From: Arenicellales bacterium
GTDB taxonomy: Bacteria > Pseudomonadota > Gammaproteobacteria > Arenicellales > JAJDZL01
DNA: 64,000 nt
Assembly: GCA_965200545.1 (NCBI GenBank)
Contig: CBDAUJ010000003.1
Coordinates: forward strand, 398,504-462,503
Reading direction: 5' to 3'
Shown here: piece after piece, positions 1 through 64,000 of the stretch
Numbering within the stretch: the first letter of the stretch is position 1
How the letters are laid out: each line of letters starts with the position of its first letter
Notes under the pieces: model-generated
The model's input: the letters and a program-made list of their open reading frames with translations, nothing else
What the model was told of the DNA's origin: nothing
The model's database searches: none
Program-made: the position numbers and the translations under genes

Positions 1-2
1 TT

Positions 3-167
3 GTCTTGATTCCTCTAACGACGATGGGGGCGACCGTCGGCGGCATCCTGGGTCCGCTTGGCATCGCGCTCTACAGTTTGATTCCAGCAATTCCTGCCTG
101 GCTGGCGGTTGCCATCATCGTAACTTGGTACCAGCGGCGCAAGGCGCGCCGGCAGTCCGCTGCTTGA
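3..167 (+). CDS. 3' end of a membrane-protein gene whose start lies upstream of the window (function unknown)
   Basis: Frame open from the window edge to TGA at 165-167. Hydrophobic stretch GATVGGILGPLGIALYSLIPAIPAWLAVAIIV followed by basic tail QRRKARRQSAA. Too short for the ORF track; convergent with ffh. Confidence 0.3.
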   Translation, partial: VLIPLTTMGATVGGILGPLGIALYSLIPAIPAWLAVAIIVTWYQRRKARRQSAA

Positions 168-182
168 GCGCGCAGTTCTTGA

Positions 183-1541
183 TTACGGCCCTTGCATCTG
201 GCCGCCAGCGAGCTGCTGCAGTTTTTTCGCCAGCCCCTTGCCTTGATCCTTCGCCATGCGTCGGGTTGACTTTTGAATTTTCTCAAACTTCCGCAACAGC
301 TGATTGACGTGGCGAGGCTCGAGCCCCGCACCTTTAGCGATGCGGCTGCGTCGCGAGCCGCGGATAATCGCCGGATGACGACGCTCATGAGGTGTCATGG
401 AGTCGATTAAGGCCATTTCTCGCTGCGTCGCCTTGGCGAATTCAGTCATGTCCGGGAGTTTTGCATTTGAGATGCCAGGCATCATATTGACGAACTTTTC
501 AATGCCACCCATATTTTCCGCCATTGAAATCTGCTCGCGATAGTCGGCCAGATCCATTCGTCCGCCGGTTTGCATTTTCCTGGCATATTTTTCAGCCTTA
601 TCTTGATCCGCTTTCTGCTTGACTGTCTCAATCAAGGTAGCTATATCGCCCATATCAAGAATGCGTGAGGCCATTCGGTCGGGGTGAAACTGCTCAAGCG
701 CGTCCATATGCTCGCCGACACCGATGAACTTCACCGGCTTGCCCGTTACGTGACGCACTGACAGCAAAGCGCCGCCACGCGTGTCGCTGTCCAGCTTGGT
801 CACAACAACACCAGTCAGCGCCAATGCCTGATCAAAAGCCTGCGCGCTTCGAACGGCATCCTGACCAATCATCGCATCGATCACAAACAACGTTTCAGCC
901 GGACGCACCTGCGATTGAACTGCCTGTATCTCCGCCATCATCTCATCGTCAAGATGCATGCGGCCAGCTGTATCGATGATGATCACGTCGACCGCTTTCT
1001 GCTTGGCGAACGCAATGGCACTCTGAGCAATCTTTAGCGGCGCCTGGGTCAGATCTGTTTCAAAAAACAGCGCATCCACTGATTCGGACAATCGCCGCAG
1101 CTGATCCACCGCGGCCGGACGATAAATATCGATGCTAGCCAGCGCCACTTTCTTGTTTTCGCGCTGCTTCAGATGCGCAGCAAGCTTTGCTGCGGTCGTG
1201 GTTTTGCCTGAACCCTGCAATCCCGCCATTAGAATCACGGTCGGCGGAGCACCTGACAGGTCAAGGGCGGCATGCGAATCCCCCATGGTGCGCTTGAGCT
1301 CTTCATAGACGATCGTGATTACTGCTTGCGCTGGAGTTTGACCGCGCAACACCGATGAATCAGCGGTACGAGTCTTGACGGATTCGATGAATTCATTAAT
1401 GACCGGCAACGCAACATCGGCTTCAATCAAAGCCCGGCGAACCTCACGCAGTGATTCATCGACCGCCTTTTCGCTCAGTCGCTTGACACCGCGAATTGAA
1501 CCCAGCGCGCTGCCAAGCCTGTTTTTGAGTGAATCAAGCAT
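183..1541 (-). CDS. ffh: Signal recognition particle protein Ffh (SRP54)
   Basis: ORF 183-1601 trimmed to the MLDSLKNRL start (ATG at 1539-1541). Motifs GLQGSGKTTTAAKLA, IIIDTAGR, TKLDSDTRGG and a Met-rich M domain (NMMPGISNAKLPDM). Confidence 0.95.
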   Translation of the reverse strand: MLDSLKNRLGSALGSIRGVKRLSEKAVDESLREVRRALIEADVALPVINEFIESVKTRTADSSVLRGQTPAQAVITIVYEELKRTMGDSHAALDLSGAPPTVILMAGLQGSGKTTTAAKLAAHLKQRENKKVALASIDIYRPAAVDQLRRLSESVDALFFETDLTQAPLKIAQSAIAFAKQKAVDVIIIDTAGRMHLDDEMMAEIQAVQSQVRPAETLFVIDAMIGQDAVRSAQAFDQALALTGVVVTKLDSDTRGGALLSVRHVTGKPVKFIGVGEHMDALEQFHPDRMASRILDMGDIATLIETVKQKADQDKAEKYARKMQTGGRMDLADYREQISMAENMGGIEKFVNMMPGISNAKLPDMTEFAKATQREMALIDSMTPHERRHPAIIRGSRRSRIAKGAGLEPRHVNQLLRKFEKIQKSTRRMAKDQGKGLAKKLQQLAGGQMQGP

Positions 1542-1635
1542 CAAATCTTTCTGCAAATAAAATAAAAATAACTTGGAATTCGAGTTTCGAATCCAATACA
1601 CTTAGACATTATTTTAATTTGGTTCGATAACTCGA

Positions 1636-2973
1636 TTGGAAGATATTCCTGAGGGCATATTATTCGCCCTGCTCGCTCTGCTGATTTGCATGTCAGCATT
1701 TTTTTCAGCTTCCGAAACGGCTTCGATGGCAATCAATCGCTATCGCCTCGCCGATAAAGCCGACAAAAACAACAAACGGGCGCAAACCCTGCAAAGGCTG
1801 CTGGCCGAACCTGATCGCTTGCTGGGCACCATTTTGCTCGGCAACAACCTGGTCAACAATGCAGCTGTGGCGATCACGACAATGCTTGCTTGGAAGTATT
1901 ACGGTGAAGCCGGCGTCGGCATTGCGACGATCCTGATCACTATATTGATTCTGGTCGTGGCGGAAGTCCCGCCCAAAACTGTAGCCGCCACCTATCCCGA
2001 ACGAATCGCATTCTTCGCAGCCTATGTGCTTGAATTTCTCAAAAAGGTTTTTCATCCGATCGTTGTGCTGCTCAGTCTGGTCACCCGGTTAATCCGCTAT
2101 CTACCCGGCTTCAAGTCCGATTCATCATCGCAGGCACTCAATGTGGATGAGCTGCGGATCGCCCTGCAGGCCTCCAAGCACCACTATGCGCCGCAGCAAA
2201 TGGATCTGCTGCTAGGCATACTGGAACTCGGCATGAAGTCAATTGCCTCAATCATGGTCCCGCGAAGTGAAATTCATGCAATTGATCTCAATGATGATAT
2301 TTCAGATATTGTCGACGAAATCCGCCGCGAAAATTTCGCTCGCATGCTGGTTTACGATAAATCCTTTGACAACATCCTCGGCGAACTGGACATTCGCGAA
2401 CTGCTGCAGGCCGGCTACGCGCAGGAAGTCACCAAGCAGATGATTCTGGACAATCTAAAAGAGCCGATCTATTTGTTTGAGGATTCCCTGGTGCTTGAGC
2501 AGATTCAGCACCTGCAGCTGGAAAACCGCAATCTTGGCATCATCGTGGACGAGTATGGTACGGTTGTCGGGTTGATTACGCTCAACGAAATGATGGAGGA
2601 AATGGCTGGCATTGTCGGCGGGCAAATTCCGGGTGTGCATCCGGGCATCATTGCAGAAAAAGGCCAAGACGGCTATCTGGTGAATGCCAAACTCAACATT
2701 CGTGACCTGAACCGGATGATGCAATGGAAACTCCCGGAAGATGGGCCCAACACAGTCAATGGGCAAATTCTGGAAAAAAACGAAGACATCCCCGCCATTG
2801 GCACTGCTTTCAAGTTTGGGGACTATACGGTTGAGACGGTCAGAGTCAAAGCCAGCGGTGTGGAAATCGTACGCATTATTCCCTTGACGAGTGCTATTGA
2901 GGCAAAGAAGCGCGACGGCAAGAATGAGGAAAGTTTTGATCTGTCTGCGGCCGGCGGCAAAGCGCAACCGTAA
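1636..2973 (+). CDS. CNNM / HlyC-CorC family transporter (DUF21 membrane domain + CBS pair + CorC_HlyC-like C-terminus)
   Basis: N-terminal TM region with SAFFSASETA, central CBS-like region and C-terminal transporter-associated region. TTG start; divergent from ffh. Confidence 0.85.
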   Translation: MEDIPEGILFALLALLICMSAFFSASETASMAINRYRLADKADKNNKRAQTLQRLLAEPDRLLGTILLGNNLVNNAAVAITTMLAWKYYGEAGVGIATILITILILVVAEVPPKTVAATYPERIAFFAAYVLEFLKKVFHPIVVLLSLVTRLIRYLPGFKSDSSSQALNVDELRIALQASKHHYAPQQMDLLLGILELGMKSIASIMVPRSEIHAIDLNDDISDIVDEIRRENFARMLVYDKSFDNILGELDIRELLQAGYAQEVTKQMILDNLKEPIYLFEDSLVLEQIQHLQLENRNLGIIVDEYGTVVGLITLNEMMEEMAGIVGGQIPGVHPGIIAEKGQDGYLVNAKLNIRDLNRMMQWKLPEDGPNTVNGQILEKNEDIPAIGTAFKFGDYTVETVRVKASGVEIVRIIPLTSAIEAKKRDGKNEESFDLSAAGGKAQP

Positions 2974-3099
2974 ATCAGTGAATATGCTTCACTAACCGCA
3001 CTGTTTACGAGAACTCACGCTGCTGGGCTGCCATTTGCTTTTCCATGTCCTTGCGCAAACTCAAAGCCGTGGCTCCCAGCGCCTGGCATGCAAGGCCGG

Positions 3100-4183
3100 T
3101 CAGTGCAACTGGCTGCCCTCGATCGAATCGCGGACACGCTCGAGCTGCTGCAGATAAAATGGCGGATGCTCTCTGGGCGCCGCTCTGCGAGGCCCCTTCG
3201 AAGCTGCTGTCCCTTTGGGAATCCCAATCTCATAATCAAACTCAAAAGTTGACGGCGGCGCCGGCAAGTCAAACAGCTGATCGCCATACGTCACCAGATG
3301 AATCCCGGCGTTCCAGACTCTCTGTTTCTGCTTTTCCCAGATTGAGCTCGCCAGCAGATGCGCATAGATTGGACACTCGCGAAACTGTGGCATCACCTTG
3401 CGCAGCGCAGTGATATTGTTCTTGATCTGCTCGATATCCGTCTCGCTGAACTTTCTTTTGGTCTCAAACACAAAAGCCTCCAGCGGCGCACCCGAGCCCG
3501 GCTGCGGCTCGGTCACTGCGAACGCGTCCAATTCCCGGCGCCCCGTTTTCGCATCGATAAAAAAACGGCGAGATGAAATCCACATCATACCTGGATTTGA
3601 TGATTCTTTGCAAAGATGGAATTGCGATGTCCTCGACAAAAGCGCCAATGCTGTTGCCCAAGTGTCCCATTTCTTTTTTCAGCTCTGCAAATCCCGCATC
3701 CATCTCTTTTCTCACCTCAGCAAATTCCGATCGCATTTCCTGCACTGAAACGCCGAGTGCCTCATGATCACCTCGCAGCGCCCTGACCTCGTCTTTCAAT
3801 ACTTTGACCTCGCTCGACTAAAACCTGAACTCCTCTCGATGCCTCTTCAGTTCCTGTCTGAAATCGTCTATCAACGACTCCAGATGCGTGAAGCGACACT
3901 CCGCGGCCGATCTCAGCTGATCCATCTCAGTTCGCAGTGCCTGCTCCAGCCGGTCCAGCCGCAACTGGAGCTCTCGGACTTCACAGCGGGTGTCCTGCAG
4001 GTCGCCGGCAAGCTGCCGCTGCCCTTCGGCCAGCTCGGCAACCGCACGCTCAAGCCTCGCCAGTCGACGGTCCGACTCCTGCTCGCGCTGTCCGCTTTTA
4101 CACACACAGTCTCCAAGCGCAAGGCTGACCTCGTCGAACAGCGCCTCAACATCGTCAAATGATCGGATAATTCTGTCCTGCAT
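3100..4183 (-). pseudogene. Disrupted DUF3782-like gene (coiled-coil N-terminus + PD-(D/E)XK-type C-terminus): one in-frame TAG plus one frameshift
   Basis: ORFs 3818-4183 and 3464-3799 are in the same frame, separated only by TAG (3818-3820) inside a continuous coiled coil. ORF 3100-3648 continues the protein in another frame; removing one base of the A7 run (3559-3565) gives ...RYDVDFISPFFIDAKTGRRELDAFAVTE... Confidence 0.6.
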
Positions 4184-4411
4184 GCCTGGTCCGTACTGTC
4201 AGATTGTCTCAATGCGATGCAAGCGCATCTGCCTCAATGTGATTACCTTAGCAGAAAAAATTAATTCTCCAAATTTCAGCCAAAATCCGCTGCAGGCATC
4301 CCGCACAGCGCAAAACTATCAAGCTCGTTTCAGCATTCTGACTTGATTTGTGCTGTTTTTAGCATCTGTCGCGGTAGATTAGATTTTGCGAGTCCCCGAA
4401 GAGGTCTCAAG

Positions 4412-5068
4412 TCAAGTGGTCAAATAGGGAAAGCGATATTTTGGAATCGCCTCAAATGCGGATTTGAACTGTCCTTGCAAATAATTTCTCTCGCCCAATT
4501 GTGCGATTTCTGCCGCCATCGGTACTTGGTCTTTTCGCCAGCAGTCAATCTGACCCGCGCAAACTGCCTTCAGTGCATTGGCATGCAAATCAAAACCACT
4601 GCCAGCACCGATCCAGCCTTCACCCGTCAAGCCGAATGCATCAAGCACAGTCAAGCGCTCGTCACCAGCCGGCACTTTGCAGTCGCTGTCAGCGGCGACA
4701 AAACAGCCCCAATGAATCTGATTCCTTATCGCATCAATCGCAACGACAACTTTTTTCTCCGGCTGCTTTTGCGCGACCGCAGCCATACAAGAGATTGGAA
4801 CCACTGGAACGTCAATTCCCAAAGCAATGCCCTGCACAACACCCGCAGAGATCCGCAATCCGGTAAACGAGCCCGGACCATCGCCATATGCAAGCGCATC
4901 AACCTGGTGCAACGTGATGCCCGCTTCCGCCATTATCTGCTCAATCATCTCGAGTACATACAGGTTATGTTCTCGATCAGCTCGCTTTTGTCTGGCGCAC
5001 ACCTGCCCGTCCGTCCTGAGTGCGACTGAAAGCATAGGGCCGGATGAATTAACCGCCAGTATTTTCAC
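4412..5068 (-). CDS. tsaB: tRNA threonylcarbamoyladenosine (t6A) biosynthesis protein TsaB
   Basis: YeaZ/TsaB-like sequence with GPGSFTGLRISAGVVQGIALG, about 218 aa. 4-nt overlap with the upstream helicase gene. Confidence 0.85.
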   Translation of the reverse strand: MKILAVNSSGPMLSVALRTDGQVCARQKRADREHNLYVLEMIEQIMAEAGITLHQVDALAYGDGPGSFTGLRISAGVVQGIALGIDVPVVPISCMAAVAQKQPEKKVVVAIDAIRNQIHWGCFVAADSDCKVPAGDERLTVLDAFGLTGEGWIGAGSGFDLHANALKAVCAGQIDCWRKDQVPMAAEIAQLGERNYLQGQFKSAFEAIPKYRFPYLTT

Positions 5069-6981
5069 TGTCCAAAAAACTGTCTGACATCATCCAGCGC
5101 ATCGGTTCTGCTCAGCGGCGGCAGACTGTCCAAGAAGATCTGACCATAATGCCGCGTCTTGACGCGCGAATCGCACAGCACCAGCAAACCGCGGTCATGT
5201 ATATCACGAATCAGACGCCCCGCTCCCTGCTTGAGCGACAACACCGCATTCGGCACCTGCCATTGCATAAAAATGTTCTGACCGTTCTGTTTCATCTGCT
5301 CTTCTCTCGCTTGCAGCAGCGGATCATTCGGCGGAATGAAAGGCAATTTTGCGATCACAACGCATGACAGTTCTGGGCCCTTGATATCAATCCCTTCCCA
5401 GAACGTTGAGGTACCCAATAAAACTGCATTGCCATCCTCACGGAAACTTGCCAGCAGATTCGGCGCACTGGCTTGTCCCTGTTTCAGCAATGTAAAATCC
5501 AATCGATCCTCCAAATATCGGTAGACCGTTTCCAAAGACTGGTAACTGGTAAACAGTGAAAGCAGTCTGCCCTCCGTGACCGGGGCAAGCTCCTCAATTA
5601 CTTTGGCAACCGCAATATCATAATCATCACGCGTCGCACCTTGCGGTGCTGGCATGTTCTGGGGCAGATACAGCAATGCCTGTCGACGGTAGTCAAACGG
5701 ACTCTCTACATTGAGCGTAACTGCATCACTGAGACCTAGGCGTTCCTGAAACAGCGAAAAATCATCATCAACCGACAAAGTGGCCGACGTGAATACGAAA
5801 CTGCCATCAAAATCTTGAATTCGCGGCGCACAGAATTTGTTCGGATTCAAAGGGATATCAGACAGTCGAAATCCGGTTCGGTAAGTTTCGATCCAGCAGG
5901 CGCTATCCTGATTGTGACGCTCAAACATGCTGGCCCCGCTGTCTGCCAGAGTCAGTGCGATATCACCCTGCTTTGCAACGCCGCTGCCAAATTCAGCCTG
6001 ATTAGAAAGACGTTCTCCAATTTCATTGATTCGATTGATAATATTCTTGAATGTTTTGATAAATTCTGGAAACTGTTCCAGCTGTGTGATGTTGCAGTCG
6101 AACCGGTCGGAGGGTAAGTGTGTGCGCGCCATCGCAGTCAGTTTCTTGATATCGGCACAGGCCTCATGGATCCATTTTCCATCGAAATTCTCGACACCGG
6201 AAGTCTGTAACAGGTCATCACAGTACTGAGTGAGGGTTTCATGCGAAATACGCACACCCTGAGTCTCAGCGACAGTGTCTGGGAAACGGTGCGCCTCATC
6301 GACTACGATGACATCGGCACTGTCGAACAATCCACTGCCTCCGTCTTGCGATTGATCGGGGAAGTTCAGGCACAGCAAGTGGTGATTGACAATCACGACA
6401 TCTGCGGCGGCAGCTTTTCGGCGTGCCGCATTCGCATAGCACTGGTGTACAAACTCGCACTGGCTGCCGAGACAATTCTGTGCGGTTGCCGTCAGTTTTG
6501 TCCGCTCATCTGCTCGTAAACCTGAGTAATTGGAAAGGTCGCCGCTGCCCCCCTGATCTTGCACCCAGTCATACAGGCGCTCAAGCTTGTTTTGATCACC
6601 AAAAAGATCTGCCTGTCCGACTGAATTTTCGTAGCGATAAAGACAAAGATAATTGGAACGCCCTTTGTAAAGCTGGATATCAAGTTTTAAACTCAGCGCT
6701 TGCTGCACCCACTTGACATCTTTCTCATACAGCTGGTCCTGCAGACTTTTCGTGCGCGTTGCAACCACGACTTTTTTGCCAGAGCTGAGCGGCGGCACGA
6801 GATAGGCAAACGTCTTGCCGGTACCGGTGCCAGACTCCGCCACCAGATTCGTTCGCTGCCCGATTGCATACTCGACCGCCTCGGCCATCTCGAGCTGGCA
6901 ATTACGCACCGCGAACCAGTCGAACCGGCGGGCAAATGACCCATCCGGACCGAGACTGGCAACGCTGCGCGACCGGGTCAT
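5065..6981 (-). CDS. ATP-dependent DNA helicase, DinG/YoaA family
   Basis: Walker A ESGTGTGKTFAYLVP, DEAH box VVDEAHRFPD, TSATLS motif; 638 aa. Confidence 0.85.
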   Translation of the reverse strand: MTRSRSVASLGPDGSFARRFDWFAVRNCQLEMAEAVEYAIGQRTNLVAESGTGTGKTFAYLVPPLSSGKKVVVATRTKSLQDQLYEKDVKWVQQALSLKLDIQLYKGRSNYLCLYRYENSVGQADLFGDQNKLERLYDWVQDQGGSGDLSNYSGLRADERTKLTATAQNCLGSQCEFVHQCYANAARRKAAAADVVIVNHHLLCLNFPDQSQDGGSGLFDSADVIVVDEAHRFPDTVAETQGVRISHETLTQYCDDLLQTSGVENFDGKWIHEACADIKKLTAMARTHLPSDRFDCNITQLEQFPEFIKTFKNIINRINEIGERLSNQAEFGSGVAKQGDIALTLADSGASMFERHNQDSACWIETYRTGFRLSDIPLNPNKFCAPRIQDFDGSFVFTSATLSVDDDFSLFQERLGLSDAVTLNVESPFDYRRQALLYLPQNMPAPQGATRDDYDIAVAKVIEELAPVTEGRLLSLFTSYQSLETVYRYLEDRLDFTLLKQGQASAPNLLASFREDGNAVLLGTSTFWEGIDIKGPELSCVVIAKLPFIPPNDPLLQAREEQMKQNGQNIFMQWQVPNAVLSLKQGAGRLIRDIHDRGLLVLCDSRVKTRHYGQIFLDSLPPLSRTDALDDVRQFFGQ

Positions 6982-7035
6982 GAAGCATTCGACCTCAGCG
7001 TCGCGAATCGACAGAGCCTGCCAAACTCAGCAGCG

Positions 7036-8157
7036 CTACGCAGCAAGTTTTTCCCAGAATGATTTGATGCGACGGGTCCAGCTGGATACACCGGGCGTAT
7101 GCGTTTCGCCGCCGCACTTGACCAGCGTGTCGAATTCCGCCAAGAGTTCTTTTTGCCTGGAATCGAGATTGACGGGGGTTTCGACAATTAGCCGGCAGAA
7201 CAAGTCGCCGGGTTCGCCAGAACGGACGTTCTTGACACCTTTGCCGCGCAGTCGCATCATTTTGCCAGTTTGTGTCTCTGGGCGGATTTTCAAGTTCGCA
7301 CGGCCGTCAAGCGTCGGAATTTCTTCTGTACCGCCAAGTGCCGCAACTGCAAAACTGACTGGCACTTCGCAGTACAGATCGTCCCCGTCACGCGTGAATA
7401 TGGAATGCTTGCGGATTCGAATCTCAACGAAGAGATCGCCTGGCTCTACGCCTTGCGGACCTTCTTCCCCTTTGCCGGACAATCGAATCTGATTGCCATC
7501 GTCAATGCCGGCAGGAATCTGGACCGACAGCTTAGTGGTTTCCTGCACACGTCCCTGACCATTGCAGGCCATGCACGGATCGCGCACGACGCTGCCGGTG
7601 CCGCGACAGCTTGGACAGGTTTGCGACAACGTAAATCCGAGTTGCTGCATGCGCACCTGGCCACTGCCGCCGCACGAACTGCATCGGGTCGGGCGAGTAC
7701 CGGGTTTTGCACCACTCCCATCGCAGGTCTTGCAAACGACCATACGGGGGACATTGACCTGCCGCTCGACACCGTTGACAGCTTCCTCCAGATCCAGAGT
7801 CAGCGATATGCGCAGATTTGCGGCTTGAGCCTGACGGGCGCGGCGGCGCGAACCGAAGATATCACTGAAAATGCCATCAAAAATATCTTCAAATCCTGCT
7901 CCAGAATTGAATCCGCCGCCCGGCATGCCTTCAATGCCGTCATGACCAAATTGGTCATAGCGAGCGCGCATATTGGAATCAGACAGCACATCATACGCTT
8001 CTTTGGCTTCCTTGAAGCGCACCTCAGCCTGTGATGGATCGTCTTGATTGCGGTCCGGGTGGTGCTTCATAGCCAAACGACGATAAGCTTTTTTCAAATC
8101 AGCTTCAGTTGCGTTTTTGGACACTCCCAAAACTTCATAGTAATCGCGTTTGGCCAT
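7036..8157 (-). CDS. dnaJ: Molecular chaperone DnaJ
   Basis: J domain DYYEVLGVSKNATEADLKKAYRRLAMKHHPDRN. Four CxxCxGxG zinc-finger repeats (CKTCDGSG, CSSCGGSG, CPSCRGTG, CMACNGQG). Confidence 0.97.
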   Translation of the reverse strand: MAKRDYYEVLGVSKNATEADLKKAYRRLAMKHHPDRNQDDPSQAEVRFKEAKEAYDVLSDSNMRARYDQFGHDGIEGMPGGGFNSGAGFEDIFDGIFSDIFGSRRRARQAQAANLRISLTLDLEEAVNGVERQVNVPRMVVCKTCDGSGAKPGTRPTRCSSCGGSGQVRMQQLGFTLSQTCPSCRGTGSVVRDPCMACNGQGRVQETTKLSVQIPAGIDDGNQIRLSGKGEEGPQGVEPGDLFVEIRIRKHSIFTRDGDDLYCEVPVSFAVAALGGTEEIPTLDGRANLKIRPETQTGKMMRLRGKGVKNVRSGEPGDLFCRLIVETPVNLDSRQKELLAEFDTLVKCGGETHTPGVSSWTRRIKSFWEKLAA

Positions 8158-8224
8158 GTCTATCGAATCTCACATTGCTTGGTTTGCCGTTCGGCCTGCC
8201 CGGTTATTCGTTTCAAGCGAATCG

Positions 8225-10168
8225 CTACCGGCTCTTGTCATCTTTGACTTCTTCGAAATCGGCATCCACCACATCGTCGGCTTGTTGAGCGGTATCATCG
8301 GATGCACCCGACACATCGGTGTCCTGAGCCTGACTCTGATCTGCACTGGTGCTGTACGCTTTTTGAGAAAGCGCGTAGCCGGCAGTAGTCAGAGCTTCGG
8401 TCTTGGATTTTATCTCATCGACATCCGCATCGCGGCTGACTGCTTCTTCCAATTCAGAAATAGCAGACTCAACAGCGGACTTATCAGAATCATCGACCTT
8501 GTCGCCGAAGTCAGACAGCGTTTTGCGCGTGCTGTGAATCAAGCTTTCTGCCATGTTGACAGCATCGACCTTCTCACGCTGCTGGCGGTCCTCGTCGGCA
8601 TGCTCCTCCGCCTCGCGAATCATGCGTTCGATCTCGGCATCATCCAAACCTGAACTGGACTTGATTTCGATGCGATTTTCTTTTCCAGTCGCCTTGTCTT
8701 TGGCCGATACATGCATAATGCCGTTGGCATCAATATCGAAAGTCACCTCGATCTGGGGCATGCCGCGCGGCGCTGGCGGAATATCCGTCAGATCAAATCG
8801 GCCAAGCGATTTGTTGTGCACCGCCATCTCGCGCTCACCTTGCAGCACATGCACGGTCACAGCACTTTGATTGTCATCCGCAGTCGAGAAGACTTGCGTT
8901 TCTTTCGTCGGAATCGTCGTATTCTTGTCGATCAGCTTCGTCATTACACCGCCCAAGGTCTCAATGCCAAGCGACAGCGGTGTGACATCCAGCAGCAAAA
9001 CGTCCTTGACATCACCGCCAAGCACACCGCCTTGGATGGCAGCGCCGGCAGCGACAGCCTCGTCAGGATTGATGTCCTTGCGCGCCTCCTTGCCAAATAT
9101 CTTGGCGACCGTCTCTTGCACTTTCGGCATGCGTGTTTGTCCGCCGACCAAAATCACATGATCAATGTCGCCCGCCGAGAGTCCGGCATCCTTGAGTGCA
9201 ATTTTACACGGCTCCACCGTGCGTCCAATCAAATCGTCGACCAGCAATTCCATCTTAGCGCGCGACATTTTATACAGCAAGTGCTTCGGCCCCGACGCAT
9301 CTGCGGTCACATAAGGCAAATTGATCTCGGTCTGTGTTTTGCTTGACAGCTCAATTTTGGCTTTTTCAGCCGCTTCCTTGAGTCTCTGCATTGCCAGTGC
9401 ATCACCCCGAAGATCCATGCCTTGGTCCTTTTTGAACTCATCGGCGAGGTAGTCAATCACTCTGCGGTCAAAATCCTCGCCGCCGAGGAAGGTGTCCCCG
9501 TTTGTTGACAAGACCTCGAACTGGTGCTCCCCATCGATTTCAGCAATCTCAATAATCGAAATGTCGAACGTGCCGCCGCCCAGGTCGTAGACAGCGATTT
9601 TCTTGTCACCTTCCTGCTTGTCGAGACCGTAGGCCAGCGCCGCCGCGGTCGGCTCATTGATGATTCGTTTCACATCAAGCCCCGCGATCTTTCCGGCATC
9701 TTTGGTCGCCTGACGCTGCGAGTCATTAAAATAGGCCGGCACCGTGATGACTGCACCCGAAACAGGCGCCCCCAGATAATCCTCGGCAGTCTGCTTCATT
9801 TTCTGCAGAACCTTTGCAGAGATTTCGGGCGGCGACAAATCCTTGCCGCCTGCCTGCACCCAGGCATCGCCGTTTTTCGCCTTGATAATCTTGTAGGGCA
9901 TGATATCCATATCCCTTTGCACAACATCCTCATTGTGCTTGCGGCCGATCAGCCGCTTGAATGCAAACAGGGTATTATGCGGATTGGTGACGGCCTGGCG
10001 CTTGGCAGACTGTCCGACGAGCACCTCGCCATCATCGGTATACGCGACGATCGAGGGCGTGGTCCGATCACCTTCCTGATTTTCGATGATTTTGGCGCTG
10101 TCGCTGGATTCAAATACCGCGACACAGGAATTGGTTGTCCCCAAATCAATGCCGATAATTTTTGACAT
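8225..10168 (-). CDS. dnaK: Molecular chaperone DnaK (Hsp70)
   Basis: [14 protein letters not shown]-terminus and full-length Hsp70 architecture, 647 aa. Confidence 0.98.
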
Positions 10169-10211
10169 AATTCGCTCTCCGGATCAACTGATCAATAAGA
10201 ATCTATCTGAA

Positions 10212-10240
10212 TAAATAAGATATTTTTCGTGTTTTTCAAG
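10212..10240 (-). promoter_or_regulatory. Sigma-32-like heat-shock promoter upstream of dnaK
   Basis: Minus strand reads CTTGAAA (10240-10234), 14-nt spacer, CTTATTTA (10219-10212). The -35 overlaps the grpE stop codon. Same pattern as upstream of grpE. Confidence 0.4.
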
Positions 10241-10934
10241 ACTGCTTCGGCACTTCGCTGCCGGCGCCGCCAGCCTCTGAATCAGCCACGGCAGCCGAGA
10301 CCACAACCATTGCCGGACGCAACAATCGCTCATGTATGCGGTAGCCTTTGCGAAACAGCTTGCAAATGTGGTTCGCAGGCATCTGCGCACTGGGCTGAGT
10401 GGTCATCGCCTGATGCCACTGCACATCAAACGCATCACCGACTTGCGGCGCAATTTCCTCGATCGAAAAATGCTCCAGTGCGTCCAGAAACTGCTTGCGG
10501 GTCAGATCTACGCCGTCGTGCATGCTCACCAGCGACGGCACGGGCGCATCACCGATGTCGATTTCACAAGCGCGATCAAGGCTTTCAAGCACCTCTAGCA
10601 TCGCTCTCGCAAACTTGTCAATCGCATGCTTCTCAACTCGATCAAGCTGCTCAGTCATTCTTTTTCGATAGTTTTCGTGCTCGGCAAAGAGCCGCAAATA
10701 TTTTTCTTTCAGCTCAGCATTTTCTTCCTGCAGCTGCAGTGCATCTTCAGATTCAAGAACCTCACTCTCGCTCTCATTGGCATCCTGCGAAGCTTCACTG
10801 TCTTGAACTTCCGACTCGTCTCGCGACTCGTCGGCGGCATTATTTGCCGCCTCTGTCAGCGGCCGCGTCTCTGCATCAGGTGAATCCTGCTTGGCGTCAA
10901 AATCGTTTTTTTCTGGTGACTTGCTTTGGGTCAT
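10236..10934 (-). CDS. grpE: Nucleotide exchange factor GrpE
   Basis: Acidic N-terminus, coiled coil and conserved C-terminal GrpE domain (...GYRIHERLLRPAMVVV). Located immediately upstream of dnaK. Confidence 0.95.
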   Translation of the reverse strand: MTQSKSPEKNDFDAKQDSPDAETRPLTEAANNAADESRDESEVQDSEASQDANESESEVLESEDALQLQEENAELKEKYLRLFAEHENYRKRMTEQLDRVEKHAIDKFARAMLEVLESLDRACEIDIGDAPVPSLVSMHDGVDLTRKQFLDALEHFSIEEIAPQVGDAFDVQWHQAMTTQPSAQMPANHICKLFRKGYRIHERLLRPAMVVVSAAVADSEAGGAGSEVPKQS

Positions 10935-10981
10935 GTTCCGTCCTTCAACAATTGAAAGTCAGTCAAATTGAATTGGTTAGA

Positions 10982-11009
10982 AAATAAGGTTTGTTTCTGT
11001 CAATTCAAG
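10982..11009 (-). promoter_or_regulatory. Sigma-32-like heat-shock promoter upstream of grpE
   Basis: Minus strand reads CTTGAAT (11009-11003), 13-nt spacer, CCTTATTT (10989-10982), about 50 nt upstream of the grpE ATG. Confidence 0.4.
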
Positions 11010-11109
11010 CAGAAAATCTGACTTTTTGGAACCCGCAAACAGCCGTGAGAAATAACCGAATTCGGATTCGGATGCCAGTTTTGAGACACAATGAGCCCCT
11101 TGCATGGCG

Positions 11110-12342
11110 TTAAGGCGCGCCGAGCAGCTCTGACAGCGCTGCAATCAGCCGCTCGACTTCCTGCGCGCTGTTGTAGTGCGCCATACTGACACGCACGATG
11201 CCATCCGATGCGTCGACTCCAACTGCATCCAAACAGCGCCGTGCGTAGAAATGACCCGCGCCGACACCAATGCCACGGATGCCCAGTTCCTGCGCGATCT
11301 GCTGTGAAGACCGACCATCCACTGCAAACGAAAAGGTCGGCACCCGCTGCGCGCAGTGCACAGCGGGTGGACCGATCAGGCGAACTTGCGGCTGCGAGTT
11401 GAGCCAATCCATCCAAGATCGAGACAACTCATCCTCATGCCCTTTAATCAACTCGAACACTTCCGCATAGCGCTCGCCAGAGGGCTTATCCGTGCAGCCG
11501 AAATGATGCTGATGAACACAGTCGAAATAATCTGCGATACACTCAATTGAAGCCGCGGTTTCATGCAGATAGCCGCCGGGCTGCAACTTTGACTCCGGCA
11601 CCGACTCGGCAAGAAAAAAATGATTCTGGTTCGGCAGTTTGCGCAATTGCTCGTTTTTCGCACACAGCACCCCAAGATGCGGGCCATAGAGCTTGTACAG
11701 ACTGAACAGCATGAAGTCAGCATCAGAATTTGCAAAATCGAGCGCCCGATGGGGCGCGTAGGCGACAGCGTCCACGCACAGCAACGCGTCGGCCGCATGT
11801 ACCGATGCCGCGATTTCTTTGATGGGATTGATCTCGCCAGTAATGTTTGAGCACCAGGTGCACGCAACCAACCGCGTGCGATTTGTCAGCAGCGACTCAA
11901 GTTGCCTGATGCCGCCAAGACTCGCAGTCTGCGGATTAATTTTCCACTCACGGATGACCGCGCCGCATTCTTCCAGTCGGCGCCAAGCGCCGTTATTGGC
12001 TTCATGATCAAGATTCGTGACGATAATTTCGTCGCCTTTTTGCAAACACGGGCGCAGCGCATGCGCGAGAATATAGACATTCAGCGTCGTTGAATGGCCA
12101 ATGATAACTTCATGCCGGTCCGCATTGATCATTGCGGCGAGTTTCTTGTGACTGCGGTCTATGCGTTCGGCCGCCAGCACGGATGCCGGATAGTGCGCGC
12201 CCGGCTGAACCTGGCAGCGGCGCATGTAATCGTAGATTCGATCACTGACGGCCGCCGGCACAAAGGTGCCGCCGGCATTTTCAAAGAAAGCCCAATCTGC
12301 GATATTGGGAAACTGCCGCCGGATAAAAGTGAGGTCGTACAT
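11110..12342 (-). CDS. Class-V (cysteine desulfurase-like) PLP-dependent aminotransferase
   Basis: Class-V fold with probable PLP-lysine motif FSLYKLYGPHLG. Start ambiguous: ATG 12342 (MYDLTFIRRQF) or GTG 12366. Confidence 0.8.
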   Translation of the reverse strand: MYDLTFIRRQFPNIADWAFFENAGGTFVPAAVSDRIYDYMRRCQVQPGAHYPASVLAAERIDRSHKKLAAMINADRHEVIIGHSTTLNVYILAHALRPCLQKGDEIIVTNLDHEANNGAWRRLEECGAVIREWKINPQTASLGGIRQLESLLTNRTRLVACTWCSNITGEINPIKEIAASVHAADALLCVDAVAYAPHRALDFANSDADFMLFSLYKLYGPHLGVLCAKNEQLRKLPNQNHFFLAESVPESKLQPGGYLHETAASIECIADYFDCVHQHHFGCTDKPSGERYAEVFELIKGHEDELSRSWMDWLNSQPQVRLIGPPAVHCAQRVPTFSFAVDGRSSQQIAQELGIRGIGVGAGHFYARRCLDAVGVDASDGIVRVSMAHYNSAQEVERLIAALSELLGAP

Positions 12343-12436
12343 CGTTGAGTCAGACCTGTCTTTCACAACCGTGACGAAGAAGGTACGGAACCGCCGCGCC
12401 TGCGAAATTCACTGGGATGAAGAAAACTGCGAAGGG

Positions 12437-13495
12437 TCAGTCGTGATTGAGAAATTCCAGAGCATTGCCGAGCATCTGCGCGGTGATATCGACCACTGGA
12501 ATTACACGATCGTAGTGCATCCGAGTCGGTCCGATGACACCGATTGCACCGAGGTTCTTCCCCTCGACCTCATACGGTGCAGCAACGACACTGCAATCAT
12601 CCAAATCGCTGTAGCCAGATTCGGAACCGATGAAAATCGAGACGCCTTGAGCACGGACGCTCTGGTCCAAGAGATTCAGCAAAGAATGTCGCGTGCGAAA
12701 ACTTTCAAATATTTTCCGCACTTTTTCAATCGCCGCGAAATCAGGCACATTCAGCAGGTTTTCCTCACCGCTGACGACCAGGTCATCCTCGCTGTTCGCA
12801 TCGTCGTCAAATACCAGGCTGGCAATCGTGATTGCATTGCCAATCAGACTGTCAATTTCCTCTCGGTCGCGCTTCATCGCCTTATACAAGTCTTCCTTGA
12901 CGTTGCCCAGCGGCTGACCGCGATACTGATCGTTGAAATAATTCGATGCTTCAACGAGTTCGGCCGGCGTCAAATCCCGATCGTTTGCAATGACACGATT
13001 TTGCACTTGGCCATCTTCAGTAATGAGGATGACCAGAATTCGTCGCTTGTTCAGGCTGACAAACTCTATTTGGCGAAACAGCGAAGCAGTGCTGGTGTGC
13101 GGCATCAGCACTACGCCTGCAAACTGGGTGACATCTGAGATCAGTTTTGATGCCGTGTTGACAAGTTCTTTCGAGTCATTCTCCTCGTAGAGACGGCTTT
13201 CGATCTCATGGCGCTTGGTCCGCTTCAGCGGCCGCAGCGTAACAAGCGAGTCGATAAACATCCGATACCCCATCTCCGTAGGCACCCGACCAGCCGAAGT
13301 ATGCGGTGCCGCTATGAGTCCCATGTCCTCGAGATCAGCCATCACATTGCGGATTGTCGCCGCGCTCAGCTTCAGTCCCGGTTCGTGCGAAAGCGTGCGC
13401 GAACCGACTGGAAAACCCTCATCGATGAAACGCGCAATGAGCATTCTCAACAGTGTTTCAGATCGTTCGTCTAACTTCAGCATCGTCACTTGCAT
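12437..13495 (-). CDS. hrcA: Heat-inducible transcription repressor HrcA
   Basis: N-terminal winged helix MLKLDERSETLLRMLIARFIDEGFPVGSRTLS and full-length HrcA-like body. Track ORF trimmed to ATG at 13495 (or 13483). Confidence 0.9.
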   Translation of the reverse strand: MQVTMLKLDERSETLLRMLIARFIDEGFPVGSRTLSHEPGLKLSAATIRNVMADLEDMGLIAAPHTSAGRVPTEMGYRMFIDSLVTLRPLKRTKRHEIESRLYEENDSKELVNTASKLISDVTQFAGVVLMPHTSTASLFRQIEFVSLNKRRILVILITEDGQVQNRVIANDRDLTPAELVEASNYFNDQYRGQPLGNVKEDLYKAMKRDREEIDSLIGNAITIASLVFDDDANSEDDLVVSGEENLLNVPDFAAIEKVRKIFESFRTRHSLLNLLDQSVRAQGVSIFIGSESGYSDLDDCSVVAAPYEVEGKNLGAIGVIGPTRMHYDRVIPVVDITAQMLGNALEFLNHD

Positions 13496-13854
13496 GGAGC
13501 GAAGGATGTATTTTTCATGCGCATCTGTTCTGTGCCATATGTGGACCCGCGCCACAATGGCGCAGTTGTGAATTTTACCAAAGGACAGCGGAAGAATTGT
13601 TTCGGCATTGAACTTGCGCAAGGTTACCCCAACATCGATCAATCTAACCTAAAATAAGCATCTGTTTCACCTTGCGCTGAATCCAGGCCAATGCGGGTGC
13701 AGCATCTCGCTCGGTTTATGCAAGCGCGACTCGTACCGCAATGGCGATGCGAAACACCGATGTGATGCGCGGCATCTGGAATCTGCTCTTTGCGAGCAGC
13801 GGTCGTGCGCAAACAGAACTAACTTTTCCAGAACAAGACGATCAGCAGGATTGA

Positions 13855-14706
13855 ATGATGGGAATTGAATCCGTCGGAATATTTGGCGATTTTTCGAATC
13901 AGGCTGTTGTGGATGTCGCCGAAACTGTCAGCGCCATACTCAAGGCGAATGCAATTCGACAGCAGCGCTGCCATAGCACGATTGCCGATCCAATCAAGCG
14001 GCCAGACATGGATGATGACAATATTGACTTGTCCATTGTCATCGGCGGCGACGGCACTTTTCTCAATGTCGCGCGACTGCGAGCCGGACGGCGAGCGCCG
14101 ATACTGGGTGTAAATCTCGGCAGACGCGGTTTTTTGACTGATGTCTCGGTCGACGAAATTGAAGCGTCCCTGCAACTTGTCATTGAAGGGCGCTACACCA
14201 TTGAGATGCGCTCGCTTCTGGTGTGCGACATTGTGATCAACAAGAACACAATTTCGACTGCTACGGCCCTGAACGACATCGTGGTCCATAAATCGAATTC
14301 TGGGCGTTTGATCGACTTGGATATCCATGCCGATGGCGATTTTGTCACCCAGTTGCGCGCTGACGGGGTCATCGTTGCGACACCAACTGGCGCGACTGCG
14401 TATGCCCTTTCTGCCGGCGGACCTATCCTGCACCCGAAACTCAATGCACTGGAAATTGTCCCGATCAGTCCGCATACATTGACCCAGCGTCCGATCGTGT
14501 TCAGTGATTCCAGCCAAGTCAGCATCAAGGCGACGCGACTGACCACCGGCAATGCAGAAGTCGTATTGGACGGACATATTCATGCTGAACTCCACGGTGC
14601 TGAGACCGTCGTGGTGCGCCGCTCAGAAAACCAAGTCAGCATGGTACGCACCCCAGGACACTCTTATTTCAATACCTTGCGACAGAAATTGACCTGGGGT
14701 GTCTGA
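13855..14706 (+). CDS. nadK: NAD kinase
   Basis: GGDGTFL and NLGRRGFLTD motifs, 283 aa. Confidence 0.92.
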   Translation: MMGIESVGIFGDFSNQAVVDVAETVSAILKANAIRQQRCHSTIADPIKRPDMDDDNIDLSIVIGGDGTFLNVARLRAGRRAPILGVNLGRRGFLTDVSVDEIEASLQLVIEGRYTIEMRSLLVCDIVINKNTISTATALNDIVVHKSNSGRLIDLDIHADGDFVTQLRADGVIVATPTGATAYALSAGGPILHPKLNALEIVPISPHTLTQRPIVFSDSSQVSIKATRLTTGNAEVVLDGHIHAELHGAETVVVRRSENQVSMVRTPGHSYFNTLRQKLTWGV

Positions 14707-14715
14707 ACCATCGCA

Positions 14716-16377
14716 ATGATCAGAACGCTGCAGATTAAAAACTTCCTGCTCATTCCCGACACTGAGATTGATTTTTCGAACGGATTGACGGTGGTCACAG
14801 GCGAGACTGGCGCTGGCAAATCACTGATCGTCGATTCGATTGAGCTGGCACTGGGAGCGCGCTCCGATTCCGCGGTGGTTCGCTCGGGCTGTGACAAGGC
14901 AGAGATATTTGTATTTTTCGATATTGAAGACGAATATCTCCGTCAGTGGCTGCAAGATCATGAGCTTGATGACGGTGAGGAATGCATTATCCGGCGAGTC
15001 ATTTTTCGAGACCGGCCTTCACGCGCCTATATCAATGGTCGACCGGCAAGCGTCCAGAGCATCAGAGAGCTCACTTCAAATCTAGTTGAGATTCATGGCC
15101 AGCATGAGCATCAGCGGCTGCTCAGGACTGCGAGTCATCGGGACATTCTCGATAGTTTTGCCGGCATCACCCATGAGCGACACGAATTGGCAAAAGTCGC
15201 ATCCAAAATCAAGCAGCACGAAAAACTTCGCGCAACGGTCAAAGAGCGCAGCGCTCAGATAGAGTCGGAACTGGACATTCTGAACCATCAGTTTGCAGGA
15301 CTCGAATCGCTGAATCCAGCGAGCGGGGAATTTTCAAATCTCAAAAATGAACTGGCTCGCCTATCCAATGCAGAAGAAATGGCACAGTCATTGCATGAGA
15401 TTTCCAGCCTGCTGCTTTATCAGGACAATTTCACTGTCAGCAACTCGCTCGGCGAGTCGATTCGTACAATTGAAAAACTCGCACAGTATGACGGACAATT
15501 GCAGCTCTATGCAGAGATGCTCGCAGAAGCACGGGTGCGCGTCGATGATGTTGCCAGAGAGATTTATGCCGTGTCAAGCCGAACCGAATCGGACCCGGTC
15601 GCAATCGCTGCCGCCGATGAGCGGATGGCTTCACTGCAAAAACAAGCCCGGTTGCATCAGGTCGACCCCGATGCACTCCCGCAAGTGATCGACACGCTTT
15701 CAGAAAGCATTGCAAATCTTAAAGCCGAATATCAAGACATTCTCTCAATCGATTCAAATATCGATGATTTAAAGAGCGTATACAATAAAATAGCAAAAAA
15801 ACTAAGCCATGTCAGACAGCGTTCTGCGAAAGATTTTTCCCAAGCTGTCAGCGAACAGATCCAACGCCTTGGAATGGAAGGCGGGGTATTTGAGGTGCGC
15901 CTTGAGGAAATCGTGACCGATGCCTTTGCAAGCTATGGCAATGAATCCGTCAGTTTTGCTGTGAGCACCAATCCAGGCCAGTCCATAGGCACATTATCGA
16001 AAGTGGCCTCTGGGGGCGAGTTATCCAGACTCAGTCTGGCGATTCAGGTTGCCGGTACCCATGCAACTGAAGGCTCAACGCTGATTTTTGATGAAATTGA
16101 CATTGGCATTGGCGGGAAAGTGGCCGACCGTGTTGGAGCGATGCTGCGCAAGCTCGGCGAGTCACGCCAGATTTTCTGCGTGACGCACCTGCCGCAGGTC
16201 GCGGCCCGCGGCAATCACCAGTTCAAAGTCGAAAAGAAAACCGATCATGCAGCAAACGTCGAGATTACAGCATTGGACACCGAAGAGCGCATTTCCGAAA
16301 TCGCAAGAATGCTCGGCGGTGCGAAAATTACCGACCGAACGACAGCGCATGCAAAAGAACTGCTTTCGCAGAGCTAG
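14716..16377 (+). CDS. recN: DNA repair protein RecN
   Basis: Walker A GETGAGKS, long coiled coil, signature SGGELSRLSLAIQV, Walker B LIFDEIDIGIGG. Confidence 0.95.
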   Translation: MIRTLQIKNFLLIPDTEIDFSNGLTVVTGETGAGKSLIVDSIELALGARSDSAVVRSGCDKAEIFVFFDIEDEYLRQWLQDHELDDGEECIIRRVIFRDRPSRAYINGRPASVQSIRELTSNLVEIHGQHEHQRLLRTASHRDILDSFAGITHERHELAKVASKIKQHEKLRATVKERSAQIESELDILNHQFAGLESLNPASGEFSNLKNELARLSNAEEMAQSLHEISSLLLYQDNFTVSNSLGESIRTIEKLAQYDGQLQLYAEMLAEARVRVDDVAREIYAVSSRTESDPVAIAAADERMASLQKQARLHQVDPDALPQVIDTLSESIANLKAEYQDILSIDSNIDDLKSVYNKIAKKLSHVRQRSAKDFSQAVSEQIQRLGMEGGVFEVRLEEIVTDAFASYGNESVSFAVSTNPGQSIGTLSKVASGGELSRLSLAIQVAGTHATEGSTLIFDEIDIGIGGKVADRVGAMLRKLGESRQIFCVTHLPQVAARGNHQFKVEKKTDHAANVEITALDTEERISEIARMLGGAKITDRTTAHAKELLSQS

Positions 16378-16846
16378 CCGTAACCGTGACTGCCGCCGCA
16401 TGATGAAGATAAGGCACAGGCAAATTCTTCTCTTGAGCGCGTAAAGTCATTCAAATCCACTATGTGATAGCGCAAACTCACAGCGCGTAGTAGAAAGCAT
16501 GAAGTTTTGCTTCAATCCGCGGCAAACAGACGAATGGGGGGCGTGTTGTGCAGTGGCAGAAGAAATGCGTTCGAAACCATGCCGCTTTTTTCTCAACCCC
16601 AAGACCCCAAGATTGGTATGATACATTTTCATCGGTTCTGTATTACTGTAGCAACTCGCACCTGGCACCCAGCGGGCGCGTTGCATGCCGTGATCAAAAC
16701 TGTAGGGACTCTTCTCAAAAATACAAGTCTGAACTTGTCGATCAAACAGCTATGAATGCATCAAGTCATTAGCTCGGCCGTGTTCAGATCACAAAACTTG
16801 AGATTGTCCTGTTCAATAAACATTCACACCTGAGGGGGAATCAATC

Positions 16847-17815
16847 ATGGTACGAAAAAGTTTTTTTTCTGTTTTTATGTCAGTTGCTGCGTCGACATTG
16901 ATCGCACTGTCGATGACAGGCGCAACGCTGGCCGATGACTTTAAGGTGGCTATTGTTCTACCTGGAGTGATTACTGACAAGTCATTCAATCAAGCTGGAT
17001 ATGAGGGTGTTCAGCGCGCTGCAGAGAAACTAGGCATCGAATTTGCGTATTCCGAAAAAACTGCACAACCTGACCAGCCTGAAGCCTTGTCCGATTACGC
17101 GCGCCGCGGCTACGATCTGGTGATCGGTCATGGCGGAGAGTTCCAAGAATCAGTGAGTCGCGTTGCCCGCAGGTTCGGTGATACTCAATTTCTGATAGTC
17201 AACGGAACCGAGCCCGGTGACAACTACGCCACGATGAGTTTTGATTTTCCGGGTCTTGGCTATGTCATGGGTTACGTGGCCGGCAAGACTTCGGAAACAG
17301 GAAAAGGCGGCTATATCGGCGCTCAGAAACTGTTGTTCTATGTTCAGCTCGGAGAAGGGTTTGAAAAAGGATTTCTGGCGGCTCGTCCAGATGGCAAAGT
17401 GTTCACAGCTTGGACAAACGACTGGGATGATGTTGCCAAAGGCAAGGAAGCCGCTCTGAATCAAATCAGCCAAGGCGCAGATGTAATCTTTCCGTCAATG
17501 GACAATGCTGTTGTTGGTAGCCTTCAAGGCGTAAAAGAGAAAGGCGCAATGGGAATCGGCATCTATTACGATGCGATTGCTGATTGGCCGGATACGGTTA
17601 TTCAGTCTGCAATTTTTGATATGCGAAGTGCACTGGGAGAGGTGATCACCGCTGCCAAAGCGGGAGAGCTTGAAGGCAAAGCATACATTTTCGGCCTGGA
17701 GACATCCGCTGCGGCACGAATTGGCAGTTATGGAGCCAGCGTTTCGACTGAGACGAGAAGTGAAGTCGAAGCGCTCATCCCGAAAATCATCGCGAACGAC
17801 ATTGAGACCCGCTAG
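16847..17815 (+). CDS. BMP-family (PnrA/Med-like) ABC transporter substrate-binding protein
   Basis: Signal peptide, then VAIVLPGVITDKSFNQAGYEG typical of the basic-membrane-protein SBP family. Confidence 0.85.
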   Translation: MVRKSFFSVFMSVAASTLIALSMTGATLADDFKVAIVLPGVITDKSFNQAGYEGVQRAAEKLGIEFAYSEKTAQPDQPEALSDYARRGYDLVIGHGGEFQESVSRVARRFGDTQFLIVNGTEPGDNYATMSFDFPGLGYVMGYVAGKTSETGKGGYIGAQKLLFYVQLGEGFEKGFLAARPDGKVFTAWTNDWDDVAKGKEAALNQISQGADVIFPSMDNAVVGSLQGVKEKGAMGIGIYYDAIADWPDTVIQSAIFDMRSALGEVITAAKAGELEGKAYIFGLETSAAARIGSYGASVSTETRSEVEALIPKIIANDIETR

Positions 17816-17870
17816 ACAATCCTGATCTCGGCAGTTTTTTGCGCAGCCATAACAGCCAGCGAACTGATTG

Positions 17871-19397
17871 ATGAGCGGCGCTGCGCTCACTTTGCGCCAA
17901 ATATCCAAGAGCTTCGGCTCATTGTGTGCGCTTGATCAGGTTAATTTGGAGGTTGCTCAGGGAACTATCCATGCGGTATTGGGGGAAAATGGTGCGGGCA
18001 AGACCACACTGATGAATATCCTCTTCGGGCTTTATCAGCCCGATGAGGGAGAGATTCGTATCAATGGCACTGCCTGTCCGATTTATTCGCCTAAGCATGC
18101 GATGAATCTCGGCATCGGCATGATTCATCAGCATTTCATGCTGGTGGAGTCTTTGACCGTTGCAGAAAATGTCACGCTGGGCTTGCGGCAGCGCAAGCTG
18201 ACGCTTGACTTGAAAGCAATTGCGGATCAATTGAGTTCACTGTCTCAGGAATACGGGTTCGATATCGATCCGCATGCCGAGGTTTGGAAGCTGCCTATCG
18301 GCATGCGGCAACGGGTCGAGATTCTCAAAGTACTGTTTCGGGCCGCCAGCGTCATCATCCTTGACGAGCCTACAAGTGTGCTCGCTCCAAGTGAAATCAA
18401 AACATTCCTCAATGGATTGGAGCGATTGCGCAATGCTGGCAAAACTGTCATATTCATTACTCACAAACTCGAAGAGGTTGAAGCAGTTGCGGACCATGTG
18501 ACGATCATGCAGCACGGACGTGTCAAGGCATCCAAGAAGGTTGCTGACACCTGTGCCAAAGATCTGGCGCGACTGATGGTGGGGCGTGAGATTGAGCAAG
18601 CTCGCTTAAAACGCGGCAACACTGTCCCCGGTGCTGCTATTTTACGCCTTGTGGATGTAAGCGCCCGAGATCAGCGCGGAATTCTTGCTTTGCGAGATGT
18701 CTCTCTCAGTGTTCGCGCTGGCGAGGTTCTGGGGGTTGCCGGCGTCGATGGCAACGGCCAGGCAGAACTGGCTAAAGTTATTACTGGACTGCTTGTGCCT
18801 GAAAAAGGCGAAGTGCTTATTGACGAAAAGAATGTGACGGCAAAATCGGTTCGGGCTCGGCGCCACCAATACGGACTCTCATATGTGCCTGACGACCGAC
18901 AGCATATTGGGTTGGTATTGGATTTCACCGTCGCCGAAAATGCCATGCTGCGGGACTTTAATGTCGCGCCTTTTTCAAAAAAAGGCATCATTGATGCGCG
19001 CTATGTCCGTAGCAGAGCTGCTGAGTGGGTTGATCGCTATGATGTGCGCACCCAGTCTGTCGATCAGAAAGTGCGTTATTTGTCTGGCGGAAATCAGCAA
19101 AAGCTTATCTTTGCCCGCGAAGTCGAATGCGCCTCGCGGGTTCTGGTGGTTATGCAGCCGACCAAGGGATTGGATGTAGGCGCCACCGAAGCGGTGCAAA
19201 AAACAGTCATGCGTGAGCGCGATGCGGGCAAAGCGATTCTGTACATCAGTACCGAGCTTGAGCATATTATCGCTGTCGCAGATCGGATTGCAGTAATGTG
19301 CAGCGGTGAAATCACCGGCATTCTGACACCAGATGAAGTAACCGACCAGAAGATTGGCGCACTTATGGGCGGACTTCAAGCCGCGGAATTGGCGTAA
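17871..19397 (+). CDS. ABC transporter ATP-binding protein (duplicated ATPase, sugar/nucleoside type)
   Basis: Two ABC cassettes: GENGAGKTTLMN in the first, LSGGNQQKLIFARE in the second. Confidence 0.9.
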   Translation: MSGAALTLRQISKSFGSLCALDQVNLEVAQGTIHAVLGENGAGKTTLMNILFGLYQPDEGEIRINGTACPIYSPKHAMNLGIGMIHQHFMLVESLTVAENVTLGLRQRKLTLDLKAIADQLSSLSQEYGFDIDPHAEVWKLPIGMRQRVEILKVLFRAASVIILDEPTSVLAPSEIKTFLNGLERLRNAGKTVIFITHKLEEVEAVADHVTIMQHGRVKASKKVADTCAKDLARLMVGREIEQARLKRGNTVPGAAILRLVDVSARDQRGILALRDVSLSVRAGEVLGVAGVDGNGQAELAKVITGLLVPEKGEVLIDEKNVTAKSVRARRHQYGLSYVPDDRQHIGLVLDFTVAENAMLRDFNVAPFSKKGIIDARYVRSRAAEWVDRYDVRTQSVDQKVRYLSGGNQQKLIFAREVECASRVLVVMQPTKGLDVGATEAVQKTVMRERDAGKAILYISTELEHIIAVADRIAVMCSGEITGILTPDEVTDQKIGALMGGLQAAELA

Positions 19398-20516
19398 ATG
19401 TCAGCCTTTGTCCATTGCATGTATGTCTTGCGGCCGATTTGGGCGGTACTGCTGGCTTTGCTGCTGGGCTCAGGGCTGATCGTACTGGCCGATGTCTCGC
19501 CGCTGGCCGCCTATGCAGAGCTCTTCAAAGGCGCTTTTCTTGACTACTGGGGTTTTGCGGGCACACTGGTCAAAATGTCACCGATTCTGCTTGCGGGACT
19601 GGCAGTCATTCTGCCCATGCGGGCCGGGCTGCTCAATATTGGTGCAGAGGGGCAAATCTACATGGGTGGATTATTGGCCGCGATGACCGCATTGCTGTTG
19701 CCGGAAATGCCGCCTTTCATTCATATTTGCGTTTGTGTTCTCGCCGGTGCGATTGGCGGCGGATTGTGGGGCTTGATACCTGGCTATCTCAAAGCTTTTC
19801 ATGGAATGAACGAAGTCATTCTGACACTGCTGATGAATTTCATTGCCATTAACATTGTGAGTTATGTGGCCGGTGGACCTCTGATGCAGGAAGGTGCACC
19901 TTATCCGTACTCTGAGGAGATTCGGGAGGATCTTTGGCTGCCATGGATTCTGCCTTCAACCGATGCTCATTTAGGTGTCGTGGTTGGCATCGTGCTGGCT
20001 GTCGCGATGTTCTTCATTTTGCGCTATTCGACCGTGGGGTTTGCAATTGATGCTGTTGGAAAAAACGCAACTGCCGCGCACTATGCCGGAATACCCGTTA
20101 AAGCTTATGTTGTCGGAATTATGTTTTTCGCTGGCGCTCTGGGCGGTTTGGCCGGTGCGTTTGAGGTGCTTGGACTGAAATATCGCCTCTATCATCATTT
20201 TTCGCCAGGTTATGGGTTTGATGGAATTGTTGTTGCGTTTCTGGCAGCTGTGAATCCGATCGCGGCACCGCTAGCCGCGTTCTTTCTGGCGGGTCTCAAA
20301 GCCGGTGCATTGGTGATGCAGCGAGGGGTTGGTTTGGAAAGCACGGTCATTGAGGCAATTCAGGGACTCGTGATCATTCTGGTTGCTGCCAGCCTCGGTT
20401 TGCGATACGATGCTCGCAAATGGCTTGCCAGCTTGTTGGACAGACGCCATATCCTGGATGCAGAGCTTGGCGATACGCTGATGGCGAAAAACAAAGAAAG
20501 GACAGATCGAACATGA
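19398..20516 (+). CDS. ABC transporter permease
   Basis: Polytopic membrane protein directly following the ATPase (stop/start abutting). Confidence 0.85.
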   Translation: MSAFVHCMYVLRPIWAVLLALLLGSGLIVLADVSPLAAYAELFKGAFLDYWGFAGTLVKMSPILLAGLAVILPMRAGLLNIGAEGQIYMGGLLAAMTALLLPEMPPFIHICVCVLAGAIGGGLWGLIPGYLKAFHGMNEVILTLLMNFIAINIVSYVAGGPLMQEGAPYPYSEEIREDLWLPWILPSTDAHLGVVVGIVLAVAMFFILRYSTVGFAIDAVGKNATAAHYAGIPVKAYVVGIMFFAGALGGLAGAFEVLGLKYRLYHHFSPGYGFDGIVVAFLAAVNPIAAPLAAFFLAGLKAGALVMQRGVGLESTVIEAIQGLVIILVAASLGLRYDARKWLASLLDRRHILDAELGDTLMAKNKERTDRT

Positions 20517-21454
20517 TTGAATTCCTAAGCAATCCTGCGGCGCTGTCTGATTTTCTTTCCACGAGTCTGCGGCTTTCGATTCCAATCGTGTTTGCGGCGG
20601 TCGGCGGGATCATTGCAGAGCGCTCCGGGGTTTTCAATATCGCGCTTGAAGGCTGCATTCTCGGCGGCGCTTTTGGCGCAGCGGTCGGCGCTTATCTGCT
20701 AGGAACGCCGATTGCAGGTTTGGCGTTTGGCGTTTTTGTGGCACTCTGCGCTGGGTTGCTATTGGCAGCGCTGGCGGTCGGACTTGCCATCAACCAGCTG
20801 GTGGCTGGCATCGCGATCAATATTTTGATGCTGGGTCTGACTTCGTACTTGGCGCGACTGATTCTTGGGGCCGATGCAACATCCACATTGCCTGGTTTCC
20901 ACGCCATGAAGATTCCGGGATTGTCACAAATTCCGGTTGTCGGTCCGGTTCTTTTCAGTCAGGATATTCTCACTTATCTGATGTTTCTGATTGTTCCGCT
21001 GGCTTGGTGGTTTGTCTTCAAGACACCGTGGGGCTTGAGCCTGCGAGCCATAGGTGATTTTCCAATTGCCGCTGACAGCGCCGGTATCAGTGTTCCCAAA
21101 GTGCGGTTTTTCGCAGTATTGGCCAGCTGTGCAATGGCTGGACTGGGAGGCTGCTACCTGGTACTGTCACAGGTTTTTGTGTTTACCGAGCACATGAGTG
21201 CCGGCAAGGGTTTTATTGCCTTGGCGGCACTGATACTCGGCAGATGGAATCCAGTTGGCGCCTTGCTTGCCTGCTTGTTTTTTGGTTTCTCAGATGCACT
21301 GCAGCTGAGACTGCAATTCAATCGTCCAGATATACCATATCAATTATTTTCGATGGTGCCGTTTGTGGCATCATTTCTGGCACTAGTGCTGCTCGCCGGC
21401 AAAGTTCGTCCGCCGGCAGCAATCGGAACTCGTTATAAAAGAGGTGGCAAGTGA
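20513..21454 (+). CDS. ABC transporter permease
   Basis: Track ORF trimmed to MIEFLSNPAAL (ATG 20513), overlapping the previous stop as ATGA. Polytopic membrane protein. Confidence 0.85.
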   Translation: MIEFLSNPAALSDFLSTSLRLSIPIVFAAVGGIIAERSGVFNIALEGCILGGAFGAAVGAYLLGTPIAGLAFGVFVALCAGLLLAALAVGLAINQLVAGIAINILMLGLTSYLARLILGADATSTLPGFHAMKIPGLSQIPVVGPVLFSQDILTYLMFLIVPLAWWFVFKTPWGLSLRAIGDFPIAADSAGISVPKVRFFAVLASCAMAGLGGCYLVLSQVFVFTEHMSAGKGFIALAALILGRWNPVGALLACLFFGFSDALQLRLQFNRPDIPYQLFSMVPFVASFLALVLLAGKVRPPAAIGTRYKRGGK

Positions 21455-22359
21455 TGACGTTTGCACAGTCAATGATCCAAAACCCGGTGCCATGGCCTAA
21501 TGGCGCGAAATGTGCGGGCTGCATAACATTCGACATGGATGCGGACAGCCTGATTCATCTTGATCATCCGCAAGATGGCTATCGCCGGGCATCAGCCATT
21601 TCCTCGCAACAGTATGGTCCTCATATTGCGGTGCCGCGCATTGTTGAGACCTACAGAATTCTCGATATTCGGCAAACGTTTTTTGTCCCCGGCTGGTGCA
21701 TGGAAACCTATCCGCAGTCTGTAGAACTGATGCTTGAGGGCGGAAATGAAATCGGACATCATGGATACATGCATGAGAATCCAGTTTCGCAAAACAAAGA
21801 CGAGCAGGCCATGTGGCTGGATCGTGCGATTTCTGTGATTGAGAAAATGACTGGGCAGAAACCTCGGGGATGGCGAGCCCCGCTCTACAACTTCTCCAAC
21901 CATTCGGCCGATCTGCTGGTTGAGCGCGGCTTCCGTTACGATGCCTCTCTGATGGGTGATGATGTGCCGTACATCATTGAAGCAGAAAATGGAAATCTGA
22001 TTGAGCTGCCTTCACACTGGGGACTTGATGACTGGCCGCAGTGGGTGCAGTCGATGGATCTGGACTATCTTATGCCAATTCGCTCGCCTGATTCTGGCTG
22101 GGAAATTTTTGCTCAGGAATTTGAGACCGCATATAAATATGGCGGTTTATGGATTCCGGTCGTGCATCCGTTCGTAACCGGACGCCTGTCCCGCTGGGAG
22201 GTTGTCGCACATTTTCTGCAAAGCATTGTCGAACGCGGCGATGTCTGGCTTGCACCCATGGAAGAGATCGCGGCACATATTGAAAAAGTAGTGGAAAACG
22301 GTGATTTTGAAGTACGCCGCGTAAAGATGCCGCAATACAATTGTGCAGTTAAATGGTGA
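21454..22359 (+). CDS. Polysaccharide deacetylase (NodB-fold) family protein
   Basis: TFDMDADS and HGYMHE metal-binding-type motifs. ATG overlaps the permease stop (GTGATG). Confidence 0.8.
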   Translation: MTFAQSMIQNPVPWPNGAKCAGCITFDMDADSLIHLDHPQDGYRRASAISSQQYGPHIAVPRIVETYRILDIRQTFFVPGWCMETYPQSVELMLEGGNEIGHHGYMHENPVSQNKDEQAMWLDRAISVIEKMTGQKPRGWRAPLYNFSNHSADLLVERGFRYDASLMGDDVPYIIEAENGNLIELPSHWGLDDWPQWVQSMDLDYLMPIRSPDSGWEIFAQEFETAYKYGGLWIPVVHPFVTGRLSRWEVVAHFLQSIVERGDVWLAPMEEIAAHIEKVVENGDFEVRRVKMPQYNCAVKW

Positions 22360-22417
22360 ATGGGGCTGATGCTTTAAACAGTCATATTTTTTCTCAATCC
22401 AGATGGCAAAAAACAAA

Positions 22418-22566
22418 GGGGCTTATATACTCAACTTGACAAAACTCAAATAGCAGCCGATTAATTTTCAAATAAAGAAAAATATCGAGTGATTTGGAAA
22501 ATTAATTCTAATATTCAGCGATATATGGATCTATTTTGCATACGTCAAGTTAAGTATATAAGTCCC
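22418..22566. mobile_element. MITE-like non-coding element: 23-bp terminal inverted repeats (21/23 match) flanked by an 8-bp direct repeat
   Basis: IRL GGGGCTTATATACTCAACTTGAC (22418-22440) and IRR GTCAAGTTAAGTATATAAGTCCC (22544-22566). Direct repeat AAAACAAA at 22410-22417 and 22567-22574. AT-rich interior with no ORF. Confidence 0.55.
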
Positions 22567-22988
22567 AAAACAAAGGCATTCTTAAATCAGAACGCGCTAA
22601 ACCGATTTTCCAGCCGCAGTTAAATCCCTTTGCAAACAACCCCGACGAACATGCTTTCCACTGGCTGTCCACCTTCGAGTCGACAGCATCAAATGACGAG
22701 TCGTTTTGCGTTTGAGTTTCATTCCCCGAACTCATGCAGGGCTAATGTCCCCAACCCGTTTAGAGGCGTGACTTCACTATTCACGATGCTCAGCTTGTGC
22801 GATATATTGTTCGCTCGCTTTGTGCTTCTCAGCTGGCGGTTCGCTCTCACCGGACAGGTGATTATCTTCAAAAATCACCACAGCTGCTGGGCAGGATTCG
22901 CATCTGCCAGTGTAGAATGCTTTTCAGGGTGCGCCTAAAGATCTATTCTAAGATTGTAAAGGCTCTGTCAGCCTCAGTTCTAATTACG

Positions 22989-23387
22989 TCAACTACGCGA
23001 TTGCTCATCAGGATCCGCCGGACATTTAAACGTATGCCAGTATTGAAGAGTGTACTTCACCTTCTCGCCGCCGATAAAGCACCTCGCAGTGCAAGCGTGA
23101 GTATGCGATTGCTGGGCTTCTCCCCATTTATTCACAGCATGCGATCCATCACTTTGCTTCTGCGGGTAAACGCTTCGCCAAGTGCCTTTCTGTGGATTTC
23201 CTGGATTGTCGGATGTGCATTTTATTACTCTGCCTGTGCCGACATAATGATCGTCGCACTCAGTCGGTGCACCATCCTTATCTGTACAGTTTTGACCCTC
23301 AACACTGTTGTACTTGTGCGCCACAGCGGGCATTGAGAGCAAAGCGCCCATCATGACCAACCCCAAAAAAGTTGTTTTGAATTTCAT
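22989..23387 (-). CDS. Small secreted cysteine-rich protein, unknown function
   Basis: Signal peptide MKFKTTFLGLVMMGALLSMPAVA, six Cys in the mature part, AGAGGA Shine-Dalgarno. Isolated in an AT-rich spacer. Confidence 0.55.
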   Translation of the reverse strand: MKFKTTFLGLVMMGALLSMPAVAHKYNSVEGQNCTDKDGAPTECDDHYVGTGRVIKCTSDNPGNPQKGTWRSVYPQKQSDGSHAVNKWGEAQQSHTHACTARCFIGGEKVKYTLQYWHTFKCPADPDEQSRS

Positions 23388-24353
23388 GAGTCTATTCCTC
23401 TATTGAGTTGAAAATATACTTTTTTAAATATACTTTTTTTTTTCACTCCGTTTCAAATGCGAATATCGGCAATTCACCGGTTTCGTGGTTACAAAGCTTT
23501 TTCATTGAAGCCTTCCTTGCAGAGCAAGCTGTCGACAGGCACCGCCTGCCTGAGCATTATAGCCGATTTTGCGCCAGCCCAGCACCCGAAGCTGCGATCG
23601 GAGCACTTTAGCAAAAATTTCCGAATTCAACGCACAACTCCCCTTCATCACTCCTCAGTCTTTGATTGCGCGGTTTTTTGTATTCCTTGATTTGATTTAC
23701 GCACCCACATCTTGACAATCGAGCACATTTTCTCTGGACATTTTTTACCAACCACCTAATTTCCAGCGCAAGTCGACTAGCTAGCGCCTATCAGAAAACT
23801 CTTTTTTCCTTATCAAAATAATTGTTTTTGTTAATAATATTTCAATATCAATTTACCGAAGATTCAGCTTTGGACACCGTTTAGAATTGATTTCTACACC
23901 ATATACAGAATGCACACCCTCGACGATTTGCGAGCCGCCATTTTTAGGAGTTGTTGCCTTAGGAGTTATTGCCGCAAATTCCCGAGGTTAAGTCGGCAGC
24001 CGGCCAATCCGCAGCAATCGATATTTGCCAACCGCGGGTAAGGTGACTTTGAGATTGCGGAGTGCGGCAAGCTATTGCTCAAGCGTTGCAGCAAATTGCC
24101 CGACATGCTTGCCGACAGCAGTCCCCTATGGAGCCAATATAACAAGCCGAATCAGCTTTCCAGATCAGCTTGTGGCATAACTTCATTTTCTGTGACTCTG
24201 AACTTGTGTGGTATATTCTCTGCCAGCCGTCTGCTTCTATGGCGGCTTTCAATTTCACTCAATGAGCGCCAGCCATCAGAAACTGAGAAAAAACCAAGTT
24301 GCACAAGACTTTAAGAAATAACATCTCGATTTTTGTCAATTAATGGTACAAAC

Positions 24354-24773
24354 ATGCAGCTGAATACAAAGAGCAAGATCCTGCTATCTGTCGCCACGTT
24401 CGCGATGTCGATAGCGGTGACATCCTGCAATGTCTACCGTCCTGAGTTCTCCCAAGGCCAGAGAATTGAGGCAGCTGATGTGGAACAGCTGCGACAAGGC
24501 ATGACTAAAAAGCAGGTCGCGGATTTGCTTGGAACTCCGCTGATTGCTGACTCTTTCCACCAGAATCGCTGGGATTATGCCTACTATCTGATAGACACAT
24601 CCCGAGAAATCGCCCAGCAGCAGAATTTGAGAATTGAATTTGAAAATAATGCTGTCGTTCGGATTTCTCACAATATTCCGGCTGACGAGCCGATGGAATC
24701 CCCCGACTCGACAGAGGCAACTCCGGCAGATGGCGCGGTTCAGCAGGCAGAGCCTGTGGATACATCGCAGTAG
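24354..24773 (+). CDS. bamE: Outer membrane protein assembly factor BamE (SmpA/OmlA lipoprotein)
   Basis: Lipobox AVTSC followed by RIEAADVEQLRQGMTKKQVADLLGTPLIADSFHQNRWDYAYY. Trimmed to ATG 24354. Confidence 0.85.
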   Translation: MQLNTKSKILLSVATFAMSIAVTSCNVYRPEFSQGQRIEAADVEQLRQGMTKKQVADLLGTPLIADSFHQNRWDYAYYLIDTSREIAQQQNLRIEFENNAVVRISHNIPADEPMESPDSTEATPADGAVQQAEPVDTSQ

Positions 24774-24925
24774 AACCATCATTGAAGCGCCAGGCATGGA
24801 TGAGATTCCTGCGACGGTCTCTGATTTGAGGACGATCCCCGCCCGCATCAATAGATTGCGCTGAAACGCTCGGCTTCACAGCGCCCGGCACATGACCGCT
24901 GCCAGAGACGATCCAGTAAATTCTC

Positions 24926-25882
24926 ATGCATTTTGTAACTGCGGACCAAGTTCATGAGGCGTGCGCCAGCTTTACCGATCTGACCCAAGCGCTGGAAAAG
25001 TCTCACTGTGCCCCGCCGGCCGCCCTCAAGGACATGCTCCTTGCCAGTGAGCAGGCAGACAATCAAGGCCAAGATTATTTGCTGATTCGAGCCGCATGGA
25101 GTCGAGGCGCAGCACTCGGACTCAAGGCCGCGTCGGTTTTCCCCTTGAATCGCAAGACTTCTGCGCTGCCGGCGATACAAGCTGTCTATGTGCTGTATTC
25201 TGGAGTCAGCGGCGCCCCCGCTGCTGTGATCGACGGTACCGCAATGACATACTACAAAACTGCCGCGGATTCCGCACTGGGCGGGAAATTTCTTGCTCAT
25301 CGCGATACTCAAGCAATGACGATGATTGGTGCCGGCGCAATGGCTCCGTATCTGATTCGCGCGCATTGTGAGCTGCAGCCTTCAATTCGTCGCGTAACGA
25401 TCTGGAACCGAACTGCATCACGAGCGCAGGATTTGGCTGACTCGCTCGCCATTGACGGCGTTCAGATCACCGCCAGTGATGACCTTGCGACTGCCGTTCG
25501 CGAGGCGCAGCTGATCAGCTCGGCGACCATGACCACGGAGCCGATCATCCAGGGCGACTGGATTTCATCCGGCGCGCATCTGGATCTAGTAGGCGCATTC
25601 AAGCCGGATATGCGTGAAGCTGATGATGCCGCAGTACTGAAATCAAGAATTTTTGTCGACTCCCGCGACACAACGATCGGCGAGATCGGGGAAGTGATGA
25701 TTCCGATTGAGCAAGGGGTCATCAAGGAATCCGATGTTCTGGCAGACCTTTACGAGCTTTGCTCCAAAAAAGTTCCAGGACGGCAAAGCAACGAGGAAAT
25801 TACTTTATTCAAGAACGGCGGCGGCGGGCATCTGGATTTGATGGTCGCCCAATACGTTCACTCGCAAGTTGCGAATTCCTGA
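24926..25882 (+). CDS. Ornithine cyclodeaminase / mu-crystallin family protein
   Basis: OCD_Mu_crystallin-like length and Rossmann motif MIGAGAMAP. Confidence 0.85.
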   Translation: MHFVTADQVHEACASFTDLTQALEKSHCAPPAALKDMLLASEQADNQGQDYLLIRAAWSRGAALGLKAASVFPLNRKTSALPAIQAVYVLYSGVSGAPAAVIDGTAMTYYKTAADSALGGKFLAHRDTQAMTMIGAGAMAPYLIRAHCELQPSIRRVTIWNRTASRAQDLADSLAIDGVQITASDDLATAVREAQLISSATMTTEPIIQGDWISSGAHLDLVGAFKPDMREADDAAVLKSRIFVDSRDTTIGEIGEVMIPIEQGVIKESDVLADLYELCSKKVPGRQSNEEITLFKNGGGGHLDLMVAQYVHSQVANS

Positions 25883-26052
25883 CTATTGGAGTTTTGCTTG
25901 CAAAGCGATTCAGTTTGCACCCTTTTACGCTTGCTCATTTTGCGACTCAAATGGCTGCCGATTCAGCGGCCTGTATTCAAATCCACAAAGCTGGCAAGTT
26001 CATTCTGTCTCACCGGGTGAATCGCGATATTTGAGATTGTGACAGCGACTTT

Positions 26053-26757
26053 TCATAAGAAAACCGCCAAATGGTCCAAGACGATAACCGCCCCAAATAT
26101 CATTGTCACTCCGCCTACAGCGGTATTCATGAGGCGCTGCCAAGATTTGCGTTTGCCTAAAGCGCCAGCCGGCACCGCTGCCGCCGCCGAGAGTATCGCC
26201 ATTCCCGCGATCGACCCGAATCCGAACAGCGCAATGTAAATGATGCCGAGCAGAGTCGATTGAACCGTTTGCAGAGCGAGCAGAATCAGAGCTGCAGAAC
26301 CGGAGAGCCCGTGAACAATCCCGACCAGCAAGCTCCGCAGCGGAATTTCATTCAAATGGACGTGATCATGCCGCTCATGCTTTGAATCGTGCTGTCGCTC
26401 ATGTGCATGCCAATGAATGTGATTGATGCCGGTGGCATGTTTGTGAACGTGGATGTGAAAATGATTCTTCCTGGCGCGGCGAAAAACATCAATGCCAAGA
26501 ATGAGCAGCATCACACCGACACTCAGTTCTAGAAAGTCGGCCGCGCCATGGGGAATCAGCGTATCGGCACTCAAGACAATCACGCCAACCAGCAGAAGTG
26601 TAATTGAATGTCCGACTCCCCAGACAACACCGTGCATAATGGCTTGCGAGCGGTTTGAATTGGCGCTGACTGCCAGTACAGCCAGCACATGATCCGCTTC
26701 AAGCGCATGTCTGAAGCCCATCAGAATGCCCATGAGCAAAATACTGAGATACATCAC
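26053..26757 (-). CDS. UreH / NiCoT-related nickel (cobalt) permease
   Basis: NiCoT-type signature RHALEADHV in the first TM region, GVGHSITLLL, and a long His-rich loop HFHIHVHKHATGINHIHWHAHERQHDSKHERHDHVH. About 6 TM. Sits at the end of the urease cluster. Confidence 0.65.
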   Translation of the reverse strand: MMYLSILLMGILMGFRHALEADHVLAVLAVSANSNRSQAIMHGVVWGVGHSITLLLVGVIVLSADTLIPHGAADFLELSVGVMLLILGIDVFRRARKNHFHIHVHKHATGINHIHWHAHERQHDSKHERHDHVHLNEIPLRSLLVGIVHGLSGSAALILLALQTVQSTLLGIIYIALFGFGSIAGMAILSAAAAVPAGALGKRKSWQRLMNTAVGGVTMIFGAVIVLDHLAVFL

Positions 26758-26897
26758 TTCAAACTTGTCATGAACGCAATCGATATCCGCATATCATTTT
26801 GATCACTGCGGAATTGAAATGATTCGATGGCTGAATCAATCTCCGCATGGGGCTTCAGTGTCCGAAAGAACAGCTGCTTGGGATTGTGCTGCAAAGC

Positions 26898-27458
26898 TCA
26901 TAGCTTGATCAGCGGCAGAATCTTCCGAAATTCGGGCGTATCGCCGCGGGTCATCCATTCAAAAAGAACCATTTCGGTGGACACAACACCGATGCCCTCT
27001 TCCCGCATGCGCGAGAGAGCCGTCTCTTTGTCGACATCGTTGCGAGATCCTGTGGCATCCACTGCAACATAGGGTAGAAAACCGCAATCAAGCAGTTCCA
27101 GCGAAGTTTGCATCACGCATACATGAGTTTCGGTGCCAGTAACGATCACTCGGTCGCGATCAATTGCATTCATCAGATCATAGAACGGCTGCTCTTGCAT
27201 CGCAGAAAAATTAATTTTGCCAAAAACCGCCGCTGACTCAGCAAGACTGCTCAGTTCTTTGACTGTGGGTCCAAGACCCTTGACATAGTGCTCAGTAAAA
27301 ACAATGGGAACATCAAGAATTGCGGCTGCCCGCATCAGTCTCGACACATTCGCAACGATGTCCTCGATTCCGGCGATTGCAGGAGCCAGCTTTTCCTGCA
27401 TGTCAACAATCAGCAGAACCGTATTTTCGGCTGTATTCAATGGAGTTGATTCAGTCAT
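26898..27458 (-). CDS. Isochorismatase-family (cysteine hydrolase) protein
   Basis: LLIVDMQEK (catalytic Asp), FGKINFSA (Lys), THVCVMQT (Cys); 186 aa. Confidence 0.85.
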   Translation of the reverse strand: MTESTPLNTAENTVLLIVDMQEKLAPAIAGIEDIVANVSRLMRAAAILDVPIVFTEHYVKGLGPTVKELSSLAESAAVFGKINFSAMQEQPFYDLMNAIDRDRVIVTGTETHVCVMQTSLELLDCGFLPYVAVDATGSRNDVDKETALSRMREEGIGVVSTEMVLFEWMTRGDTPEFRKILPLIKL

Positions 27459-27541
27459 TGTCAGGTTCCATAGAATGATGCTCAGACCTAAACTTGCGCC
27501 CTGACTGAGTCATCCAGGCCAGGGAAAGCTGCAGCTTAAAG

Positions 27542-28387
27542 TTATTTCCTTCGAAGCTGAGGCTCAGTGCCCAATTGAAGTTGTCTTACTTGTTTCCAGA
27601 GTGCGACTGCAGTGCGCTGAGCCGTCGCGCAATCATGCGCCAGAACACGCACCGAAATACCACAATGATTCGGCAATTTTGACACCCCTGCAAAGATTTG
27701 CCTGTCATTATTGACAATATTTCTAATTCCGCAGAACAGTCTATCGTCATGGCAGGCAGTTGTGAGAACCAAAAAGTTGCAGTGGACCGCATGCGGTCCC
27801 TGCATGCCAATGGCCTGGCGCTTGAAGTCTGCGCCATACAGCTCAAAGTGATCGACAAATAATGTCACTCCGTCATGCGATTTCGCTTGAATCGTACTTT
27901 GCAGTTTGCGAAACGGCTCGCCGGCCGATCCGGGGTCATGCATCAGAAATGAATCATAGACCAAGACACAGGCTTTCCTCCCAAGTATCACCTCGACACA
28001 CGATTCGATCTCGGCTTCTGGAAACAAAATCAGCGGATCGGGCAGATACTCAAAACGCGATTCAGTCTCAGCGATAATTTTGATTCGCTGCCGGCTTCGT
28101 CCTTCGCGCATGCGGTGGACAACGGTTGAGGCCTGCGTCGTAACCTGGGCGCGGGCCGCAGACTCAATCACAAAGCGGTTTTCCAATCGATCATCAGCAA
28201 AAATACCCCCGGCACAGGATTGCAGGTATACAGTTGCGATGTCCGGCTGGTCTGGATCCAGGTACTGCGCGCGGCACAAATGGAACGGATATCGGCAAAA
28301 TTGCTGTCTCAAAAAAGTGCAATCCTGACTCTCCCGCGAAAATACCAGTGACAGCTGCGCTTGACTTGATGTCTTGGGAACTGACAT
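27542..28387 (-). CDS. ureD: Urease accessory protein UreD
   Basis: UreD-like length and sequence (YLQSCAGGIFADDRL). Immediately downstream of ureG. Confidence 0.85.
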   Translation of the reverse strand: MSVPKTSSQAQLSLVFSRESQDCTFLRQQFCRYPFHLCRAQYLDPDQPDIATVYLQSCAGGIFADDRLENRFVIESAARAQVTTQASTVVHRMREGRSRQRIKIIAETESRFEYLPDPLILFPEAEIESCVEVILGRKACVLVYDSFLMHDPGSAGEPFRKLQSTIQAKSHDGVTLFVDHFELYGADFKRQAIGMQGPHAVHCNFLVLTTACHDDRLFCGIRNIVNNDRQIFAGVSKLPNHCGISVRVLAHDCATAQRTAVALWKQVRQLQLGTEPQLRRK

Positions 28388-28416
28388 GCCTTCGATTGGA
28401 GTATCAATGGCCTCAC

Positions 28417-29043
28417 TCAGGCAAACAGGACATCGCGCAGCAGCTGCTCTACAACGAGATCGATGCCTTCGCCATTTGCACAGTTGGTCAGCAAAACCGG
28501 CTTGCTGCTGCGAACCTCCAGCCCTTCTTTGACCATTCGATCGACATCAGATCCAACGTAACCGGCAAGATCGGTTTTGTTGATGATCAGCAGATCGGAT
28601 CGAATCACGCCCAGTCCTTTCTTGCGCGGTATATCGTCGCCGCCAGCCGTGTCGATGACAAACATCCAGTAGTCCACCAAATCCAGGGAAAACGAGGATG
28701 CGAGGTTATCGCCACCGCTTTCGATCAAGATTGCCGACAGATTCGGATGCGCCAGCGCCAGGCGATCAGCTGCTTGGATATTGAGTGTGGGATCCTCACG
28801 AATAGCGGTATGCGGGCAAGCGCCGGTCTCCACCGCCGATACTTTATTCTCAGCAATAATGCCGCTGCGCTTCAAACGCTCTGCATCCTCTCTCGTCACC
28901 AGGTCATTGGTCACCACGGCGACCTCCCGGTCTTGCGCCTGCAAAGCTGGAATCAGCCGCTCAATCAGCGCAGTTTTCCCCGACCCGACCGGCCCGCCAA
29001 TGCCAATTCGCGCGGGGGCCGGCAATGAGAACTCGTCACTCAT
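28417..29043 (-). CDS. ureG: Urease accessory GTPase UreG
   Basis: P-loop [15 protein letters not shown] and ESGGDNL motif. Confidence 0.95.
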
Positions 29044-29045
29044 GC

Positions 29046-30758
29046 TCAGCGAAGCATATAGCGTTGTGCCAGTGGAAGTCTCTGGACCGGCTCGCAGGTC
29101 GCCAGACTGCCATTTACAAACACCTCAAACGTCTGCGGATCGACTGTGATTGCAGGACAATTCGAATTGCGCAGCATATCGGCCTTGGTCAAGGTGCGCG
29201 TGCTGCCGGTCGGCAGCAGTGTTTTGTTTAGATCAAGTGAAGATTGGATGCCAGCCTGAATCGCCCGCTGATTGACAAAGCAGGCGCTCAGCGCTTGCTT
29301 CGCTTTTCCGAATGCACCCCACTGCGGGCGCATTCGCAGCGGCTCGCACGTCATCAGTGATGCAGCGCTGTCGCCCATTGCGCCCCAGACAATAAACCCG
29401 CCCTTGATAACAATCTCCGGCTTGATGCCAAAGAATCCAGGTTTCCACAGCACGACATCGGCCAGTTTGCCCGGTTCCAAGGAGCCGATATGCGCGTCAA
29501 TGCCAAAAGTGCGTGCCGCATTGATTGTATATTTCGCGATAAATCGCTTGATTCTCTCATTGTCTCCAATGCGAGTCGTTTCTTCATCCAGCCGGCCGCG
29601 CTGATCTTTCATCTTGGATGCGAGTTGCCACGTGCGGCATATGACCTCATTGATGCGCCCCATTCCCTGGCTGTCGGAGCCGAGCATCGAAATCGCCCCC
29701 ATGTCGTGCAGTACATCTTCGGCGGCAATACTCTGGGCACGAATGCGACTTTCCGCGAAAGCCACATCTTCCGGTATCGATGGGCTGAGATGGTGGCACA
29801 CCATTGTCATATCCAGATGCTCATCGAATGTGTTGATCGTATACGGATTGGTGGGATTGGTCGATGACGGCAGACAGTTCGACTCGCCAGCAACCTTGAT
29901 GATATCGGGCGCATGCCCGCCGCCGGCGCCTTCGGTATGGTACATGTGGATGGTGCGCCCGCCAATGGCAGCCAGCGTGTCTTCCACAAAACCGCTTTCG
30001 TTGAGCGTGTCTGTATGAATCTGCACCTGGAAACCCAGATCATCTGCCACCCCGAGACAGGTATCGATGACTGCTGGCATCGAACCCCAGTCTTCGTGTA
30101 TTTTCAAGCCAACGCAACCGCCGTCAATCTGATCGTAAATAGAATGCGGCTTAGATGTGTTGCCGCGCCCGAGAAAACCGAAGTTGATCGGCCAGTGCTC
30201 GGCCGCCTGCAGCATTTTTCCGACATTCCAGGCGCCGCCGCAGTCGATCCCGACAGTAATAGGACCCAGCGAGCCGCCGATCATCGTCGTAATGCCAGAG
30301 CTGATTGCATGCTCGCAAAGCTGCGCACTGTCGAAATGAACATGCACGTCGATGCCGCCCGGCGTGGCGATCAAGCCTTCGGCATCACGCACTGTTGTGG
30401 CAACGCCGACGACTAGATTCGGGTTGACCCTGTCCATTGTGGCGGGGTTGCCCGCCTTGCCGATGGCAACAATTTTCCCCGCCTTGATCCCGATATCGCC
30501 TTTCACTATCCCGACGACCGGATCAATGACAGTTGCATTGCAAAGCAGCATATCAAGCGATCCCATGGCGCTGTCATACCCTGGCATCATGCCGAGGCCA
30601 TCGCGCAGCGTCTTGCCGCCGCCATGCAGGCATTCATCCCCATGGTACGCAAAATCATGCTCCACCTCCGCGAGCAGCGAGGTATCGCCGAGACGCAAGG
30701 CATCGCCCGCGGTCGGGCCGTACATATGCGCATAGTCGCTTCGAGTCATCGTCGCCAT
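29046..30758 (-). CDS. ureC: Urease subunit alpha
   Basis: [16 protein letters not shown] and MVCHHL motifs. Start set to ATG 30758 (GGAG 8 nt upstream, 2 nt after the ureAB stop) rather than track start 30770. Confidence 0.97.
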
Positions 30759-30760
30759 AA

Positions 30761-31456
30761 TCAACTCCATCCAAATTGCTGTTTTTTGGCACGCTCTAAG
30801 GCGCGCGCTTTCACCGATGCGTCATCTACGCAGCCATCGGTCAGTCCGTTCAGGCCATGCAGCTCGCGCGTGCCGCCGAATTCGGTCAAGGCCACAGCTT
30901 TGCTGGCGCCGGGCTCAAAACGAACCGATGTGCCGGCCGGAATGTCAAGATGCATGCCGAACGCGGCCTCGCGGTCAAACTCAAGCGCCTTGTTGACTTC
31001 GAAAAAATGATAGTGACTGCCAATTTGAACCGGGCGATCGCCGGTATTGAGAACGGTTACAGAAGATTTGCGCCGGCCGACATTGGTTTCAATGTCCCCA
31101 TCGTCTGCAAGCAGTTCGCCTGGCGACACCTCGCTTGCAATTTTTTGCCTGCCTGGTCGGATCGGGTCGTGCACCGTCACCAGCTTGGTGCCGTCTGGAA
31201 ACGAGCATTCAACTTGAATCATGGGAAGCAAATCGGCCACGCCAGACATCACATCATCAGAAGTCAGAATCGTCGAGCCGTAGGAGATCAGTTCTGCGAC
31301 AGAGCGTCCGTCGCGGGCGCCCTCAAGAATCTCATCGCAAATATAGGCCACGGTCTCTGGGTGATTCAATTTCAGACCTCGACTTTTGCGCTTGCGAGCC
31401 AATTCGGCCGCCGTAAAGATCGTCAGTCTCTCGATTTCTGTCGGTGTCAGCAACAT
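30761..31456 (-). CDS. ureAB: Fused urease gamma-beta subunit (UreA-UreB fusion)
   Basis: N-terminal ~100 aa is UreA ([34 protein letters not shown]...). C-terminal ~120 aa is UreB (...[26 protein letters not shown]...). Single 231-aa ORF. Confidence 0.9.
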
Positions 31457-31505
31457 TGCAGATTCCTCGGTTTATCTAGATCCATTCGATGTGCGATCAC
31501 TCGCT

Positions 31506-32192
31506 TCAATTTGCAAACAGCCGTGATTCCTGCGCCTCGTGGCGCATCATGGCAATTTCGATCTGCGGAGTGAATGTGCCGATCCGATCGACACAGACCG
31601 CTTCTTCGCTCAGCAGTTTCTCAATAATGCGACGCTGCTCACCGATGATTCTCTGTGCATCAATATGGCCAATGATACCCAGACGCAGCGCCGCACTGGT
31701 CAGCTGCGTGCGCAGCTGATGGGCCGCCATCAATTCTGCCTGGCTTCGCTGCATTCCAAGAGCCCGCCAGACTGTGCCTTGGGCAACAGCGTTGTGGCCA
31801 TGCGCCTCGCCCGCCAGCACCCGCTTGCGGAACTGCTTTGCCGCAATACTGCCTAGTCGGGCATGCAAAGTCAGCAATGCCGCGCCGGCCCGCTTGGAGC
31901 ATTCACGGGACTCGAGGCTGAGCGAGCGGGCTTCGACTATCGCGTCCAAAGCACACACCTTGCCGCCGCCAAACTCCGTACGCCAGCAGGCAGCAATGAC
32001 TGGCCGATCTGTATAGTTCCAGCGCCATTGCAGCTGACTGGCAACAAAATCACAAACCTGATCAGCGGTTGTGACTGCACCGTCCGCTGCCAGTGTCTCA
32101 AGCCCCCAAGAAAATGACTGGGTACCGCCCGGGAAAAAACTGTCGCCATGCTGCAGAGCGAGCAGGAGATCAGAATTCAGCGAGCCCGTCAT
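31506..32192 (-). CDS. ureF: Urease accessory protein UreF
   Basis: UreF-like helical protein, 228 aa, between ureE and ureAB. 4-nt overlap with ureE. Confidence 0.85.
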   Translation of the reverse strand: MTGSLNSDLLLALQHGDSFFPGGTQSFSWGLETLAADGAVTTADQVCDFVASQLQWRWNYTDRPVIAACWRTEFGGGKVCALDAIVEARSLSLESRECSKRAGAALLTLHARLGSIAAKQFRKRVLAGEAHGHNAVAQGTVWRALGMQRSQAELMAAHQLRTQLTSAALRLGIIGHIDAQRIIGEQRRIIEKLLSEEAVCVDRIGTFTPQIEIAMMRHEAQESRLFAN

Positions 32193-32638
32193 GCAACTTC
32201 GAACACTCGCTCGTCATCAAGAAACGGCTGCAAGCGCTCAATATAGCCCTGCCGAGGTCCCTCTTGCGCAATCAGCAGACAGTCATCTTCGAAACGCACG
32301 CGCCAGTGCAGATTGCCGGCAAAGTATCCAAGCTCAAGCGCAGCGGCGGCGTTTTCCGCCCGACAGCGTATCCAGATTTCTTCTTGCATCCGCACCACGA
32401 TGGCACGCTGCGGCTCAAGATCAAGGATCGCTCCGTTGACCAAATGCTGACTGCGAGGCAATGCGATCTGGCAGACCGTTCCGCAGTCAGTTGTGGCGCG
32501 CAAGCGATGGCGCTTCAAGTCCTCACGCTCCAGCACCAAGTATTCCACTTTGCCATCGTGCATATAATGGTGAATCTGATTGCGCAAATCCGGATCATCA
32601 ACAAACCCGAGTATGCCGGTAACGGTCAGACTGCTCAT
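32189..32638 (-). CDS. ureE: Urease accessory metallochaperone UreE (no His-rich tail)
   Basis: UreE-like size and the LGYFAGNLHW segment (counterpart of the GNRH motif). First gene of the ure cluster. Confidence 0.75.
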   Translation of the reverse strand: MSSLTVTGILGFVDDPDLRNQIHHYMHDGKVEYLVLEREDLKRHRLRATTDCGTVCQIALPRSQHLVNGAILDLEPQRAIVVRMQEEIWIRCRAENAAAALELGYFAGNLHWRVRFEDDCLLIAQEGPRQGYIERLQPFLDDERVFEVA

Positions 32639-32870
32639 TGCGCTTCAGAGACTTTGGAAGCGGCTTGCCCTGCACTGCCGGCCGCGGCGGTCGCAAGCCG
32701 AATCGATTCAGCGAAACTGTTTGCTCGACTCATCTGATGATCTGCGATCACTGGCCAGCTAGCTCCTGCTAGTCATAGCCGGCATTGAATGGACTCTCAA
32801 GGCATACCGCATCAAGCAAAACATTTTCCCTGCGGCATCGATTCTCTCCGCCGGCACTCTGGATTGGCGC

Positions 32871-33965
32871 TCAGCCGCCCAACGCTTCTTTGACCAGCTG
32901 GCAATCAGTCCCTCTATCGAATTCCGTCCGAGCGCTGATGTAGCCGAATTTTATCCACCAGTCGTTCGTCATTTCCCAATGATCTCTGAGCTGGCCATTG
33001 GTTTGCTCAAACGGAGGCGCGCCTTCCAGCACCCCGCAAAACCGGGCAGTGTCCTCGAGACTGTAGATGTACAACTCGCCTTTCGCGGGATCGTTTTTCG
33101 ATACATCCGTTGTATGCGATCCATCGCCCAGAATCGCCGCAACATCTTCCACTGAGAACCCGACCGCCTCTGCAATCACCTTGTTGGACTCTTCCGCATT
33201 GGCACGCCAATGCTCAACGCCTGCGTAGATGGCTTGCAAGGCTCTGACAGCCAAATCGCGGCGATTCTCAAGAAAGTCATTCGACATATACATCGCATCA
33301 GACAGCAGCGCGGACTGAAGCCAGAAACTATTGAGGGAATGAGCGGCCAGCGTAGATCCCTCCAAGCCGTCCAGAACCTGTGTATTGAACGGAGACCACA
33401 GTGAAGCCGCGGCGACCTGGCCGCTGATCATCGCAGCCGCTGCATCCGCTGCTATGAGATTCACCATCTGCACGTCACCCACATCAATTCCATTTTGCTC
33501 CAGCAAGATACCCACCATAATGTGGGACAAGCCGCCTTCCAGCACCGCGATCTGCTTGCCTTTGAGCTCACTGATATCCTTAATGTCCGGGTGCAGAATA
33601 ATCATATCCGCTCCATGTGACAGATTAGACAGGTTGATCAGCTTGAAACCCATATCCTCAGCCGTAGCAATCGGACCAAACTCAATGGTGCTGAAGACAA
33701 TGTCAAGCTGATTGGTCGACAGCAGGCTGAACAGCTGAATCGGATCTTCAATGACGGTATTCTCGAATTTCAAATCCGTCAGCTCAAAGGCTTCCGCCAC
33801 ATACTGAAAGCCGTAGCCGGGCCAGCTGAAATGCCCGATCCGGACCGTATCCTGAGCAATGGCGCTGCCGGCGCCGAACCAAGACAGCGCGGCCAGCGAC
33901 AGTGCCGCCAGCGACATTTTCCCCCACCGGACGCATCGTTTCAGTTCTTGAATCTGCTTGTTCAT
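32871..33965 (-). CDS. NitT/TauT-family (NMT1/THI5-like) ABC transporter substrate-binding protein
   Basis: Signal peptide (AALSLAALSWFGAGSAIA). Periplasmic SBP following a cognate ATPase and permease. Confidence 0.8.
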   Translation of the reverse strand: MNKQIQELKRCVRWGKMSLAALSLAALSWFGAGSAIAQDTVRIGHFSWPGYGFQYVAEAFELTDLKFENTVIEDPIQLFSLLSTNQLDIVFSTIEFGPIATAEDMGFKLINLSNLSHGADMIILHPDIKDISELKGKQIAVLEGGLSHIMVGILLEQNGIDVGDVQMVNLIAADAAAAMISGQVAAASLWSPFNTQVLDGLEGSTLAAHSLNSFWLQSALLSDAMYMSNDFLENRRDLAVRALQAIYAGVEHWRANAEESNKVIAEAVGFSVEDVAAILGDGSHTTDVSKNDPAKGELYIYSLEDTARFCGVLEGAPPFEQTNGQLRDHWEMTNDWWIKFGYISARTEFDRGTDCQLVKEALGG

Positions 33966-34013
33966 AATCTAAGCCTCCTTAAAAATTTTAGGTCTTTTGA
34001 CAATCCGTGACAT

Positions 34014-34862
34014 CTAGCTGATCTTGCCCTTGATCTCCTCGCGCATCATCCGATACAGCAGTTTTTCCATTTCCAGATAACCTGGATCCGCCAGCAGTTC
34101 TTCCTTTTTCAAATAGCGCTTGCCGCCTTTGAAATCCATCGCCAAATCGGCCTTGATCTTGCCGGGCTGACGAGTAAAAAACAGGATGCGGTCAGCCAAG
34201 TATATTGCTTCTTGGATATCATGTGTGACCATGATAATGGTCTTGCTTTCCCGCTCGATAATCTCGATAATCATCTCTTCCATTTCCCAAGTAACCTGCG
34301 CATCCAGCGCGCCAAAAGGCTCATCAAGCAAGAGCAGCTGGGGGTCTTGGGCAAGCGCCCGGGCAATAGCAACGCGCTGTTTCATGCCGCCGGACAGCTG
34401 CACTGGATAGGCGTCAGCAAAATCTTCAAGATGAACCAGTCGCAGGAACTGATCAACCCGCGCAATCCGCTCTGCCTTGGGCAGTTTCTCAATCTCCATG
34501 CCAAACTCGACATTTTTTCGAACCTTCAGCCAAGGAAAGGATGTGTATGCCTGAAATACCATGCCGCGCTCCGGACCGGGTCCTAAAATCGGCTGGCCAT
34601 ACACTTGAATGCTTCCGCGCGTGGGAAATTCAAGGCCGGCAATCAGCCGCAGCAGTGTTGTCTTTCCGCATCCAGAGGGTCCAATGAATGCAGTAACCTG
34701 ATTTTCTTGAATATTGACAGAAACATCATCCAAGGCTACGATCTTTCCGCCGACATATTCTTTCGAAGTTCGGACGGCGCTGACAGCTGGCTCGCCGGCT
34801 TCTCGACCGGCCTCCAGCGCCTTGTTTCGCTCCGTCCACTTTGAGTCTGAAGTCTTTGGCAT
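34014..34862 (-). CDS. NitT/TauT-family ABC transporter ATP-binding protein
   Basis: GPSGCGKTTLLRLIAGLE, LSGGMKQRVAIARAL, LLLDEPFGALD. Confidence 0.9.
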   Translation of the reverse strand: MPKTSDSKWTERNKALEAGREAGEPAVSAVRTSKEYVGGKIVALDDVSVNIQENQVTAFIGPSGCGKTTLLRLIAGLEFPTRGSIQVYGQPILGPGPERGMVFQAYTSFPWLKVRKNVEFGMEIEKLPKAERIARVDQFLRLVHLEDFADAYPVQLSGGMKQRVAIARALAQDPQLLLLDEPFGALDAQVTWEMEEMIIEIIERESKTIIMVTHDIQEAIYLADRILFFTRQPGKIKADLAMDFKGGKRYLKKEELLADPGYLEMEKLLYRMMREEIKGKIS

Positions 34863-34867
34863 TCGGG

Positions 34868-35752
34868 TTACCGCCTGGCGTGCTCATGGGGAAAGAGAAT
34901 TCGCGAGGCAAAGCGAAACGAAATGTCAGTGAGCACGCCCAGCACACCGATCGTCAAAATGCCGCCCATGATCAAATCGACATGCAAAAAGCGAGAAGCT
35001 CGCATCATCACTGCCCCGATGCCGTCGGTCGCTGCCACAATCTCTGCAATGACCAGGTAGGTCCAGGAAACCGCAATCATATTGCGCATTGAGTCGACAA
35101 TCTGGGGGGCGGCGGCTGGCAGCGCGACACGCAGGACAATTTGCCGCCGATTGGCGCCCATGGTTTGAGCCGACTCAATCAGCTCTTTCGGCACTGACAA
35201 GACATTATCCAGAATCAGTGCGATCAGGAAAAATACACACCCTAAAAACAGCAGTGCCAGTTTCGCGAAATCGGTGGGGCCAAAATAAACCAGCAGGAGC
35301 GGTACGAAAGATGCCGCTGGCAGATAGCGCAGGCCTCCCACCGTCGGATTGATCAGCGCGCGCAGCCTAATAAAACAACCCATCAGGAGGCCGAGCGGCA
35401 CCGCCAGTGCGCAGGCGGCAAAAAAACTTGCATAAATACGGTAGACACTTTTGCCAACATCCCCGATATAGCCTTTATCGCGAATCACCTCAACAATGCT
35501 GCCGACCACCTCACCAACGCCAGGCAGAAATTTCTGCTGCGACTCTGGGGTCAAGTAGTGGGCAATTTGCCAGATGGCAAAAAAGCAAATCACCCCCGCA
35601 ACACCCAGCACAAGCGAAGTGTTGCGGTTCAAAGTTCCCCCTATCTCCAGAAAGCGAGACTTTGGCGGCTGATAAAGCGGTGCCTCGCCAGTTGCGCTTT
35701 CGGAGTCGTTCAGAGGTCTATCTTTTTCGATTTTTTTGGGCATCATCCGCAC
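34868..35752 (-). CDS. NitT/TauT-family ABC transporter permease
   Basis: Polytopic protein with EAA-type loop ESAQTMGANRRQIVLRVALPAAAPQI. Confidence 0.85.
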   Translation of the reverse strand: MRMMPKKIEKDRPLNDSESATGEAPLYQPPKSRFLEIGGTLNRNTSLVLGVAGVICFFAIWQIAHYLTPESQQKFLPGVGEVVGSIVEVIRDKGYIGDVGKSVYRIYASFFAACALAVPLGLLMGCFIRLRALINPTVGGLRYLPAASFVPLLLVYFGPTDFAKLALLFLGCVFFLIALILDNVLSVPKELIESAQTMGANRRQIVLRVALPAAAPQIVDSMRNMIAVSWTYLVIAEIVAATDGIGAVMMRASRFLHVDLIMGGILTIGVLGVLTDISFRFASRILFPHEHARR

Positions 35753-35905
35753 TGGCCTGAAACGTCATTTTTGGTTTGGAAATATACCGCAAATCCAATG
35801 ATCGAAAAGAGGATTTTGCAAGCCGAATCAAAAGAGAATCTCGAATTCGAACCGATTGAATCGATTCACGCCCTGCAATGACACCCCTTGATCGGCAGGT
35901 TGCCA

Positions 35906-37380
35906 CTGTACTTTGATAGGAAAGCCTTGTACAATATGGCTTTTTCAAACCTCTGTCTTTCACCCGACGGGTGAAAGACAGAACTTGCCATAGGAGTACA
36001 AGGCCGATGAGGATTTTATCATACAAGCTGGGCGTCACGCGCAATGCGACCACCTCGCGCGCCGGGCTGCTGGCGCTCGCCGAGCTGCTGCGCAAGGTCG
36101 GGCTGGCGGAACTGGCGCGCACACACCTGCTGGCCGAGATCAGCCGCCGCCTGCTGGCGCTGGCGCTGCGCGGGCGCACCGAGGTCACCTTGGACATTGA
36201 CGCGACGGCGATCGAGGCTGACAAGAAGGAGGCCAAGTGGACGTACAAGAAGCACAAGGGATACATGCCGATGGTCGGGCATGTCGCCGAGACCGGGCAG
36301 GTGGCGGCGATTGACTTCCGCGACGGCAATGCGCCGCCGAGCAAGGACAATCTGGGGTTCATCCGCCAGTGCGAGGCGGCGCTGCCGGCCGGGGTGTCGG
36401 TGCGCCGGGTGCGCATCGACGCGGCGGGGTACAGCGCCGACGTGGTCAATTATCTGATGCAGAGCGGACAGGGCTTTGCGATCCGCGCGAAGATGGACGC
36501 CAGCGTCAAGGAGTCAATGAGCGCGATCCGGGACGGGCAGTGGGAGGCGCTGGTGCATGCGGACGGGACGCGGTCGAAGACGCAGGAGGCGGCGCGCACG
36601 CTGCATGCGATGGCTGACACTGGGGCGTTCACGCTGGCGGAGCGGCGAAAGCGCATTGCTGCGGGCGAGAACGCGCACATTGACGCGTTTGTGGATGCGG
36701 GCGGCAATGCGGCGTCGCGCGGGGCGTATCTGTACCGGGCGATTGCGACGAATCTTGATGGCAAGACGGATCATGAGATTGTGCAGTGGCACAGCCTGTG
36801 CGGGGAAACTTCGGAAAATAAAATAAAGCAGCTGCGCAGCGACTTTGCCGGTGCCAGGCTGCCGTGCGGGAAGTTCGGGGCCAATGCGGTGTGGCTGATG
36901 GTCAATGCGCTGGCGTACAATGTGCTGTGCCTGCTGCGGATGATGCTGCCGGCGAGGTGGCTGACCGCGCGGGCGCCGGCGCTGCGGTTTCATCTGTATG
37001 GCGCCGGCGGGCATGTGGTGCGCCACGGCCGGCAGCTGACGGTCAAGGTGCAGGCGCATCGGCACCGGGTGATCGGCGCGGCGCTGCGCTCGATAAGGGA
37101 GTTTGCGCTGCCCGCCTGACGGCGGCCGCCCGGCGGGCGGCAAAGGGCTTGGGATCGACCGATTGCCGCCGGGCAAGGCGGGCGTGCGCCTGCCGGGGGC
37201 GAGAGGCGGCGCAGTCGCGCCGCGCCGGTCGGTTTTGTGGAAAATGCGGCGCTGAAAGCGCGGCCGGACCGGAATCCGGTGCGGCCGGGCAGGTCGAATC
37301 GACGAATTCGGCGGCCCGTCTTCGCCCTCAGCATTGAACGTGCCGATTTGGGACACCAAACATCAAAGTTTCGAGTACAG
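35906..37380 (+). mobile_element. IS1380-family insertion sequence (boundaries tentative)
   Basis: Abrupt switch to very GC-rich DNA at about 36.0-37.3 kb. Contains an IS1380-type transposase. Possible imperfect ends: CTGTACTTTGAT (35906-35917) versus the reverse complement of 37362-37380 (CTGTACTCGAAACTTTGAT). No clear target duplication. Confidence 0.5.
36007..37119 (+). CDS. IS1380-family DDE transposase (N-terminal region shorter than usual)
   Basis: VTLDIDATAIEADKKEAKWTYKKHKGYMP, RIDAAGYS and GETSENKIKQLRSDF match the D-D-E blocks of IS1380/ISEcp1-type transposases. AGGAG precedes ATG 36007. Confidence 0.8.
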   Translation: MRILSYKLGVTRNATTSRAGLLALAELLRKVGLAELARTHLLAEISRRLLALALRGRTEVTLDIDATAIEADKKEAKWTYKKHKGYMPMVGHVAETGQVAAIDFRDGNAPPSKDNLGFIRQCEAALPAGVSVRRVRIDAAGYSADVVNYLMQSGQGFAIRAKMDASVKESMSAIRDGQWEALVHADGTRSKTQEAARTLHAMADTGAFTLAERRKRIAAGENAHIDAFVDAGGNAASRGAYLYRAIATNLDGKTDHEIVQWHSLCGETSENKIKQLRSDFAGARLPCGKFGANAVWLMVNALAYNVLCLLRMMLPARWLTARAPALRFHLYGAGGHVVRHGRQLTVKVQAHRHRVIGAALRSIREFALPA

Positions 37381-37592
37381 GAAAAACCTATAATCGCCAG
37401 ACAGCTCCGATTCTCGGGACTCTGCGAGAAGCGGCAGTCAAATGGCGGATCTTAAGATGCTTGAGCGGGCGATACTTTCTTGATGCGCCATTTGCAGTCT
37501 GAAACGCACTGTCGCCGCCTGGCAGCAGTGGATTGAAGAGGGAGCAATGCGCATCCTATCATGAAACAGTCACATCCTTATGAGGTAAACGC

Positions 37593-38660
37593 ATGAATGC
37601 CAGCCTACCCTCTGCTTGGGAGTTCGTTCCGCATCATCACCAAGGTCCGGCAGCGCAAAGCGGCAAGAATGATCATATCTACTCTCCGCGCAATCACAAC
37701 GGCGTGTTCAAGTCGCGCGGCCTGTCCACATTCATGGGGGCGCCCTATTGTCCGCCGCACCGGAGCGCAATTCGTGAGATGGGCGCCAAAGTTTGTTTTC
37801 TCGGGGTTCCGTGGGACCAGGGGCAAATGGTTCGAGCCGGAACCTCGCAGGGGCCCTCTGGAATTCGTGAGGCGTCCACTCAATACTCGCCCTACATGTT
37901 TGAGTTCGATGTCGACCTGATGACTTTCTTCCGGCCGGTTGACTGCGGTGACGTGCCCATTGTCCCCGGCAACAACGAGCGCAGTCACGAATACATTTAT
38001 CAGTACATTACTGAGTGTCTTGAAGGCGACGCAAAAGTCATTCTTTGCGGCGGCGATCACTCGGTGCCTATTCCCGGCTCGCGGGCGCTGTCGGATTTTC
38101 ATAAAAACGGCAAGATCGGCTATCTGCATGTCGACTGCCATCTGGACTCTGCGCCTGATTGGGAAGGCTCGCCCTACACGAATTGCTCGGGTCCGGCAAG
38201 AGCTTTTGATCTGCCAAACTGCGCTGGCGAAAATATGGCGCACATGTGCTCGCGCAATGGACTCAACCCGAAGGACTGGGTCGACTTCTGGAGCGATAAC
38301 GGGGTCCGCATGATCCCCATGCAGGAGGTTGTCGACCGCGGCATCGAGGCCTGCACCAAAGAAATCTTTGAAATTGCCTGGAATGGAACCGATGGCGTCT
38401 ACTGGTCTTGGGATACCGATTCGCTGGATGCGAGCTGCATGCCAGGCACAACAGCGCCCGAGACGTTTGGTTTGAAACCGCGCGAGGCGATCCGGCATGC
38501 ACGAATCGCGGGAACGTACGGCGCTGATGTATTTGAGGTATCTGAGCTGACTCCGCATTTTGATGTCAGTGACATGAGTATCAAGCTCGCCTGCTGCCTG
38601 ATCTATCAGTACCTTGGCAGTCGTGCAAAAACACTTCGCGACCGAGGACAAGCCGCTTGA
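37593..38660 (+). CDS. Arginase-fold ureohydrolase, subunit type A (copy 1), full metal-ligand set
   Basis: GGDHSVPIPG, GYLHVDCHLD (DxHxD), SWDTDSLD (DxD). GAGG Shine-Dalgarno. Confidence 0.85.
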   Translation: MNASLPSAWEFVPHHHQGPAAQSGKNDHIYSPRNHNGVFKSRGLSTFMGAPYCPPHRSAIREMGAKVCFLGVPWDQGQMVRAGTSQGPSGIREASTQYSPYMFEFDVDLMTFFRPVDCGDVPIVPGNNERSHEYIYQYITECLEGDAKVILCGGDHSVPIPGSRALSDFHKNGKIGYLHVDCHLDSAPDWEGSPYTNCSGPARAFDLPNCAGENMAHMCSRNGLNPKDWVDFWSDNGVRMIPMQEVVDRGIEACTKEIFEIAWNGTDGVYWSWDTDSLDASCMPGTTAPETFGLKPREAIRHARIAGTYGADVFEVSELTPHFDVSDMSIKLACCLIYQYLGSRAKTLRDRGQAA

Positions 38661-38711
38661 TCAGAAGTCGCTTGACAGCGCAAAAACAATCAGATTTTGT
38701 GAGAGAGAAAA

Positions 38712-39746
38712 ATGAATCCTGTGAAGAACTTTGAGCATTTGTTCTCGCCGCTGGGCGATCCCGAGAATTTCAAGTCACTGGGTGTCGTGACTTTCATGCG
38801 CTCTGCGCAAGTTGATATGGAAAGCGATGCGCTGCGCCAAAGCGGCGCGCGGTTTGCTTTTGTCGGCATTCCCTATGATGAGGGCAACGTTGGCAAACCG
38901 GGGTCTGAAGATGGCCCGCAGGCATTTCGGGTTGCGAGTCATGAATACTTCCCCTACTGGTTTGAGTATCGCGTTGACCTGGCAGGCACATGCGTGGACT
39001 GCGGCAATGTGCGCGTGCCCAAGGTGATGCCGGAATTGGCGCATGATCGCATCTATCGGGCAATTCGTGAAGTGCTTGCTGCGGGCGTTACACCGGTGAT
39101 CTGCGGCGGCGACCGCTCCATTTCAATCTCGGCCTCGAAAGCTTTGTCTGACCACATCGGTCACCAGAAAAAGATTGGCTACATGCACTTCGGCGCCCAT
39201 CTGCAGATGGCAGACACCTGGGCCGGCGAGAAAATGGCCAGCACTTGCACATTGGCTCGTGTGAGCGAGCTCAAGAACATTCATGCGGACAATATCGCCC
39301 ATATCGGCGCCCGCAATTCAATGAATCCGCGCGACCACATTGAGCTGGCAGAGGTACGCGGGATTCGTTTTCACGCCATGGATGAAGTCGTGGAGCGAGG
39401 CGTATCGACGGTCGTCAACGAGGCGGCAGATCGTGTATGGAACGACACTGACGCGCAATACTTGAGTTTCGACATGAACATCATGGACGCCTCAGCCGCA
39501 CCAGGTGTAACTGCGCCCGAGCCCGGCGGTTTCGAATCCCGTGAGATGATGCAGACCGCCACATTGCTCGGCGAGCGCGGTTCAGTGAGCTTGATCGAAG
39601 TGTCTGAGCTGGCGCCGGTTTTTGACGTGAGCGGCACGACCTCAAAATTAGCTGCCTGCGTTGTCCTGCGTCTCATGGCGGCCATGGCGCGGCAGCGCGG
39701 TGAGTCTGTAGATCCCAATCTTCGGCGGGAAAGCCTGAGAAAATAG
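38712..39746 (+). CDS. Arginase-fold ureohydrolase-like protein, subunit type B (copy 1), degenerate metal ligands
   Basis: Family fold retained (DEGNVGKPGSEDGP, AAPGVTAPEPGG), but GGDRS (His to Arg), FGAHLQ (Asp to Gly, Asp to Gln) and SFDMN (second Asp to Asn). Confidence 0.8.
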   Translation: MNPVKNFEHLFSPLGDPENFKSLGVVTFMRSAQVDMESDALRQSGARFAFVGIPYDEGNVGKPGSEDGPQAFRVASHEYFPYWFEYRVDLAGTCVDCGNVRVPKVMPELAHDRIYRAIREVLAAGVTPVICGGDRSISISASKALSDHIGHQKKIGYMHFGAHLQMADTWAGEKMASTCTLARVSELKNIHADNIAHIGARNSMNPRDHIELAEVRGIRFHAMDEVVERGVSTVVNEAADRVWNDTDAQYLSFDMNIMDASAAPGVTAPEPGGFESREMMQTATLLGERGSVSLIEVSELAPVFDVSGTTSKLAACVVLRLMAAMARQRGESVDPNLRRESLRK

Positions 39747-40693
39747 ATTGCTCGCTCTTCTGTGCGGGAGCGGAGCGCCCGCAAGGCATTTTCATTTGAA
39801 CAGCGCACTGGCATCCCTGTGACCTGTATCGAACGCAAATCTCCCAGTGAGCTTAACCTAGGTCACCAGCTGCGGAGCATCCGCAATCGTTCCACACCTG
39901 CCGAATGCGCTCATTGCATTGACGAATCGCTGCGAATCTCACTTTCGCCTTGTCGCCAGCTGTTGCCCAAACCACGGCACTTTTGCAGCGAATGGGCAGC
40001 CGGCCGCACTGGCCGCCATATCGACAACCGCTGAAAATGTGAACTCCAAGCTGCCGACTGCAAGCTGCTCAAAGCTGGCCAAATATCCAAGCTTCAAACA
40101 CACGACAGGACACCGAGAATGGAAGCGGCGTAATGATTGCGAGTCGGCGGACTCAAACTAAGAGCAAGCGCACCAGGCACACTCAGTACATGGCCCGCAA
40201 TTGTTCGTAATATTTCGGACATCATTCAAACCTTGATTGCCTGTCGATCTGTCTGGCATGACTCGCCAGACTGCCACTCATGGCATCAACCTGCAACTGA
40301 ATCGCCGGCAACCTGCGCAACGTTCGACCGCACTGGCAGCGGCAGATTAATACAGCGACTTGCACTCCACTCCACACATTGATCTGCTCCAAGCCGCCTG
40401 CGCGACCTGTATACCTTCTATGCCGAGACGCACAAGAACGATACCGCCTTGCATTGATCCGTTGAGCGGATACGACGAGCGCTGCGTCTTAAAACGCGGC
40501 GACTGACTCTCAGGCCGAGTCAATCATCTTTTTTGCTGCGGCCCGCGGAGGCTCCGAGAAATTCACCGGCAGGTTGCGATGATTTTTTACAGCCTCATTG
40601 CGGAATCAGATCATCACTTAAATCATATCCAGACCCGCATAAATGTTAGAATTGACGCAGAATCAAAACAATCATCACGAAAGGAGCAAGACG

Positions 40694-41542
40694 ATGTGTA
40701 ACGTATGCGGCTGTGGATCCGAACAAACGCATAACCACGAGCATAGCGAACATAAGAAGCATGACGATAATGCCAAACAGCGTCTTCATTTCGGAGGTAA
40801 CGAGGCGAGAGTGTCTGTTGCCGGATTCAACAGTTCCGAGCTGGTCACCATTGAGAGAAATATTCTTGATAAAAATCAATCTTATGCAAACCAAAATCGA
40901 TCTTTTTTCTTGGACAACAAACTGTTCGCAGTCAATCTGCTGTCCAGTCCGGGCGCCGGCAAGACCAGTCTGCTGATCAAAACCATTGAGAATCTGCAGC
41001 AGGCGATCCCAATTTATGTGATTGAAGGCGATCAGGAGACCGACAACGACGCTGAACGCATTCGCCGCACCGGTGTTGAGGCTGCGCAAATCAATACTGG
41101 AAAAGGCTGTCATCTTGATGCCCATATGGTCGGTCACGCCCTTGAGGAGTTCACGTTTGACCCAGCCGGAGGCTTGGTGCTCATCGAAAACGTCGGAAAT
41201 CTGGTGTGTCCCGCTGCATTCGACTTGGGCGAGTCCTGCAAAGTCGTGATCTTGTCGGTCACAGAAGGCGAGGATAAGCCGCTGAAATATCCCGATATGT
41301 TCGCTGCCTCGGACCTGATGATCATCAGCAAATCCGATTTGCTGCCATATTTGCGGTTTGATGTCGAACAGGCAATCGAATACGCCAAGCGCGTCAACCC
41401 GGCTTTGGAAGTCATACAACTGTCTGTCGAGTCCGGCGACGGACTTCAGCAATGGGAAAAGTGGCTGCTGAGCGATGCCAATGCTCAAGCGCCACGCTCA
41501 CCGCAAAGGCAGTCTGTAGGAAGCTGCTGTGCCCATGCATGA
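40694..41542 (+). CDS. hypB: HypB-like nickel-binding GTPase metallochaperone
   Basis: N-terminal MCNVCGCG plus His-rich stretch, P-loop SPGAGKTSLL, ENVGNLVCPA, SKSDL. AAGGAG precedes ATG 40694. Confidence 0.9.
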   Translation: MCNVCGCGSEQTHNHEHSEHKKHDDNAKQRLHFGGNEARVSVAGFNSSELVTIERNILDKNQSYANQNRSFFLDNKLFAVNLLSSPGAGKTSLLIKTIENLQQAIPIYVIEGDQETDNDAERIRRTGVEAAQINTGKGCHLDAHMVGHALEEFTFDPAGGLVLIENVGNLVCPAAFDLGESCKVVILSVTEGEDKPLKYPDMFAASDLMIISKSDLLPYLRFDVEQAIEYAKRVNPALEVIQLSVESGDGLQQWEKWLLSDANAQAPRSPQRQSVGSCCAHA

Positions 41543-41930
41543 GCTGGCGCTGTCCCGAAGTCTAGTCGAAATGGTGGACGACTACGCACTGCGTCACCGT
41601 GCAAGCCGAGTCAAGCAGATCAATCTTCGCCTGGGCGAGTTGTCCGCGATGACGAGAGCCCTGTATTTCTGCTTTGAATCCGTCTCCAAAGGCACCGTAT
41701 GCGAAGGCGCGACTCTTTCTATAGAGACTGTGCCCTTGACTGTCTACTGCAGTCACTGCGACGAGACCAAGAAGCCTTCGGGTCGCTACAGTTTTCGCTG
41801 CAGCGACTGCGGCATGCCCACACCCAAAGTCATCACTGGGCGCGAACTGCAGCTGGTCTCGATCGAACTGGCATCATCAGATCAGACATCAGTTGCGCTC
41901 GACACCCGCGAAACCGCCGCAACCGCATAA
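41535..41930 (+). CDS. hypA: HypA-like nickel metallochaperone
   Basis: Starts MHELAL (the MHE Ni-binding N-terminus). Zn motifs CSHC...CSDC. The ATG overlaps the hypB stop (ATGCATGA). Confidence 0.88.
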   Translation: MHELALSRSLVEMVDDYALRHRASRVKQINLRLGELSAMTRALYFCFESVSKGTVCEGATLSIETVPLTVYCSHCDETKKPSGRYSFRCSDCGMPTPKVITGRELQLVSIELASSDQTSVALDTRETAATA

Positions 41931-41958
41931 ATCGAATGGACAATCAAGTAAAAAGAAT

Positions 41959-43038
41959 ATGACAATCAGCCCAAACAATGCGTGGAGTTTCGTCGCGCAT
42001 CAGCATCAGGGGCCGCATCAGGAAACCGATACCGATGCCCATACGCGGTCTCCAAGCAAACACAACAGCAGCTTCAAGGCGGAAGGCATTCTCACTTTCA
42101 TGGGTGCGCCTTACTGTCCACCTGAACGCGACAAAGTGCGAGCCGCGGGCGCTAAAATCTGTTTTCTTGGGGCTCCTTGGGACCAAGGTACCATCGTACG
42201 CACGGGCACCTCCAGCGGACCGCACGGCATTCGCGAGGCATCATCGCAGTATTTTTCTTATATGTTTGAATATGATGTCGATTTGATGACCTTTTTTCGA
42301 GTGGTCGACTGCGGCGACATCCCGATTGTTCCGGGGAACAACACACTCTCACAGCAATACATGTGCGATTATGTCACCGAATGTCTCGAAGGCGGCGCGA
42401 AAGTGATTCTCGTCGGCGGCGACCATTCGGTCCCCATCCCCGGTGCGCGAGCCCTGTCGCAGTATCTCAGCCGCCACAACCCTGAGGGAAAAATGGGCTA
42501 TCTGCATGTGGACTGCCATTTGGATGCTGCGGTCGATTGGGCAGGCATTGAGATTACCAATGCCTCGGGGCCCACTGAAACCTTCAAGCTGCCAAACGTC
42601 AACGCCGAAAACATGGCCCACATGGGCTCACGAAACGGCTTGAACCCGAAAGACTGGATGGATTTTTGGGTCGACAACGATATGCCCATTTACTCAATGG
42701 CACAGGTTGTCGAGCGCGGCGTTGAAGTGTGCGGACGTGAAATTCTTGAGCGTGCCTGGAATGGCACCGATGCAGTTTATCTTTCTTGGGACACCGACTC
42801 GATCGACTGTAGCTGCATGCCTGGAACCAGCTGTCCTGAAAGCTATGGCCTCAATGCGCGCGAGGCGCTCGCCTTTGCGCGACTGGCCGGGCAGTTCGGT
42901 GTCGATGTGCTTGAGCTGGCAGAGCTCTCGCCCGTTTTCGATGTCAGTCAGATGAGCGCAAAACTCGCTTGCAACCTGATTTATCACTATCTCGGCAGCC
43001 GCGCCAAGACTTTGCGTGACAGCAGCCAAAGTCCTTGA
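41959..43038 (+). CDS. Arginase-fold ureohydrolase, subunit type A (copy 2), full metal-ligand set
   Basis: Co-linear with A1. GGDHSVPIPG, GYLHVDCHLD, SWDTDSID. Trimmed to MTISPNNAWSF by analogy with A1 (MNASLPSAWEF). Confidence 0.85.
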   Translation: MTISPNNAWSFVAHQHQGPHQETDTDAHTRSPSKHNSSFKAEGILTFMGAPYCPPERDKVRAAGAKICFLGAPWDQGTIVRTGTSSGPHGIREASSQYFSYMFEYDVDLMTFFRVVDCGDIPIVPGNNTLSQQYMCDYVTECLEGGAKVILVGGDHSVPIPGARALSQYLSRHNPEGKMGYLHVDCHLDAAVDWAGIEITNASGPTETFKLPNVNAENMAHMGSRNGLNPKDWMDFWVDNDMPIYSMAQVVERGVEVCGREILERAWNGTDAVYLSWDTDSIDCSCMPGTSCPESYGLNAREALAFARLAGQFGVDVLELAELSPVFDVSQMSAKLACNLIYHYLGSRAKTLRDSSQSP

Positions 43039-43093
43039 TGCCACAGGCCACAAACAGAAATCTGCTGAAGCACAAACCCATCATGGTATCCCT

Positions 43094-44137
43094 ATGAATC
43101 CTGCAAAAGCCTACTTGCATCTGTTTTCTCCGCTTGGCGGCGAAAACGCCGATAACTACCGTACGCCAGGCCAAATTTCATTTTTGCGCTCGAAGTTCAT
43201 GTCTTTGGATGACGCAGCCTTGGCGGAAACCGATGCGCCTTATGTGTTCATCGGCGTGCCGTTCGATGAAGGCAATGTGGGCAAACCCGGCAGCGAGGAC
43301 GGACCGCGCGAGTTTCGGGTTGCATCGCTGGATTATTTTCCGTTCTGGTTCGAGTTCAATGTCGATCTGCACGGCAGTGCCATCGACTGCGGCGATGTCT
43401 CGATGCCGAGAGTCAGTCCTGACGTTGCCCGCGAGCGCATCTACCGAGCGGTCAGCAAAGCGCTGGCCGCCGGCAAGACACCGATCATTTGCGGCGGCGA
43501 CCGATCGGTCTCGATACCCGCAGCCAAAGCTCTCTCAGATCATCTCGGTGCAGACCAGAAAATGGGCTATCTGCATCTGGGCGCCCATCTGGACATGGCA
43601 GACAGCTGGGCCGGCGAGCGCGAAGTCAGCACCTGTACCCTGGCGCGCATCACCGAGCTGAACAATCTCAGTATGGAGCACGTCGCGCATATCGGCGCCC
43701 GCAATTCATTCAATCCCAAAGACCATGTCGATCTCGCAAAATCCCGCAACATGCGTTTCTACCCCATGCATGAAGCCCTTGAGCGTGGCATCGATACCGT
43801 CATTGACGAAGCGGTCAGCCGCGTTTGGAACGGTACCGATGGCCAGTATCTGAGTTTCAACTTCAATGTTCTGGACTCTTCAGCCGCACCCGGCGTCACC
43901 GCCACTGAGCCTGGCGGATTGGAATCGCGCGAAATTATGCGTGTTGCCTCAAGTATCGCCAAACAGCAAGGTGTCAGCGTGATCGACGTGACCGAACTGT
44001 GCCCGATGTTTGATGTCAGCGGCTCCACTTCACGCACCGCCGTTTGTGTCGTGCTTCGAATCATGGCAGAGATTGCTCACCTGCGCGGGCAGACGCTGGA
44101 TGAATCGATTCGCCGCCCCGGCTGGCAATACAACTAA
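43094..44137 (+). CDS. Arginase-fold ureohydrolase-like protein, subunit type B (copy 2), degenerate metal ligands
   Basis: Co-linear with B1. GGDRS, LGAHLD (first Asp to Gly), SFNFN (both Asp to Asn). Trimmed to MNPAKAYLHLF by analogy with B1 (MNPVKNFEHLF). Confidence 0.8.
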   Translation: MNPAKAYLHLFSPLGGENADNYRTPGQISFLRSKFMSLDDAALAETDAPYVFIGVPFDEGNVGKPGSEDGPREFRVASLDYFPFWFEFNVDLHGSAIDCGDVSMPRVSPDVARERIYRAVSKALAAGKTPIICGGDRSVSIPAAKALSDHLGADQKMGYLHLGAHLDMADSWAGEREVSTCTLARITELNNLSMEHVAHIGARNSFNPKDHVDLAKSRNMRFYPMHEALERGIDTVIDEAVSRVWNGTDGQYLSFNFNVLDSSAAPGVTATEPGGLESREIMRVASSIAKQQGVSVIDVTELCPMFDVSGSTSRTAVCVVLRIMAEIAHLRGQTLDESIRRPGWQYN

Positions 44138-44175
44138 ATCTCATCATGCAAATTGACCTGTAGGAGGTAAGCAGA

Positions 44176-45255
44176 ATGAAATCAAGAAAGTCACATTCAT
44201 TGCGGACGCTGATGCAATGCGCTGCGACAGCGGTTGCTGTCGCACTTGGGGCCATGGTGACACAGGTATCGGCAGCTGATGCGCTCAATGTCCTGGTCTG
44301 GTGCGATCATGCCGATGAGAAACTGATCAAGCCGTTTGAAGACAAGCATAACGTAAAAGTCAATGTCAAAACCTATGAGGGCACTGGCACTGCACTGTCC
44401 ATCATTGAGCAGTCCGCTCCCGGCGACTGGGACGTGCTCGTGGTCGACGCGCCGGATGCACCGGTGGTCGCTGGCCTCGGACTACTTGCGCCGCTGAATG
44501 ATGCCGACCTGCCGCTTGATAATCTGTTCGATCCGCTGACCGCAGCCGGTTTCAATTATGTCGACGGGAATCGATACACAGTGCCGGAGAAATTCGGCTA
44601 CTACGGGGTGGTCTATAACAAAGACAAGGTTGATCCGGAAGACATGAAGTCCGCGCAAGTCATGTGGAATGACAAGTATGCGGGACGCATCGCAGTCTAC
44701 GATTACTACTTTCCGGCCATGCAGCTGATTGCCATCTCCATGGGCATCGCACCGGATGATATTACCATGGAGCACTTGCCTCAGATTCGTGAGAAACTGC
44801 TCGAAATGCGCTCGAATGTCAAAATGATCGGTGATATTGTGAGTGTGCAGAACGCGCTGGTCAATGGCGATGTGGACATTATCGTGAATGCTGCTGAATT
44901 TGCGGTCTCCAACCTCATGCCCTCGCTTCCGCATCTGGATTGGACTATTTTTGAGGAAGGCGGCCTGATCTGGATTCAAGGCCTGAGTATCATGAAAGAC
45001 TCAAAGCAAAAGGATTTAGCTCTGGAGTTCGTCAAGCATGTAATCAGCCCCGAGGGACAAAGCGCACTGGCAACTTCGGAATGCTACTGGGCGATGCCTG
45101 CCAATGCGACAACCGAACTGTCGGCAGACGAGAGAGCGATCCTGCGCTGGGATGAGCAATCCGGGTTCTTGGCGCGTTCAGTGCCATCGGCGATCAGTCA
45201 GCCGGATATCGATGCAGAAATGCTGGATATGTGGACTGAATTTTTGCAAAAATGA
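44176..45255 (+). CDS. PotD/PotF-like (family 1) ABC transporter substrate-binding protein
   Basis: AGGAGG Shine-Dalgarno, signal peptide ending VSAADA, polyamine-type SBP length and composition. Confidence 0.8.
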   Translation: MKSRKSHSLRTLMQCAATAVAVALGAMVTQVSAADALNVLVWCDHADEKLIKPFEDKHNVKVNVKTYEGTGTALSIIEQSAPGDWDVLVVDAPDAPVVAGLGLLAPLNDADLPLDNLFDPLTAAGFNYVDGNRYTVPEKFGYYGVVYNKDKVDPEDMKSAQVMWNDKYAGRIAVYDYYFPAMQLIAISMGIAPDDITMEHLPQIREKLLEMRSNVKMIGDIVSVQNALVNGDVDIIVNAAEFAVSNLMPSLPHLDWTIFEEGGLIWIQGLSIMKDSKQKDLALEFVKHVISPEGQSALATSECYWAMPANATTELSADERAILRWDEQSGFLARSVPSAISQPDIDAEMLDMWTEFLQK

Positions 45256-45386
45256 TTGAAATCAAGCGAATACTCAGGCATTCGCTACAGTGATGCCGGA
45301 CTTGATGGGGAGCTGACTTCACGTCCGGCATTACGTTATTCTGACCATAGCGTTGAGGTAATTGCATGCGATAATTCGGCACAGAC

Positions 45387-46247
45387 ATGGCGACGGCACA
45401 ACAAAAATCCCTTTTTGATTTAACGAAGTGGGCAATTCACCCGGCCTTTTGGTTCACGGTGATTTTTTTCGCTATACCGCTTGCAATCATGCTTGCCGTC
45501 AGTTTCTGGCAGCGCGTATACGGAAAACTAGCAGCGACTTGGGACTTGGCCAATTACGCAAAGTTTTTTGGCCGAGATTACCTCCTTGAATCACTGTTCA
45601 ATTCGATTGAAGTGACGGTTTTGTCGACTCTCATCAGTATTGTTCTTGCCTACCCTCTGGCCTACGCACTGGCCTATAAAGTTCCGCCACGCCTGCAGCG
45701 CCTGATACTGCTGCTGGCAGTGATGCCTTTTTGGACTGCATACGTGGTGCGCTCCTACAGCTGGCTGCTGGTGATTGCTGAAAATGGTGTCATCAACGTG
45801 ATTCTGACTGGTTTGGGGCTCGTTGAGCAACCGCTTGAAATGGCGTATAGCCGCGGTGCAACGGTGCTCGGGTTTGTTCACTTTTTCACCATGCTACTGA
45901 CCTTGACCATCTATGCGAATCTGGTTCAAATCAAGCCTTCCTACCGGAAAGCCGCCACCGACCTCGGCGCGAATTCGCTGCAGGCGTTTTTGCGCATCAC
46001 CTTGCCGCTCAGCATGCCCGGTGTAGCGGTGGGCGGCTTTATTTCGTTTGTAATTGCGATCGGCGATTACATTACTCCGCAGATTTTGGGCGGCGGCACG
46101 GAAGTTCTGGTGCCGCAGGCGATCATATTGCAAGTATCGCGCGCTGCCAACTTTCCGATGGCTTCAGTGATGAGCGTAACGCTGATGATTGTCGTGATTG
46201 TCGTCTACCTCATTTCAGCCAAGCACATGAAAATGGAGCGGGTGTAA
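45387..46247 (+). CDS. PotB-like ABC transporter permease
   Basis: Six-TM binding-protein-dependent permease with EAA-like loop (YRKAATDLGANSLQAFLRITLP). Confidence 0.85.
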   Translation: MATAQQKSLFDLTKWAIHPAFWFTVIFFAIPLAIMLAVSFWQRVYGKLAATWDLANYAKFFGRDYLLESLFNSIEVTVLSTLISIVLAYPLAYALAYKVPPRLQRLILLLAVMPFWTAYVVRSYSWLLVIAENGVINVILTGLGLVEQPLEMAYSRGATVLGFVHFFTMLLTLTIYANLVQIKPSYRKAATDLGANSLQAFLRITLPLSMPGVAVGGFISFVIAIGDYITPQILGGGTEVLVPQAIILQVSRAANFPMASVMSVTLMIVVIVVYLISAKHMKMERV

Positions 46248-47038
46248 TGCGACAGTGGCTGCGCAACATGCCGTTTTTCGGCTACATCGCGCTGGCTCTG
46301 GGGTTTATCTATCTCCCGGTTGTGGTACTGGTGATTTTTTCGTTTCAAGACGGACTGCTGCCCGTGCCGCCGTTCCATGGGCCCAGTCTGCAATGGTATG
46401 ACAAGATGCTCGAAAATGATCGTCTGGTCGACGCTTTGCTCAACTCCGTAGCTGTGGCTGTGCTATCGTCGGCAGCCACCACAGTGCTGGGATTTTTGGC
46501 CGCTTACGGAATGGTCAAGCGGCCGCCGCGCTGGATCGGCAGCATTCGGTTCGTATTGATGGCGCCGCTGACGGTGTCCTACCTGATTATTGGCATTGGC
46601 CTGCTGATCACATTGAACATCTTGGGAATACCAAAATCGCTGTTCGCTGTTGGCATCGGACACGCTGTGATCAATCTGCCGCTTTGCTTCGCAATCATTT
46701 ATTCTCAGTTCGGCGATCATATGAAGAACATTGATGCGGCGGCACGGGATCTCGGCGCAAGCGATTTTCAAACCATGATTCGAGTCATCGCGCCGATCAT
46801 GAAACCGTCTTTATTCGCTGCGTTTTGCCTTTCCGCAACACTGTCGTGGGATGAGTTTATCATTGCGTTTCTGCTGAGCCGTTTTGAAGTCACGCTGCCC
46901 GTAATAATTTTCGAGATGCTGCGGGCCGGATTGACGCCGGAGGTGAATGCGGCCGGCACTGTTGTATTCGCAATATCGTTCACGTTTGTGGCAATCGCAG
47001 CAAGCGTTATGTTTCTTAGCAACCGGAAAACACCATGA
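46247..47038 (+). CDS. PotC-like ABC transporter permease
   Basis: Start overlaps the previous stop. EAA-like loop (IDAAARDLGASDFQTMIRVIAP). Confidence 0.85.
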   Translation: MRQWLRNMPFFGYIALALGFIYLPVVVLVIFSFQDGLLPVPPFHGPSLQWYDKMLENDRLVDALLNSVAVAVLSSAATTVLGFLAAYGMVKRPPRWIGSIRFVLMAPLTVSYLIIGIGLLITLNILGIPKSLFAVGIGHAVINLPLCFAIIYSQFGDHMKNIDAAARDLGASDFQTMIRVIAPIMKPSLFAAFCLSATLSWDEFIIAFLLSRFEVTLPVIIFEMLRAGLTPEVNAAGTVVFAISFTFVAIAASVMFLSNRKTP

Positions 47039-48117
47039 GCCATGAACCGCTGGTGGTTTTAGATGGCGTGACCAAAACATTTGGTGAAGTCATCGCTGTT
47101 GATCGCGTGAGTCTGAATATTGAGCCGGGTGAATTTCTGGTTCTGCTCGGGCCATCAGGGAGCGGCAAGACAACCTTGCTTTCGATGCTCGGCGGATTCA
47201 TCACACCAACGGCCGGCAAGGTGCTGATCCGCGGCGAGGACGTTACGCACCTGCCCCCCGCGACGCGACCGACCGTCACAGTGTTTCAAGACTATGCGCT
47301 TTTCCCTCATATGAGCGTAAGTGACAACATCGGATTTGGCCTGGTGATGAGAAAAGTGCCGAAACGCGAGCGCCTGCGGCGCATATCGGCGGCACTCGAA
47401 AAAGTCGGCCTGACCGGCTTTGGCGCGCGCGGCGTTCACCAGCTCTCCGGCGGCCAGCGCCAGCGGGTTGCATTGGCGCGCGCAATCGCCGTGGAGCCGA
47501 CAGTCCTGCTGCTGGATGAGCCCCTCGGAGCACTGGATTTGAAAATTCGCCAGAAAATGCAAGCAGAGCTGGTGCATCTGCAAAAGAACCTCCATTCAAC
47601 ATTTGTCCATGTAACGCATGACCAGGATGAGGCCATGAGTATTGCAGATCATATTGCGCTGGTCAACCGTGGAAAAATTGAAGACTACGGTTCCCCAGAG
47701 CGAATCTACCTGCGTCCGGCCACTTTGTTCACGGCAAGATTCATGGGTGAAACGAATATCATTGAGGTGCAGCCGACGGCGGCCAGTGACGGCGAGAAGC
47801 TGATCGTTGACAGTCCGCTCGGCGAATTGACGCTGCCGCTTGCGAACTTGGACAGCAGCATACCCCACAATATTGCACTGCGGCCGGAGCAAATCAAATT
47901 AAGCGACGGAAACATCGCAGCCGGTCATCTGGCGCTGGGAGATGCCAAAGTGACTGAGGTCGTATTTCAAGGCACCCATCGGCTCTGTCGCGCGATAGGC
48001 GGCACGGCAATGGATACCGAACTGCTGATCAAGGTTGCGCCGGATCATCAGGTTGTGGCGGGCGATATGCTTGCTTTACAAGCGCGCAGAACCGATGTGA
48101 CGCTATTGTCGAAGTAA
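47035..48117 (+). CDS. PotA-like ABC transporter ATP-binding protein
   Basis: GPSGSGKTTLLSMLGG, LSGGQRQRVALARA, LLLDEPLGALD, plus a C-terminal TOBE-like region. Confidence 0.9.
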   Translation: MSHEPLVVLDGVTKTFGEVIAVDRVSLNIEPGEFLVLLGPSGSGKTTLLSMLGGFITPTAGKVLIRGEDVTHLPPATRPTVTVFQDYALFPHMSVSDNIGFGLVMRKVPKRERLRRISAALEKVGLTGFGARGVHQLSGGQRQRVALARAIAVEPTVLLLDEPLGALDLKIRQKMQAELVHLQKNLHSTFVHVTHDQDEAMSIADHIALVNRGKIEDYGSPERIYLRPATLFTARFMGETNIIEVQPTAASDGEKLIVDSPLGELTLPLANLDSSIPHNIALRPEQIKLSDGNIAAGHLALGDAKVTEVVFQGTHRLCRAIGGTAMDTELLIKVAPDHQVVAGDMLALQARRTDVTLLSK

Positions 48118-48296
48118 CGACCTGGATTCAAGTGTGCATCGGCGAGTGTCGATTTCATCTGCAAACGCGCGCTGGCCGCGATGCGAGCCTCGCTATTTTC
48201 CCCGCAATGCAAGCGATACGCCGAAGCGCAACTGAACTGGAGCTGTCGAAATGCCGATGACGAGAAACCGCTCAAATCTGCATAGACGATCGACTC

Positions 48297-49190
48297 ATGC
48301 ATGACAGGCCAGTGCTCATGCCCAGCATTGTTGTCTCTGCCGGTGCGGCAATATGGGGTCTTTTCTGGATACCCGTCCGTCAGCTGGACAGCAACGGAAT
48401 TTCGGCCGCATGGACATCACTGATTGCGCTGGGATTGATTGGCATTGTGTTCGTGGTGCTGTTTGCGACTCGATATCTCAAAACGCGTCGAATTCCTTGG
48501 AATGTACTGCTGACCGGGTTAATTGGCGGCGGGTACTTCGTGCTGTATACCTGCGCGCTGATACTCACAGAAGTCGTCAAGGCGATCTTGCTGATTTACC
48601 TGGCTCCAATCTGGAGCATTATGCTCGGCAGATTTATGCTCAACGAGAAAATAACGACGTATCGCGTGATCGCAGTCTGCTGCGGCATTTCTGGCCTGGT
48701 CGTCGTGCTGGGCATTTCAGACGGCAATTTGCGATGGACCGAAGTCGGCGACTTGATGGCGCTTGTCGCCGGGTTTCTCTGGTCCTTCGCGGCAGTTCGA
48801 ATCAGGCAGCGTCCAGAAATTCCAGTGTGGGAGCAGGTCGGCGCCTTTCACATCGGCGGCGCGCTGATCGCAGCACTGTTCATTATCATGCCATTTCAAG
48901 GGCTGCAAAAAACACCCGCTTTGAACGCATTGGTCGATTCCGTCTTGTGGCTAGCAGTTTTTATGTTCTTTTTTGTCATAGCAGTTTATCTCGTTTGGTG
49001 GGGTACGCGAATTCTAAGTCCCACACGAGTCGGTTTGCTCTCGATGACAGAAGTGGCATTCGGAGTCGGTTCGGCTGCGATTTTAGCTGGAGAGCCGTTC
49101 GGCTGGGTGCAAGTTACTGGCGTAATTCTGATTCTGTCGGCGGCATTTATTGATGTGCTTGATCGATTTCCAAATTCAAGCTCCGCCTGA
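48297..49190 (+). CDS. EamA/DMT-superfamily transporter
   Basis: About 10 predicted TM helices in two similar halves, 297 aa. Confidence 0.75.
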   Translation: MHDRPVLMPSIVVSAGAAIWGLFWIPVRQLDSNGISAAWTSLIALGLIGIVFVVLFATRYLKTRRIPWNVLLTGLIGGGYFVLYTCALILTEVVKAILLIYLAPIWSIMLGRFMLNEKITTYRVIAVCCGISGLVVVLGISDGNLRWTEVGDLMALVAGFLWSFAAVRIRQRPEIPVWEQVGAFHIGGALIAALFIIMPFQGLQKTPALNALVDSVLWLAVFMFFFVIAVYLVWWGTRILSPTRVGLLSMTEVAFGVGSAAILAGEPFGWVQVTGVILILSAAFIDVLDRFPNSSSA

Positions 49191-49489
49191 TCGATGCGCA
49201 TCCCCAATTCGAAATTTGATCTCGCATGGCGGCCAATTCAGCCATTTTCATCCGTTCGTACTCAACTTGATGCCGCAGTCACTGCATACACTGGCAGCAA
49301 ACTCTTTTCCGCCCAGTTTAACGAAACAACAATAACGCACAAACATGAGGATACAAATCACACTGCATCCATTTTGGTTGAAGACGAGACAACCAGAAAA
49401 CTTTATTTTCGTCATGCATGTGATCAGTGGTGCAGTCCGGAATCACATCGCAAAATGCCGCGCGCAACTGCCAGCCTGATCGAATCCTT

Positions 49490-51904
49490 ATGAGATCGCA
49501 TGCGCGTGTGGTCATTGTCGGTGGTGGAATCGGCGGCGTCTCCACTTTGTACCATCTCACTCAAGAGGGCTGGTCAGATGCCGTACTGGTTGAGCGCGAT
49601 GAACTGACTTCTGGCTCCACTTGGCATGCCGCGGCTCAAGTCACGCAGTTTGGATCCAATCAGACCATGTGTGCGCTCAAGCGCCATTCAATCAATCTGT
49701 ATCGCGAGCTAGCAGCTGACTTGGAGTACCCGATCAACTATCACATCACAGGCGGAATGCGTCTAGCCTACACGCAAAATGACATAGACACCTATCGTCA
49801 CTTTATCGGCATGGCTGGCGGCATCGGGGTTGAGATGGAATTTATTGATCCGCAAGAAATATCAAGACGCCATCCGCTGATGAGGACGCATGATCTGCTC
49901 GGTGCGTGGTGGGATCCGCTTGACGGTGATATTGATCCGGCGCAACTGGTGTTTTCTTTGGCGCGACATGCCCGCAAGGCCGGTGCTGAGATCTGCCGAT
50001 TCAACGCCGCGCAGGCAATCACGAAAAAGTCCAATGGAGAATTCATTGTTCACACCCAAAAGGGCGATATCACCTGTGAGATCGTCGTCAATGCGGCTGG
50101 CTATCGTGTGCATGAGGTGGGGCACATGCTAGGGGTTGTCCATCCAGTGGTGTCGATGGAGCATCAGTATTTCCTGACGGAACCGATCACTGCCATTGAA
50201 GCACTGGACTTTCGCGTACCGATCATTCGCGACCGCAGCGACAGTTTCTACAGCCGGCAGGAAAAAACGGGTCTATTGGTCGGTGTCTATGAACACAATT
50301 GCAAACCGTTTGGAATGGATGGAATTGATCCCAAGTTCACCAAGTCACTGTGTCCATCCGACTTGGATCGGTGTTTGGACAATATGGCGGGCATATTCAA
50401 GCGTCTGCCGGCCCTGACTGATACTGGAATCCATACTGTCATAAATGGTCCCATAACTTACAGCGCTGACGGTGCGCCGCTCGTCGGTCCGATTCCGGGC
50501 ATCCGCAATGCCTACGCCTGCCTGGGTCTGCGGGCCGGCATCGGCGAAGGCGGTGGACTGGGCAAAGTGCTTGCTGAACTCATTGTCCATGGAGAATCCG
50601 AATGGGATGCGTGGCATCTTGATCCGCGGCGATTTTCTGCCTGGGTGACGGTCGAAGCAACCCGAGCGAAAGCGATTGAAGAGTATCAGCAGGAATTCGA
50701 TTACCATCTCCCCCATGAATACCGTGCAGCGGCACGCAATCTGTCGACAACGCCGCTTTATGCCGAACTGAGTCGACAACACTGTGCATGGGGCGTGGTC
50801 AACGGCTGGGAACGCGCATTGTTCTTCAAGCCTGATGCCAATTTCATTGACGAGCATTCATATCGGTTCACACCGACTTTCGACGTGGTTGCCGCAGAAG
50901 TCAATGGCATCAGCAATGGCGTTGGATTGATGGAGGTATCCGGATTCGGCCGATTCGAGATTCGAGGACCGGGGGCTGGGAATTTTCTGGATCGGCTGAC
51001 ATGCAGTGAATTACCGAAAAACACAGGCGCAGTCAAACTGTGCTACTTTCTCAATGAAAATGGTCATGTCCTGTCGGAGGCAACCGTGGCGAAATGCGGT
51101 GATGACTATTACTGGTATGGATGTGCTGCCGCGGCCGAATGGCATGACCGCGACTGGTTGCACTGGCATAAACCGACAGGGGTATCGGTTATCGAAAGAA
51201 TCACCAGCCATACAACACTAGTGATTGCTGGCCCCGATTCCCGAGCACTGCTTGCGTCGGCATGCACCGGAAACGACTGCTCCAACCAGACATTCAGGCC
51301 GATGCAGAATCAATCCATGACAATTGCGAATGCGCAAGTGATCGTGATGCGCGTCAGTTATTCGGGTGAACTAGCCTATGAGTTGCATGTGCCCAATACA
51401 CATTTGATTGAGGTGTATGAACAGTTGCGTGATGCGGGCCGTGCATTCAGACTTGTGCAGTTCGGCCTTTATGCCGCCGAGTCAATGCGTCTTGAAAAAG
51501 GCTATTTGCATTGGAAAGCCGACTTGGTATACGAGCACAACCCATTTGAGGCAGGACTGGAGCGTTTTGTCGTGATGGACAAGGAGAATTTCATCGGCCG
51601 CGAATCACTGGCAAAACAGAGGCGGCAAGGCAGTGCTCAACAACTGACAGCACTCACTGTTGATTGCGATCATGCCCCCGCCCACAGCGGTGATCCGATA
51701 TTCTTAAATGGCATTCAAGTCGGATCAGTTACGTCCGGCGGGTACGGGCACCGTGTGCAAAAGAACATTGCGTTTGCGTACATCGAAGCGGAGGCGGCAA
51801 AATACGGTGCACGAATTGAGGTCGGCATTCTCGGGCAGCGATATGCGGGGGCGGTGTCGCCGCGGTGTCTTTTCGACCGGAATAATCAGAGAGTCAGAAG
51901 CTAA
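49490..51904 (+). CDS. FAD-dependent oxidoreductase fused to GcvT-like folate-binding domain (sarcosine/dimethylglycine dehydrogenase-like)
   Basis: N-terminal VVIVGGGIGGVSTLYHL (DAO domain). C-terminal aminomethyltransferase-like region (EVSGFGRFEIRGPGAGNFLDRL, YSGELAYELHV). Trimmed to ATG 49490. Confidence 0.88.
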   Translation: MRSHARVVIVGGGIGGVSTLYHLTQEGWSDAVLVERDELTSGSTWHAAAQVTQFGSNQTMCALKRHSINLYRELAADLEYPINYHITGGMRLAYTQNDIDTYRHFIGMAGGIGVEMEFIDPQEISRRHPLMRTHDLLGAWWDPLDGDIDPAQLVFSLARHARKAGAEICRFNAAQAITKKSNGEFIVHTQKGDITCEIVVNAAGYRVHEVGHMLGVVHPVVSMEHQYFLTEPITAIEALDFRVPIIRDRSDSFYSRQEKTGLLVGVYEHNCKPFGMDGIDPKFTKSLCPSDLDRCLDNMAGIFKRLPALTDTGIHTVINGPITYSADGAPLVGPIPGIRNAYACLGLRAGIGEGGGLGKVLAELIVHGESEWDAWHLDPRRFSAWVTVEATRAKAIEEYQQEFDYHLPHEYRAAARNLSTTPLYAELSRQHCAWGVVNGWERALFFKPDANFIDEHSYRFTPTFDVVAAEVNGISNGVGLMEVSGFGRFEIRGPGAGNFLDRLTCSELPKNTGAVKLCYFLNENGHVLSEATVAKCGDDYYWYGCAAAAEWHDRDWLHWHKPTGVSVIERITSHTTLVIAGPDSRALLASACTGNDCSNQTFRPMQNQSMTIANAQVIVMRVSYSGELAYELHVPNTHLIEVYEQLRDAGRAFRLVQFGLYAAESMRLEKGYLHWKADLVYEHNPFEAGLERFVVMDKENFIGRESLAKQRRQGSAQQLTALTVDCDHAPAHSGDPIFLNGIQVGSVTSGGYGHRVQKNIAFAYIEAEAAKYGARIEVGILGQRYAGAVSPRCLFDRNNQRVRS

Positions 51905-52273
51905 GAGTGACAGTATTCTCATATCCATGCACATGGATATTCTGGCTGGCGATAACTGAAAAACCAGTTATCTGCAACTTTGCTGATCATGGTGCCCAAG
52001 AAGCGAACCCAGCAGCACCTAGTTGCGAGACAGGCGCAATAAGTTCTCGATTTCTTCGGCGAGAAATTGCCTATATGGCGACTTGTCGATCGTTTGTATC
52101 GCCGTATCTGGCAACAAGAACCGTCTCATCTCGTTTGCAAATGCCGCTGCAATGAACCTAATAAACCCTGCCGGATTCAGCTTCAAAACGAATTACAATC
52201 GGCTTTGAGATCGGGGCAGCGACTATATGAGGAGTCTATTTTTGCGAAAAACGCGACTTTGGCTGATGCGCTT

Positions 52274-52717
52274 TCAGCCAACCGGGAATACGCGAGTCAA
52301 TGTCTCATAGCCGGCCAGTATCGCAATCATCAAGATGCCCATACGTATAGAAATCCGATCAATTTTTCTTTCCAATCGCTGTTCCACCAACTCAAGATCC
52401 TTGCGGAATCTTGCCTCCATCTGCTCCATGTCCTTGCGGAGTCCCGCCTCCATCTGCGCCATGTCCTTGCGGACAGCATCAAGCTCTACCTTGAAGTCTT
52501 TGTGAAACGCTTCAAGATCCGACTTGACATCATTGCGAAGCGTTTCAAGATCCAACCTGGTGTCTTCACGAAGGATGGCAATATCCGACTTGCCTGCCAA
52601 TCCCTCGAGAATGGGACCTGCAAAAGCTTTGATGAGCACTTCGGACTGATGCTCATCAAAACCGCCAGCGCGCAAGCGCTTGGAAGCTTCCAGCGTATCA
52701 ATTACTGCAGCCTGCAT
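52274..52717 (-). CDS. DUF1640-like coiled-coil protein with C-terminal TM helix
   Basis: N-terminal TLEASKRLRAGGFDEHQSEVL, repetitive coiled coil (KDMAQMEAGLRKDMEQMEARFRKD), hydrophobic tail. Confidence 0.7.
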   Translation of the reverse strand: MQAAVIDTLEASKRLRAGGFDEHQSEVLIKAFAGPILEGLAGKSDIAILREDTRLDLETLRNDVKSDLEAFHKDFKVELDAVRKDMAQMEAGLRKDMEQMEARFRKDLELVEQRLERKIDRISIRMGILMIAILAGYETLTRVFPVG

Positions 52718-53208
52718 GGAAACAAACTCTAATTGTCCTGTGTCATTGTGTCATACCTGTCGTTCACCTGATTGTCGATTTTACATGATTTCATAATCAA
52801 AAGAGAAGATGAACATTTTTGCAAACCCAGCATACCGTCAGCTTTCAAGACGAGTTATCGCTGACGGCATAGGTCAGTTGCTGCCGGCCAATATGCATAA
52901 CCGACATTGACGCGATCCGATTTTCAAATTCTAAGTCAGAATTTGAGCAAATCTCCCACTCTACTCAGCCATCAGGCGCGAATCTCTATGGCATCGAATT
53001 CGCCGAGTTCTGTCAGTTCGACTGTTTTGCAGCGACCTGACTAAATAACCGTTCTCATTGCAGAATCGAATCAACATTGAAACTCAGGGAACTCGATTTG
53101 AACTCCATATTCAAAAGCAATTCGATGGAGTGAAAAAATCTATCTAGCAATAATATGTAAAATTCGAAATCGTGATGTTCAGTGTTAAAGCTAGAGACTG
53201 CTGTTCGC

Positions 53209-54551
53209 CTATTCCCTCGCAAATTGCATAACTTTCTCTTCAGACTTCGGATGGCATACTTTGTGAACTAAAGCTGCGTTTTTTAATGAAGTTTGTCCAC
53301 CCATACTATGCTCTACAATGTGATGAATTTCGGCATCCGACCAATTTAAACCGCCACCACAAACCGAACAGACTTTTCTCTGTTGGAAATACACCAGCTC
53401 TCGAATCTCATCGGGAAATTCTCTTTGCGTATCTTTTGGACATGTTGAAAGCATATTCGCAAGCATTTCGGCGACAAAAAAGTATGTCTTCGAGAAATAC
53501 TTTCGCTATTTGCGCTACTAACTCTAGTCCACGTTCCATATTCTAACCGATACTTATATATTGGACCAGAATCATCTACTTGAGATGCTGCCCTTAAGTT
53601 TAGATTGAACTTATCCAAAGCTAATGCAAATTCTTGTTGCCAAGTAGGGCTGAAGTCAACAAGCAAAGCTGCATGAATAACATGGTGCGCCTTCAATTTT
53701 GGGCGTTTATCGTCTCTTAACAGTTTGTGTAACAGATCAAATATGCCTCAAATTCTCTTCGCATCTTCTCCATTTGGATCAAAATCAAGGTTATCGTAAT
53801 ATAGATCGTCAATTGCACCCGCGTTAATGTCCGGGAAATCTCCGCCTGCTCTCTTTCGCTGAATCAGCAACAAAGAAGTCACTTGGGCTGCAAGTTGCCT
53901 AGTCTTACCTCGATCACTGCGCGGTTTTGCACCCATTACTTCTTTAAAAATTCATGGCCAGGATAGCCGATCATTTCAGGCTTTCCCCCAAGACGTAGTA
54001 TGAAATCGTTCATACCCCTGGCATAGCATCTCGACGCTCTTGTGCGTTTAATGCGCTACCTGCCTGCAGACGCACGAAAAGATCGAGAATTTTATTAACG
54101 TCATCTGATTGAATCATCACAACTAAGAGTGGTGTTCTCTTTAGCTGTTCTTGATAATCTGGCGGAAATTCGTGGAAGTATTTCCCTGCCCAAGGACATG
54201 ATTGTTTCACTAAAAATTGGGGAAATTTAGCTTCATTATTTTGTGTTTGTGGATCAAACAGCCGGAAGTCGCCTTCTACATACTTGTATATTGATGTCAA
54301 TCGCTGTTGTCCATCAATTATTTCGAGACCCTCTCGAGTTAAACCAGCGATCTCTTCTTTCTTCTCGTGAAGATATAACAAAGGAAGTGTGTAACCACGA
54401 AGTAACGAATCAATGAGCTTTTTTGTTGAGGCATTGTCCAAACAATGCCACGCTGATATTCCGGATTTGCAATCATCATTCCGGATTTGAACAAGTCTAT
54501 AAGTTCGGCAACTACTTTTGTTTTGCTTGTTTTGCGTTCAACTTTCATCAT
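53209..54551 (-). pseudogene. Frameshifted DUF262 (ParB-like nuclease) - HNH gene, GmrSD-like
   Basis: Five ORF fragments in alternating frames: NPEYQRGIVW (54339-54551), IIDGQQRLTSIY (54010-54441), middle pieces, and an HNH end CSVCGG...EIHHIVEHSMGG...HKVCH (53209-53466). Confidence 0.65.
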
Positions 54552-54568
54552 TTTCAGTTTTCAGACCC

Positions 54569-56097
54569 TATGTTTTAACCTGTTCTGCACAAATTATCGG
54601 GAGTGCGCGATATAGAATATGCGTATTTCCAACGTTTCACCACCACCAGAGGAGCAGGCATGAAAGATTATAGAGAGCGTGACAGCGGGGGTTTGGAATC
54701 GACGGGGCGGATGCTGGTCCATGCGGGGCTGGATGTTCACAAGGACACGGTGGCCGTGGCGGTGGCGTATCGGCCGCATCCGTCTCGGCCGCTGTCGGTT
54801 GAGGATCGCGGCACGGTGGCCAACCGGCCGGGGGCGCTGCTCAAGCTGATCGAGGGGCTGCGGCAGGAATTCGGCGAGTCGGTGCATGCGGCGTATGAGG
54901 CGGGCGCGTGCGGCTTTGTGATCTGGCGCCAGCTTCGGGACCTGGGCGTGAGCTGCGAGGTGGCGGCGCCTTCGCTGATTCCGAAAAAGCCCGGTGTCCG
55001 GGTCAAGACCGACCGGCGCGATGCGCGCGAGCTGGCGCGGCTGTCCGCGCTGGGCAGCCTGACGCCGGTGTGGGTGCCGGATGCCGAGCAGGAGGCCATG
55101 CGGGATCTGGTGCGCCTGCGCGCCGACCTCAAGGGCAGTATTCAAAAACAGCGCCAGCAGCTGAATCATTTTGTGCTGCGTCACGGTCATCAATGGTCCC
55201 GAACCAAGTGGACTCGGGCGCACCGCAGCTGGCTGCGAGACCGGAAGTTTTCCCATCCGGCGCAGCAGATTGCGCTGGCCAGCGCCCTGGACACTGTGGA
55301 GCAGCAGGAACAGCGCCTCAGCGAGCTGGAGCGCGACATTGGCGCCCAGTGCGAGCTGTGGACACTCCATCCGCTGGTCGAGTCGCTGCGCGCCCTGCGC
55401 GGGATCGACACGCTGACCGCTGTCACTGTGGCCGCTGAGATCGGCGACCTGCGCCGCTTCCGCAGCGCCGGACAGTTCATGGCGTATCTCGGCCTGACAC
55501 CCAGCGAGTTCAGCAGCGGCTCGCGCCGGCGCACCGGCGCCATCACCCGGACCGGCAATGGCGCAGTGCGCAGAATCCTCACCGAAAGCGCCTGGACTTA
55601 CCGCCATCCGCCACGCCGCACCAGACATCTCCAGCGCAAGGCGCAGCACGCTTCCGAATACGCTGTGAAACGCGCCTGGGTGGCCCAGAAAAGACTGTGC
55701 GGCCGATATCTGGCGCTGTGCCGCAAAGGCAAGAGCTCCAAAACCGTTGTCACCGCCATCGCCCGCGAGCTGGCCGGCTTCATCTGGGACATCGGCTGCC
55801 ACGAGCTGCGCCGGCTGCAGGTCGAGGCTGAGCGCTGACCGATCAATCGCAGCAGGTGCAGGTCTTATGGAAAAACCCTCGTTGTTTCTAGGTCGGCGCA
55901 TTGGCCATATGGCCAATGCGATCCACGAAATCAGACTGAGGCAGATCCGTGACGCAACAGAGTCATGTGGTAATCAACCCACGCATATCAGATTGTCAAC
56001 TCAGTGTCACCGCCAAGGCCGCACCTGCTGCTTTTCTTCATCAGAGTATTATTGTATATTGAACGAATCCGGGAAACGACAAACAGGTTAAAACATA
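54569..56097 (+). mobile_element. IS110-family (IS1111-like organisation) insertion sequence
   Basis: Perfect 16-bp inverted repeats TATGTTTTAACCTGTT (54569-54584) and AACAGGTTAAAACATA (56082-56097). Short 5' and long (~260 bp) 3' non-coding ends. GC-rich transposase gene in AT-rich surroundings. True ends may extend a few bp beyond the IRs. Confidence 0.8.
54660..55838 (+). CDS. IS110-family (DEDD) transposase
   Basis: GLDVHKDTVAVAV N-terminal motif. C-terminal GIDTLTAVTVAAEIGDLRRFRSAGQFMAYLGLTPSEFSSG. GGAG precedes ATG 54660. Confidence 0.9.
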   Translation: MKDYRERDSGGLESTGRMLVHAGLDVHKDTVAVAVAYRPHPSRPLSVEDRGTVANRPGALLKLIEGLRQEFGESVHAAYEAGACGFVIWRQLRDLGVSCEVAAPSLIPKKPGVRVKTDRRDARELARLSALGSLTPVWVPDAEQEAMRDLVRLRADLKGSIQKQRQQLNHFVLRHGHQWSRTKWTRAHRSWLRDRKFSHPAQQIALASALDTVEQQEQRLSELERDIGAQCELWTLHPLVESLRALRGIDTLTAVTVAAEIGDLRRFRSAGQFMAYLGLTPSEFSSGSRRRTGAITRTGNGAVRRILTESAWTYRHPPRRTRHLQRKAQHASEYAVKRAWVAQKRLCGRYLALCRKGKSSKTVVTAIARELAGFIWDIGCHELRRLQVEAER

Positions 56098-56104
56098 TCA
56101 GAAA
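55975..56104 (+). repeat. 130-bp IS 3'-tail, copy 1 (identical to 58075-58204)
   Basis: Base-for-base identity read directly from the sequence. Offset is exactly 2100 bp, direct orientation. Confidence 0.95.
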
Positions 56105-56384
56105 CTAATATTCCTAAAAATGATTACAAGATGAATGATTTAATAAAAAACTGGTAAATTTTTCTCCCACTGATTAATTAAATTGGGTGCCCATTGAATT
56201 CTATCACCATTATTTTTGACCACTTTCGATTCACCTGTAAGGGCAACGTTTTACCATCCAAATTTACACCTCGGATAGTTACCGCTACGAGCCTTCCAGA
56301 CGATACCATTACTAAAATCGATACCATTACTAAAATCACTTCACCCGAAACCGGTGATGCGAACAAAGGTTTGACTGCGTTGGT

Positions 56385-56609
56385 GGATCTGGACGGTAAG
56401 AATCCGCACCATTACCGACATTCAAATTCAGATTACGTTACTTGATTCGGCAGACGAGCCGATTTACCAAAGGATAGCGAGTAAATCTATGAAATTGCAA
56501 GAACTTGGAATGAGTTGTCGTAAAATTGCCGAATGCTTGGGAGCGGACGAAAAAACTGTTGCCAAAGCAATTCGATGGGCAAAGGGGTTCATCCTGTAGT
56601 TTCAAACAA
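56385..56609 (+). pseudogene. 5'-truncated copy of a small HTH gene (paralogue of 60547-60819)
   Basis: Gapless 60-residue alignment with the 60547 ORF (WW.W..IRT...LD.S..P.YQ.IA.KS..L..LG.S.R.IA..L..DEKTVAKAI). A stop lies 2 codons before the WW motif and there is no usable start until an internal ATG (56499). Confidence 0.5.
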
Positions 56610-56757
56610 TAGCAATTAACGTTCCCCTCGTTCTTCAAGATTACCGCAAATCCATTTGTTCCACTATAACCTGTCCCTCCACCCCACAACTTCTTACCTA
56701 AGAATTTAACGTGAACCAATAGTCACCGTTAGCGTTACATCAGACCGAAAATACTTG

Positions 56758-57672
56758 CTACAACAATTTCAAGTCAAAACTCGTCGCCGCACGCTGAGGA
56801 ACAAATATGCCGGATTGATACGCAATCGTGAGAATGATTGTCGTGCAAAGTTTAAACGCATCTTCACTGAGGGCGCACAACTCAGAATCCTCGAGATTAC
56901 CGGCTGGAGCATTTCCCTTGGAATCCCGATGGAATAGTCGACTTCGTTTCTTATAAATCTTATCCCATTCTGGCAACAATTCAGACAAATTGTGATGATT
57001 CCAGAGGTGTTTGACCCTTCGACCGACAGACACTCGTGATCGTATTTCTTTTATTGCACTGATCACCATCTCTGCTCCTTCAATATCTTCGTGACCATTC
57101 TCTATAGATTCGACTATCCAATCTATTCGGTTTGTCTGTTCAGTTGTCCATTTTGGCTCCTTTGCGAGGCCTTCTACCGTTGATACCGATAATACTAACT
57201 TAGCAATAGAGTCACTACTAGCGTCTGCGAGATTCAGAACACGTATTGCCATCTGAATTGACTCAGAACCTGAGACGTTCTCGCTATTTTTGGAAAAGAT
57301 TTCTTGGAGCACTTGAGTAAAAATGTCGGCGTTTCGTCCTCCTTTGAGATTGGCACAGCCTTGAATTGGAGGAATAAAATCATTGTCATCCCGAAAGACC
57401 GTGATTCCGTGCACATCCGGTAATACATTGCACGATTCGCCATAAATTGCTGAGATAATTTCTGGATTGACATCCGATAATTTCTGATTATCTCCGTAAT
57501 TTCTGGCATCCAATCCCACACGACAACAAACTCCCGCCATATGTAATGCTTGACGTAATTTCTCTCCGAATATTCGACCTTCTTCCTCAGTCTTGAAACC
57601 ACTACTCTCAAAAATCAGCCAATCCACTTCCGACAGAGGTAACTGAGACTCTCCTTCCGATTTAATAGTCAA
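56758..57672 (-). CDS. Hypothetical 304-aa protein; helical C-terminal half carries an Rx4H (HEPN-like) motif
   Basis: Long intact ORF in AT-rich DNA with no family recognised by eye. RSRLFH at residues 243-248 (56929-56946), flanked by predicted helices. Confidence 0.6.
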   Translation of the reverse strand: MTIKSEGESQLPLSEVDWLIFESSGFKTEEEGRIFGEKLRQALHMAGVCCRVGLDARNYGDNQKLSDVNPEIISAIYGESCNVLPDVHGITVFRDDNDFIPPIQGCANLKGGRNADIFTQVLQEIFSKNSENVSGSESIQMAIRVLNLADASSDSIAKLVLSVSTVEGLAKEPKWTTEQTNRIDWIVESIENGHEDIEGAEMVISAIKEIRSRVSVGRRVKHLWNHHNLSELLPEWDKIYKKRSRLFHRDSKGNAPAGNLEDSELCALSEDAFKLCTTIILTIAYQSGIFVPQRAATSFDLKLL

Positions 57673-57757
57673 AGTTTGGCTTTCTCCAATCTTTACAATC
57701 AGCGATTCTTTTTCTTAATTTAATCGTGTTCCTACACTTGCTTTTAGGTGCACGCGA

Positions 57758-57946
57758 TTGAACATTTCCGATTATGCGCGCAAACGCGCCTGGGACGCAC
57801 AAAAGCGGCTGTGCCCGCACTATCTTAAATTCGTGCGAAGTGCGAAAAGCAACAAAACCGCAGTCGCCGCCATCGCCAGGGAACTCGCCGGCTTTGTCTG
57901 GGACATCGGCTGCCATGAATTCAACCGGCAGTCGGAAATCGCTTAA
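57758..57946 (+). pseudogene. C-terminal remnant of a second, diverged IS110-family transposase
   Basis: SDYARKRAWDAQKRLC...AIARELAGFVWDIGCHE aligns with the last ~60 aa of the 54660-55838 transposase. No N-terminal part and no left IR. Confidence 0.75.
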
Positions 57947-58074
57947 CGGCTGATGGTGAGATCGAATGGTAACCCTCGACGTTATCTATGCTGGCTCGAC
58001 AGCGCTTGGCGTTGTCTATAACCCGCGAATTTAGAGTGAGGAAGACCCATGACGCAACAGGGAACTGTGGTATC

Positions 58075-58204
58075 CAACCCACGCATATCAGATTGTCAAC
58101 TCAGTGTCACCGCCAAGGCCGCACCTGCTGCTTTTCTTCATCAGAGTATTATTGTATATTGAACGAATCCGGGAAACGACAAACAGGTTAAAACATATCA
58201 GAAA
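58075..58204 (+). repeat. 130-bp IS 3'-tail, copy 2 (identical to 55975-56104), includes the right IR at 58182-58197
   Basis: Identity read directly from the sequence. Upstream similarity decays into the diverged remnant. Confidence 0.95.
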
Positions 58205-58291
58205 TATGTCTTCGATTTAGAGTACAGATTCAGCTTTGACAGCCCGAGATCAATGCTTCATCTGCCCAAGAAATCGCTCAGTGTAAATTGC

Positions 58292-60394
58292 TCACTCCGT
58301 CTCCCCGTTTCCCATCTGCTTTTCAAATGCCTGCCGTACCAAACCCATCATGTAGGGCAAGTCGTCTGGTTTACCGAGCTTTACCTCCACATCACCGTTT
58401 CCCCAGCGACCAACGCCAGAGACATCCTCGGCCAAACCCTTCGGATCGCGAAGTTCGTGAATCTGCATATTAAGTGACAGGCAAAGCCTGTTTTTCTGGG
58501 GCACAACATCCACAAAGTTAGTCTCTGCTTTGTAGGCGACATAAAGCTTCAGAAACTCCTCCGAAACGCATGGGCTGAGTGCCAGCGTTTCTTTTCGAAA
58601 TTTCTCGAACAATTCGTACATCGACGAACCAGATGTGAGGTTTGGGTGGTCGTTGACTGTATAACCCCCAGAAATTTCGCTGCTTGTGCGGTATTCCTCG
58701 AGCCGTTCCGTATCCAAATCAGGAGCTGCCCATACATCTGTGGCCTCTTTGGCGAGACGTTTAGCGCGGTTCTTGATAGCATCTTCATTCCACTTATCAA
58801 GGTGGCCCAGATCTTTGTTTAATTTAAGCGGACTCTCCCTAAACCCTCCTGTCATATCCCGCTTATCCAGAAAGGGTCGGTCACCGTATTCCGAGTTATA
58901 ACCAGTGAGCGTAAGATTACCGAGTGTGTGCAACCAAATCTTCTGAATGCGTTGCCACTCAGGACCGAGATCTTCACGCCACTCCTGTGACAGATTCTCG
59001 TTTTGAGGAAGAATGTGTTCTATGGTGTATTCACCAACGGGAACGCGTTCCTTGCGCTCATGGTTTTCGAGCCGACGCAACCAGTAATTGCTTCGAGAAA
59101 AATTGTATAGATCACGCTTGACAACCTCATGCTTGAACTCTTTGTCGCTCGGAAACCGACGGTAGGAGGGGAGTGTCAACAGATGGGCCTTGGCACTCTC
59201 GAGGTAAGTCTCTTTCCGAAGCGCACGTCCAAAAGTAGCGAATGTCTTGTTTAACGAATTTGTGGGAATCGCACACACAGCGCGGCGGAACACATACGCC
59301 TCAAGCAACCGTACCACAGCCTCGAATTTATCTTCATCCAGTATTTTGTTGGTAAAATCATCGTATAGTTCAAGCAATAGTGGATAAGCGACATCCACTT
59401 TCAGTTCTCTCAGGTCAGCAAATACCTCAGCAAGTTTCGCGTTAGTTTCTTTCCCCAGTGCCATAGCGCAGTAATAACCTGCAAATTTATGAATATCGGC
59501 AACCAGTGCATCCACTCCAGCATTGGCGACATCCGGTTTTCTCGCTTGGCTCTTGAAAGCTTCGTATACTGCCCGAATGTTCGGTATCTCCCCAGTCTTT
59601 AGGGTGAGGTAGTGCCGCATGAAACTGTCGAAATGTGAACCGTACGCTTCTTGACCAAACTCCACTTCCATCGGCCGCCAATGATCTCTGTATAACTGAA
59701 TCTGATGGGGCGGTTCCAACCCCATCAGAATGAAATTGCGAATCAAGTCGGCCTGACTCAGTTCTCGTCCAGTTGAATTCATGCTCTCAAAAATGAGCTG
59801 AGGGTTGTCTTGATCCCGGGTGAGAGCGATGTCGACAATAACAAGCTTCGCAAGGCCATTGCAAAGTGCAGAAAGGTTGGTTCCCAGGTCCTTCACACGC
59901 TGCTCAAAGAACGAGAAGTTTTCGGTGATGCGTAGTGATCGGTTTGCGGACGGCTCCAGCTGTCGAATCAGACTTAACAGACTTGCCCTGTCGGTCTGTG
60001 TGAGTAGCAATTTAAATCTTCTCTCCTCATCCTCCTCGGGGTTTAGCAAGTAGTAGTTGCGCAATTTCCGGGCCGTAAAGTCGGGAACGGGTTCGTTGTC
60101 CCCTAGTTCACGCGCCAAAGCTTCAAGAAGTAGTGTGACCGTAGTTAATCTCTGCTGACCATCAATGACAAGTAGTGGCGAGTGGCCGGTTACATGGAAC
60201 AAACTTTTCTCAATATAGACAATCGAACCGACAAAATGGACTGAGATGGTATCGTCAATACCGGTGCGAATGATGTCATCCCAAAGTTGGCGGCATTCAC
60301 GCTCAGTCCATGAGTACATGCGCTGATAGATTGGGATTTCGAACTGTGTCGACCGCCTTAGGAAACGCAAAAGGTTAGTTTCAGTTGCTCTCAT
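58292..60394 (-). CDS. DUF262-DUF1524 (GmrSD-like) nuclease family protein with extra C-terminal domain
   Basis: N-terminal FEIPIYQRMYSW and VIDGQQRLTT (DUF262/ParB-like). EYTIEHILPQN ... HTLGNLTLTGYNSEYGDRPF (DUF1524 His-Me finger). About 150-aa C-terminal extension. Confidence 0.85.
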   Translation of the reverse strand: MRATETNLLRFLRRSTQFEIPIYQRMYSWTERECRQLWDDIIRTGIDDTISVHFVGSIVYIEKSLFHVTGHSPLLVIDGQQRLTTVTLLLEALARELGDNEPVPDFTARKLRNYYLLNPEEDEERRFKLLLTQTDRASLLSLIRQLEPSANRSLRITENFSFFEQRVKDLGTNLSALCNGLAKLVIVDIALTRDQDNPQLIFESMNSTGRELSQADLIRNFILMGLEPPHQIQLYRDHWRPMEVEFGQEAYGSHFDSFMRHYLTLKTGEIPNIRAVYEAFKSQARKPDVANAGVDALVADIHKFAGYYCAMALGKETNAKLAEVFADLRELKVDVAYPLLLELYDDFTNKILDEDKFEAVVRLLEAYVFRRAVCAIPTNSLNKTFATFGRALRKETYLESAKAHLLTLPSYRRFPSDKEFKHEVVKRDLYNFSRSNYWLRRLENHERKERVPVGEYTIEHILPQNENLSQEWREDLGPEWQRIQKIWLHTLGNLTLTGYNSEYGDRPFLDKRDMTGGFRESPLKLNKDLGHLDKWNEDAIKNRAKRLAKEATDVWAAPDLDTERLEEYRTSSEISGGYTVNDHPNLTSGSSMYELFEKFRKETLALSPCVSEEFLKLYVAYKAETNFVDVVPQKNRLCLSLNMQIHELRDPKGLAEDVSGVGRWGNGDVEVKLGKPDDLPYMMGLVRQAFEKQMGNGETE

Positions 60395-60546
60395 GATGCA
60401 AATCCATATTACGGTACCAAGACTTTATTTTTGCTCTAGTTCAGAATTAAGAGGTCCTTGATGGTTGAAAAAATCAATGATTATAACTTATTCTCGAACA
60501 GAGTTAGGTTCAGATTCTACAAATAATGTAATCAGGGATAAATGCT

Positions 60547-60819
60547 TTGGCGATAACCGCACCACTAACCGACCTGGTAAGTGCGGACAATGGTGCGGAT
60601 TCTTACCTCTGGTGGACGTGGTCGCAATGTATTCGAACCATGTCCTCACTACATTTTACATGCGCTGTATTGGATACTTCGACTCGACCTCTCTATCAAC
60701 AAATCGCAGTCAAATCATTACAACTATTTCAACTTGGATTAAGTTATAGAACCATTGCCAAAAATCTGCACGTTGACGAAAAAACCGTTGCGAAAGCAAT
60801 AAATTGGATCAGCGATTGA
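60547..60819 (+). CDS. Small helix-turn-helix protein, divergent from the DUF262-DUF1524 gene
   Basis: C-terminal LGLSYRTIAKNLHVDEKTVAKAINW is resolvase/HTH_7-like. TTG start; protein-level paralogy with 56385-56609. Confidence 0.5.
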   Translation: MAITAPLTDLVSADNGADSYLWWTWSQCIRTMSSLHFTCAVLDTSTRPLYQQIAVKSLQLFQLGLSYRTIAKNLHVDEKTVAKAINWISD

Positions 60820-61172
60820 TTCGTGCCAAATCGTTTATATTTGTATGGATCAAATTGATCGACAATTTCAGTTCCTTTAGTCTCGTTCTACTTGTTGCAG
60901 AAAGTCTTTCCAGCCTTCGTATATCATTACCATCTCCATGGTATCTAATTCGCAATATCGAAGGAGAGCCGTTCGAATCTTATCACGGCTGCAATTGGAC
61001 ATTTCTTCATGCTGCATTAGGGACATAAGCAGTCAAGGCTGCACCACCATCTATCAGTTCAATTGAATCATCCAAATATTGCATATCTTTATCTGCGCTA
61101 TCTTGGGAATTTTTGGATAGTAATTTGTATGGGGCGACTATATTCCCGTTGTCGCGTTGAACCCATCGCCAG

Positions 61173-61449
61173 TCATTGAAGTTTTGGCTCTGAATACCAT
61201 CCTGAGACCCGTAGATAGGTTCTGACTACTTTTTCTGCAACAAGTCTGAGCCTCAATATGATAACCACCGGGGAAATAACATTTAGCCAACTAGCTAACC
61301 TGAAAGCCACCATCAGATAGTGCAATGAAGAAACTGTCATCAACTTTTTGGTTGGCATACTCGCTTTCTTTTCCAGTATAGAAAAGTTTCGTAGGACATT
61401 CGATTGCCAACTTGAATAATGATTTAGTCAAGCGTTTTTCTTGATGCAT
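61173..61449 (-). pseudogene. N-terminal fragment of a DUF2779-like PD-(D/E)XK protein with an in-frame stop
   Basis: MHQEKRLTKSLFKLAIECPTKLFY...FIALSDGGFQVS, then TAG (61291-61293), then LAKCYFPGGYHIEA, after which the frame is lost. Family assigned from my recollection of the DUF2779 N-terminal pattern. Confidence 0.35.
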
Positions 61450-61618
61450 ACTCTTTGAGGTGTCAATTTGGTTGAGTTTACCTGATCACGGATATCCTAC
61501 CATGTTGCCTTTTTAGTAACTAAAATCGTAAACATTTGATAAATATGACAACACTATTTTTTCTTTCATGACGGTGGCCCCGCCGCGCGGGGCTGGCTAC
61601 TATAAAGTCTTACCATTC

Positions 61619-64000
61619 TCAGGATGAGTCAATATTTCTTACCGCAGTCATTTCAATCCCTGTTGTCGTAATTATTCTAACTGCAATCTGTTTGGTTTCT
61701 GGGATATTAAACGGTGTAGACTCCAATGACATAACAGCTTCCCATTCCTCCGTGTTTAATCCACGCACAATTGCAGATTTCAATCTTTTTATCTGTTTAT
61801 CTCCGTTTTTGAATGGAAAGTGAATACGCCTGGCAAAAAATGCCTTCCCGTTATAACTTGTATCAATCATCCACGTATCAATGGACTTCTCTGGTCCACG
61901 CCTAACGGACCCTGTTGCCGGATCATAGGTATCCCAACCTTTTTGTCTGACTTTAACTTGACCTGCTCCAATATATTGAATTTCGATATCAGGCTGGCCA
62001 ATAGCAACAATTGCCCTATCGTCTTTTTCAAACTTAAGAGGACCGATCATTAAGTCTCGATTGGCTTGAGCCTTGAGAACTGTCAATCTCCCCATTGAAT
62101 ATTTCTTTTCGTCCCGCGCATCTGCCTCAAATGCGAACGCTACGATAACCAACATACTGATAGATTCAATCGATACTACATTTTGTGCAGCCTTTCGTAT
62201 CAGCGCATCTGAACAAATTTGATCGTCTGCGAGAATCATAATTGCAACGTATTCGATAGAACCATCGGAGTGATTCACTCGAGCGGTATGAGTGACAAAT
62301 AACTCTGGCGAAGCCACTTCGATTGAATCAAACAATATTTTTGAATCTCCGACCTCAATACCAGAAACTGACAACGCATTTATCACTGCATTAATTGCCG
62401 TCCGACTCTCAGTTAGTTCATCTCTCGGACTAACTTTATGTGGTGATACATATCGATTGGGGGAGATGCTTTCAACGGTAAAAGGTCCAGCACATCGCTT
62501 CCTCCTTGGATCTGTTACAGGTCTGTCTACTAACAAAATCGGGGGGGGGGAACTTCGATAAGCCAGAATGCCAGCTGAAACTTTCGGTACTCGTTCGTAT
62601 ACAAATCCTTCAGACGGGTCCGTTGGGTCATGCTCAATTTGCACGGTATCTATAGATTGAGATTTGGATAATTCAGCATCTTTCGTTCTACCCTCCAACG
62701 AGTTTTTCAACAAAAACCAATCAAATGTCGCACTCAGCAGTCTTTGGCGTGTAAGTTGAATCGGAATAGCCGAAGTATCTGTCGTAATCCATCTTCGACC
62801 CCATTTTTCTGCAACATAGGCTGTCGTTCCAGAACCACAAGTAATGTCCATTACCAAATCACCAGGTTCTGTAGACATCAGAATGCAGCGTTCAACTACT
62901 TTTTCAGCGGTTTCTACAACATAATGGAGATCATTAGCTGCACTTGTATCATCCCAATAGTCATAAATCGATTTTCCAGGAATTTCGTCCGAATATAACT
63001 TCCATCGCAATTCACCACCAGATTCCGCTACCGCTAATCGATTTTGGTCTGCCAGTGATTGTAGACCACCGGGATTTTCTACCCGCCAAACATGACCGGG
63101 GGAAACTCTGTACTCAACACCTTTCCACACAAAAGGACTTTTCCGAAGCACATCACCACTTCCAGAACTTTGTGACATAAGTGGTTGTCGAGAAAATAGC
63201 CGAGCATCTTCGGCAATCATTTGAGGATTGGTCTTTTCCTCATTAGTCAAATTCCGTGTGCTCGTATCTGATTCTTCAATCATTGCATATGATGTCATAT
63301 AGTCGATAATCTCCTTAGTGTTTTCAAAACGTTGATAGATTTGAAAATACTTCAATTGAGATATGTCTTTCGCATACCAAAGTAAATAATCTCCAGAGCG
63401 CGGCAAGCGATTGGATTGAACGATCGTTTTTCTGAAACGAATCATACCAACTCTATTTTCATAGCCAAAAACTTCATCCAAAATTAATGCACATCGATTT
63501 ACATTTGCATCTCCAATTTGCATGAAAAATGATCCCGAGTCTCTCATTATGGCTCTTGCATGAACTGCTGTTTGATGGATGGTATCCAAATAAGAATGAA
63601 TGCCGTTTCTGTACGTATCTCTAAACGCTTTTACCGATTGAGGCTCTGCTGGCAATGATTCTTTCCTTTCAGTAACGGTTCGACTAGTGGTTGACGGTTG
63701 AAAATTCGACTTAAATCCAATTCCATATGGAGGATCATAGAAAAACATCTGTACACCACGGTCAGGTGAGTCATAACCTTCTTTTTTTGCTAATGAAGCC
63801 ATTACAGAAATCGAATCTCCCTTGATTACTCTGTTTGTCCAGTTGCCCTCATACTCGTACCATTTGTAAGTTGAATCTTCAGGCAACCCATTAAAATCAG
63901 AGAACAAGTTCAACTCTGGTTTTGCTTGCAATGAATCGATCCATGCTTGGGGGTGGATTTTCTCATGAATGTACAAAGGAAATGCGTCTGTTCTAACGTC
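61619..64000 (-). CDS. Beta-class N6/N4 DNA methyltransferase, Type III Mod-like, with large C-terminal domain (5' end probably outside the window)
   Basis: Motif IV FFYDPPYGIGF near the N-terminus. Motif I VMDITCGSGTT about 290 aa later (TRD-sized insert). Frame stays open to the window edge upstream of the TTG at 63976. Confidence 0.85.
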   Translation of the reverse strand, partial: DVRTDAFPLYIHEKIHPQAWIDSLQAKPELNLFSDFNGLPEDSTYKWYEYEGNWTNRVIKGDSISVMASLAKKEGYDSPDRGVQMFFYDPPYGIGFKSNFQPSTTSRTVTERKESLPAEPQSVKAFRDTYRNGIHSYLDTIHQTAVHARAIMRDSGSFFMQIGDANVNRCALILDEVFGYENRVGMIRFRKTIVQSNRLPRSGDYLLWYAKDISQLKYFQIYQRFENTKEIIDYMTSYAMIEESDTSTRNLTNEEKTNPQMIAEDARLFSRQPLMSQSSGSGDVLRKSPFVWKGVEYRVSPGHVWRVENPGGLQSLADQNRLAVAESGGELRWKLYSDEIPGKSIYDYWDDTSAANDLHYVVETAEKVVERCILMSTEPGDLVMDITCGSGTTAYVAEKWGRRWITTDTSAIPIQLTRQRLLSATFDWFLLKNSLEGRTKDAELSKSQSIDTVQIEHDPTDPSEGFVYERVPKVSAGILAYRSSPPPILLVDRPVTDPRRKRCAGPFTVESISPNRYVSPHKVSPRDELTESRTAINAVINALSVSGIEVGDSKILFDSIEVASPELFVTHTARVNHSDGSIEYVAIMILADDQICSDALIRKAAQNVVSIESISMLVIVAFAFEADARDEKKYSMGRLTVLKAQANRDLMIGPLKFEKDDRAIVAIGQPDIEIQYIGAGQVKVRQKGWDTYDPATGSVRRGPEKSIDTWMIDTSYNGKAFFARRIHFPFKNGDKQIKRLKSAIVRGLNTEEWEAVMSLESTPFNIPETKQIAVRIITTTGIEMTAVRNIDSS
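62541..62550 (-). repeat. Homopolymeric C10 tract (G10 on the plus strand) inside the methyltransferase ORF
   Basis: Read directly. Encodes SSPPPI in the current in-frame state. Confidence 0.95.

Follow-up and report, generated by a model that had tools for sequence, protein, structure and literature searches.

Two operons for predicted Ni-dependent heteromeric ureohydrolases and a urease cluster on a probable sponge symbiont chromosome of the Arenicellales

The chromosome from which the window (the whole stretch of 64,000 nucleotides analysed) is taken is probably that of a sponge symbiont; the nearest relatives of the source are Arenicellales genomes out of sponge metagenomes. The region described here contains two operons for Ni-dependent two-subunit enzymes of the MefH/DmgH family together with a urease cluster (Table 1), and Pfam places all the genes claimed in an initial annotation where they had been reported. 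Four genes of the arginase family are present as two alpha/beta pairs, A1B1 and A2B2, with 65% identity between the alpha subunits and 58% between the beta subunits; sharing 58-70% identity with the subunits of metformin hydrolase, all four are assigned on sequence to the MefH/DmgH family of Ni-dependent heteromeric ureohydrolases. We propose that A1B1, a NitT/TauT-type ABC importer, the urease genes ureEF(AB)CGD, an isochorismatase-family gene and a NicO/UreH-like Ni permease would make up one module (module 1), and hypBA, A2B2 and a PotABCD-type importer another (module 2). No regulator gene was found in the Pfam annotation of the region and no riboswitch in an Rfam-type search.

Table 1. 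Features of the region, in positions of the window
Feature	Position	Strand	Basis
NicO/UreH-like nickel permease, 234 aa	26053..26757	-	motif, TM-like segments, homologues
Isochorismatase-family (YcaC/MAR1-like) hydrolase	26898..27458	-	Pfam PF00857
ureD	27542..28387	-	Pfam UreD
ureG	28417..29043	-	Pfam cobW/HypB/UreG; syntenic with L001 ureG
ureC (urease alpha)	29046..30770	-	Pfam Urease_alpha + Amidohydro_1
Fused ureAB (gamma-beta)	30761..31456	-	Pfam Urease_gamma + Urease_beta, single ORF
ureF	31506..32192	-	Pfam UreF
ureE	32189..32638	-	Pfam UreE_N
NitT/TauT (NMT1/SsuA)-type substrate-binding protein, ABC importer 1	32871..33965	-	Pfam NMT1
ABC ATPase, importer 1	34014..34862	-	Pfam ABC_tran
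ABC permease, importer 1	34868..35752	-	Pfam BPD_transp_1
Truncated DDE_Tnp_1_4 transposase (IS remnant), inversion junction	35971..37119	+	Pfam
A1, catalytic alpha, DmgH-type Ni ureohydrolase (predicted)	37593..38660	+	homology, residues
B1, degenerate beta (scaffold) subunit	38712..39746	+	homology
~890 bp without recognisable gene, between B1 and hypB	39750..40640		junction, module 1 remnant/module 2
hypB, Ni GTPase chaperone, His-rich N-terminus	40643..41542	+	Pfam cobW/HypB/UreG
hypA, Ni metallochaperone	41529..41930	+	Pfam HypA
A2, catalytic alpha, second distinct heteromeric ureohydrolase (predicted)	41959..43038	+	Pfam Arginase
B2, degenerate beta subunit	43094..44137	+	Pfam Arginase
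PotD-like substrate-binding protein, ABC importer 2	44176..45255	+	Pfam SBP_bac_8/1/6
Two permeases, importer 2	45387-46247, 46247-47038	+	Pfam BPD_transp_1; syntenic in A2-type loci
ATPase, importer 2	47035..48117	+	Pfam ABC_tran + TOBE_2
EamA-family transporter	48297..49190	+	Pfam EamA
Dimethylglycine-dehydrogenase-like DAO-GcvT flavoenzyme, 825 aa	49427..51904	+	Pfam DAO + FAO_M + GCV_T + GCV_T_C

The permease at the end of the minus-strand cluster has itself no Pfam match and a weak match to the RcnA subfamily; six of its segments are TM-like, and the sequence includes an RHALEADH (HX4DH-like) motif as well as a loop rich in His. Its homologues at 45-53% identity carry the NicO domain (PF03824) and are annotated as 'urease accessory protein', HoxN/HupN/NixA or RcnA. 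The protein is not of the HupE/UreJ type. The need for Ni that the initial annotation had seen as common to ureohydrolases and urease is plausible, with HypA/HypB, UreDEFG and this permease all present. The isochorismatase-family protein has as its top PDB matches hydrolases without an assigned function, and homologues of it are found after ureD in four related loci and upstream in three others. The binding protein of importer 1 gave sub-threshold matches to SsuA_fam and to TIGR03427, the latter being the family of the binding protein in urea/guanidine-carboxylase operons.

A1 and B1 match subunits A and B of metformin hydrolase in the PDB with E = 4e-167 and 2e-145 respectively, and A1 is 76.3% identical to the alpha subunit of the assayed dimethylguanidine hydrolase (DmgH) of Hyphomicrobium sp. 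SMAG_U6089, the two assayed DmgHs sharing only 69.9% with each other. A1 agrees with the Hyphomicrobium protein at all 18 positions checked, of which six are metal ligands and 12 belong to the pocket. Both alpha subunits of the window retain H158, D183, H185, D187, D276 and D278, and also N199 and E320, whereas four of the six metal ligands are replaced in the beta subunits (R, G, H, Q, D, N in B1 and R, G, H, D, N, N in B2, the latter being the pattern of Hyphomicrobium DmgH beta); this is as published for the enzymes of the MefH/DmgH family, which are alpha2beta4 complexes. Close homologues have been found by experiment to convert N,N-dimethylguanidine to urea and dimethylamine (Sinn et al. 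2024, PMC11399263): the synthesised Hyphomicrobium operon hydrolyses dimethylguanidine and not metformin, both characterised branches of the family act on dimethylguanidine, and it is the sole substrate known for the clade to which A1 belongs, with no natural source known in the literature. The proposal that the pairs act on an N-substituted guanidine is upheld by this close homology. Creatine and other N-methyl amino-acid guanidines, on the other hand, are not accepted by the assayed relatives, and neither DmgH nor MefH splits creatinine, methylguanidine or methylated arginines. Homology, conserved residues, synteny and the rearrangement come directly from the sequences compared here; for the genes of the window we infer substrates, heteromer formation, Ni dependence and expression, the chemistry attributed to the pairs being taken from the literature on close relatives.

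The clustering of these genes is not chance: equivalent gene sets recur in ~160 related loci, 36 of them A2-type and 124 A1/DmgH-type. Within the A1/DmgH-type loci hypA/B is adjacent in 93/106, an NMT1-type binding protein lies upstream of hypBA-A-B in 41/78 and urease is directly downstream in 35/73, which bears out the linkage of the pairs to urease. The check on neighbourhood conservation suggested in the initial annotation thus finds urease linkage to be widespread in this type, but neither a linkage to DAO-GcvT nor, in the A2-type loci, any urease downstream (0/18). The latter, all 36 of which are marine, have the arrangement hypBA-A2B2-potDBCA, often then tetR, with hypA/B adjacent in 24/24 and potD downstream of B2 in 18/18. 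What had been taken for a single 'supercluster' is two separately conserved operons rearranged by inversion, and not one ancestral unit.

Comparison with L001, the locus of the nearest relative, whose A1 shares 93% identity with that of the window, shows A1B1 turned round with respect to the ABC-urease block and a truncated transposase at the junction; to judge from this comparison the divergent layout is the result of an inversion of the A1B1 segment beside a now-truncated IS. The two clusters are indeed divergent as first described, but the IS said to be all that parts them amounts to one truncated transposase ORF, which matches profile positions 136-416 of 435 only (about the first 135 are missing), has a GC content of 63% against ~52% in its surroundings and showed no terminal inverted repeats around it when these were searched for. 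The gap between B1 and hypB holds short ORFs only, none of them with a Pfam match, and gave no tblastx or blastn match to related loci and no Rfam family. Following the inversion A1B1 lies outside the urease operon and without its own hypBA, and therefore its co-regulation is uncertain; promoter-like sites 5' of A1 and hypB are no commoner than chance. It could be argued that the region is a decaying mosaic in which A1B1, orphaned by the IS-mediated inversion and without promoter or chaperones, is silent, so that only urease and module 2 work and there is no joint role. The inverted position of A1B1 between a truncated transposase and an unexplained gap, with no hypBA upstream, would fit such decay, yet the A1 and B1 ORFs are full length with their functional residues all intact, L001 is likewise without adjacent hypBA and in the window hypBA is found ~0.9 kb downstream of A1B1 on the same strand; we regard this reading as highly improbable.

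The hypB of module 2 has its closest counterparts in A2-type loci, with 58-61% identity against 49-56% for Arenicellales A1 loci. The A2 and B2 ORFs open at 41893 and 43016, and the ATGs at 41959 and 43094 are the likely starts. A2 is 63-64% identical to the assayed DmgH and MefH and keeps all of the metal ligands, but carries Q81T, P191V, C201A, R206E, D209K and A291C as well as a 4-aa insertion, changes that include the 289-291 substrate-contact loop. The A2 clade, which is monophyletic (bootstrap 100/100), is fixed for these six pocket-region substitutions and for the insertion, and on these features A2B2 is classed as a separate marine subgroup of the MefH/DmgH family. A2 and the Aminobacter clade grouped together in 48/100 bootstraps; the deep order of A1-type, Aminobacter DmgH and A2 is not settled by the tree and the data are therefore silent on whether the A2 clade ever had, or lost, specificity for dimethylguanidine. 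The PotD-like protein of importer 2 is distant from the PotD/PotF structures.

It might be supposed that A1B1 and A2B2 are redundant N,N-dimethylguanidine isozymes, distinguished by nothing but their transporter, affinity or regulation, and that A2B2 was gained horizontally along with its own importer. Both alphas retain the catalytic residues, including N199/N200 and E320/E321, the NJ tree puts A2 among the characterised branches, both of which use this substrate, and the pocket differences might have no effect on specificity. However, the A2 changes are fixed, two of them fall on residues (Q81 and C201) where mutation of MfmA was deleterious to activity, and the transporter families are entirely different. 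Furthermore, two pairs per genome are found elsewhere, once on one contig and once in each of two MAGs, and several unrelated genomes hold an A1-like pair and an A2-like/pot-type pair, which argues for non-redundant roles. Redundancy would seem unlikely, and a distinct function for module 2 is preferred.

The last two genes of the plus strand are set off by gaps of 180 bp (potA to EamA) and 237 bp (EamA to DAO-GcvT). No EamA homologue was detected beside any of the 36 A2-type loci, where a TetR gene is commonly found 3' of potA and usually takes the position that EamA has in the window; membership of EamA in the system is not supported and it is most likely a bystander. The DAO-GcvT protein, with a likely start at ~49490, looks like an ordinary dimethylglycine dehydrogenase: its best PDB match is DMGDH (1e-156), and it has 7813 homologues with E <= 1e-100, the best 120 of which are 65-74% identical, one identical copy apart. 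In a fuller form of the pathway that the initial annotation built upon it, an N-methylated (e.g. creatine-like) guanidine would be imported and split by the A/B enzymes into urea and an N-methyl amine, which DAO-GcvT would demethylate onto tetrahydrofolate, with EamA handling a by-product. The genes are adjacent and co-directional, the enzyme is of the DMGDH/sarcosine-dehydrogenase type and dimethylamine, the known DmgH product, is N-methylated; an Arenicellales locus (L004) has EamA and a DAO-GcvT paralogue directly 5' of AsnC-hypBA-A1B1 and the Aminobacter DmgH loci have a GcvT-only gene following HupE, and such GcvT-domain genes near some A/B pairs leave room for a C1-transfer link.

Nevertheless, there are just three DAO-GcvT-like matches, in 1/36 A2-type and 2/124 A1/DmgH-type loci, each of them a distant paralogue, the first (25% identity) on the opposite strand ~10 kb upstream and the others at 23-29% identity, which by a rough estimate is within expectation where GcvT paralogues abound. 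The genome of the closest relative has its best homologue (69% identity) ~700 kb away from A1B1, in an unrelated context. The intergenic gaps and the failure of assayed relatives to hydrolyse creatine and similar compounds likewise speak against the pathway, and no DAO-GcvT enzyme is known to us to accept dimethylamine as a substrate. These observations do not sustain the demethylation step; the DAO-GcvT gene is probably an unrelated neighbour and not a conserved partner, and the pathway as a whole is quite improbable.

We favour, with a probability of about 0.7, a composite of two separately conserved Ni heteromeric ureohydrolase operons, of which module 1 is DmgH-like and module 2 distinct, with DAO-GcvT and EamA as bystanders. 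In module 1 a small N-alkylated guanidine would most likely be imported and hydrolysed to urea and an amine, the urea then being broken down by the neighbouring urease to ammonia that can be assimilated as nitrogen. Module 2 is a distinct marine operon, in the catalytic subunit of which the di-nickel site is kept and the pocket remodelled, and A2B2 probably hydrolyses a different cationic guanidino compound; urea derived from it would feed the same urease in this genome. A1 and A2 presumably both receive their Ni from the one hypBA pair, whilst UreDEFG would load it into urease, with the NicO/UreH-like permease as the likely supplier.

Module 1 corresponds to the cluster that encodes the assayed dimethylguanidine hydrolase of Hyphomicrobium, in which the gene order is ABC(perm-SBP-ATPase)-hypB-hypA-A-B-ureE-F-AB-C-G-D-isochorismatase, and the two have in common the type of ABC importer, the urease genes and the isochorismatase; they differ in that the Hyphomicrobium pair is adjoined by its own hypBA and A1B1 is not. 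The idea of guanidine hydrolysis coupled to urease is supported but not new, having been published for DmgH in 2024, and the region adds a further case of a route already known, by which small alkyl-guanidines yield urea and ammonia.

All of the genes named in the initial annotation were found in the window by ORF listing and Pfam scans, and their features are collected in the table below. The urease cluster is complete, with ureA and ureB (fused), ureC and the accessory genes ureD, ureE, ureF and ureG all recognised by Pfam, and the block is collinear with that of L001, the most closely related locus. Elsewhere in the window there are housekeeping genes, ffh, dnaK/dnaJ/grpE and recN, and the DNA is therefore chromosomal. 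A scan of the whole window found no guanidine or other riboswitch family of Rfam at the gathering score, and a promoter and terminator scan gave counts that were not above those for shuffled sequence.

Features of the region of the window that carries the two alpha/beta pairs, with the evidence or remark for each
Feature	Coordinates	Strand	Evidence or remark
234-aa membrane protein without annotation	26053-26757	-	six TM-like segments, RHALEADH motif
isochorismatase-family gene	26898-27458	-	Pfam
ureD, ureG, ureC, fused ureAB, ureF, ureE		-	Pfam
NMT1/SsuA-type binding protein, ABC ATPase, permease	block ends 35752	-	Pfam
DDE_Tnp_1_4 transposase ORF at junction	35971-37119		GC 63%
A1, B1 arginase-family genes	A1 37593-38660	+	Pfam
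gene-free stretch of ~890 bp, B1 to hypB	39750-40640
hypB, hypA, then arginase-family genes A2, B2	A2 41959-43038	+
PotD-like binding protein, two permeases, ATPase		+	after A2B2
EamA, then DAO-FAO_M-GcvT-GcvT_C protein	latter ends 51904	+

Upstream of the cluster, at 16847-25882, there is a Bmp/PnrA-type ABC transporter with two permeases, a polysaccharide-deacetylase-family gene and an ornithine cyclodeaminase/mu-crystallin gene. On the other side, between 52000 and 64000, the GC content is low (41-48%, the IS110 gene excepted) and the region encodes an IS110-family transposase (54603-55838), a GmrSD-type restriction enzyme (58292-60394) and a large DNA methylase (61619-63976), which probably constitute a defence island bounding the cluster.

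The family of metformin hydrolase (MefH/MfmAB) and dimethylguanidine hydrolase (DmgH) is recognised by adjacent alpha-then-beta arginase-family genes with a mutual identity of ~33-37%. Both pairs in the window are tandem and co-directional, with an alpha to beta identity of 37% for A1B1 and 32% for A2B2, and among related loci B adjoins A in all 55 that are fully flanked. A1 matches the PDB entry for "metformin hydrolase subunit A" with E = 4e-167 and B1 that for "subunit B" with E = 2e-145. MefH/MfmAB and its precursor DmgH are Ni-dependent alpha2beta4 ureohydrolases that carry metal in the alpha subunit only (Sinn et al. 2024, PMC11399263; Tassoulas et al. 2024, PMC10927577), and HypA/HypB are required to activate them (PMC11399263; PMC10927577). 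A1 and A2 both keep the six metal ligands (H158, D183, H185, D187, D276 and D278), have Asn (N199/N200) for the usual catalytic His and retain E320/E321; the metal site of the beta subunits is degenerate and reads R, G, H, Q, D, N in B1 and R, G, H, D, N, N in B2, a ligand having been replaced at four of the six positions in each. A2B2 is immediately preceded by hypB and hypA, which lie ~0.9 kb beyond the 3' end of A1B1; A1B1 has no separate hypBA pair. The two pairs share 65% identity in alpha and 58% in beta, and are as distant from each other as either is from MefH.

NCBIfam has no model specific to such pairs, and all matches to its agmatinase and hutG models are sub-cut-off, the agmatinase score being 125 bits against a cut-off of 174. 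The distant PDB and NCBIfam matches, together with negative published substrate screens, led us to reject the pairs as agmatinases, as an analogue of creatinase or as guanidine hydrolases. A plasmid search matched MefH plasmids only and at just 68% nucleotide identity, therefore the locus is no copy from a metformin plasmid.

The operon of Hyphomicrobium sp. SMAG_U6089 (L044) was synthesised by Sinn et al. and hydrolyses dimethylguanidine, not metformin (PMC11399263). Its gene set is that of module 1 of the window as regards the alpha/beta pair, the NitT/TauT-type ABC importer, the urease cluster and the isochorismatase-family gene, which lies 3' of ureD in both; module 1 of the window further includes the Ni permease. 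A1 is 76.3% identical to the L044 alpha subunit, the two assayed DmgHs being 69.9% identical to each other, and the two agree at all 18 tabulated metal and pocket positions, including Q81, C185, N200, C201, W232, the 289-291 loop (TTA) and E321. The published substrate screen was negative for guanidine, methylguanidine, creatine, creatinine, methylated arginines, arginine, homoarginine, guanidino-acids and taurocyamine (PMC11399263). Because of the shared gene set, the identity, the 18 positions and the published assays, A1B1 is best read, from its sequence, as an orthologue of DmgH.

Gene neighbourhoods were compared across 80 loci from a scan with one genome per species and 80 more from a metagenome scan with A2, onto which all window proteins were mapped by tblastn; the counts that follow are not de-replicated. 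The nearest relatives of A1 (86-93% identity) are in Arenicellales / Candidatus Poriferihabitaceae MAGs from sponge metagenome projects. Adjacent hypA/B genes are found in 93 of 106 loci of the A1/DmgH type and in all 24 of the A2 type, and an NMT1-type binding protein is encoded upstream in 41/78 and 0/12 respectively, with potD downstream in 0/73 and 18/18. It had been anticipated that alpha/beta pairs would be linked elsewhere to both urease and DAO-GcvT genes. The link to urease is borne out at A1/DmgH-type loci, 35/73 of which have urease genes directly downstream, but not at those of the A2 type (0/18), and the link to DAO-GcvT at neither, a match anywhere in the locus being found in 2/124 and 1/36. 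The usual order at A1/DmgH-type loci is perm-SBP-ATPase-hypB-hypA-A-B-ureE-F-AB-C-G-D, and at A2-type loci it is invariably hypB-hypA-A2-B2-potD-B-C-A, commonly followed by a TetR gene. The hypBA genes of the window are closer to those of A2-type loci (hypB 58-61%, hypA 63-70%) than to those of Arenicellales A1 loci (49-57%) and hence belong to module 2, the hypBA-A2B2-PotABCD operon.

Two further arrangements were observed. In five loci (L047, L048, L056, L124 and L146) potDBCA is upstream of hypBA-A-B, therefore the enzyme family has acquired Pot-type importers in two different gene orders; these loci belong to the clade sister to Aminobacter DmgH/MefH, with an alpha loop of STS and S or A at position 185. 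At three Arenicellales loci (L002, L003 and L009, ~5000-7500) hypB-A1-B1 is closely preceded by a lone arginase-family gene, 30% identical to A2, and by a gene for an NMT1-like binding protein (24% identity), and the lone arginase-family gene may encode a GdmH-like guanidine hydrolase that shares the chaperones.

When the window is aligned with L001, the A1 of which is 93% identical, the ABC-urease block (27799-35685) aligns in reverse and A1B1 (37615-39704) forward, the order in L001 being A1-B1-perm-ATPase-SBP-ureE...ureD on one strand. The alignment indicates that the layout of the window follows from inversion of the A1B1 segment. As A1B1 is inverted relative to L001, the divergent clusters, which had been taken for a single supercluster, are a secondary arrangement of two operons. 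The junction transposase is without the first ~135 positions of its profile, and no IS terminal repeats were detected there. The gene-free stretch between B1 and hypB contains no ORF with a family match and has no Rfam match, and neither it, the IS region nor the region after the DAO-GcvT gene has a tblastx or blastn match in any of the 162 loci; the stretch may be what is left of a rearrangement junction that has decayed.

The prediction of a UreH/NiCoT-like permease is sound for the 234-aa protein, since in addition to its TM-like segments it has the RHALEADH (HX4DH) motif and a long His-rich loop, and most of its homologues (45-53% identity) carry PF03824 (NicO). These homologues go under the names of urease accessory protein, HoxN/HupN/NixA or RcnA, and the protein itself scores under the Pfam and NCBIfam thresholds. 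Whilst the permease of the window is NicO/UreH-like, that of Aminobacter and Pseudomonas is HupE/UreJ. A YcaC/MAR1-like isochorismatase-family hydrolase is repeatedly found 3' of ureD in DmgH-urease operons (the window, L037, L044, L120 and L121) and may process a side product.

The flavoenzyme at the end of the plus-strand cluster has the DAO + FAO_M + GCV_T + GCV_T_C architecture of the dimethylglycine/sarcosine dehydrogenase family and is closest to mammalian dimethylglycine dehydrogenase (1e-156). The family is very large, with 7813 proteins at E <= 1e-100, and the best 120 of these are 65-74% identical, one identical copy aside. In the genome of L001 a 69% homologue is located at 44-62 kb of the contig, far from A1B1 at 762-783 kb. 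Among the 160 loci a full-length DAO-GcvT protein is found in L004 only; this paralogue has 29% identity, and its gene comes after one for EamA and one for an Oxidored_FMN/Pyr_redox_2 protein. Weak partial matches are found in L036, L095 and L136. In a Pfam census of 64 genes flanking A2-type operons TetR alone recurs (5 members), and DAO and GcvT are absent from the 25 most frequent families. By a rough estimate such sporadic matches are what would be expected in marine proteobacteria rich in GcvT paralogues. As DAO-GcvT is no conserved neighbour of the alpha/beta pairs, the demethylation of the released amine by this enzyme, a step put forward in the initial annotation, is not supported.

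The L004 locus, on a related Arenicellales chromosome (1955-8332 and 12457-18223), has AsnC-hypBA-A1B1 preceded by a 651-aa Oxidored_FMN + Pyr_redox_2 protein, EamA and the DAO-GcvT paralogue. Between this unit and the ABC-urease block downstream of it are genes for soluble di-iron monooxygenase subunits, a protein with three RidA domains and a polysaccharide deacetylase. We take the domain pair of the 651-aa protein to be that of trimethylamine/dimethylamine dehydrogenases and dienoyl-CoA reductases. In Aminobacter niigataensis DSM 7050 (L067, 11981-16172) HupE/UreJ is downstream of the assayed DmgH, and next to it come a GcvT-family gene of 377 aa that stands alone, then regulators resembling AmiC/AmiR and an ABC system of the branched-chain type, as in eight sister loci; the stand-alone GcvT gene is kept across Aminobacter, Mesorhizobium and Pseudaminobacter loci.

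The second pair of the window, A2B2, belongs to a clade with 100/100 bootstrap support in a neighbour-joining tree, the deep nodes between A2 and the two assayed DmgH branches having support of 48-53%. The clade is widespread in marine metagenomes, in TARA samples and other marine assemblies, and an Oceanospirillaceae member was already within the published tree. Its members share a pocket unlike that of the assayed DmgH, with Q81T, P191V, C201A, R206E/M (R206E in A2), D209K, A291C and a four-residue insertion. Substitution of Q81 or C201, which are in the active site of MfmA, was deleterious to that enzyme (Tassoulas et al. 2024, PMC10927577), and residues 289-291 are 3.3-3.5 Å from the docked substrate (PMC10927577). 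The substrate of A2B2 therefore probably differs from that of A1B1 and, because the importer is Pot-type, is probably cationic. Two different pairs in one genome also occur elsewhere: L061 shares a contig with L066, and L055 with L065 and L025 with L056 each share a MAG. The A2 clade is a further subgroup of the MefH/DmgH family and there is no new kind of system here. A more far-reaching and very unlikely reading is that the Ni-dependent heteromeric ureohydrolase of A2B2-PotABCD has a new natural substrate, a cationic, probably N-methylated guanidino compound made by sponge host or plankton, and that in this symbiont the amine released from it is demethylated onto tetrahydrofolate by the DMGDH-like neighbour; if true, the locus would show what the DmgH family does in nature and would add a new route of amine demethylation.

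Some A2-type marine operons (L088, L089, L092, L093 and L094, e.g. L093 10001-13000) have two different beta-like genes beside one alpha, in the order A2-B-B' or B-A2-B' and both 68-71% identical to B2, a hint that scaffold subunits of two kinds may occur in one heteromer. The 39-kb Rhodospirillales bin contig JABJGO010000013.1 (L066/L084 1-21071, L061) holds an A2-type operon, a second alpha/beta pair from a basal clade and two single arginase-family genes (332 and 403 aa), with a homologue of the window Ni permease (43-46% identity) directly after the 403-aa gene, and looks like an island of Ni ureohydrolases.

From family knowledge and the published need for HypAB, Ni would enter through the NicO/UreH-like permease and be loaded into the alpha subunits by HypA/HypB and into urease by UreDEFG. 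The NitT/TauT-type ABC system, the binding protein of which has a sub-threshold match to that of guanidine/urea-carboxylase operons, would import a small alkyl-guanidine, which A1B1 would split into urea and an amine, as has been shown for L044 and L067, and urease would release ammonia from the urea. Module 2 would perform the same chemistry on a second substrate, with the Pot-type system as its importer. Hydrolysis with urease is thus the part of the originally proposed route that holds, but not the DAO-GcvT demethylation or a single ancestral supercluster. The coupling of hydrolase and urease, serving growth on an N-substituted guanidine, is already published (PMC11399263), and module 1 is this DmgH-urease system in a different lineage and habitat.

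The enzymology of MefH/DmgH dates from 2024 and from wastewater isolates, and its authors gave the natural source of N,N-dimethylguanidine, hence the natural role of DmgH, as unknown (PMC11399263). What the locus and its relatives add is that operons joining DmgH to urease are common among marine Alpha- and Gammaproteobacteria and Arenicellales genomes of sponge metagenomes, that there is a second clade, which has a Pot-type importer and in which the pocket is altered, and that several genomes keep two different pairs. Together these points suggest a nitrogen-scavenging route feeding urease. The known mechanism is left unchanged and the interest is in the identity of the natural substrates, for which there are now two enzymes and two binding proteins, and habitats where natural alkyl-guanidines might be sought, namely sponge tissue and deep and coastal seawater.

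Of the known systems, the route of creatinase with sarcosine oxidase/dehydrogenase is similar in concept, as it yields urea and an N-methyl amine followed by folate-linked demethylation; however, the creatinase fold differs from that of the alpha/beta enzymes, DmgH and MefH are inactive on creatine and the pairs have no conserved DAO-GcvT neighbour. The Mn-dependent ureohydrolases (agmatinase SpeB, guanidinobutyrase and guanidinopropionase) share the arginase fold and the release of urea, but are homo-oligomers that use Mn and do not need HypAB, and A1 matches them at E = 1e-21 to 1e-26. Guanidine hydrolase, GdmH (Synechocystis Sll1077; PDB 7ESR/7OI1), is likewise a Ni-dependent arginase-family enzyme that yields urea with HypA/HypB-like accessory proteins, and is associated with Ni chaperones and uptake systems; it differs in being homomeric and encoded by a single gene, in its distant match to A1 (E = 2e-43) and in its substrate, free guanidine, which DmgH and MefH leave unhydrolysed. 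Closer still is MefH/MfmAB/MetCaCb (PDB 8RYI, 8SNF and 8X3G), which shares family and fold, 58-70% subunit identity, HypAB-dependent Ni loading and presumably the alpha2beta4 architecture with the window pairs. Of its specificity marks C184 is present in A1 and A2, but the N288-S289-A290 signature (Sinn numbering) is in neither (TTA in A1, TSC in A2); furthermore its product is guanylurea, not urea, and its genes have Tn3 and IS elements at their flanks and are carried by plasmids from wastewater. DmgH of Hyphomicrobium and Aminobacter niigataensis DSM 7050 (PMC11399263) differs from the window, in which inversion has parted A1B1 from the urease operon, A1B1 is without a hypBA of its own, a second, divergent pair is present and the host is a gammaproteobacterium with its closest relatives among Arenicellales genomes of sponge metagenomes. 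It shares with the window the tandem alpha/beta genes, a di-metal site intact in alpha and degenerate in beta, and a hypBA pair and urease in the cluster, and in Hyphomicrobium also the ABC importer and the isochorismatase.

Follow-up and report, generated by a model that had tools for sequence, protein, structure and literature searches.

Two lineages of predicted nickel-dependent heteromeric ureohydrolases adjoin a single HypB/HypA gene pair and a urease cluster in a marine Arenicellales bacterium

A stretch of 64,000 nucleotides from an Arenicellales bacterium, analysed here as a whole and referred to as the 64-kb window, encodes two pairs of arginase-fold proteins, A1B1 and A2B2, which are both members of an established family of Ni-dependent heteromeric ureohydrolases, MefH/DmgH (MfmAB, MetCaCb). 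We consider it likely that the locus specifies two such enzymes together with one HypB/HypA pair, with A1B1 acting on dimethylguanidine, A2B2 probably on another guanidine, and the chaperones presumably serving both. The first descriptions of the MefH/DmgH family date from 2024, and its natural role is unsettled, as no natural occurrence of dimethylguanidine has been found (PMC11399263, PMC12508155).

The central genes are six plus-strand open reading frames in the order A1, B1, hypB, hypA, A2, B2, exactly as the preliminary description of this DNA had reported, and each of the motif blocks listed there was found, co-linear, in both members of the A type and in both members of the B type.

37593-38660, plus strand: A1, predicted catalytic alpha subunit of the urease-linked (DmgH-like) subfamily; MfmA match with E 4e-167, 65% identity
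38712-39746, plus strand: B1, predicted non-catalytic beta subunit, partner of A1; MfmB match with E 2e-145
39747-40693, no strand: non-coding spacer between the two units; protein homology only to itself and to the closest relative, locus L003
40643-41542, plus strand: hypB, predicted Ni-binding GTPase chaperone; Pfam cobW/HypB, TIGR00073
41529-41930, plus strand: hypA, predicted Ni metallochaperone; PF01155, TIGR00100, MHE N-terminus, CxxC...CxxC zinc site
41959-43038, plus strand: A2, predicted catalytic alpha subunit of clade II; MfmA match with E 9e-160
43094-44137, plus strand: B2, predicted non-catalytic beta subunit, partner of A2; MfmB match with E 2e-154, clustering with the loci of A2

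Both chaperone genes have a better start than the one listed. For hypB this is ATG 40694, preceded 7 nt upstream by AGGAG, from which the usual MCxxCGC N-terminus results (here His-rich, MCNVCGCG); for hypA it is ATG 41535, which yields the Ni-binding MHE N-terminus. The products scored above the NCBIfam equivalog cut-offs (HypB 285 bits against 121 for TIGR00073, HypA 94.7 bits against 88.1 for TIGR00100). The two genes lie directly 5' of A2 and 0.9 kb 3' of B1, and each is present once in the window, where ureG is the sole other cobW-family gene. Promoter-like sites were located before A1 (37533-37562) and before hypB (40586-40614). In the spacer (39747-40642), blastx and blastn detected no pseudogene or remnant with a match outside L003. 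No Rfam family reached its gathering score anywhere in the window, and riboswitch control was dismissed after a lax Rfam threshold applied to 35600-42000 gave just one chance miRNA match. The window also holds the housekeeping genes ffh, dnaK, dnaJ, hrcA and recN and is therefore chromosomal; a plasmid or mobile origin was rejected, as a megablast of 37400-44200 against a plasmid collection returned no match.

All four A and B proteins match the arginase family PF00491 (E 1e-52 to 1e-60). The best solved match is metformin hydrolase subunit A for A1 and A2 (E about 1e-167 and 1e-160; 65% and 63% identity to MfmA) and subunit B for B1 and B2 (E about 1e-145 and 1e-154; 58% and 62% identity to MfmB), followed at a distance by the homomeric Ni guanidine hydrolase GdmH (~1e-43) and classical agmatinases (1e-16 to 1e-21). 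Identity is 65% between A1 and A2 (tblastn E 1e-154), 57% between B1 and B2 (tblastn E 1e-146) and 34-40% between A and B proteins, in each case far beyond chance, and alpha and beta branches separate with a bootstrap of 100. Assignment to the classical enzymes was rejected on the basis of subthreshold scores for agmatinase (TIGR01230, 125-132 bits against a cut-off of 174), formimidoylglutamase HutG (97-147 against 229) and arginase (48-84 against 228); the June 2026 release of NCBIfam contains no model specific to the MefH/DmgH family.

The metal-site pattern divides the subunits in the same way. A1 and A2 retain the six metal ligands H159, D184, H186, D188, D277 and D279 as well as E321, N200 and W232, and these ligands together with Asn200, which stands in for the usual catalytic His, occur in 83 of 83 alpha proteins except for D279N in three. 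In the beta proteins three to five of the six ligands are replaced: the corresponding residues are R,G,H,Q,D,N in B1 and R,G,H,D,N,N in B2 (four replaced in each), compared with R,G,Q,D,N,N in MfmB. The alpha subunit of either pair would thus carry a di-nickel catalytic site, and the degenerate, presumably non-catalytic beta subunit would by homology be required for folding and for assembly of an alpha2-beta4 hexamer. The MfmA and MfmB matches and this alpha/beta pattern back the earlier suggestion that each adjacent A-B pair forms a two-subunit enzyme, here of the MfmAB type. In the published enzyme the alpha-beta complex alone is active and Ni-dependent and was co-expressed with HypAB (PMC11399263), and pairs whose alpha subunit is only 62-71% identical to MetCa of the metformin enzyme were still purified as heterohexamers (PMC11271267). 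By analogy, A1B1 and A2B2 are expected to form heterohexamers and to depend on Ni. GdmH of Synechocystis with its loaders GhaA/GhaB (PDB 7ESR, 7OI1) is likewise a Ni-dependent arginase-fold enzyme served by HypA/HypB-like proteins, but a single gene specifies this homo-oligomer, which is far more distant (E about 1e-43 versus 1e-167).

The metformin hydrolases MfmAB, MefH and MetCaCb (PDB 8SNF, 8RYI, 8X3G) share with the present pairs the family and fold, the alpha metal ligands, N200, W232, the degenerate beta metal site and an operon dependent on HypAB. This likeness in fold and operon logic, with 63-65% identity to MfmA, could suggest that one pair hydrolyses metformin, a proposal which we regard as hardly credible. 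A strict assignment calls for N289-S290-A291 with C185 and more than 97% identity, the level at which true metformin hydrolases resemble each other (PMC10927577), and the loop reads T-T-A in A1 and T-S-C in A2. Homologues 62-94% identical to MetCa showed an activity that was 20,000-fold lower or none (PMC11271267). Moreover, the known enzymes reside on wastewater plasmids whereas the present locus is chromosomal in a marine bacterium, the plasmid collection held no near-identical DNA, and HupE/UreJ and CodB are missing here along with the N-S-A loop.

The two pairs had initially been described as paralogous. They are indeed related in sequence, but they are not simple paralogues: each stands for an old subfamily with a different canonical operon, and a rearrangement joined the two. 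Neighbour-joining trees of alpha and beta proteins are congruent. The A1 and B1 clades comprise the same nine loci (bootstrap 100 in both), A2 falls into a clade of 43 members, designated clade II (bootstrap 100), and MfmA and the Aminobacter enzyme belong to a clade of nine (bootstrap 96). The sister placement of clade II and the Aminobacter clade is soft, as is parsimony on ancestral specificity, because the deep nodes are weak (bootstrap 39-59). A recent tandem duplication was rejected in view of the 65% identity of A1 and A2 and their placement in two different old clades.

The operon type differs from lineage to lineage, and the family comprises at least three such types. The urease-linked type I operon consists of a NitT/TauT ABC transporter, hypBA, alpha-beta and ureEF-AB-C, whereas the type II operon of clade II consists of hypB-hypA-alpha-beta and a PotD-like ABC transporter. 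Both transporters and the urease genes are found around the two pairs:

27542-28387, minus strand: ureD; Pfam UreD, gene order as at the urease end of the type I operon of locus L065
28417-29043, minus strand: ureG; Pfam cobW/UreG, same collinearity with L065 as ureD
29046-30770, minus strand: ureC, from its translation
30761-31456, minus strand: ureAB, fused, from its translation
31506-32192, minus strand: ureF, from its translation
32189-32638, minus strand: ureE, from its translation
32871-33965, minus strand: NitT/TauT (NMT1/SsuA-like) ABC binding protein; Pfam NMT1, NCBIfam SsuA_fam below cut-off
34014-34862, minus strand: NitT/TauT ABC ATPase (transporter block 32871-35752)
34868-35752, minus strand: NitT/TauT ABC permease (same block)
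44176-45255, plus strand: PotD/PotF-like ABC binding protein; Pfam SBP_bac_8/1/6
45387-46247 and 46247-47038, plus strand: PotD/PotF-like ABC permeases (transporter block 44176-48117)
47035-48117, plus strand: PotD/PotF-like ABC ATPase (same block)

The urease cluster (ureE, F, AB, C, G, D; 27542-32638, minus strand) is complete, and its genes are 67-88% identical to those 3' of alpha-beta in type I loci. In relatives (L065, L046-L082, L089-L095) the NitT/TauT transporter shares an operon with A1-type alpha-beta genes and urease, and the PotD/PotF-like transporter lies 3' of alpha-beta in nearly all clade II loci. Naming ligands from the binding proteins was abandoned, as the nearest solved structures are too distant (polyamine binders at E 1e-13 to 1e-24 for the PotD/PotF-like protein, and E 1e-8 for the SsuA/TauA-like protein). 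Marine Arenicellales, Candidatus Poriferihabitaceae and alphaproteobacterial metagenome-assembled genomes are well represented in clade II, and at least ten assemblies have retained both a clade II and a urease-linked locus, located apart from each other. The assembly JAJFHL01 contains a urease-linked locus together with an Aminobacter-type locus; both types have dimethylguanidine-active representatives, and therefore co-occurrence alone is no proof of different substrates.

A1 displays the pocket signature Q81 / C201 / T289-T290-A291. Its counterpart in the assayed DmgH of Hyphomicrobium (HVZ03923), which groups with the urease-linked loci L064 and L077, is 79% identical over the paper's trimmed blocks and has the same Q81 and T-T-A loop; as position 201 is trimmed from that published sequence, C201 of A1 was matched to the closest relatives of the Hyphomicrobium enzyme. 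A1B1 thus combines a pocket like that of the assayed type with a urease-linked canonical context, the latter being read in L065. The claim that all substrates were unknown was therefore too strong for A1B1, which sits in the urease-linked group with an assayed DmgH and the same pocket and hence largely within a characterised group of like gene context; A2B2 is placed outside any such group.

The DmgH enzymes of Aminobacter niigataensis DSM7050 and Hyphomicrobium sp. SMAG_U6089 (Sinn et al. 2024, PMC11399263) resemble the present system in their tandem alpha/beta genes, a catalytic alpha with a degenerate beta subunit, adjoining hypA/hypB and a nearby urease. A1 is about 75-79% identical to the group containing the Hyphomicrobium enzyme and 67% identical to Aminobacter DmgH over the paper's trimmed blocks. 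In contrast to DmgH, A1B1 has no dedicated hypBA and is accompanied by an inverted transporter-urease block, and A2 differs at positions 81, 201, 290 and 291 and carries a 4-residue insertion. Most likely, A1B1 would split N,N-dimethylguanidine, or a small N-substituted guanidine closely resembling it, imported via the NitT/TauT-type ABC transporter, into dimethylamine and urea, and the adjacent urease, as the putative urea sink, would release the nitrogen. The Km of DmgH for its substrate is millimolar (2.6 mM in HEPES; PMC11399263, PMC12508155), and the true physiological substrate of the whole family, A1B1 included, may be other than dimethylguanidine.

The pocket of A2 reads T81 / A201 / T-S-C (289-291), and this signature and the 4-residue insertion are conserved in 39-43 of the 43 clade II members. 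Fixed differences that separate clade II from all remaining alpha proteins are confined to 7 of about 347 aligned sites. Three of these seven (81, 201 and 290) have been published as positions in the active site or in contact with the substrate (hypergeometric P 0.0017). In addition, 42 of the 43 members have C at position 291, and the insertion is clade-specific. Because the substrate pocket has been re-tuned across the whole clade, A2B2 as the canonical product of the hypB-hypA-alpha-beta-PotD-like ABC operon would catalyse the same type of reaction with a guanidine that is related but probably not identical, and a new specificity of A2B2 is plausible from its sequence. We tentatively propose that clade II, i.e. 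A2B2 and at least 42 relatives, is a distinct Ni-dependent heteromeric ureohydrolase whose natural substrate is a guanidine different from N,N-dimethylguanidine.

Both pairs might instead be redundant dimethylguanidine hydrolases, isoenzymes that differ only in regulation, affinity or coupled transporter, with pocket changes in clade II that are neutral for the substrate. In the tree, clade II lies between two groups that each include an assayed dimethylguanidine hydrolase, namely the urease-linked group with the Hyphomicrobium enzyme and the MfmA clade with that of Aminobacter, so that A2B2 may be a third. The PotD-like transporter is common to clade II and Aminobacter-type loci (52-61% identity of the binding protein), and methylamine-pathway genes near clade II loci (GMAS-like, mgs-like, GcvT-type demethylases, MTTB) fit a release of dimethylamine. 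However, neutrality agrees poorly with differentially fixed sites that cluster in the substrate pocket and with a conserved insertion. Single substitutions of Q81 and C201 are deleterious in MfmA (PMC10927577), and exchange of loop 288-290 together with S184C turns DmgH towards metformin (PMC11399263); in this numbering of Sinn, 288-290 equals 289-291 of Tassoulas, and S184C corresponds to Tassoulas residue 185, not to C201. Considering also that at least ten genomes maintain both types, we judge redundancy unlikely.

In clade II, a large marine branch, the pocket is altered throughout, and two types coexist in many marine genomes. A distinct clade II substrate would open a direct route to the natural substrates of the family and to a hidden marine pool of substituted guanidines as a nitrogen source. 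A difference in substrate between the two enzymes would point to new marine nitrogen sources, possibly in sponge-associated communities, and would provide a natural example of a specificity shift in this scaffold, the same question as that posed by the recent evolution of metformin hydrolase. Only in the window do both types, a single chaperone pair and urease come together, which makes it a convenient small construct on which to compare the two enzymes biochemically and to examine whether the chaperones are shared.

HypBA, although present in most relatives of the A1B1 unit, has been lost from it. The HypBA of the neighbouring A2B2 operon presumably loads Ni into both enzymes. A comparable situation is seen in L065, the nearest A1B1 relative, which has no hyp genes within 10 kb and whose genome carries hypBA at the clade II locus 89 kb away.

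The preliminary description had recognised no characterised locus of this kind. The family, its HypAB dependence and its urease link are in fact already published, with DmgH as part of that work (PMC11399263), but the two-pair locus is as unusual as had been supposed: it is absent from 80 genome loci and 14 metagenome loci, and among these 94 related loci the two pairs are adjacent only in this lineage, with a degraded copy in L003. Their adjacency arose by rearrangement. Compared with L065, the transporter-urease block is inverted relative to A1B1, and a transposase remnant lies at the inversion junction:

35971-37119, plus strand: DDE transposase remnant, N-terminally truncated; Pfam DDE_Tnp_1_4, profile positions 136-416 of 435

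The remnant forms a patch with a G+C content of 0.634, against about 0.52-0.55 around it, and is missing from all related loci. An intact insertion sequence was rejected, as terminal inverted repeats are lacking and the transposase is truncated. L003 has since lost the segment from ureC to the middle of B1, and with it urease, A1 and half of B1; what is left is a ureG fragment and, in frame, the last 175 codons at the 3' end of B1.

Such rearrangement raises the question whether A1B1 is a decaying relic, separated by an IS-mediated rearrangement from the transporter-urease operon, the regulator and the hypBA genes that belonged to it, and no longer contributing. The inverted block with the truncated transposase, the deletion in L003 and the lack of an AsnC-type regulator would fit this reading, which is nevertheless quite improbable. 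A1 and B1 have uninterrupted reading frames and have lost no catalytic residue, A1 is preceded at a distance of 30 nt by a promoter-like site, and the urease and transporter genes are intact too. A1 is 93% identical to the L065 alpha, and the dN/dS against L065 is 0.02, with synonymous divergence saturated. All four genes A1, B1, A2 and B2 are under strong purifying selection (dN/dS 0.02-0.05; 0.04 for A2 versus L003).

Neither TetR, which usually follows type II operons, nor the AsnC-type regulator that usually precedes type I occurs in the window; this counts against the favoured reading, as does the loss of A1B1 from a close relative. Two further genes follow the PotD/PotF-like transporter:

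48297-49190, plus strand: EamA-family exporter or permease; Pfam, also adjoining the operon in L003
49427-51904, plus strand: dimethylglycine/sarcosine-dehydrogenase-like FAD and GcvT protein; Pfam, also adjoining the operon in L003

They may be part of the enzyme system, and a GcvT-type demethylase would fit methylated-amine metabolism.

The preliminary description had placed six open reading frames on the plus strand, namely two pairs of an A-type (here alpha; A1, A2) and a B-type (here beta; B1, B2) arginase-fold protein with hypB and hypA between them. All six were recovered there as listed, and every motif block it had quoted is present and co-linear.

Features of the locus (coordinates, strand, assignment)
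27542-32638, minus: full set of clustered urease genes (ureE, F, AB, C, G, D)
35971-37119: DDE transposase lacking its N-terminal part (DDE_Tnp_1_4, matching positions 136-416 of the 435 in the profile)
37593-38660, plus: A1, PF00491 arginase family
38712-39746, plus: B1, PF00491 arginase family
40643-41542, plus: hypB, cobW family, above the NCBIfam equivalog cut-off
41529-41930, plus: hypA, PF01155, above the NCBIfam equivalog cut-off
41959-43038, plus: A2, PF00491 arginase family
43094-44137, plus: B2, PF00491 arginase family

The true start of hypB is probably ATG 40694, which has AGGAG upstream and gives the N-terminus MCNVCGCG, and that of hypA probably ATG 41535, which gives the Ni-binding N-terminus MHE; with these starts, hypA overlaps the stop of hypB by 8 nt. 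A1 and A2 are 65% and B1 and B2 57% identical (tblastn E down to 1e-154 in the paralogue comparison), and A and B types share 34-40% identity. For all four genes, dN/dS values of 0.02-0.05 were obtained. The window is chromosomal, as it carries the housekeeping genes ffh, dnaK, dnaJ, hrcA and recN.

Comparison of the four proteins with all PDB sequences revealed metformin hydrolase as the best match, with subunit A (8SNF, 8X3G, 8RYI) for A1 and A2 (E 1e-160 to 1e-167) and subunit B for B1 and B2 (E 1e-145 to 1e-154), followed by the homomeric Ni guanidine hydrolase GdmH (~1e-43) and classical enzymes (1e-16 to 1e-26). Identity to MfmA amounts to 65% (A1) and 63% (A2), and to MfmB to 58% (B1) and 62% (B2). 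In MfmA numbering after Tassoulas et al. (PMC10927577), H159, D184, H186, D188, D277, D279, E321, N200 and W232 are all retained in A1 and A2, and the six ligand positions of B1 and B2 are occupied by R, G, H, Q/D, D/N and N, resembling MfmB. Ligands kept in alpha and degenerate in beta are the pattern by which the MefH/DmgH family is defined. For this family, Sinn et al. described an alpha2-beta4 heterohexamer with Ni in alpha only, neither subunit being active alone, and a dependence on Ni, with HypAB; the Aminobacter and Hyphomicrobium homologues, with urease genes nearby, convert N,N-dimethylguanidine to dimethylamine and urea (PMC11399263). Li et al. reported that enzymes with an alpha subunit 62-71% identical to that of the metformin enzyme still form heterohexamers, with almost no metformin activity (PMC11271267). 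No family model was found in NCBIfam (June 2026); identities as agmatinase, HutG or arginase were rejected, all four proteins scoring under those NCBIfam cut-offs. The earlier reading of each A-B pair as a two-subunit Ni-type architecture is thus borne out by the PDB matches and the metal-site pattern. Family and context are already published, and the A1B1 group includes a tested member.

A homologue scan in which each GTDB species was represented by one genome yielded 157 alpha homologues, and the best 80 of these 157 loci, taken with 10-kb flanks, fell into three alpha groups by gene order and neighbour-joining trees (100 bootstraps). Clade II comprises 43 alphas including A2 (bootstrap 100) and has the operon order hypB-hypA-alpha-beta-PotD-like binding protein-two permeases-ATPase, with a TetR regulator 3' of the operon in 17 loci. 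The urease-linked group, which holds A1, usually shows the order NitT/TauT-type ABC transporter-hypB-hypA-alpha-beta-ureE-F-AB-C, also borne out by 14 additional metagenome loci and often accompanied by an AsnC-type regulator; here A1 belongs to a tight sub-clade of nine from Arenicellales, Poriferihabitaceae and related MAGs (bootstrap 100). The MfmA/Aminobacter clade has nine members (bootstrap 96). Support of the deeper nodes is only 39-59%, which leaves the branching order of the three groups soft. As the beta tree shows the same groupings, each alpha-beta pair was inherited as a unit. The two pairs represent two old lineages and not a duplication; of their earlier description as paralogues, similarity and co-linearity hold, but trees and operon types place them in separate lineages. 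A Pseudomonadales MAG (L017, 10001-13700) carries a single alpha followed by two betas, 68% and 70% identical to B2. This clade II sequence (Oceanospirillaceae_1) was already in the tree of Sinn et al., as were A1-clade sequences (e.g. Acidiferrobacterales_1, 95% identical to A1), so that neither clade was unseen. New here is that clade II forms a coherent and widespread subfamily, marine for the most part, which has an operon and a pocket of its own and often occurs together with the urease-linked type.

The substrates had been considered unknown, which is too strong for A1B1, whose group contains the tested Hyphomicrobium DmgH. The sequence of this enzyme (HVZ03923), given in trimmed form by Sinn et al. 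in their source data, falls among the urease-linked alphas beside L064 and L077 (91-93%) and is, over the trimmed blocks, 79% identical to A1 and 69% to A2. Q81 and a T-T-A loop are common to A1 and Hyphomicrobium DmgH; C201 is found in 30 of 31 other urease-linked alphas including A1, column 201 being trimmed from the published Hyphomicrobium sequence. Because of this grouping and the common Q81 and T-T-A, A1B1 is most likely a dimethylguanidine-type hydrolase. Its specificity loop differs from those of Aminobacter DmgH (S-T-S) and metformin hydrolase (N-S-A). A loop change together with S184C (Sinn numbering) shifts DmgH towards metformin (PMC11399263), and at the equivalent residue 185 (Tassoulas numbering) A1 and A2 each have Cys.

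The pocket of clade II is different: T81, A201 and a T-S-C loop occur in 39-43 of the 43 members, position 291 being C in 42. When clade II is set against the remaining alphas, only seven of ~347 aligned positions are fixed differences, with at least 90% required in both sets. Among these seven, positions 81, 201 and 290 belong to the active site according to published work (three observed, 0.28 expected; P 0.0017). A 4-residue insertion is clade II-specific, and position 191 is three residues past the ligand D188. Substitutions of Q81 and C201 in MfmA are deleterious (PMC10927577), and at least 10 assemblies keep both a clade II and a urease-linked locus. Although clade II is flanked in the tree by tested dimethylguanidine hydrolases and both dimethylguanidine-type groups occur together in one MAG, which weakens the case, the fixed pocket sites, the insertion, the deleterious substitutions and the co-occurrence point to a putative shift in the specificity of A2B2.

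The nearest relative of A1B1 among the best 80 of 157 loci, L065 from an Arenicellales MAG (alpha 93%, beta 88%), has the order alpha-beta-permease-ATPase-binding protein-ureE-F-AB-C-G-D on a single strand. Relative to L065, the transporter-urease block of the window is inverted with respect to A1B1, and the transposase remnant sits in the 1.9-kb inversion junction, in a patch of 63% G+C. This transposase is absent from every related locus compared, and no terminal repeats were found for the patch (35971-37119), whose long antisense ORFs were dismissed as composition artefacts. In the L065 genome the clade II operon (L004) is 89 kb distant; in other genomes 0.6-2 Mb separate the two types. The two-pair locus had rightly been called unusual: none of 94 related loci (the best 80 of 157 genome loci and 14 metagenome loci) shows two pairs side by side. 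The nearest genome, an Arenicellales MAG (L003, OZ243928.1; ~92% DNA identity, A2 99%), is collinear with the window and is without equivalents of 26303-28491 and 29023-39220. At its positions 6846-8111, a leftover ureG fragment is joined to the 3' part of B1, of which 175 codons remain in frame, next to hypB, which indicates that the adjacency of the pairs predates the split between the window and L003. Urease, NitT/TauT transporter, A1 and half of B1 were deleted recently in L003.

Promoter-like sites upstream of A1 and of hypB suggest two transcription units, with a 0.9-kb non-coding spacer between them. Within the window, neither a riboswitch nor TetR or AsnC-type regulators were found. 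Since the window has a single copy of hypBA, and the A1-type pair of L065 likewise has no adjoining hypBA, it is reasonable to assume that one HypBA pair loads both enzymes. Also new is this rearranged locus, in which both types presumably have one chaperone pair in common.

Several neighbouring genes deserve mention. Most A1-type loci of Arenicellales and Poriferihabitaceae have a further gene cluster, located after beta and before the NitT/TauT transporter (L001 12230-18023; also L057, L067, L069, L072, L076, L078). It encodes a soluble di-iron monooxygenase (two Phenol_Hydrox subunits, MmoB, Rieske, TmoB), a RidA-like protein and a PuuE-like polysaccharide deacetylase, and may serve further metabolism of substrate or product. 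The monooxygenase cluster is absent from the window, which carries a homologue of the deacetylase at 21451-22359. In locus L002, methylated-amine metabolism adjoins the hydrolase: the genes flanking the clade II operon (2472-7118 and 17158-21080) resemble GMAS and N-methylglutamate synthase or encode a DUF1989-GcvT fusion and an MTTB-family methyltransferase. In the window, the gene at 49427-51904, 3' of the operon, encodes a protein of 825 aa that combines an FAD oxidoreductase with a GcvT folate-binding domain, as in dimethylglycine/sarcosine dehydrogenases; it is conserved in L003 (70%) and scores far under every NCBIfam cut-off. The stretch 22419-24203 (45% G+C), with an ORF without Pfam match (22797-23336), is a variable spot, as it is missing in L003. 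Positions 52000-64000 are low in G+C (41-48%) and probably represent a defence island. Restriction genes of the GmrSD type occur there as a fragment (54010-54441) and as one full gene (58292-60394; GmrSD_N, GmrSD_C, DUF5655), together with an N6/N4 DNA methylase of 785 aa (61619-63976).

Follow-up and report, generated by a model that had tools for sequence, protein, structure and literature searches.

The paired genes B1 and B2 very probably encode metal-free, non-catalytic beta pseudoenzymes, each the partner of a catalytic A subunit; A1B1 and A2B2 would be two distinct heteromeric ureohydrolases that depend on nickel. The evidence observed here consists of ligand losses, family membership, strict A-B pairing, linkage to hypAB, transporter and urease genes, and purifying selection. 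The idea of a selected non-catalytic subunit was already published in 2024, for bacterial metformin hydrolase; in the window (the whole 64,000-nucleotide stretch of DNA analysed) two uncharacterised enzyme pairs of this kind lie side by side.

Both pairs are encoded on the forward strand. A1 (37593..38660, 355 aa; Pfam Arginase, E=3e-52), a catalytic alpha-type ureohydrolase subunit, is followed after a 51 nt spacer by the degenerate beta-type subunit B1 (38712..39746, 344 aa; Pfam PF00491, E=1e-59). The second catalytic alpha-type subunit, A2 (41959..43038, 359 aa; Pfam Arginase, E=8e-52), is likewise followed, after 55 nt, by the second degenerate beta-type subunit, B2 (43094..44137, 347 aa; Pfam Arginase, E=5e-59). 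For A2 and B2 we preferred the ATG starts at 41959 (MTISPNNAW) and 43094 (MNPAKAY), which agree with homologues, over the TTG at 41893 and the GTG at 43016 given in the ORF list. Between the two pairs, on the same strand, lie hypB, encoding a nickel-chaperone GTPase (40694..41542, alternative start 40643; Pfam cobW; 285 bits against a cut-off of 121 for NCBIfam TIGR00073), and hypA, encoding a nickel metallochaperone (41535..41930; Pfam HypA, E=1.4e-28; 94.7 bits against a cut-off of 88.1 for TIGR00100), which overlap by 8 nt. Region 37400-44300 is also present in an independent short-read contig (run X1), with three base differences and no gaps, and none of the differences falls in a metal-ligand codon, indicating that the substitutions in B1 and B2 described below are not assembly errors.

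To assign the ligand columns, we aligned A1, A2, B1 and B2 with E. coli SpeB and with the MfmA and MfmB sequences of the PDB matches, using as reference MfmA H159, D184, H186, D188, D277 and D279, which correspond to SpeB H126, D149, H151, D153, D230 and D232. The alignment contains no gaps around any of the three ligand motifs, so the column assignment in the first-pass annotation is confirmed against structurally characterised enzymes, with no offset. As that annotation had held, A1 (H156, D181, H183, D185, D274, D276) and A2 (H156, D185, H187, D189, D278, D280) keep all six binuclear-metal ligands and the B subunits have lost most of theirs; the codons at the ligand columns were checked in all four genes. 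The strings GGDRS, FGAHLQ and SFDMN in B1 and GGDRS, LGAHLD and SFNFN in B2 are literally present, and only two of the six ligands are left in each protein. In B1 the columns read R135, G161, H163, Q165, D254 and N256 (forward-strand codons 39114-16, 39192-94, 39198-200, 39204-06, 39471-73 and 39477-79), and in B2 they read R137, G163, H165, D167, N256 and N258 (forward-strand codons 43502-04, 43580-82, 43586-88, 43592-94, 43859-61 and 43865-67). Four of six ligands are therefore substituted in each (R, G, Q and N in B1; R, G, N and N in B2), within the range of three to five of six metal-coordinating residues that Li et al. (2024) reported as substituted in MetCb-type beta subunits.

Throughout the family the B site is degenerate in a consistent way, with G or S for the first Asp and NxN replacing DxD. 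The first Asp of DxHxD is G or S, and the last ligand Asp is N, in 79/79 loci; the fifth ligand position is N in 77 of the 79, and D254 of B1 is Asn in its nearest orthologues. The His-to-Arg change does occur in both B1 and B2, as first noted, but it is not family-wide: His is kept in 26 of 120 homologues and in 10 of the 79 loci. The loss is older than in the earlier proposal, preceding the whole A/B family and not merely a B1/B2 duplication. A local duplication as the origin of B1 and B2 was ruled out, as the pairs belong to two old operon types that each have orthologues in many genomes.

Database comparisons place all four proteins in one recently described family. The best PDB match of B1 is MfmB (E=2e-145, 487 bits), whereas no A-type or single-gene ureohydrolase exceeds 208 bits (MfmA 208, GdmH 146), and the best match of A1 is MfmA/MetCa (E about 1e-167). 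Identity to MfmB/MefH-beta/MetCb is 58% for B1 and 62% for B2, and identity to the catalytic MfmA is 65% for A1 and 63% for A2; within the window, A1 and A2 share 65% and B1 and B2 57%. A and B subunits are only 34-40% identical, which makes the A/B split ancient. Neighbor-joining trees put B1 and B2 inside the B clade, and an AlphaFold2 model of B1 (pLDDT 80, pTM 0.84) retrieved MfmB chains as the top Foldseek matches (TM 0.86-0.90). The N-terminal residues M1, N2, P3, K5, H9, L10, F11, S12 and P13 are the same in all of 35 diverse B proteins compared, B1 and B2 among them, and the equivalents of MetCb Y22 and F82 are aromatic in both B1 (F20 and F) and B2 (Y22 and F). Canonical agmatinase, arginase or formimidoylglutamase was rejected as an identity for B1 and B2, in each of which four ligands are missing. 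None of A1, A2, B1 and B2 reaches the NCBIfam cut-off for agmatinase (125-132 bits; cut-off 174), hutG or arginase, and NCBIfam has no model specific to either subunit. Annotation pipelines call all four genes "agmatinase family protein".

By analogy with these relatives, B1 and B2 are beta (pseudoenzyme) subunits of MfmAB/MefH/MetCaCb/DmgH-type Ni-ureohydrolases, predicted to be metal-free and inactive alone. The characterised metal-free subunit belongs to alpha2beta4 Ni-dependent metformin/dimethylguanidine hydrolases (PDB 8SNF, 8SP2, 8RYI, 8X3G). Neither the crystal nor ICP-MS shows metal in MfmB/MefH-beta/MetCb, which is inactive alone; the A subunit needs it to be soluble and active, and the N-terminus of the beta subunit forms a cap over the A active site (PMC10927577, PMC11271267, PMC11399263). 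In MetCb, which Li et al. (2024) termed a pseudoenzyme and metal-free binding partner, residues 1-23 cover the A pocket and are required for a soluble complex. Like B1 and B2, these proteins combine the arginase fold with a degenerate metal site that reads R, G,.,., N, N, keep the N-terminal MNPAK..HLFSP cap, and are encoded directly 3' of the catalytic alpha gene, adjoining hypB/hypA. The likeness has its limits: MfmB has Gln at the central His column, where B1 and B2 have His; B1 differs from MfmB/MetCb in Q165, D254, an N-terminal loop two residues shorter, and F20 for Y22; the pocket signatures of the partners A1 and A2 differ from that of MfmA; and the MfmAB/MetCaCb hosts are wastewater Aminobacter or Pseudomonas, whereas the window host is a marine gammaproteobacterium.

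On this analogy, A1B1 and A2B2 would each assemble as an alpha2beta4 hexamer, with a di-nickel centre in the A subunit that would be loaded by HypA and HypB. The B subunit would maintain A solubility, and its invariant N-terminus would cap the A active site and shape its entrance. Hexamer formation, the chaperoning and capping functions of B, its lack of metal and the nickel dependence of the enzymes are here carried over from homologues 57-65% identical; pairs only 61.7% identical to MetCa also form heterohexamers. Imported guanidino compounds would most likely be cleaved by A1B1 and A2B2, and the urea released could then be used by the neighbouring urease.

The distribution and evolution of the B genes bear on whether they are maintained. 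Among 80 related genome loci, B lies directly 3' of the A gene in 79, the one exception being cut by a contig end, and hypB and hypA usually adjoin the pairs. Synonymous sites are saturated (pS 0.69-0.80) both between B1 and B2 and between the window genes and their nearest orthologues (pN 0.075-0.086, pS 0.72-0.80 for the latter), so we took dN/dS, as pairwise Nei-Gojobori estimates, from more closely related pairs of loci in other parts of the family. Across 38 such pairs (dS 0.05-0.6), median omega was 0.066 for B and 0.086 for A, and the median dN_B/dN_A over 3061 pairs was 1.05. Purifying selection on B genes is thus as strong as on A genes. If the B genes were recently inactivated duplicates drifting to pseudogenes, early decay would likewise remove catalytic ligands, but the B ORFs are intact, their omega equals that of the A genes, the same B substitutions are common to Alpha- and Gammaproteobacteria, and the A/B split is ancient. 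The selection and distribution data refute this explanation, to which we assign next to no probability. The first-pass argument for a selected non-catalytic partner rather than decay is supported by the alignment and the dN/dS analysis it had called for and by the AlphaFold2 model of B1, and it matches the experiments on MfmB/MefH-beta/MetCb.

Two further readings concern the degenerate pocket. B1 and B2 might be active independently, through a non-canonical site with one metal or none: each has two ligand-type residues left (H163 and D254 in B1; H165 and D167 in B2), and Asn is able to coordinate metals. With the central His kept (H163, H165), and in B1 also D254, a weak single-metal site may indeed persist. 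We nevertheless consider independent activity very improbable, since the bridging Asp is replaced by Gly in both proteins and by G or S across the 79 loci, D254 gives way to Asn in the nearest orthologues of B1, the closest characterised homologue, MetCb/MfmB, has neither metal nor activity, and in 79 of 80 loci B is found with an adjoining A. Less far-fetched, though still unlikely, is that the pocket binds a small molecule (substrate, a product such as urea, or an effector), so that B would have a regulatory or allosteric function besides serving as a scaffold. Pocket conservation exceeds the protein average of 0.77, with GGD, S136, N256 and D259 invariant, E299 at 0.95 and the Arg replacing the His ligand at 0.87, and the equivalent of the substrate-binding Glu is present in 119 of 120 homologues. 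These residues, however, form the core of the arginase fold, where structural constraint alone could suffice; none of three independent structures was reported to have a ligand in the MfmB/MetCb pocket; and exchanging beta subunits between MefH and DmgH changed specificity little. The metal-free, non-catalytic partner is our preferred interpretation of B1 and B2.

Other systems share parts of this architecture. DmgH (Aminobacter niigataensis DSM 7050, Hyphomicrobium), the proposed MefH precursor with a natural, non-xenobiotic role for the family, is likewise a heteromeric alpha/beta Ni-ureohydrolase that releases urea, and its genes are accompanied by hypAB and genes of urea metabolism, but it differs from the window modules in its transporters. 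The nearest single-gene relatives, GdmH (Sll1077) and the Nitrospira guanidinase (PDB 7ESR, 7OI1, 9FEK), are about 27-28% identical to B1 and score about 145-151 bits against B1 and A1. They too are Ni-dependent, activated by HypA/HypB-type chaperones, and carry a long N-terminal extension, but they are homo-oligomers in which all subunits are catalytic. Carboxyguanidine deiminase CgdAB and other enzyme-pseudoenzyme paralogue pairs resemble A1B1 and A2B2 in having arisen by duplication, with one paralogue losing catalytic or metal residues in an obligate heteromer (PMC10927577), although their fold and chemistry are unrelated to those of the window proteins.

The A-subunit pockets bear on substrate. 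The MfmA signature is C185 with N-S-A at 289-291; A1 has C with T-T-A, and A2 has C with T-S-C and additionally T81 and A201. We rejected strict metformin hydrolase as an identity for A1 and A2, which are 65% and 63% identical to MfmA where more than 97% would be expected and which differ in signature; MfmA homologues 62-94% identical have metformin activity that is 20,000-fold lower or nil. DmgH was rejected as well, its alpha signature (S185 with S-T-S at 289-291) being absent from both. It is conceivable, at somewhat less than even odds, that the co-resident A1B1 and A2B2, each with its own ABC importer in this marine member of the Arenicellales, act on undescribed substrates other than metformin or dimethylguanidine, and that their B subunits have diverged far enough (57% identity) to discriminate between A partners, so that the hexamers assemble separately. 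If so, the locus would offer a natural setting in which to study how pseudoenzymes pair with specific enzyme partners, along with the native chemistry of these enzymes.

The two operon types differ in their transporters: the A1B1 type occurs with urease and an NMT1-type ABC transporter, the A2B2 type with a PotD-type ABC transporter. Directly 3' of B2, on the forward strand, is a PotD-type importer (44176..48117; Pfam SBP_bac_8, BPD_transp_1, ABC_tran, TOBE_2) made up of a binding protein (44176-45255), permeases (45387-46247 and 46247-47038) and an ATPase (47035-48117). The same transporter lies 3' of A2B2-type pairs in locus L002 and in 14 genome loci (L050, L067-L069, L071, L073, L074, L076-L081, L083), and it is the probable supplier of substrate to the A2B2 module. 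On the reverse strand, a block at 27542..35752 comprises, by Pfam, an NMT1/SsuA-type ABC transporter (32871-35752) and a urease operon (ureD, G, C, AB, F; 27542-32192). It is set off from A1 by an IS transposase and is inverted relative to locus L004, where the same block lies 3' of A1B1 on the same strand and aligns in reverse to window positions 35685-27799. In most other loci A1-like pairs are accompanied by NMT1 and/or UreC. This block probably works with the A1B1 module, importing its substrate and removing the urea formed.

The pseudoenzyme-beta principle in Ni-dependent heteromeric ureohydrolases dates from 2024, and no concept is changed here; the value of the finding lies in annotation and ecology. 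The family far exceeds the "few dozen" or 56 pairs of the first reports: 304 B-type clusters were found at E<=1e-20, along with 126 hits in genomes. At least three operon/active-site types can be distinguished, among which only the Aminobacter DmgH/MefH type is characterised. This family has so far been known mainly for drug degradation. Two types in tandem, with one shared hypBA pair and urease nearby, point to natural scavenging of guanidino-compound nitrogen as the native role.

A mobile mfmAB plasmid cassette was ruled out as the identity of the locus, a megablast search of 37400-44300 against PLSDB plasmids having given no match. A guanidine riboswitch was ruled out by Rfam scans that returned nothing at the gathering threshold across the window, nor at E<=1 in 37100-40700. 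The locus sequence was absent from all RNA-labelled runs under the same organism label. The 900-nt spacer between B1 and hypB was considered as a decayed EamA gene, and no similarity was found; L002 carries EamA at the position of this spacer, and the EamA orthologue of the window lies at 48297-49190.

[quoted passage not shown] At the six ligand columns (H159, D184, H186, D188, D277 and D279 in MfmA), A1 carries H156, D181, H183, D185, D274 and D276, and A2 carries H156, D185, H187, D189, D278 and D280. The corresponding residues are R135, G161, H163, Q165, D254 and N256 in B1, R137, G163, H165, D167, N256 and N258 in B2, and R, G, Q, D, N and N in MfmB. The ligand codons were checked at the nucleotide level, and a public short-read contig covers all 6.9 kb; its three differences fall outside the ligand codons. 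These data confirm, as written, the statement of the first-pass annotation that A1 and A2 keep the ligands and B1 and B2 have lost most of them. B1 was modelled with AlphaFold2 from 35 family members (pLDDT 80, pTM 0.84), and the model is nearest to the MfmB chains of 8SP2, 8SNK, 8X3G, 8SNF and 8RYI (TM 0.86-0.90, 57-59% identity); in these crystal structures beta shares the fold and is free of metal. MfmA chains and then Ni-dependent guanidine hydrolases come next. With metal-free MfmB chains as its closest matches, the predicted structure leaves no room for ligands that are conserved but offset, the arrangement that would contradict their loss.

The PDB matches place both subunit types in one family: B1 best matches "metformin hydrolase subunit B" (E=2e-145), and A1 matches subunit A (E ~1e-167). 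Global identity to MfmA is 65% for A1 and 63% for A2, and to MfmB 58% for B1 and 62% for B2; A1 and A2 are 65% identical to each other, B1 and B2 57%, and A and B subunits 34-40%. Metformin hydrolase, characterised in three 2024 papers, is a heteromer that depends on Ni and was resolved as alpha2beta4, with a di-nickel centre in alpha only; beta has lost ligands, and metal is absent from it in the crystal and by ICP-MS (PMC10927577, PMC11271267, PMC11399263). Alpha and beta are each inactive alone, alpha is poorly soluble without beta, residues 1-23 of beta form a cap over the alpha active site that a soluble complex requires, in vivo the enzyme requires HypA and HypB, and heterohexamers are still formed by pairs only 61.7% identical to MetCa, another name for MfmA (same three papers). 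Among these papers, Li et al. name MetCb (MfmB) a "pseudoenzyme ... metal-free binding partner" and report three to five of six ligands substituted in its clade.

A protein search with B1 gave 304 clusters at E<=1e-20, and a scan of GTDB species genomes gave 126 hits, from which we retained 80 loci. In 79 of these, B comes directly after A, the sole exception ending at a contig edge, and hypB and hypA usually adjoin the pair. We then compared 79 A-B pairs, drawn from 77 genome loci, the related metagenome contig L002 and the window's two pairs. H-D-H-D-D-D is present in 76/79 A subunits. In every B subunit the first Asp of DxHxD is replaced by G or S and the last ligand by N; the fifth is N in 77, and the first His is Arg in 69 and retained in 10. 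The uniformity of these substitutions shows that the degenerate B site is conserved and not drifting. The window genes differ from their nearest orthologues (L002 and L004) at 4.5-8.6% of non-synonymous sites, with synonymous sites saturated (pS 0.71-0.80). Among 38 closer locus pairs (dS 0.05-0.6), B is under strong constraint, with a median omega of 0.066 versus 0.086 for A; median dN_B/dN_A is 1.05 (3061 pairs), and dN_A and dN_B are correlated (r=0.76). Residues M1, N2, P3, K5, H9, L10, F11, S12 and P13 of B are invariant, which fits the capping role known from MetCaCb.

The selection data exclude recent decay of the B genes; the shared substitutions and low omega bear out the proposal that loss of the ligands has been maintained by selection. 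Catalysis by B1 or B2 independently of A is unlikely: every B has Gly or Ser in place of the bridging Asp, the homologue MetCb is inactive and metal-free, and no B was seen without its A. For the B pocket, a role in regulation or ligand binding could explain why GGD, S136, N256 and D259 are invariant and E299 is conserved at 0.95, but we consider it rather improbable, as no ligand is seen there in three published structures and swapping beta barely altered specificity (PMC10927577, PMC11271267, PMC11399263). The data thus support B1 and B2 as selected non-catalytic partner subunits, the conclusion published for MetCb/MfmB and reached independently in the first-pass annotation. This kind of pseudoenzyme subunit has been known since 2024; A1B1 and A2B2 are uncharacterised members with distinct active-site signatures and transporters.

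Two further observations concern individual ligands. In B1 the fifth ligand column holds D254 (39471-39473), but in its nearest orthologues, L002 and L004 (pattern RGHQNN), it holds Asn, as in 77 of the 79 B subunits; the Asp seems to have arisen by an N to D change (AAC to GAC) specific to this lineage, and the codon is also present in the independent contig. In three alphaproteobacterial loci (L024, L028 and L061, with the A gene at ~8.8-9.9 kb), the supposedly catalytic A reads SWDTNS, with Asn as last ligand.

Six co-directional genes make up the region: A1 (37593-38660), B1 (38712-39746), hypB (40694-41542), hypA (41535-41930), A2 (41959-43038) and B2 (43094-44137), followed directly by a PotD-type ABC importer (44176-48117). 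A1, A2, B1 and B2 match Pfam Arginase (E 1e-52 to 1e-59), and hypB and hypA score above their NCBIfam cut-offs. For A2 and B2 the mechanical ORFs begin upstream of the ATG starts, which agree with the N-termini of homologues. No convincing ORF was seen in the ~900 nt B1-hypB spacer (39747-40642), and Rfam gave no match there at E<=1. Nor does the spacer resemble the EamA gene found at the same place in L002; the orthologue of that gene in the window lies at 48297-49190 (+). In NJ trees, A1/B1 and A2/B2 fall in separate deep clades, each with many orthologues. A1B1-like pairs occur with an NMT1/SsuA-type ABC transporter and urease, and A2B2-like pairs are followed by a PotD-type transporter; one alphaproteobacterial genome has both operon types at separate loci (L023, L074). 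Local duplication as the origin of B1 and B2 was rejected on these clades and operon types. The tandem arrangement with a single intervening hypBA pair is found in the window and in L002 (91% identity for A, 87-88% for B), and the MAGs with the nearest relatives carry the labels Arenicellales, Candidatus Poriferihabitaceae or Acidiferrobacterales, from which the window is assigned to a marine gammaproteobacterium of this group. Upstream of A1, an NMT1-type transporter and urease operon (27542-35752, -) lies beyond an IS-type DDE transposase (Pfam DDE_Tnp_1_4; 35971-37119, +) in a patch of 63% GC versus ~52% around it. In L004 this block comes after A1B1 in the same orientation, so relative to L004 the window has an inversion, which is probably IS-associated.

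At MfmA positions 81, 185, 201 and 289-291, A1 and its clade have Q, C, C and T-T-A, and A2 and its clade T, C, A and T-S-C; neither set matches a characterised specificity, which is Q, C, C and N-S-A in MfmA and Q, S, C and S-T-S in dimethylguanidine hydrolase, DmgH. Metformin is not a likely substrate of A1B1 or A2B2, because homologues 62-94% identical to MetCa hydrolyse it ~20,000-fold worse or not at all (PMC10927577, PMC11271267, PMC11399263) and the pockets differ. Downstream of the ABC transporter and EamA, an 825-aa protein (49427-51904, +) has the DAO, FAO_M, GCV_T and GCV_T_C domains of dimethylglycine/sarcosine dehydrogenases and could act on a methylated amine released by the ureohydrolases. 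Linkage to this gene, urease and two importers suggests that A1B1 and A2B2 hydrolyse natural guanidino compounds to urea and an amine for nitrogen supply.

In L004/L005 (Arenicellales MAG CBDEVD010000006.1), neither hypA nor hypB lies within 10 kb of an A1B1-type pair that is followed by a full urease operon including ureE, F, G and D, which poses the question of whether urease accessory proteins could supply nickel to the ureohydrolase. The far end of the window (52000-64000), of low GC (41-48%, except one 57% stretch at 54-56 kb), holds ORFs without a Pfam match and is probably a defence island, with a GmrSD-type restriction endonuclease (58292-60394, -) and a large DNA methylase (61619-63976, -).

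Follow-up and report, generated by a model that had tools for sequence, protein, structure and literature searches.

Two genes, hypB and hypA, in the genome of a marine-type Arenicellales bacterium very probably encode two chaperones dedicated to supplying nickel to heteromeric dinickel ureohydrolases, those related to metformin and dimethylguanidine hydrolase, and not a pair for hydrogenase maturation. The genes lie in a stretch of 64,000 nucleotides that was analysed as a whole (the window). The assignment to a non-hydrogenase A/B ureohydrolase client is supported by homology to MefH and DmgH, by synteny, by the absence of a hydrogenase genome-wide, and by published experiments with homologues. 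An initial annotation of the window had proposed a ureohydrolase and/or the urease as client; for its first part, which points to the A/B ureohydrolases on either side of hypBA, these four lines of evidence provide strong support; the urease alternative gained nothing. The features around hypBA are as follows.

37593-38660, + strand: A1, catalytic alpha subunit of ureohydrolase pair 1 (355 aa; PF00491, 178 bits)
38712-39746, + strand: B1, non-catalytic beta subunit of pair 1 (344 aa)
39747-40693: non-coding spacer between B1 and hypB (947 bp)
40694-41542, + strand: hypB, nickel GTPase metallochaperone (282 aa)
41535-41930, + strand: hypA, nickel metallochaperone with MHE N-terminus and CxxC...CxxC zinc site (131 aa)
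41959-43038, + strand: A2, catalytic alpha subunit of pair 2 (359 aa)
43094-44137, + strand: B2, non-catalytic beta subunit of pair 2 (347 aa; ATG at 43094 checked)
44176-48117, + strand: PotD/B/C/A-type ABC importer (family profile matches), composed of
44176-45255, + strand: SBP
45387-46247, + strand: permease
46247-47038, + strand: permease
47035-48117, + strand: ATPase

The hypB-hypA pair and its relatives

HypB matched TIGR00073 with 285 bits in a profile search (cut-off 121.2). Its N-terminus, MCNVCGCG, contains the CxxCGC motif (CNVCGC, residues 2-7), six histidines are found among the first 35 residues, and the GTPase and metal motifs are GAGKT (P-loop, 87), GCH (138), ENVGNL (165), VCP (171) and SKSD (212). 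Profile score, P-loop, the Cys-His-Cys metal site of the G-domain and the N-terminal CxxCGC thus agree with membership of the HypB family. An AGGAG sequence is located 6 nt 5' of the ATG at 40694. HypA scored 99.6 bits with PF01155 (cut-off 28.9) and 94.7 bits with TIGR00100 (cut-off 88.1). It carries MHE at residues 1-3 (nickel) as well as CSHC (72) and CSDC (89) for zinc, and the residues of all three motifs are invariant in 16 homologues. Genome searches identified these two genes as the sole hypB and hypA of the genome.

The two reading frames share 8 nt (ATGCATGA, 41535-41542), an overlap that recurs identically in 41 of 59 related loci, and the hypA stop codon is followed by the A2 start after 28 nt. 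The initial description of both genes as intact and overlapping was borne out, coordinates and motifs included. Judging by the distances between the genes and by their conserved order, hypB-hypA-A2-B2 and the PotDBCA-type importer behind them are predicted to be the core that is transcribed together.

The comparison set consisted of 75 loci from other genomes. Nearly all of the approximately 67 loci with a HypA at least 52% identical to the one studied here have the order hypB-hypA-alpha-beta, and hypB-hypA directly 5' of alpha-beta was found in the same order in pMET-2 and about 60 other loci. Loci with a HypA at most 42% identical exhibit the order hypA-hypB with no hydrolase nearby, and the outgroup loci likewise have hypA-hypB, beside hydrogenase genes. 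The module occurs across Alpha- and Gammaproteobacteria. In the HypA tree, hypA falls in a clade (support 97) linked to alpha-beta and a Pot-type transporter, and the alpha-subunit tree is ordered by the same types of module as the HypA tree. Two hydrogenase-linked loci (L079 and L080) fall inside the ureohydrolase-linked set of the HypA tree; their placement was rejected as a signal and treated as a long-branch problem of the 125-column alignment. Among plasmid-borne proteins, the best matches to HypA are those of the metformin-degrader plasmids (46.7% identity, pMET-2 of P. mendocina included), and hydrogenase-linked HypA proteins reach at most 41%. HypB shares 54% identity with its counterpart in the metformin hydrolase operon.

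Two ureohydrolase pairs beside one hypBA

Both flanking pairs have the characteristics of heteromeric nickel ureohydrolases: alpha and beta genes are in tandem, the alpha subunits keep H158/D183/H185/D187/D276/D278, and the site of the beta subunits is degenerate. Among PDB entries, A1 is matched best by metformin hydrolase subunit A (E 4e-167); it shares 65% identity with MfmA of P. mendocina and has all six nickel ligands (HDHDDD) and the pocket C184/T-T-A. B1 is best matched by metformin hydrolase subunit B (E 2e-145; 58% identity to MfmB) and has RGHQDN at the ligand positions. A2 likewise best matches metformin hydrolase subunit A (E 1e-159; 63% identity to MfmA), keeps HDHDDD and has the pocket C184/T-S-C, and B2 matches metformin hydrolase subunit B (E 2e-154; 63% identity to MfmB), with RGHDNN compared to RGQDNN in MfmB. 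For A2-B2, hypB-hypA stands directly upstream, as is typical of the MefH/MfmAB/DmgH family.

A1 and A2 are 65% identical to each other and differ in both clade and pocket signature. A1 groups with the Arenicellales hypA-A1-B1 type (support 100), and A2 belongs to a Pot-linked alpha clade in which the four PotDBCA-type genes lie downstream of alpha-beta in 32 related loci and the pocket is C/TSC in 30 of these 32. Members of this clade occur widely among marine Alpha- and Gammaproteobacteria, often in urease-less genomes. Neither pocket (C with T-T-A in A1, C with T-S-C in A2) corresponds to a known metformin or DmgH substrate signature, so the substrate may differ from those of MefH and DmgH.

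A1-type alpha subunits are accompanied by their own adjacent hypA in five other Arenicellales genomes and none is present here, and A1/B1 therefore probably borrows the HypBA encoded next to A2; since the cognate HypA of the A1 clade is found in another clade of the HypA tree, it is an assumption that the present HypA serves A1. HypBA might instead serve A2B2 alone, with A1B1 obtaining nickel unaided or elsewhere, or being inactive after loss of its cognate hypA. This alternative is rather unlikely in our judgement, although in addition to the separate HypA clade, an IS directly adjoins A1, and A1/B1 is lost in a sister genome. In that genome urease-1, A1 and half of B1 are gone, and hypBA-A2B2-pot is kept with 88% nucleotide identity. 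Furthermore, the 947-bp spacer separates B1 from hypB and contains a terminator-like hairpin (40504-40522) with a T-run and, closer to hypB, a site resembling a promoter (40586-40614), both from a consensus scan. On the other hand, A1 and B1 are intact reading frames with all alpha ligands kept, and the exchange of beta subunits between MefH and DmgH in vitro hints at tolerance of non-cognate partners. No hypA or hypB remnant was found between the IS and A1 (35700-37650), and recent loss of a cognate hypA upstream of A1 is thus not demonstrated.

The spacer itself is unique in the genome. A blastx search against the open reading frames of all related loci gave matches to the sister genome only, and as these were scattered over several frames and both strands, no decayed gene is recognisable. 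Most of the spacer could be aligned to the sister locus, with covering blocks 88-92% identical overall. Since no Rfam family reached its gathering score anywhere in the window, spacer included, a guanidine riboswitch is not present.

Urease, hydrogenase and the client of HypBA

A urease cluster (urease-1, NCBIfam and Pfam matches), approximately 8 kb from hypBA, occupies 27542-32638 on the minus strand:

32189-32638, - strand: ureE
31506-32192, - strand: ureF
30761-31456, - strand: ureAB fusion
29046-30770, - strand: ureC
28417-29043, - strand: ureG
27542-28387, - strand: ureD

HypBA could, also or instead, act on this urease in the Helicobacter manner, from HypA via UreE to UreG/urease, in which case the linkage to ureohydrolases would mirror merely a shared urea/nickel regulon. 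Several observations are compatible with this: the vicinity of urease-1, its Helicobacter-style gamma/beta fusion (noticed in the initial annotation and found to be correct), a UreE without His-rich tail, and a urease cluster directly downstream of alpha-beta in 16 related loci. H. pylori UreE is likewise not known to have a His-rich tail. It has also been counted in favour of a urease client that the second urease of the genome has a ureF with an in-frame stop. In contrast, urease-1 brings a complete UreD/E/F/G accessory set of its own, no urease is present in 10 of 43 genomes with hypBA-alpha-beta (five of these ten being closed chromosomes), and hypBA is intact in the sister genome that lost urease-1. 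HypA moreover matches H. pylori HypA weakly (E 2e-11), compared to 46.7% identity to HypA of the MfmAB operon. Co-location of hydrolase and urease can be explained by metabolic coupling alone, because the hydrolases make urea (PMC11399263). We therefore regard a urease client as improbable, and a Helicobacter-style role as unsupported here; urease-1 is likely the consumer of the urea freed by the hydrolases.

The hydrogenase question was addressed by four family searches of the organism's own genome, the assembly of which is 95% complete, and by one search over 50 genomes. The statement that no NiFe-hydrogenase genes are visible in the window could be confirmed and extended to the whole assembly by the genome-wide search that the initial annotation had suggested: profile searches gave no match to the NiFe large subunit (PF00374) in window or genome, nor to HypD (PF01924) or HypC (PF01455) anywhere in the genome, and for HypF (TIGR00143) there was a single partial match of 26 bits, confined to the first 88 of the 741 positions of the model, which we take for an acylphosphatase-like domain. 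The large subunit, HypC, HypD and HypF, which NiFe-hydrogenase maturation calls for in the same genome, were thus not found. Among 43 genomes with the module, 41 had no NiFe-hydrogenase match, one had a clear match and one a marginal N-terminal match, and a hydrogenase was present in all seven outgroup genomes searched. A hidden hydrogenase client was rejected after these searches. That hypBA is left over from, or accessory to, the maturation of a NiFe hydrogenase whose genes are unassembled or were lately lost is extremely improbable, even if both curated equivalog cut-offs (HypA and HypB) are passed, the assembly is 95% complete and one related genome (G042) combines module and hydrogenase, as all 17 closed chromosomes with the module are devoid of hydrogenase, and as intact hypB and hypA with motifs kept, in a module conserved across Alpha- and Gammaproteobacteria, do not fit a relic.

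For HypBA as the nickel-insertion pair of the ureohydrolases, a course of events can be proposed by analogy with other HypAB systems. HypB would bind nickel in two places, the CxxCGC/His-rich site of its N-terminus and the Cys-His-Cys site of the G-domain, and hand it over in a GTP-dependent manner to the MHE N-terminus of HypA, which would then dock on the alpha-beta hydrolase complex and fill the two-nickel site of alpha. The hydrolases are expected to split a substituted guanidine into urea and an amine, products that would then be processed by two neighbours, the urease and the DAO-GcvT demethylase. A point against this reading is the lack of a recognisable nickel importer: neither NiCoT (PF03824) nor HupE/UreJ (PF04955) was found in the genome, and the HupE protein of pMET-2 had no tblastn match there.

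The principle that HypAB loads nickel into arginase-fold hydrolases was published in 2022-2024, and our finding is for this reason confirmatory and not surprising. The new points are modest, namely one hypBA common to two hydrolase pairs that have diverged from each other, and a large clade linked to a transporter. We tentatively suggest that one HypBA matures two anciently diverged heteromeric nickel hydrolases, and that the Pot-linked A2B2 clade may have a natural guanidino substrate that is neither dimethylguanidine nor metformin, e.g. an N-methylated guanidine, with the amine passing to the adjacent DAO-GcvT demethylase. For a whole clade of HypA and HypB, the automatically assigned label "hydrogenase maturation" is wrong, since these genes travel with nickel ureohydrolases in hydrogenase-less genomes. 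The HypAB-dependent guanidine-hydrolase module, known from metformin degraders of wastewater and from cyanobacteria, is hereby extended to Arenicellales and to many uncultured Alphaproteobacteria.

Comparison with known nickel chaperone systems

The canonical HypA and HypB of NiFe hydrogenases (e.g. Cupriavidus necator pHG1, Rhizobium) belong to the same families and share all metal and GTP motifs, but differ in the low HypA identity and in the hypA-hypB order with adjoining hydrogenase genes noted above for the outgroup. Helicobacter pylori resembles the present case in having a HypAB with a non-hydrogenase nickel client, a fused gamma/beta urease and the tail-less UreE. The similarity of the proteins is, however, distant (for HypB, E 5e-44), and H. 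pylori HypAB serves dual maturation of hydrogenase and urease, whereas the genome studied here has no hydrogenase and the module persists in urease-less genomes.

Unlike the obligate-type alpha/beta pair found here, GdmH is the product of one gene and forms homo-oligomers. After metformin hydrolase, it is the PDB entry most closely related to A1 and A2 (7esr/7oi1, about E 1e-42 to 1e-43). The HypA/HypB homologues GhaA/GhaB are described in the literature as activating this nickel-dependent arginase-family enzyme (Synechocystis Sll1077-1079). The initial annotation had named GhaA/GhaB with guanidine hydrolase as a precedent, but had overlooked the closer MfmAB/MefH/DmgH systems, with hypB-hypA directly upstream in the same gene order.

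The operons of MfmAB/MefH/MetCaCb (Pseudomonas mendocina MET, Aminobacter) and of DmgH share the order hypB-hypA-alpha-beta, as in hypB-hypA-mfmA-mfmB of P. mendocina pMET-2, and encode heteromeric alpha/beta ureohydrolases with nickel ligands in alpha only. Identities to the metformin hydrolase operon are 58-65% for the subunits, 54% for HypB and about 46% for HypA. The crystal structure of MefH showed intact nickel ligands in alpha and degenerate ones in beta (PMC11399263). HypAB was needed for activation of MefH and DmgH, and nickel-dependent activity, an alpha2beta4 hexamer and HypAB dependence in vivo were reported for homologues (PMC11399263, PMC11271267, PMC10927577); a metAB knockout did not grow on metformin (PMC11271267). 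Li et al. observed no significant difference in activity upon chaperone co-expression in E. coli extracts supplemented with nickel, suggesting that the chaperones are conditionally, not absolutely, required. DmgH is likewise clustered with urease. The present locus differs from these systems in that two divergent alpha/beta pairs flank one hypBA, in that a PotDBCA-type ABC importer takes the place of HupE/UreJ and CodB, and in its host, a marine-type genome compared to wastewater isolates. The specificity residues are Cys184 with Asn288-Ser289-Ala290 in MefH and Ser184 with Ser-Thr-Ser in DmgH, as against C/TTA in A1 and C/TSC in A2.

The hypBA locus and its flanking hydrolases

The genes hypB and hypA are situated between two ureohydrolase gene pairs, A1/B1 and A2/B2, each encoding a catalytic alpha subunit and a beta subunit with a degenerate site. 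The surrounding genes are arranged as follows.

27542-32638, minus strand: urease-1, order ureE-ureF-ureAB(fused)-ureC-ureG-ureD
32871-35752, minus strand: NitT/TauT-type ABC importer
about 35886-37352: GC-rich IS between this importer and A1
37593-38660, plus strand: A1, catalytic alpha subunit, pair 1
38712-39746, plus strand: B1, beta subunit, pair 1
39747-40693: spacer between B1 and hypB, 947 bp
40694-41542, plus strand: hypB, 282 aa, AGGAG 6 nt 5' of the ATG
41535-41930, plus strand: hypA, 131 aa
41959-43038, plus strand: A2, alpha subunit, pair 2
43094-44137, plus strand: B2, beta subunit, pair 2
44176-45255, plus strand: PotD-like binding protein
45387-47038, plus strand: two permeases
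47035-48117, plus strand: ATPase
48297-49190, plus strand: EamA transporter
49427-51904, plus strand: DAO-GcvT fusion enzyme (dimethylglycine/sarcosine dehydrogenase-like)

Housekeeping genes (ffh, dnaK/dnaJ, recN and a Bmp-type ABC system) occupy the leftmost 24 kb of the window. The gaps along hypB-hypA-A2-B2-pot, where pot denotes the PotDBCA-type importer, are -8, 28, 55 and 38 nt, and the genes are probably read as a single transcript. The spacer holds a terminator-like hairpin (40504-40522) and a promoter-like site (40586-40614), both recognized at consensus level only. Relative to copies at 99% identity on contigs C6 and C8, the IS is about 214 bp shorter between its two matching blocks and has therefore suffered an internal deletion close to the 5' end. 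The DAO-GcvT enzyme has about ten full-length paralogues in the genome (30-38% identity), and homologues are also found directly 5' of hypB in two other loci (L028 and L055), a placement that hints at a tie to N-methylated hydrolase products.

HypB exhibits CNVCGC at residues 2-7, six His within residues 1-35, a P-loop (GAGKT at 87), ENVGNL at 165, SKSD at 212 and a G-domain metal site composed of GCH at 138 and VCP at 171; its score against TIGR00073 was 285 bits (cut-off 121.2). HypA begins with MHE, has CSHC at 72 and CSDC at 89, and scored 99.6 bits against PF01155 (cut-off 28.9) and 94.7 bits against TIGR00100 (cut-off 88.1). The genes overlap by 8 nt at 41535-41542 (ATGCATGA); 41 of 59 related hypB-hypA loci share exactly this overlap, which is therefore conserved rather than accidental. 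Sequence and profile scores thus bear out the gene positions, full motif sets and overlap of the initial annotation. In the public annotation HypA begins two codons further 5', at GTG 41529 (133 aa). This start would bury the MHE N-terminus, which forms the first residues of every HypA homologue, and ATG 41535 is therefore the biologically sensible and likely the true start.

A1 and A2 matched subunit A of metformin hydrolase in the PDB (8snf, 8x3g, 8ryi; E 1e-159 to 1e-167), and B1 and B2 matched subunit B (E 1e-145 to 1e-154). With the proteins of P. mendocina plasmid pMET-2 as reference, identities were 65% (A1) and 63% (A2) to MfmA, 58% (B1) and 63% (B2) to MfmB, 54% for HypB and 46% for HypA. 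A1 and A2 are 65% and B1 and B2 57% identical, so the two pairs are old paralogues and not a recent duplication. All six Ni ligands defined from the metformin hydrolase (MefH) structure (H158, D183, H185, D187, D276, D278) are retained in both A1 and A2. The corresponding positions read RGHQDN in B1 and RGHDNN in B2, a degeneracy resembling that of metal-free MfmB.

Residues at specificity positions 184 / 288-290 of the alpha subunits
A1, all five A1B1-type alphas and 15/16 urease-linked alphas: C / T-T-A
A2 and 30/32 Pot-linked alphas: C / T-S-C
MefH: C / N-S-A
DmgH (dimethylguanidine hydrolase): S / S-T-S

Hydrolase-linked modules in other genomes

A scan with one genome per species yielded 75 loci encoding HypA relatives, the closest from an Arenicellales MAG (93% identity), a match that assigns the window to this order. 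The ORFs of all loci were labelled by phmmer with the window's own proteins as queries. At HypA identities of at least 52%, hypB-hypA was directly followed by an alpha and a beta gene in nearly every locus; at 42% or less the order was reversed (hypA-hypB) and the hydrolase was absent nearby. Three types of module were found: alpha-beta with a PotDBCA-type importer (32 loci, the window's hypBA-A2B2 among them), alpha-beta leading into ureE-ureAB-ureC-ureG (16 loci, from Methyloceanibacter and other Hyphomicrobiales), and hypA-A1-B1 in Arenicellales (5 loci). In four of the last five hypB is unlinked, at another chromosomal position, while hypA adjoins A1-B1, and the linkage of hypA to alpha is thus tighter than that of hypB. 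The same eight-gene module was present in four independent contigs with precomputed Pfam labels.

Four loci from Arenicellales or Ca. Poriferihabitaceae (L064, L067, L074, L081) have hypA directly 5' of A1-B1 and a single hypB elsewhere; in G036, where coordinates were compared, the distance exceeds 1 Mb. An uncultured Pseudomonadales MAG (L026) carries hypB-hypA-alpha-beta, a short alpha fragment, a second full beta and then the Pot genes, which may represent a partial tandem duplication of the alpha-beta pair.

Hydrogenase and urease were searched for in 50 host genomes, 43 with a hydrolase-linked module and 7 outgroup genomes. Among the 43, a clear NiFe large subunit was found in one (G042) and a marginal 27.6-bit N-terminal match in another (G030); hydrogenase was absent from the rest, every one of the 17 closed chromosomes among them. 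Each of the 7 outgroup genomes does carry a hydrogenase, which adjoins hypA where coordinates were compared (G048, contig C20). UreC was wholly absent from 10 of the 43, five of them closed chromosomes (G002, G003, G004, G006, G008), and in these ten the alpha-beta hydrolase is the one evident client among the three considered. The G042 locus (L078; large subunit 191 bits) is the only hypBA-alpha-beta-urease module in a genome with a clear NiFe large subunit.

Module labels were strongly clustered on the HypA tree (17 changes versus 39.6 expected; matched by 0 of 200 shuffles). In this tree, built from 125 columns, with weak deep order and two long hydrogenase-linked rows misplaced, the window HypA falls in a clade of Arenicellales Pot-linked modules (support 97) and the pMET-2 HypA on the urease-linked/DmgH side. 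In the alpha-subunit tree A2 belongs to the Pot-linked clade, being 99% identical to the alpha of the sister genome G001 (L014), and A1 to a clade with the Arenicellales hypA-A1-B1 type (support 100; 88% identity to L055) that shares its side of the tree with MfmA and the urease-linked enzymes. Both trees thus identify the genome's only HypA as the cognate type for A2B2. A1B1 is without a cognate hypA in this genome, and no hypA remnant was found between the IS and A1.

Hydrogenase and urease as possible clients

The genome carrying the window (3.41 Mb, 8 contigs, 95% complete) contains exactly one HypA and one HypB. Profile searches of this 95% complete assembly found no NiFe large subunit (PF00374), HypD (PF01924) or HypC (PF01455), and no HypF, the sole match being 26 bits to model positions 1-88 of 741, taken to be an acylphosphatase-like domain. 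A hydrogenase operon without hypAB of its own elsewhere in the genome, part of what according to the initial annotation would speak against its proposal, is thereby ruled out within the 95% assembly.

Ni permeases of the NiCoT (PF03824) and HupE/UreJ (PF04955) families were not detected across the genome, which encodes four or more putative Ni enzymes. A second urease (C5:126613-131503; ureG part, L005) has the order ureD-ureA-ureB-ureC-ureE(short)-ureF-ureG. Its gamma and beta subunits are encoded separately, its UreC shares 54% identity with the window UreC, and its ureF is broken by one in-frame stop (C5:130410-130412).

The sister genome G001 is collinear with the window (88-95% nucleotide identity), except that segments 26304-28490 and 29024-39219 are missing, and with them ureD, ureC, ureAB, ureF, ureE, the NitT-type importer, the IS, A1 and the 5' half of B1. 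All that survives at the deletion is a piece of ureG running straight into a 3' fragment of B1, and hypB-hypA-A2-B2-pot is intact. The only urease of G001 is a different one (68% DNA identity to urease-1 across 876 bp of ureC). Accordingly, hypBA goes with A2B2 and with neither urease-1 nor A1B1.

An additional role of HypBA in urease maturation is improbable in our view. Urease-1 is close to hypBA, carries a fused UreAB and has a UreE without His-rich tail; on the other hand, it owns a complete UreDEFG set, was lost in the sister while hypBA was retained, and the module also occurs in urease-less genomes. Moreover, the window HypA is far nearer to the HypA of the MfmAB operon than to that of H. 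pylori.

Proposed nickel delivery to the hydrolases and known systems

The flanking A/B ureohydrolases, the client favoured in the initial annotation, are supported by homology, synteny, the absence of hydrogenase and experiments on homologues. Nickel would be handed from HypB to HypA and then inserted at the alpha subunit's dinickel site, A1B1 may draw on the same chaperones as A2B2, and urease would consume the urea made by the hydrolases.

DmgH lies in a cluster with urease, and a Hyphomicrobium homologue of 70% identity acts as a dimethylguanidine hydrolase (Sinn et al., PMC11399263). Most paired arginase genes of the clade adjoin HypAB homologues; a metAB knockout did not grow on metformin, and co-expressing the chaperones did not significantly change activity in Ni-supplemented E. 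coli extracts (Li et al. 2024, PMC11271267). The same operon was drawn and the same inference made by Tassoulas et al. 2024 (PMC10927577), citing GhaA/GhaB for GdmH. The principle of HypAB for Ni-ureohydrolases is therefore already known from these three papers, and the evidence supports the window hypBA as a further case of HypAB-dependent heteromeric Ni-ureohydrolases. Modestly new are the single chaperone pair between two divergent hydrolase pairs and the large Pot-linked clade.
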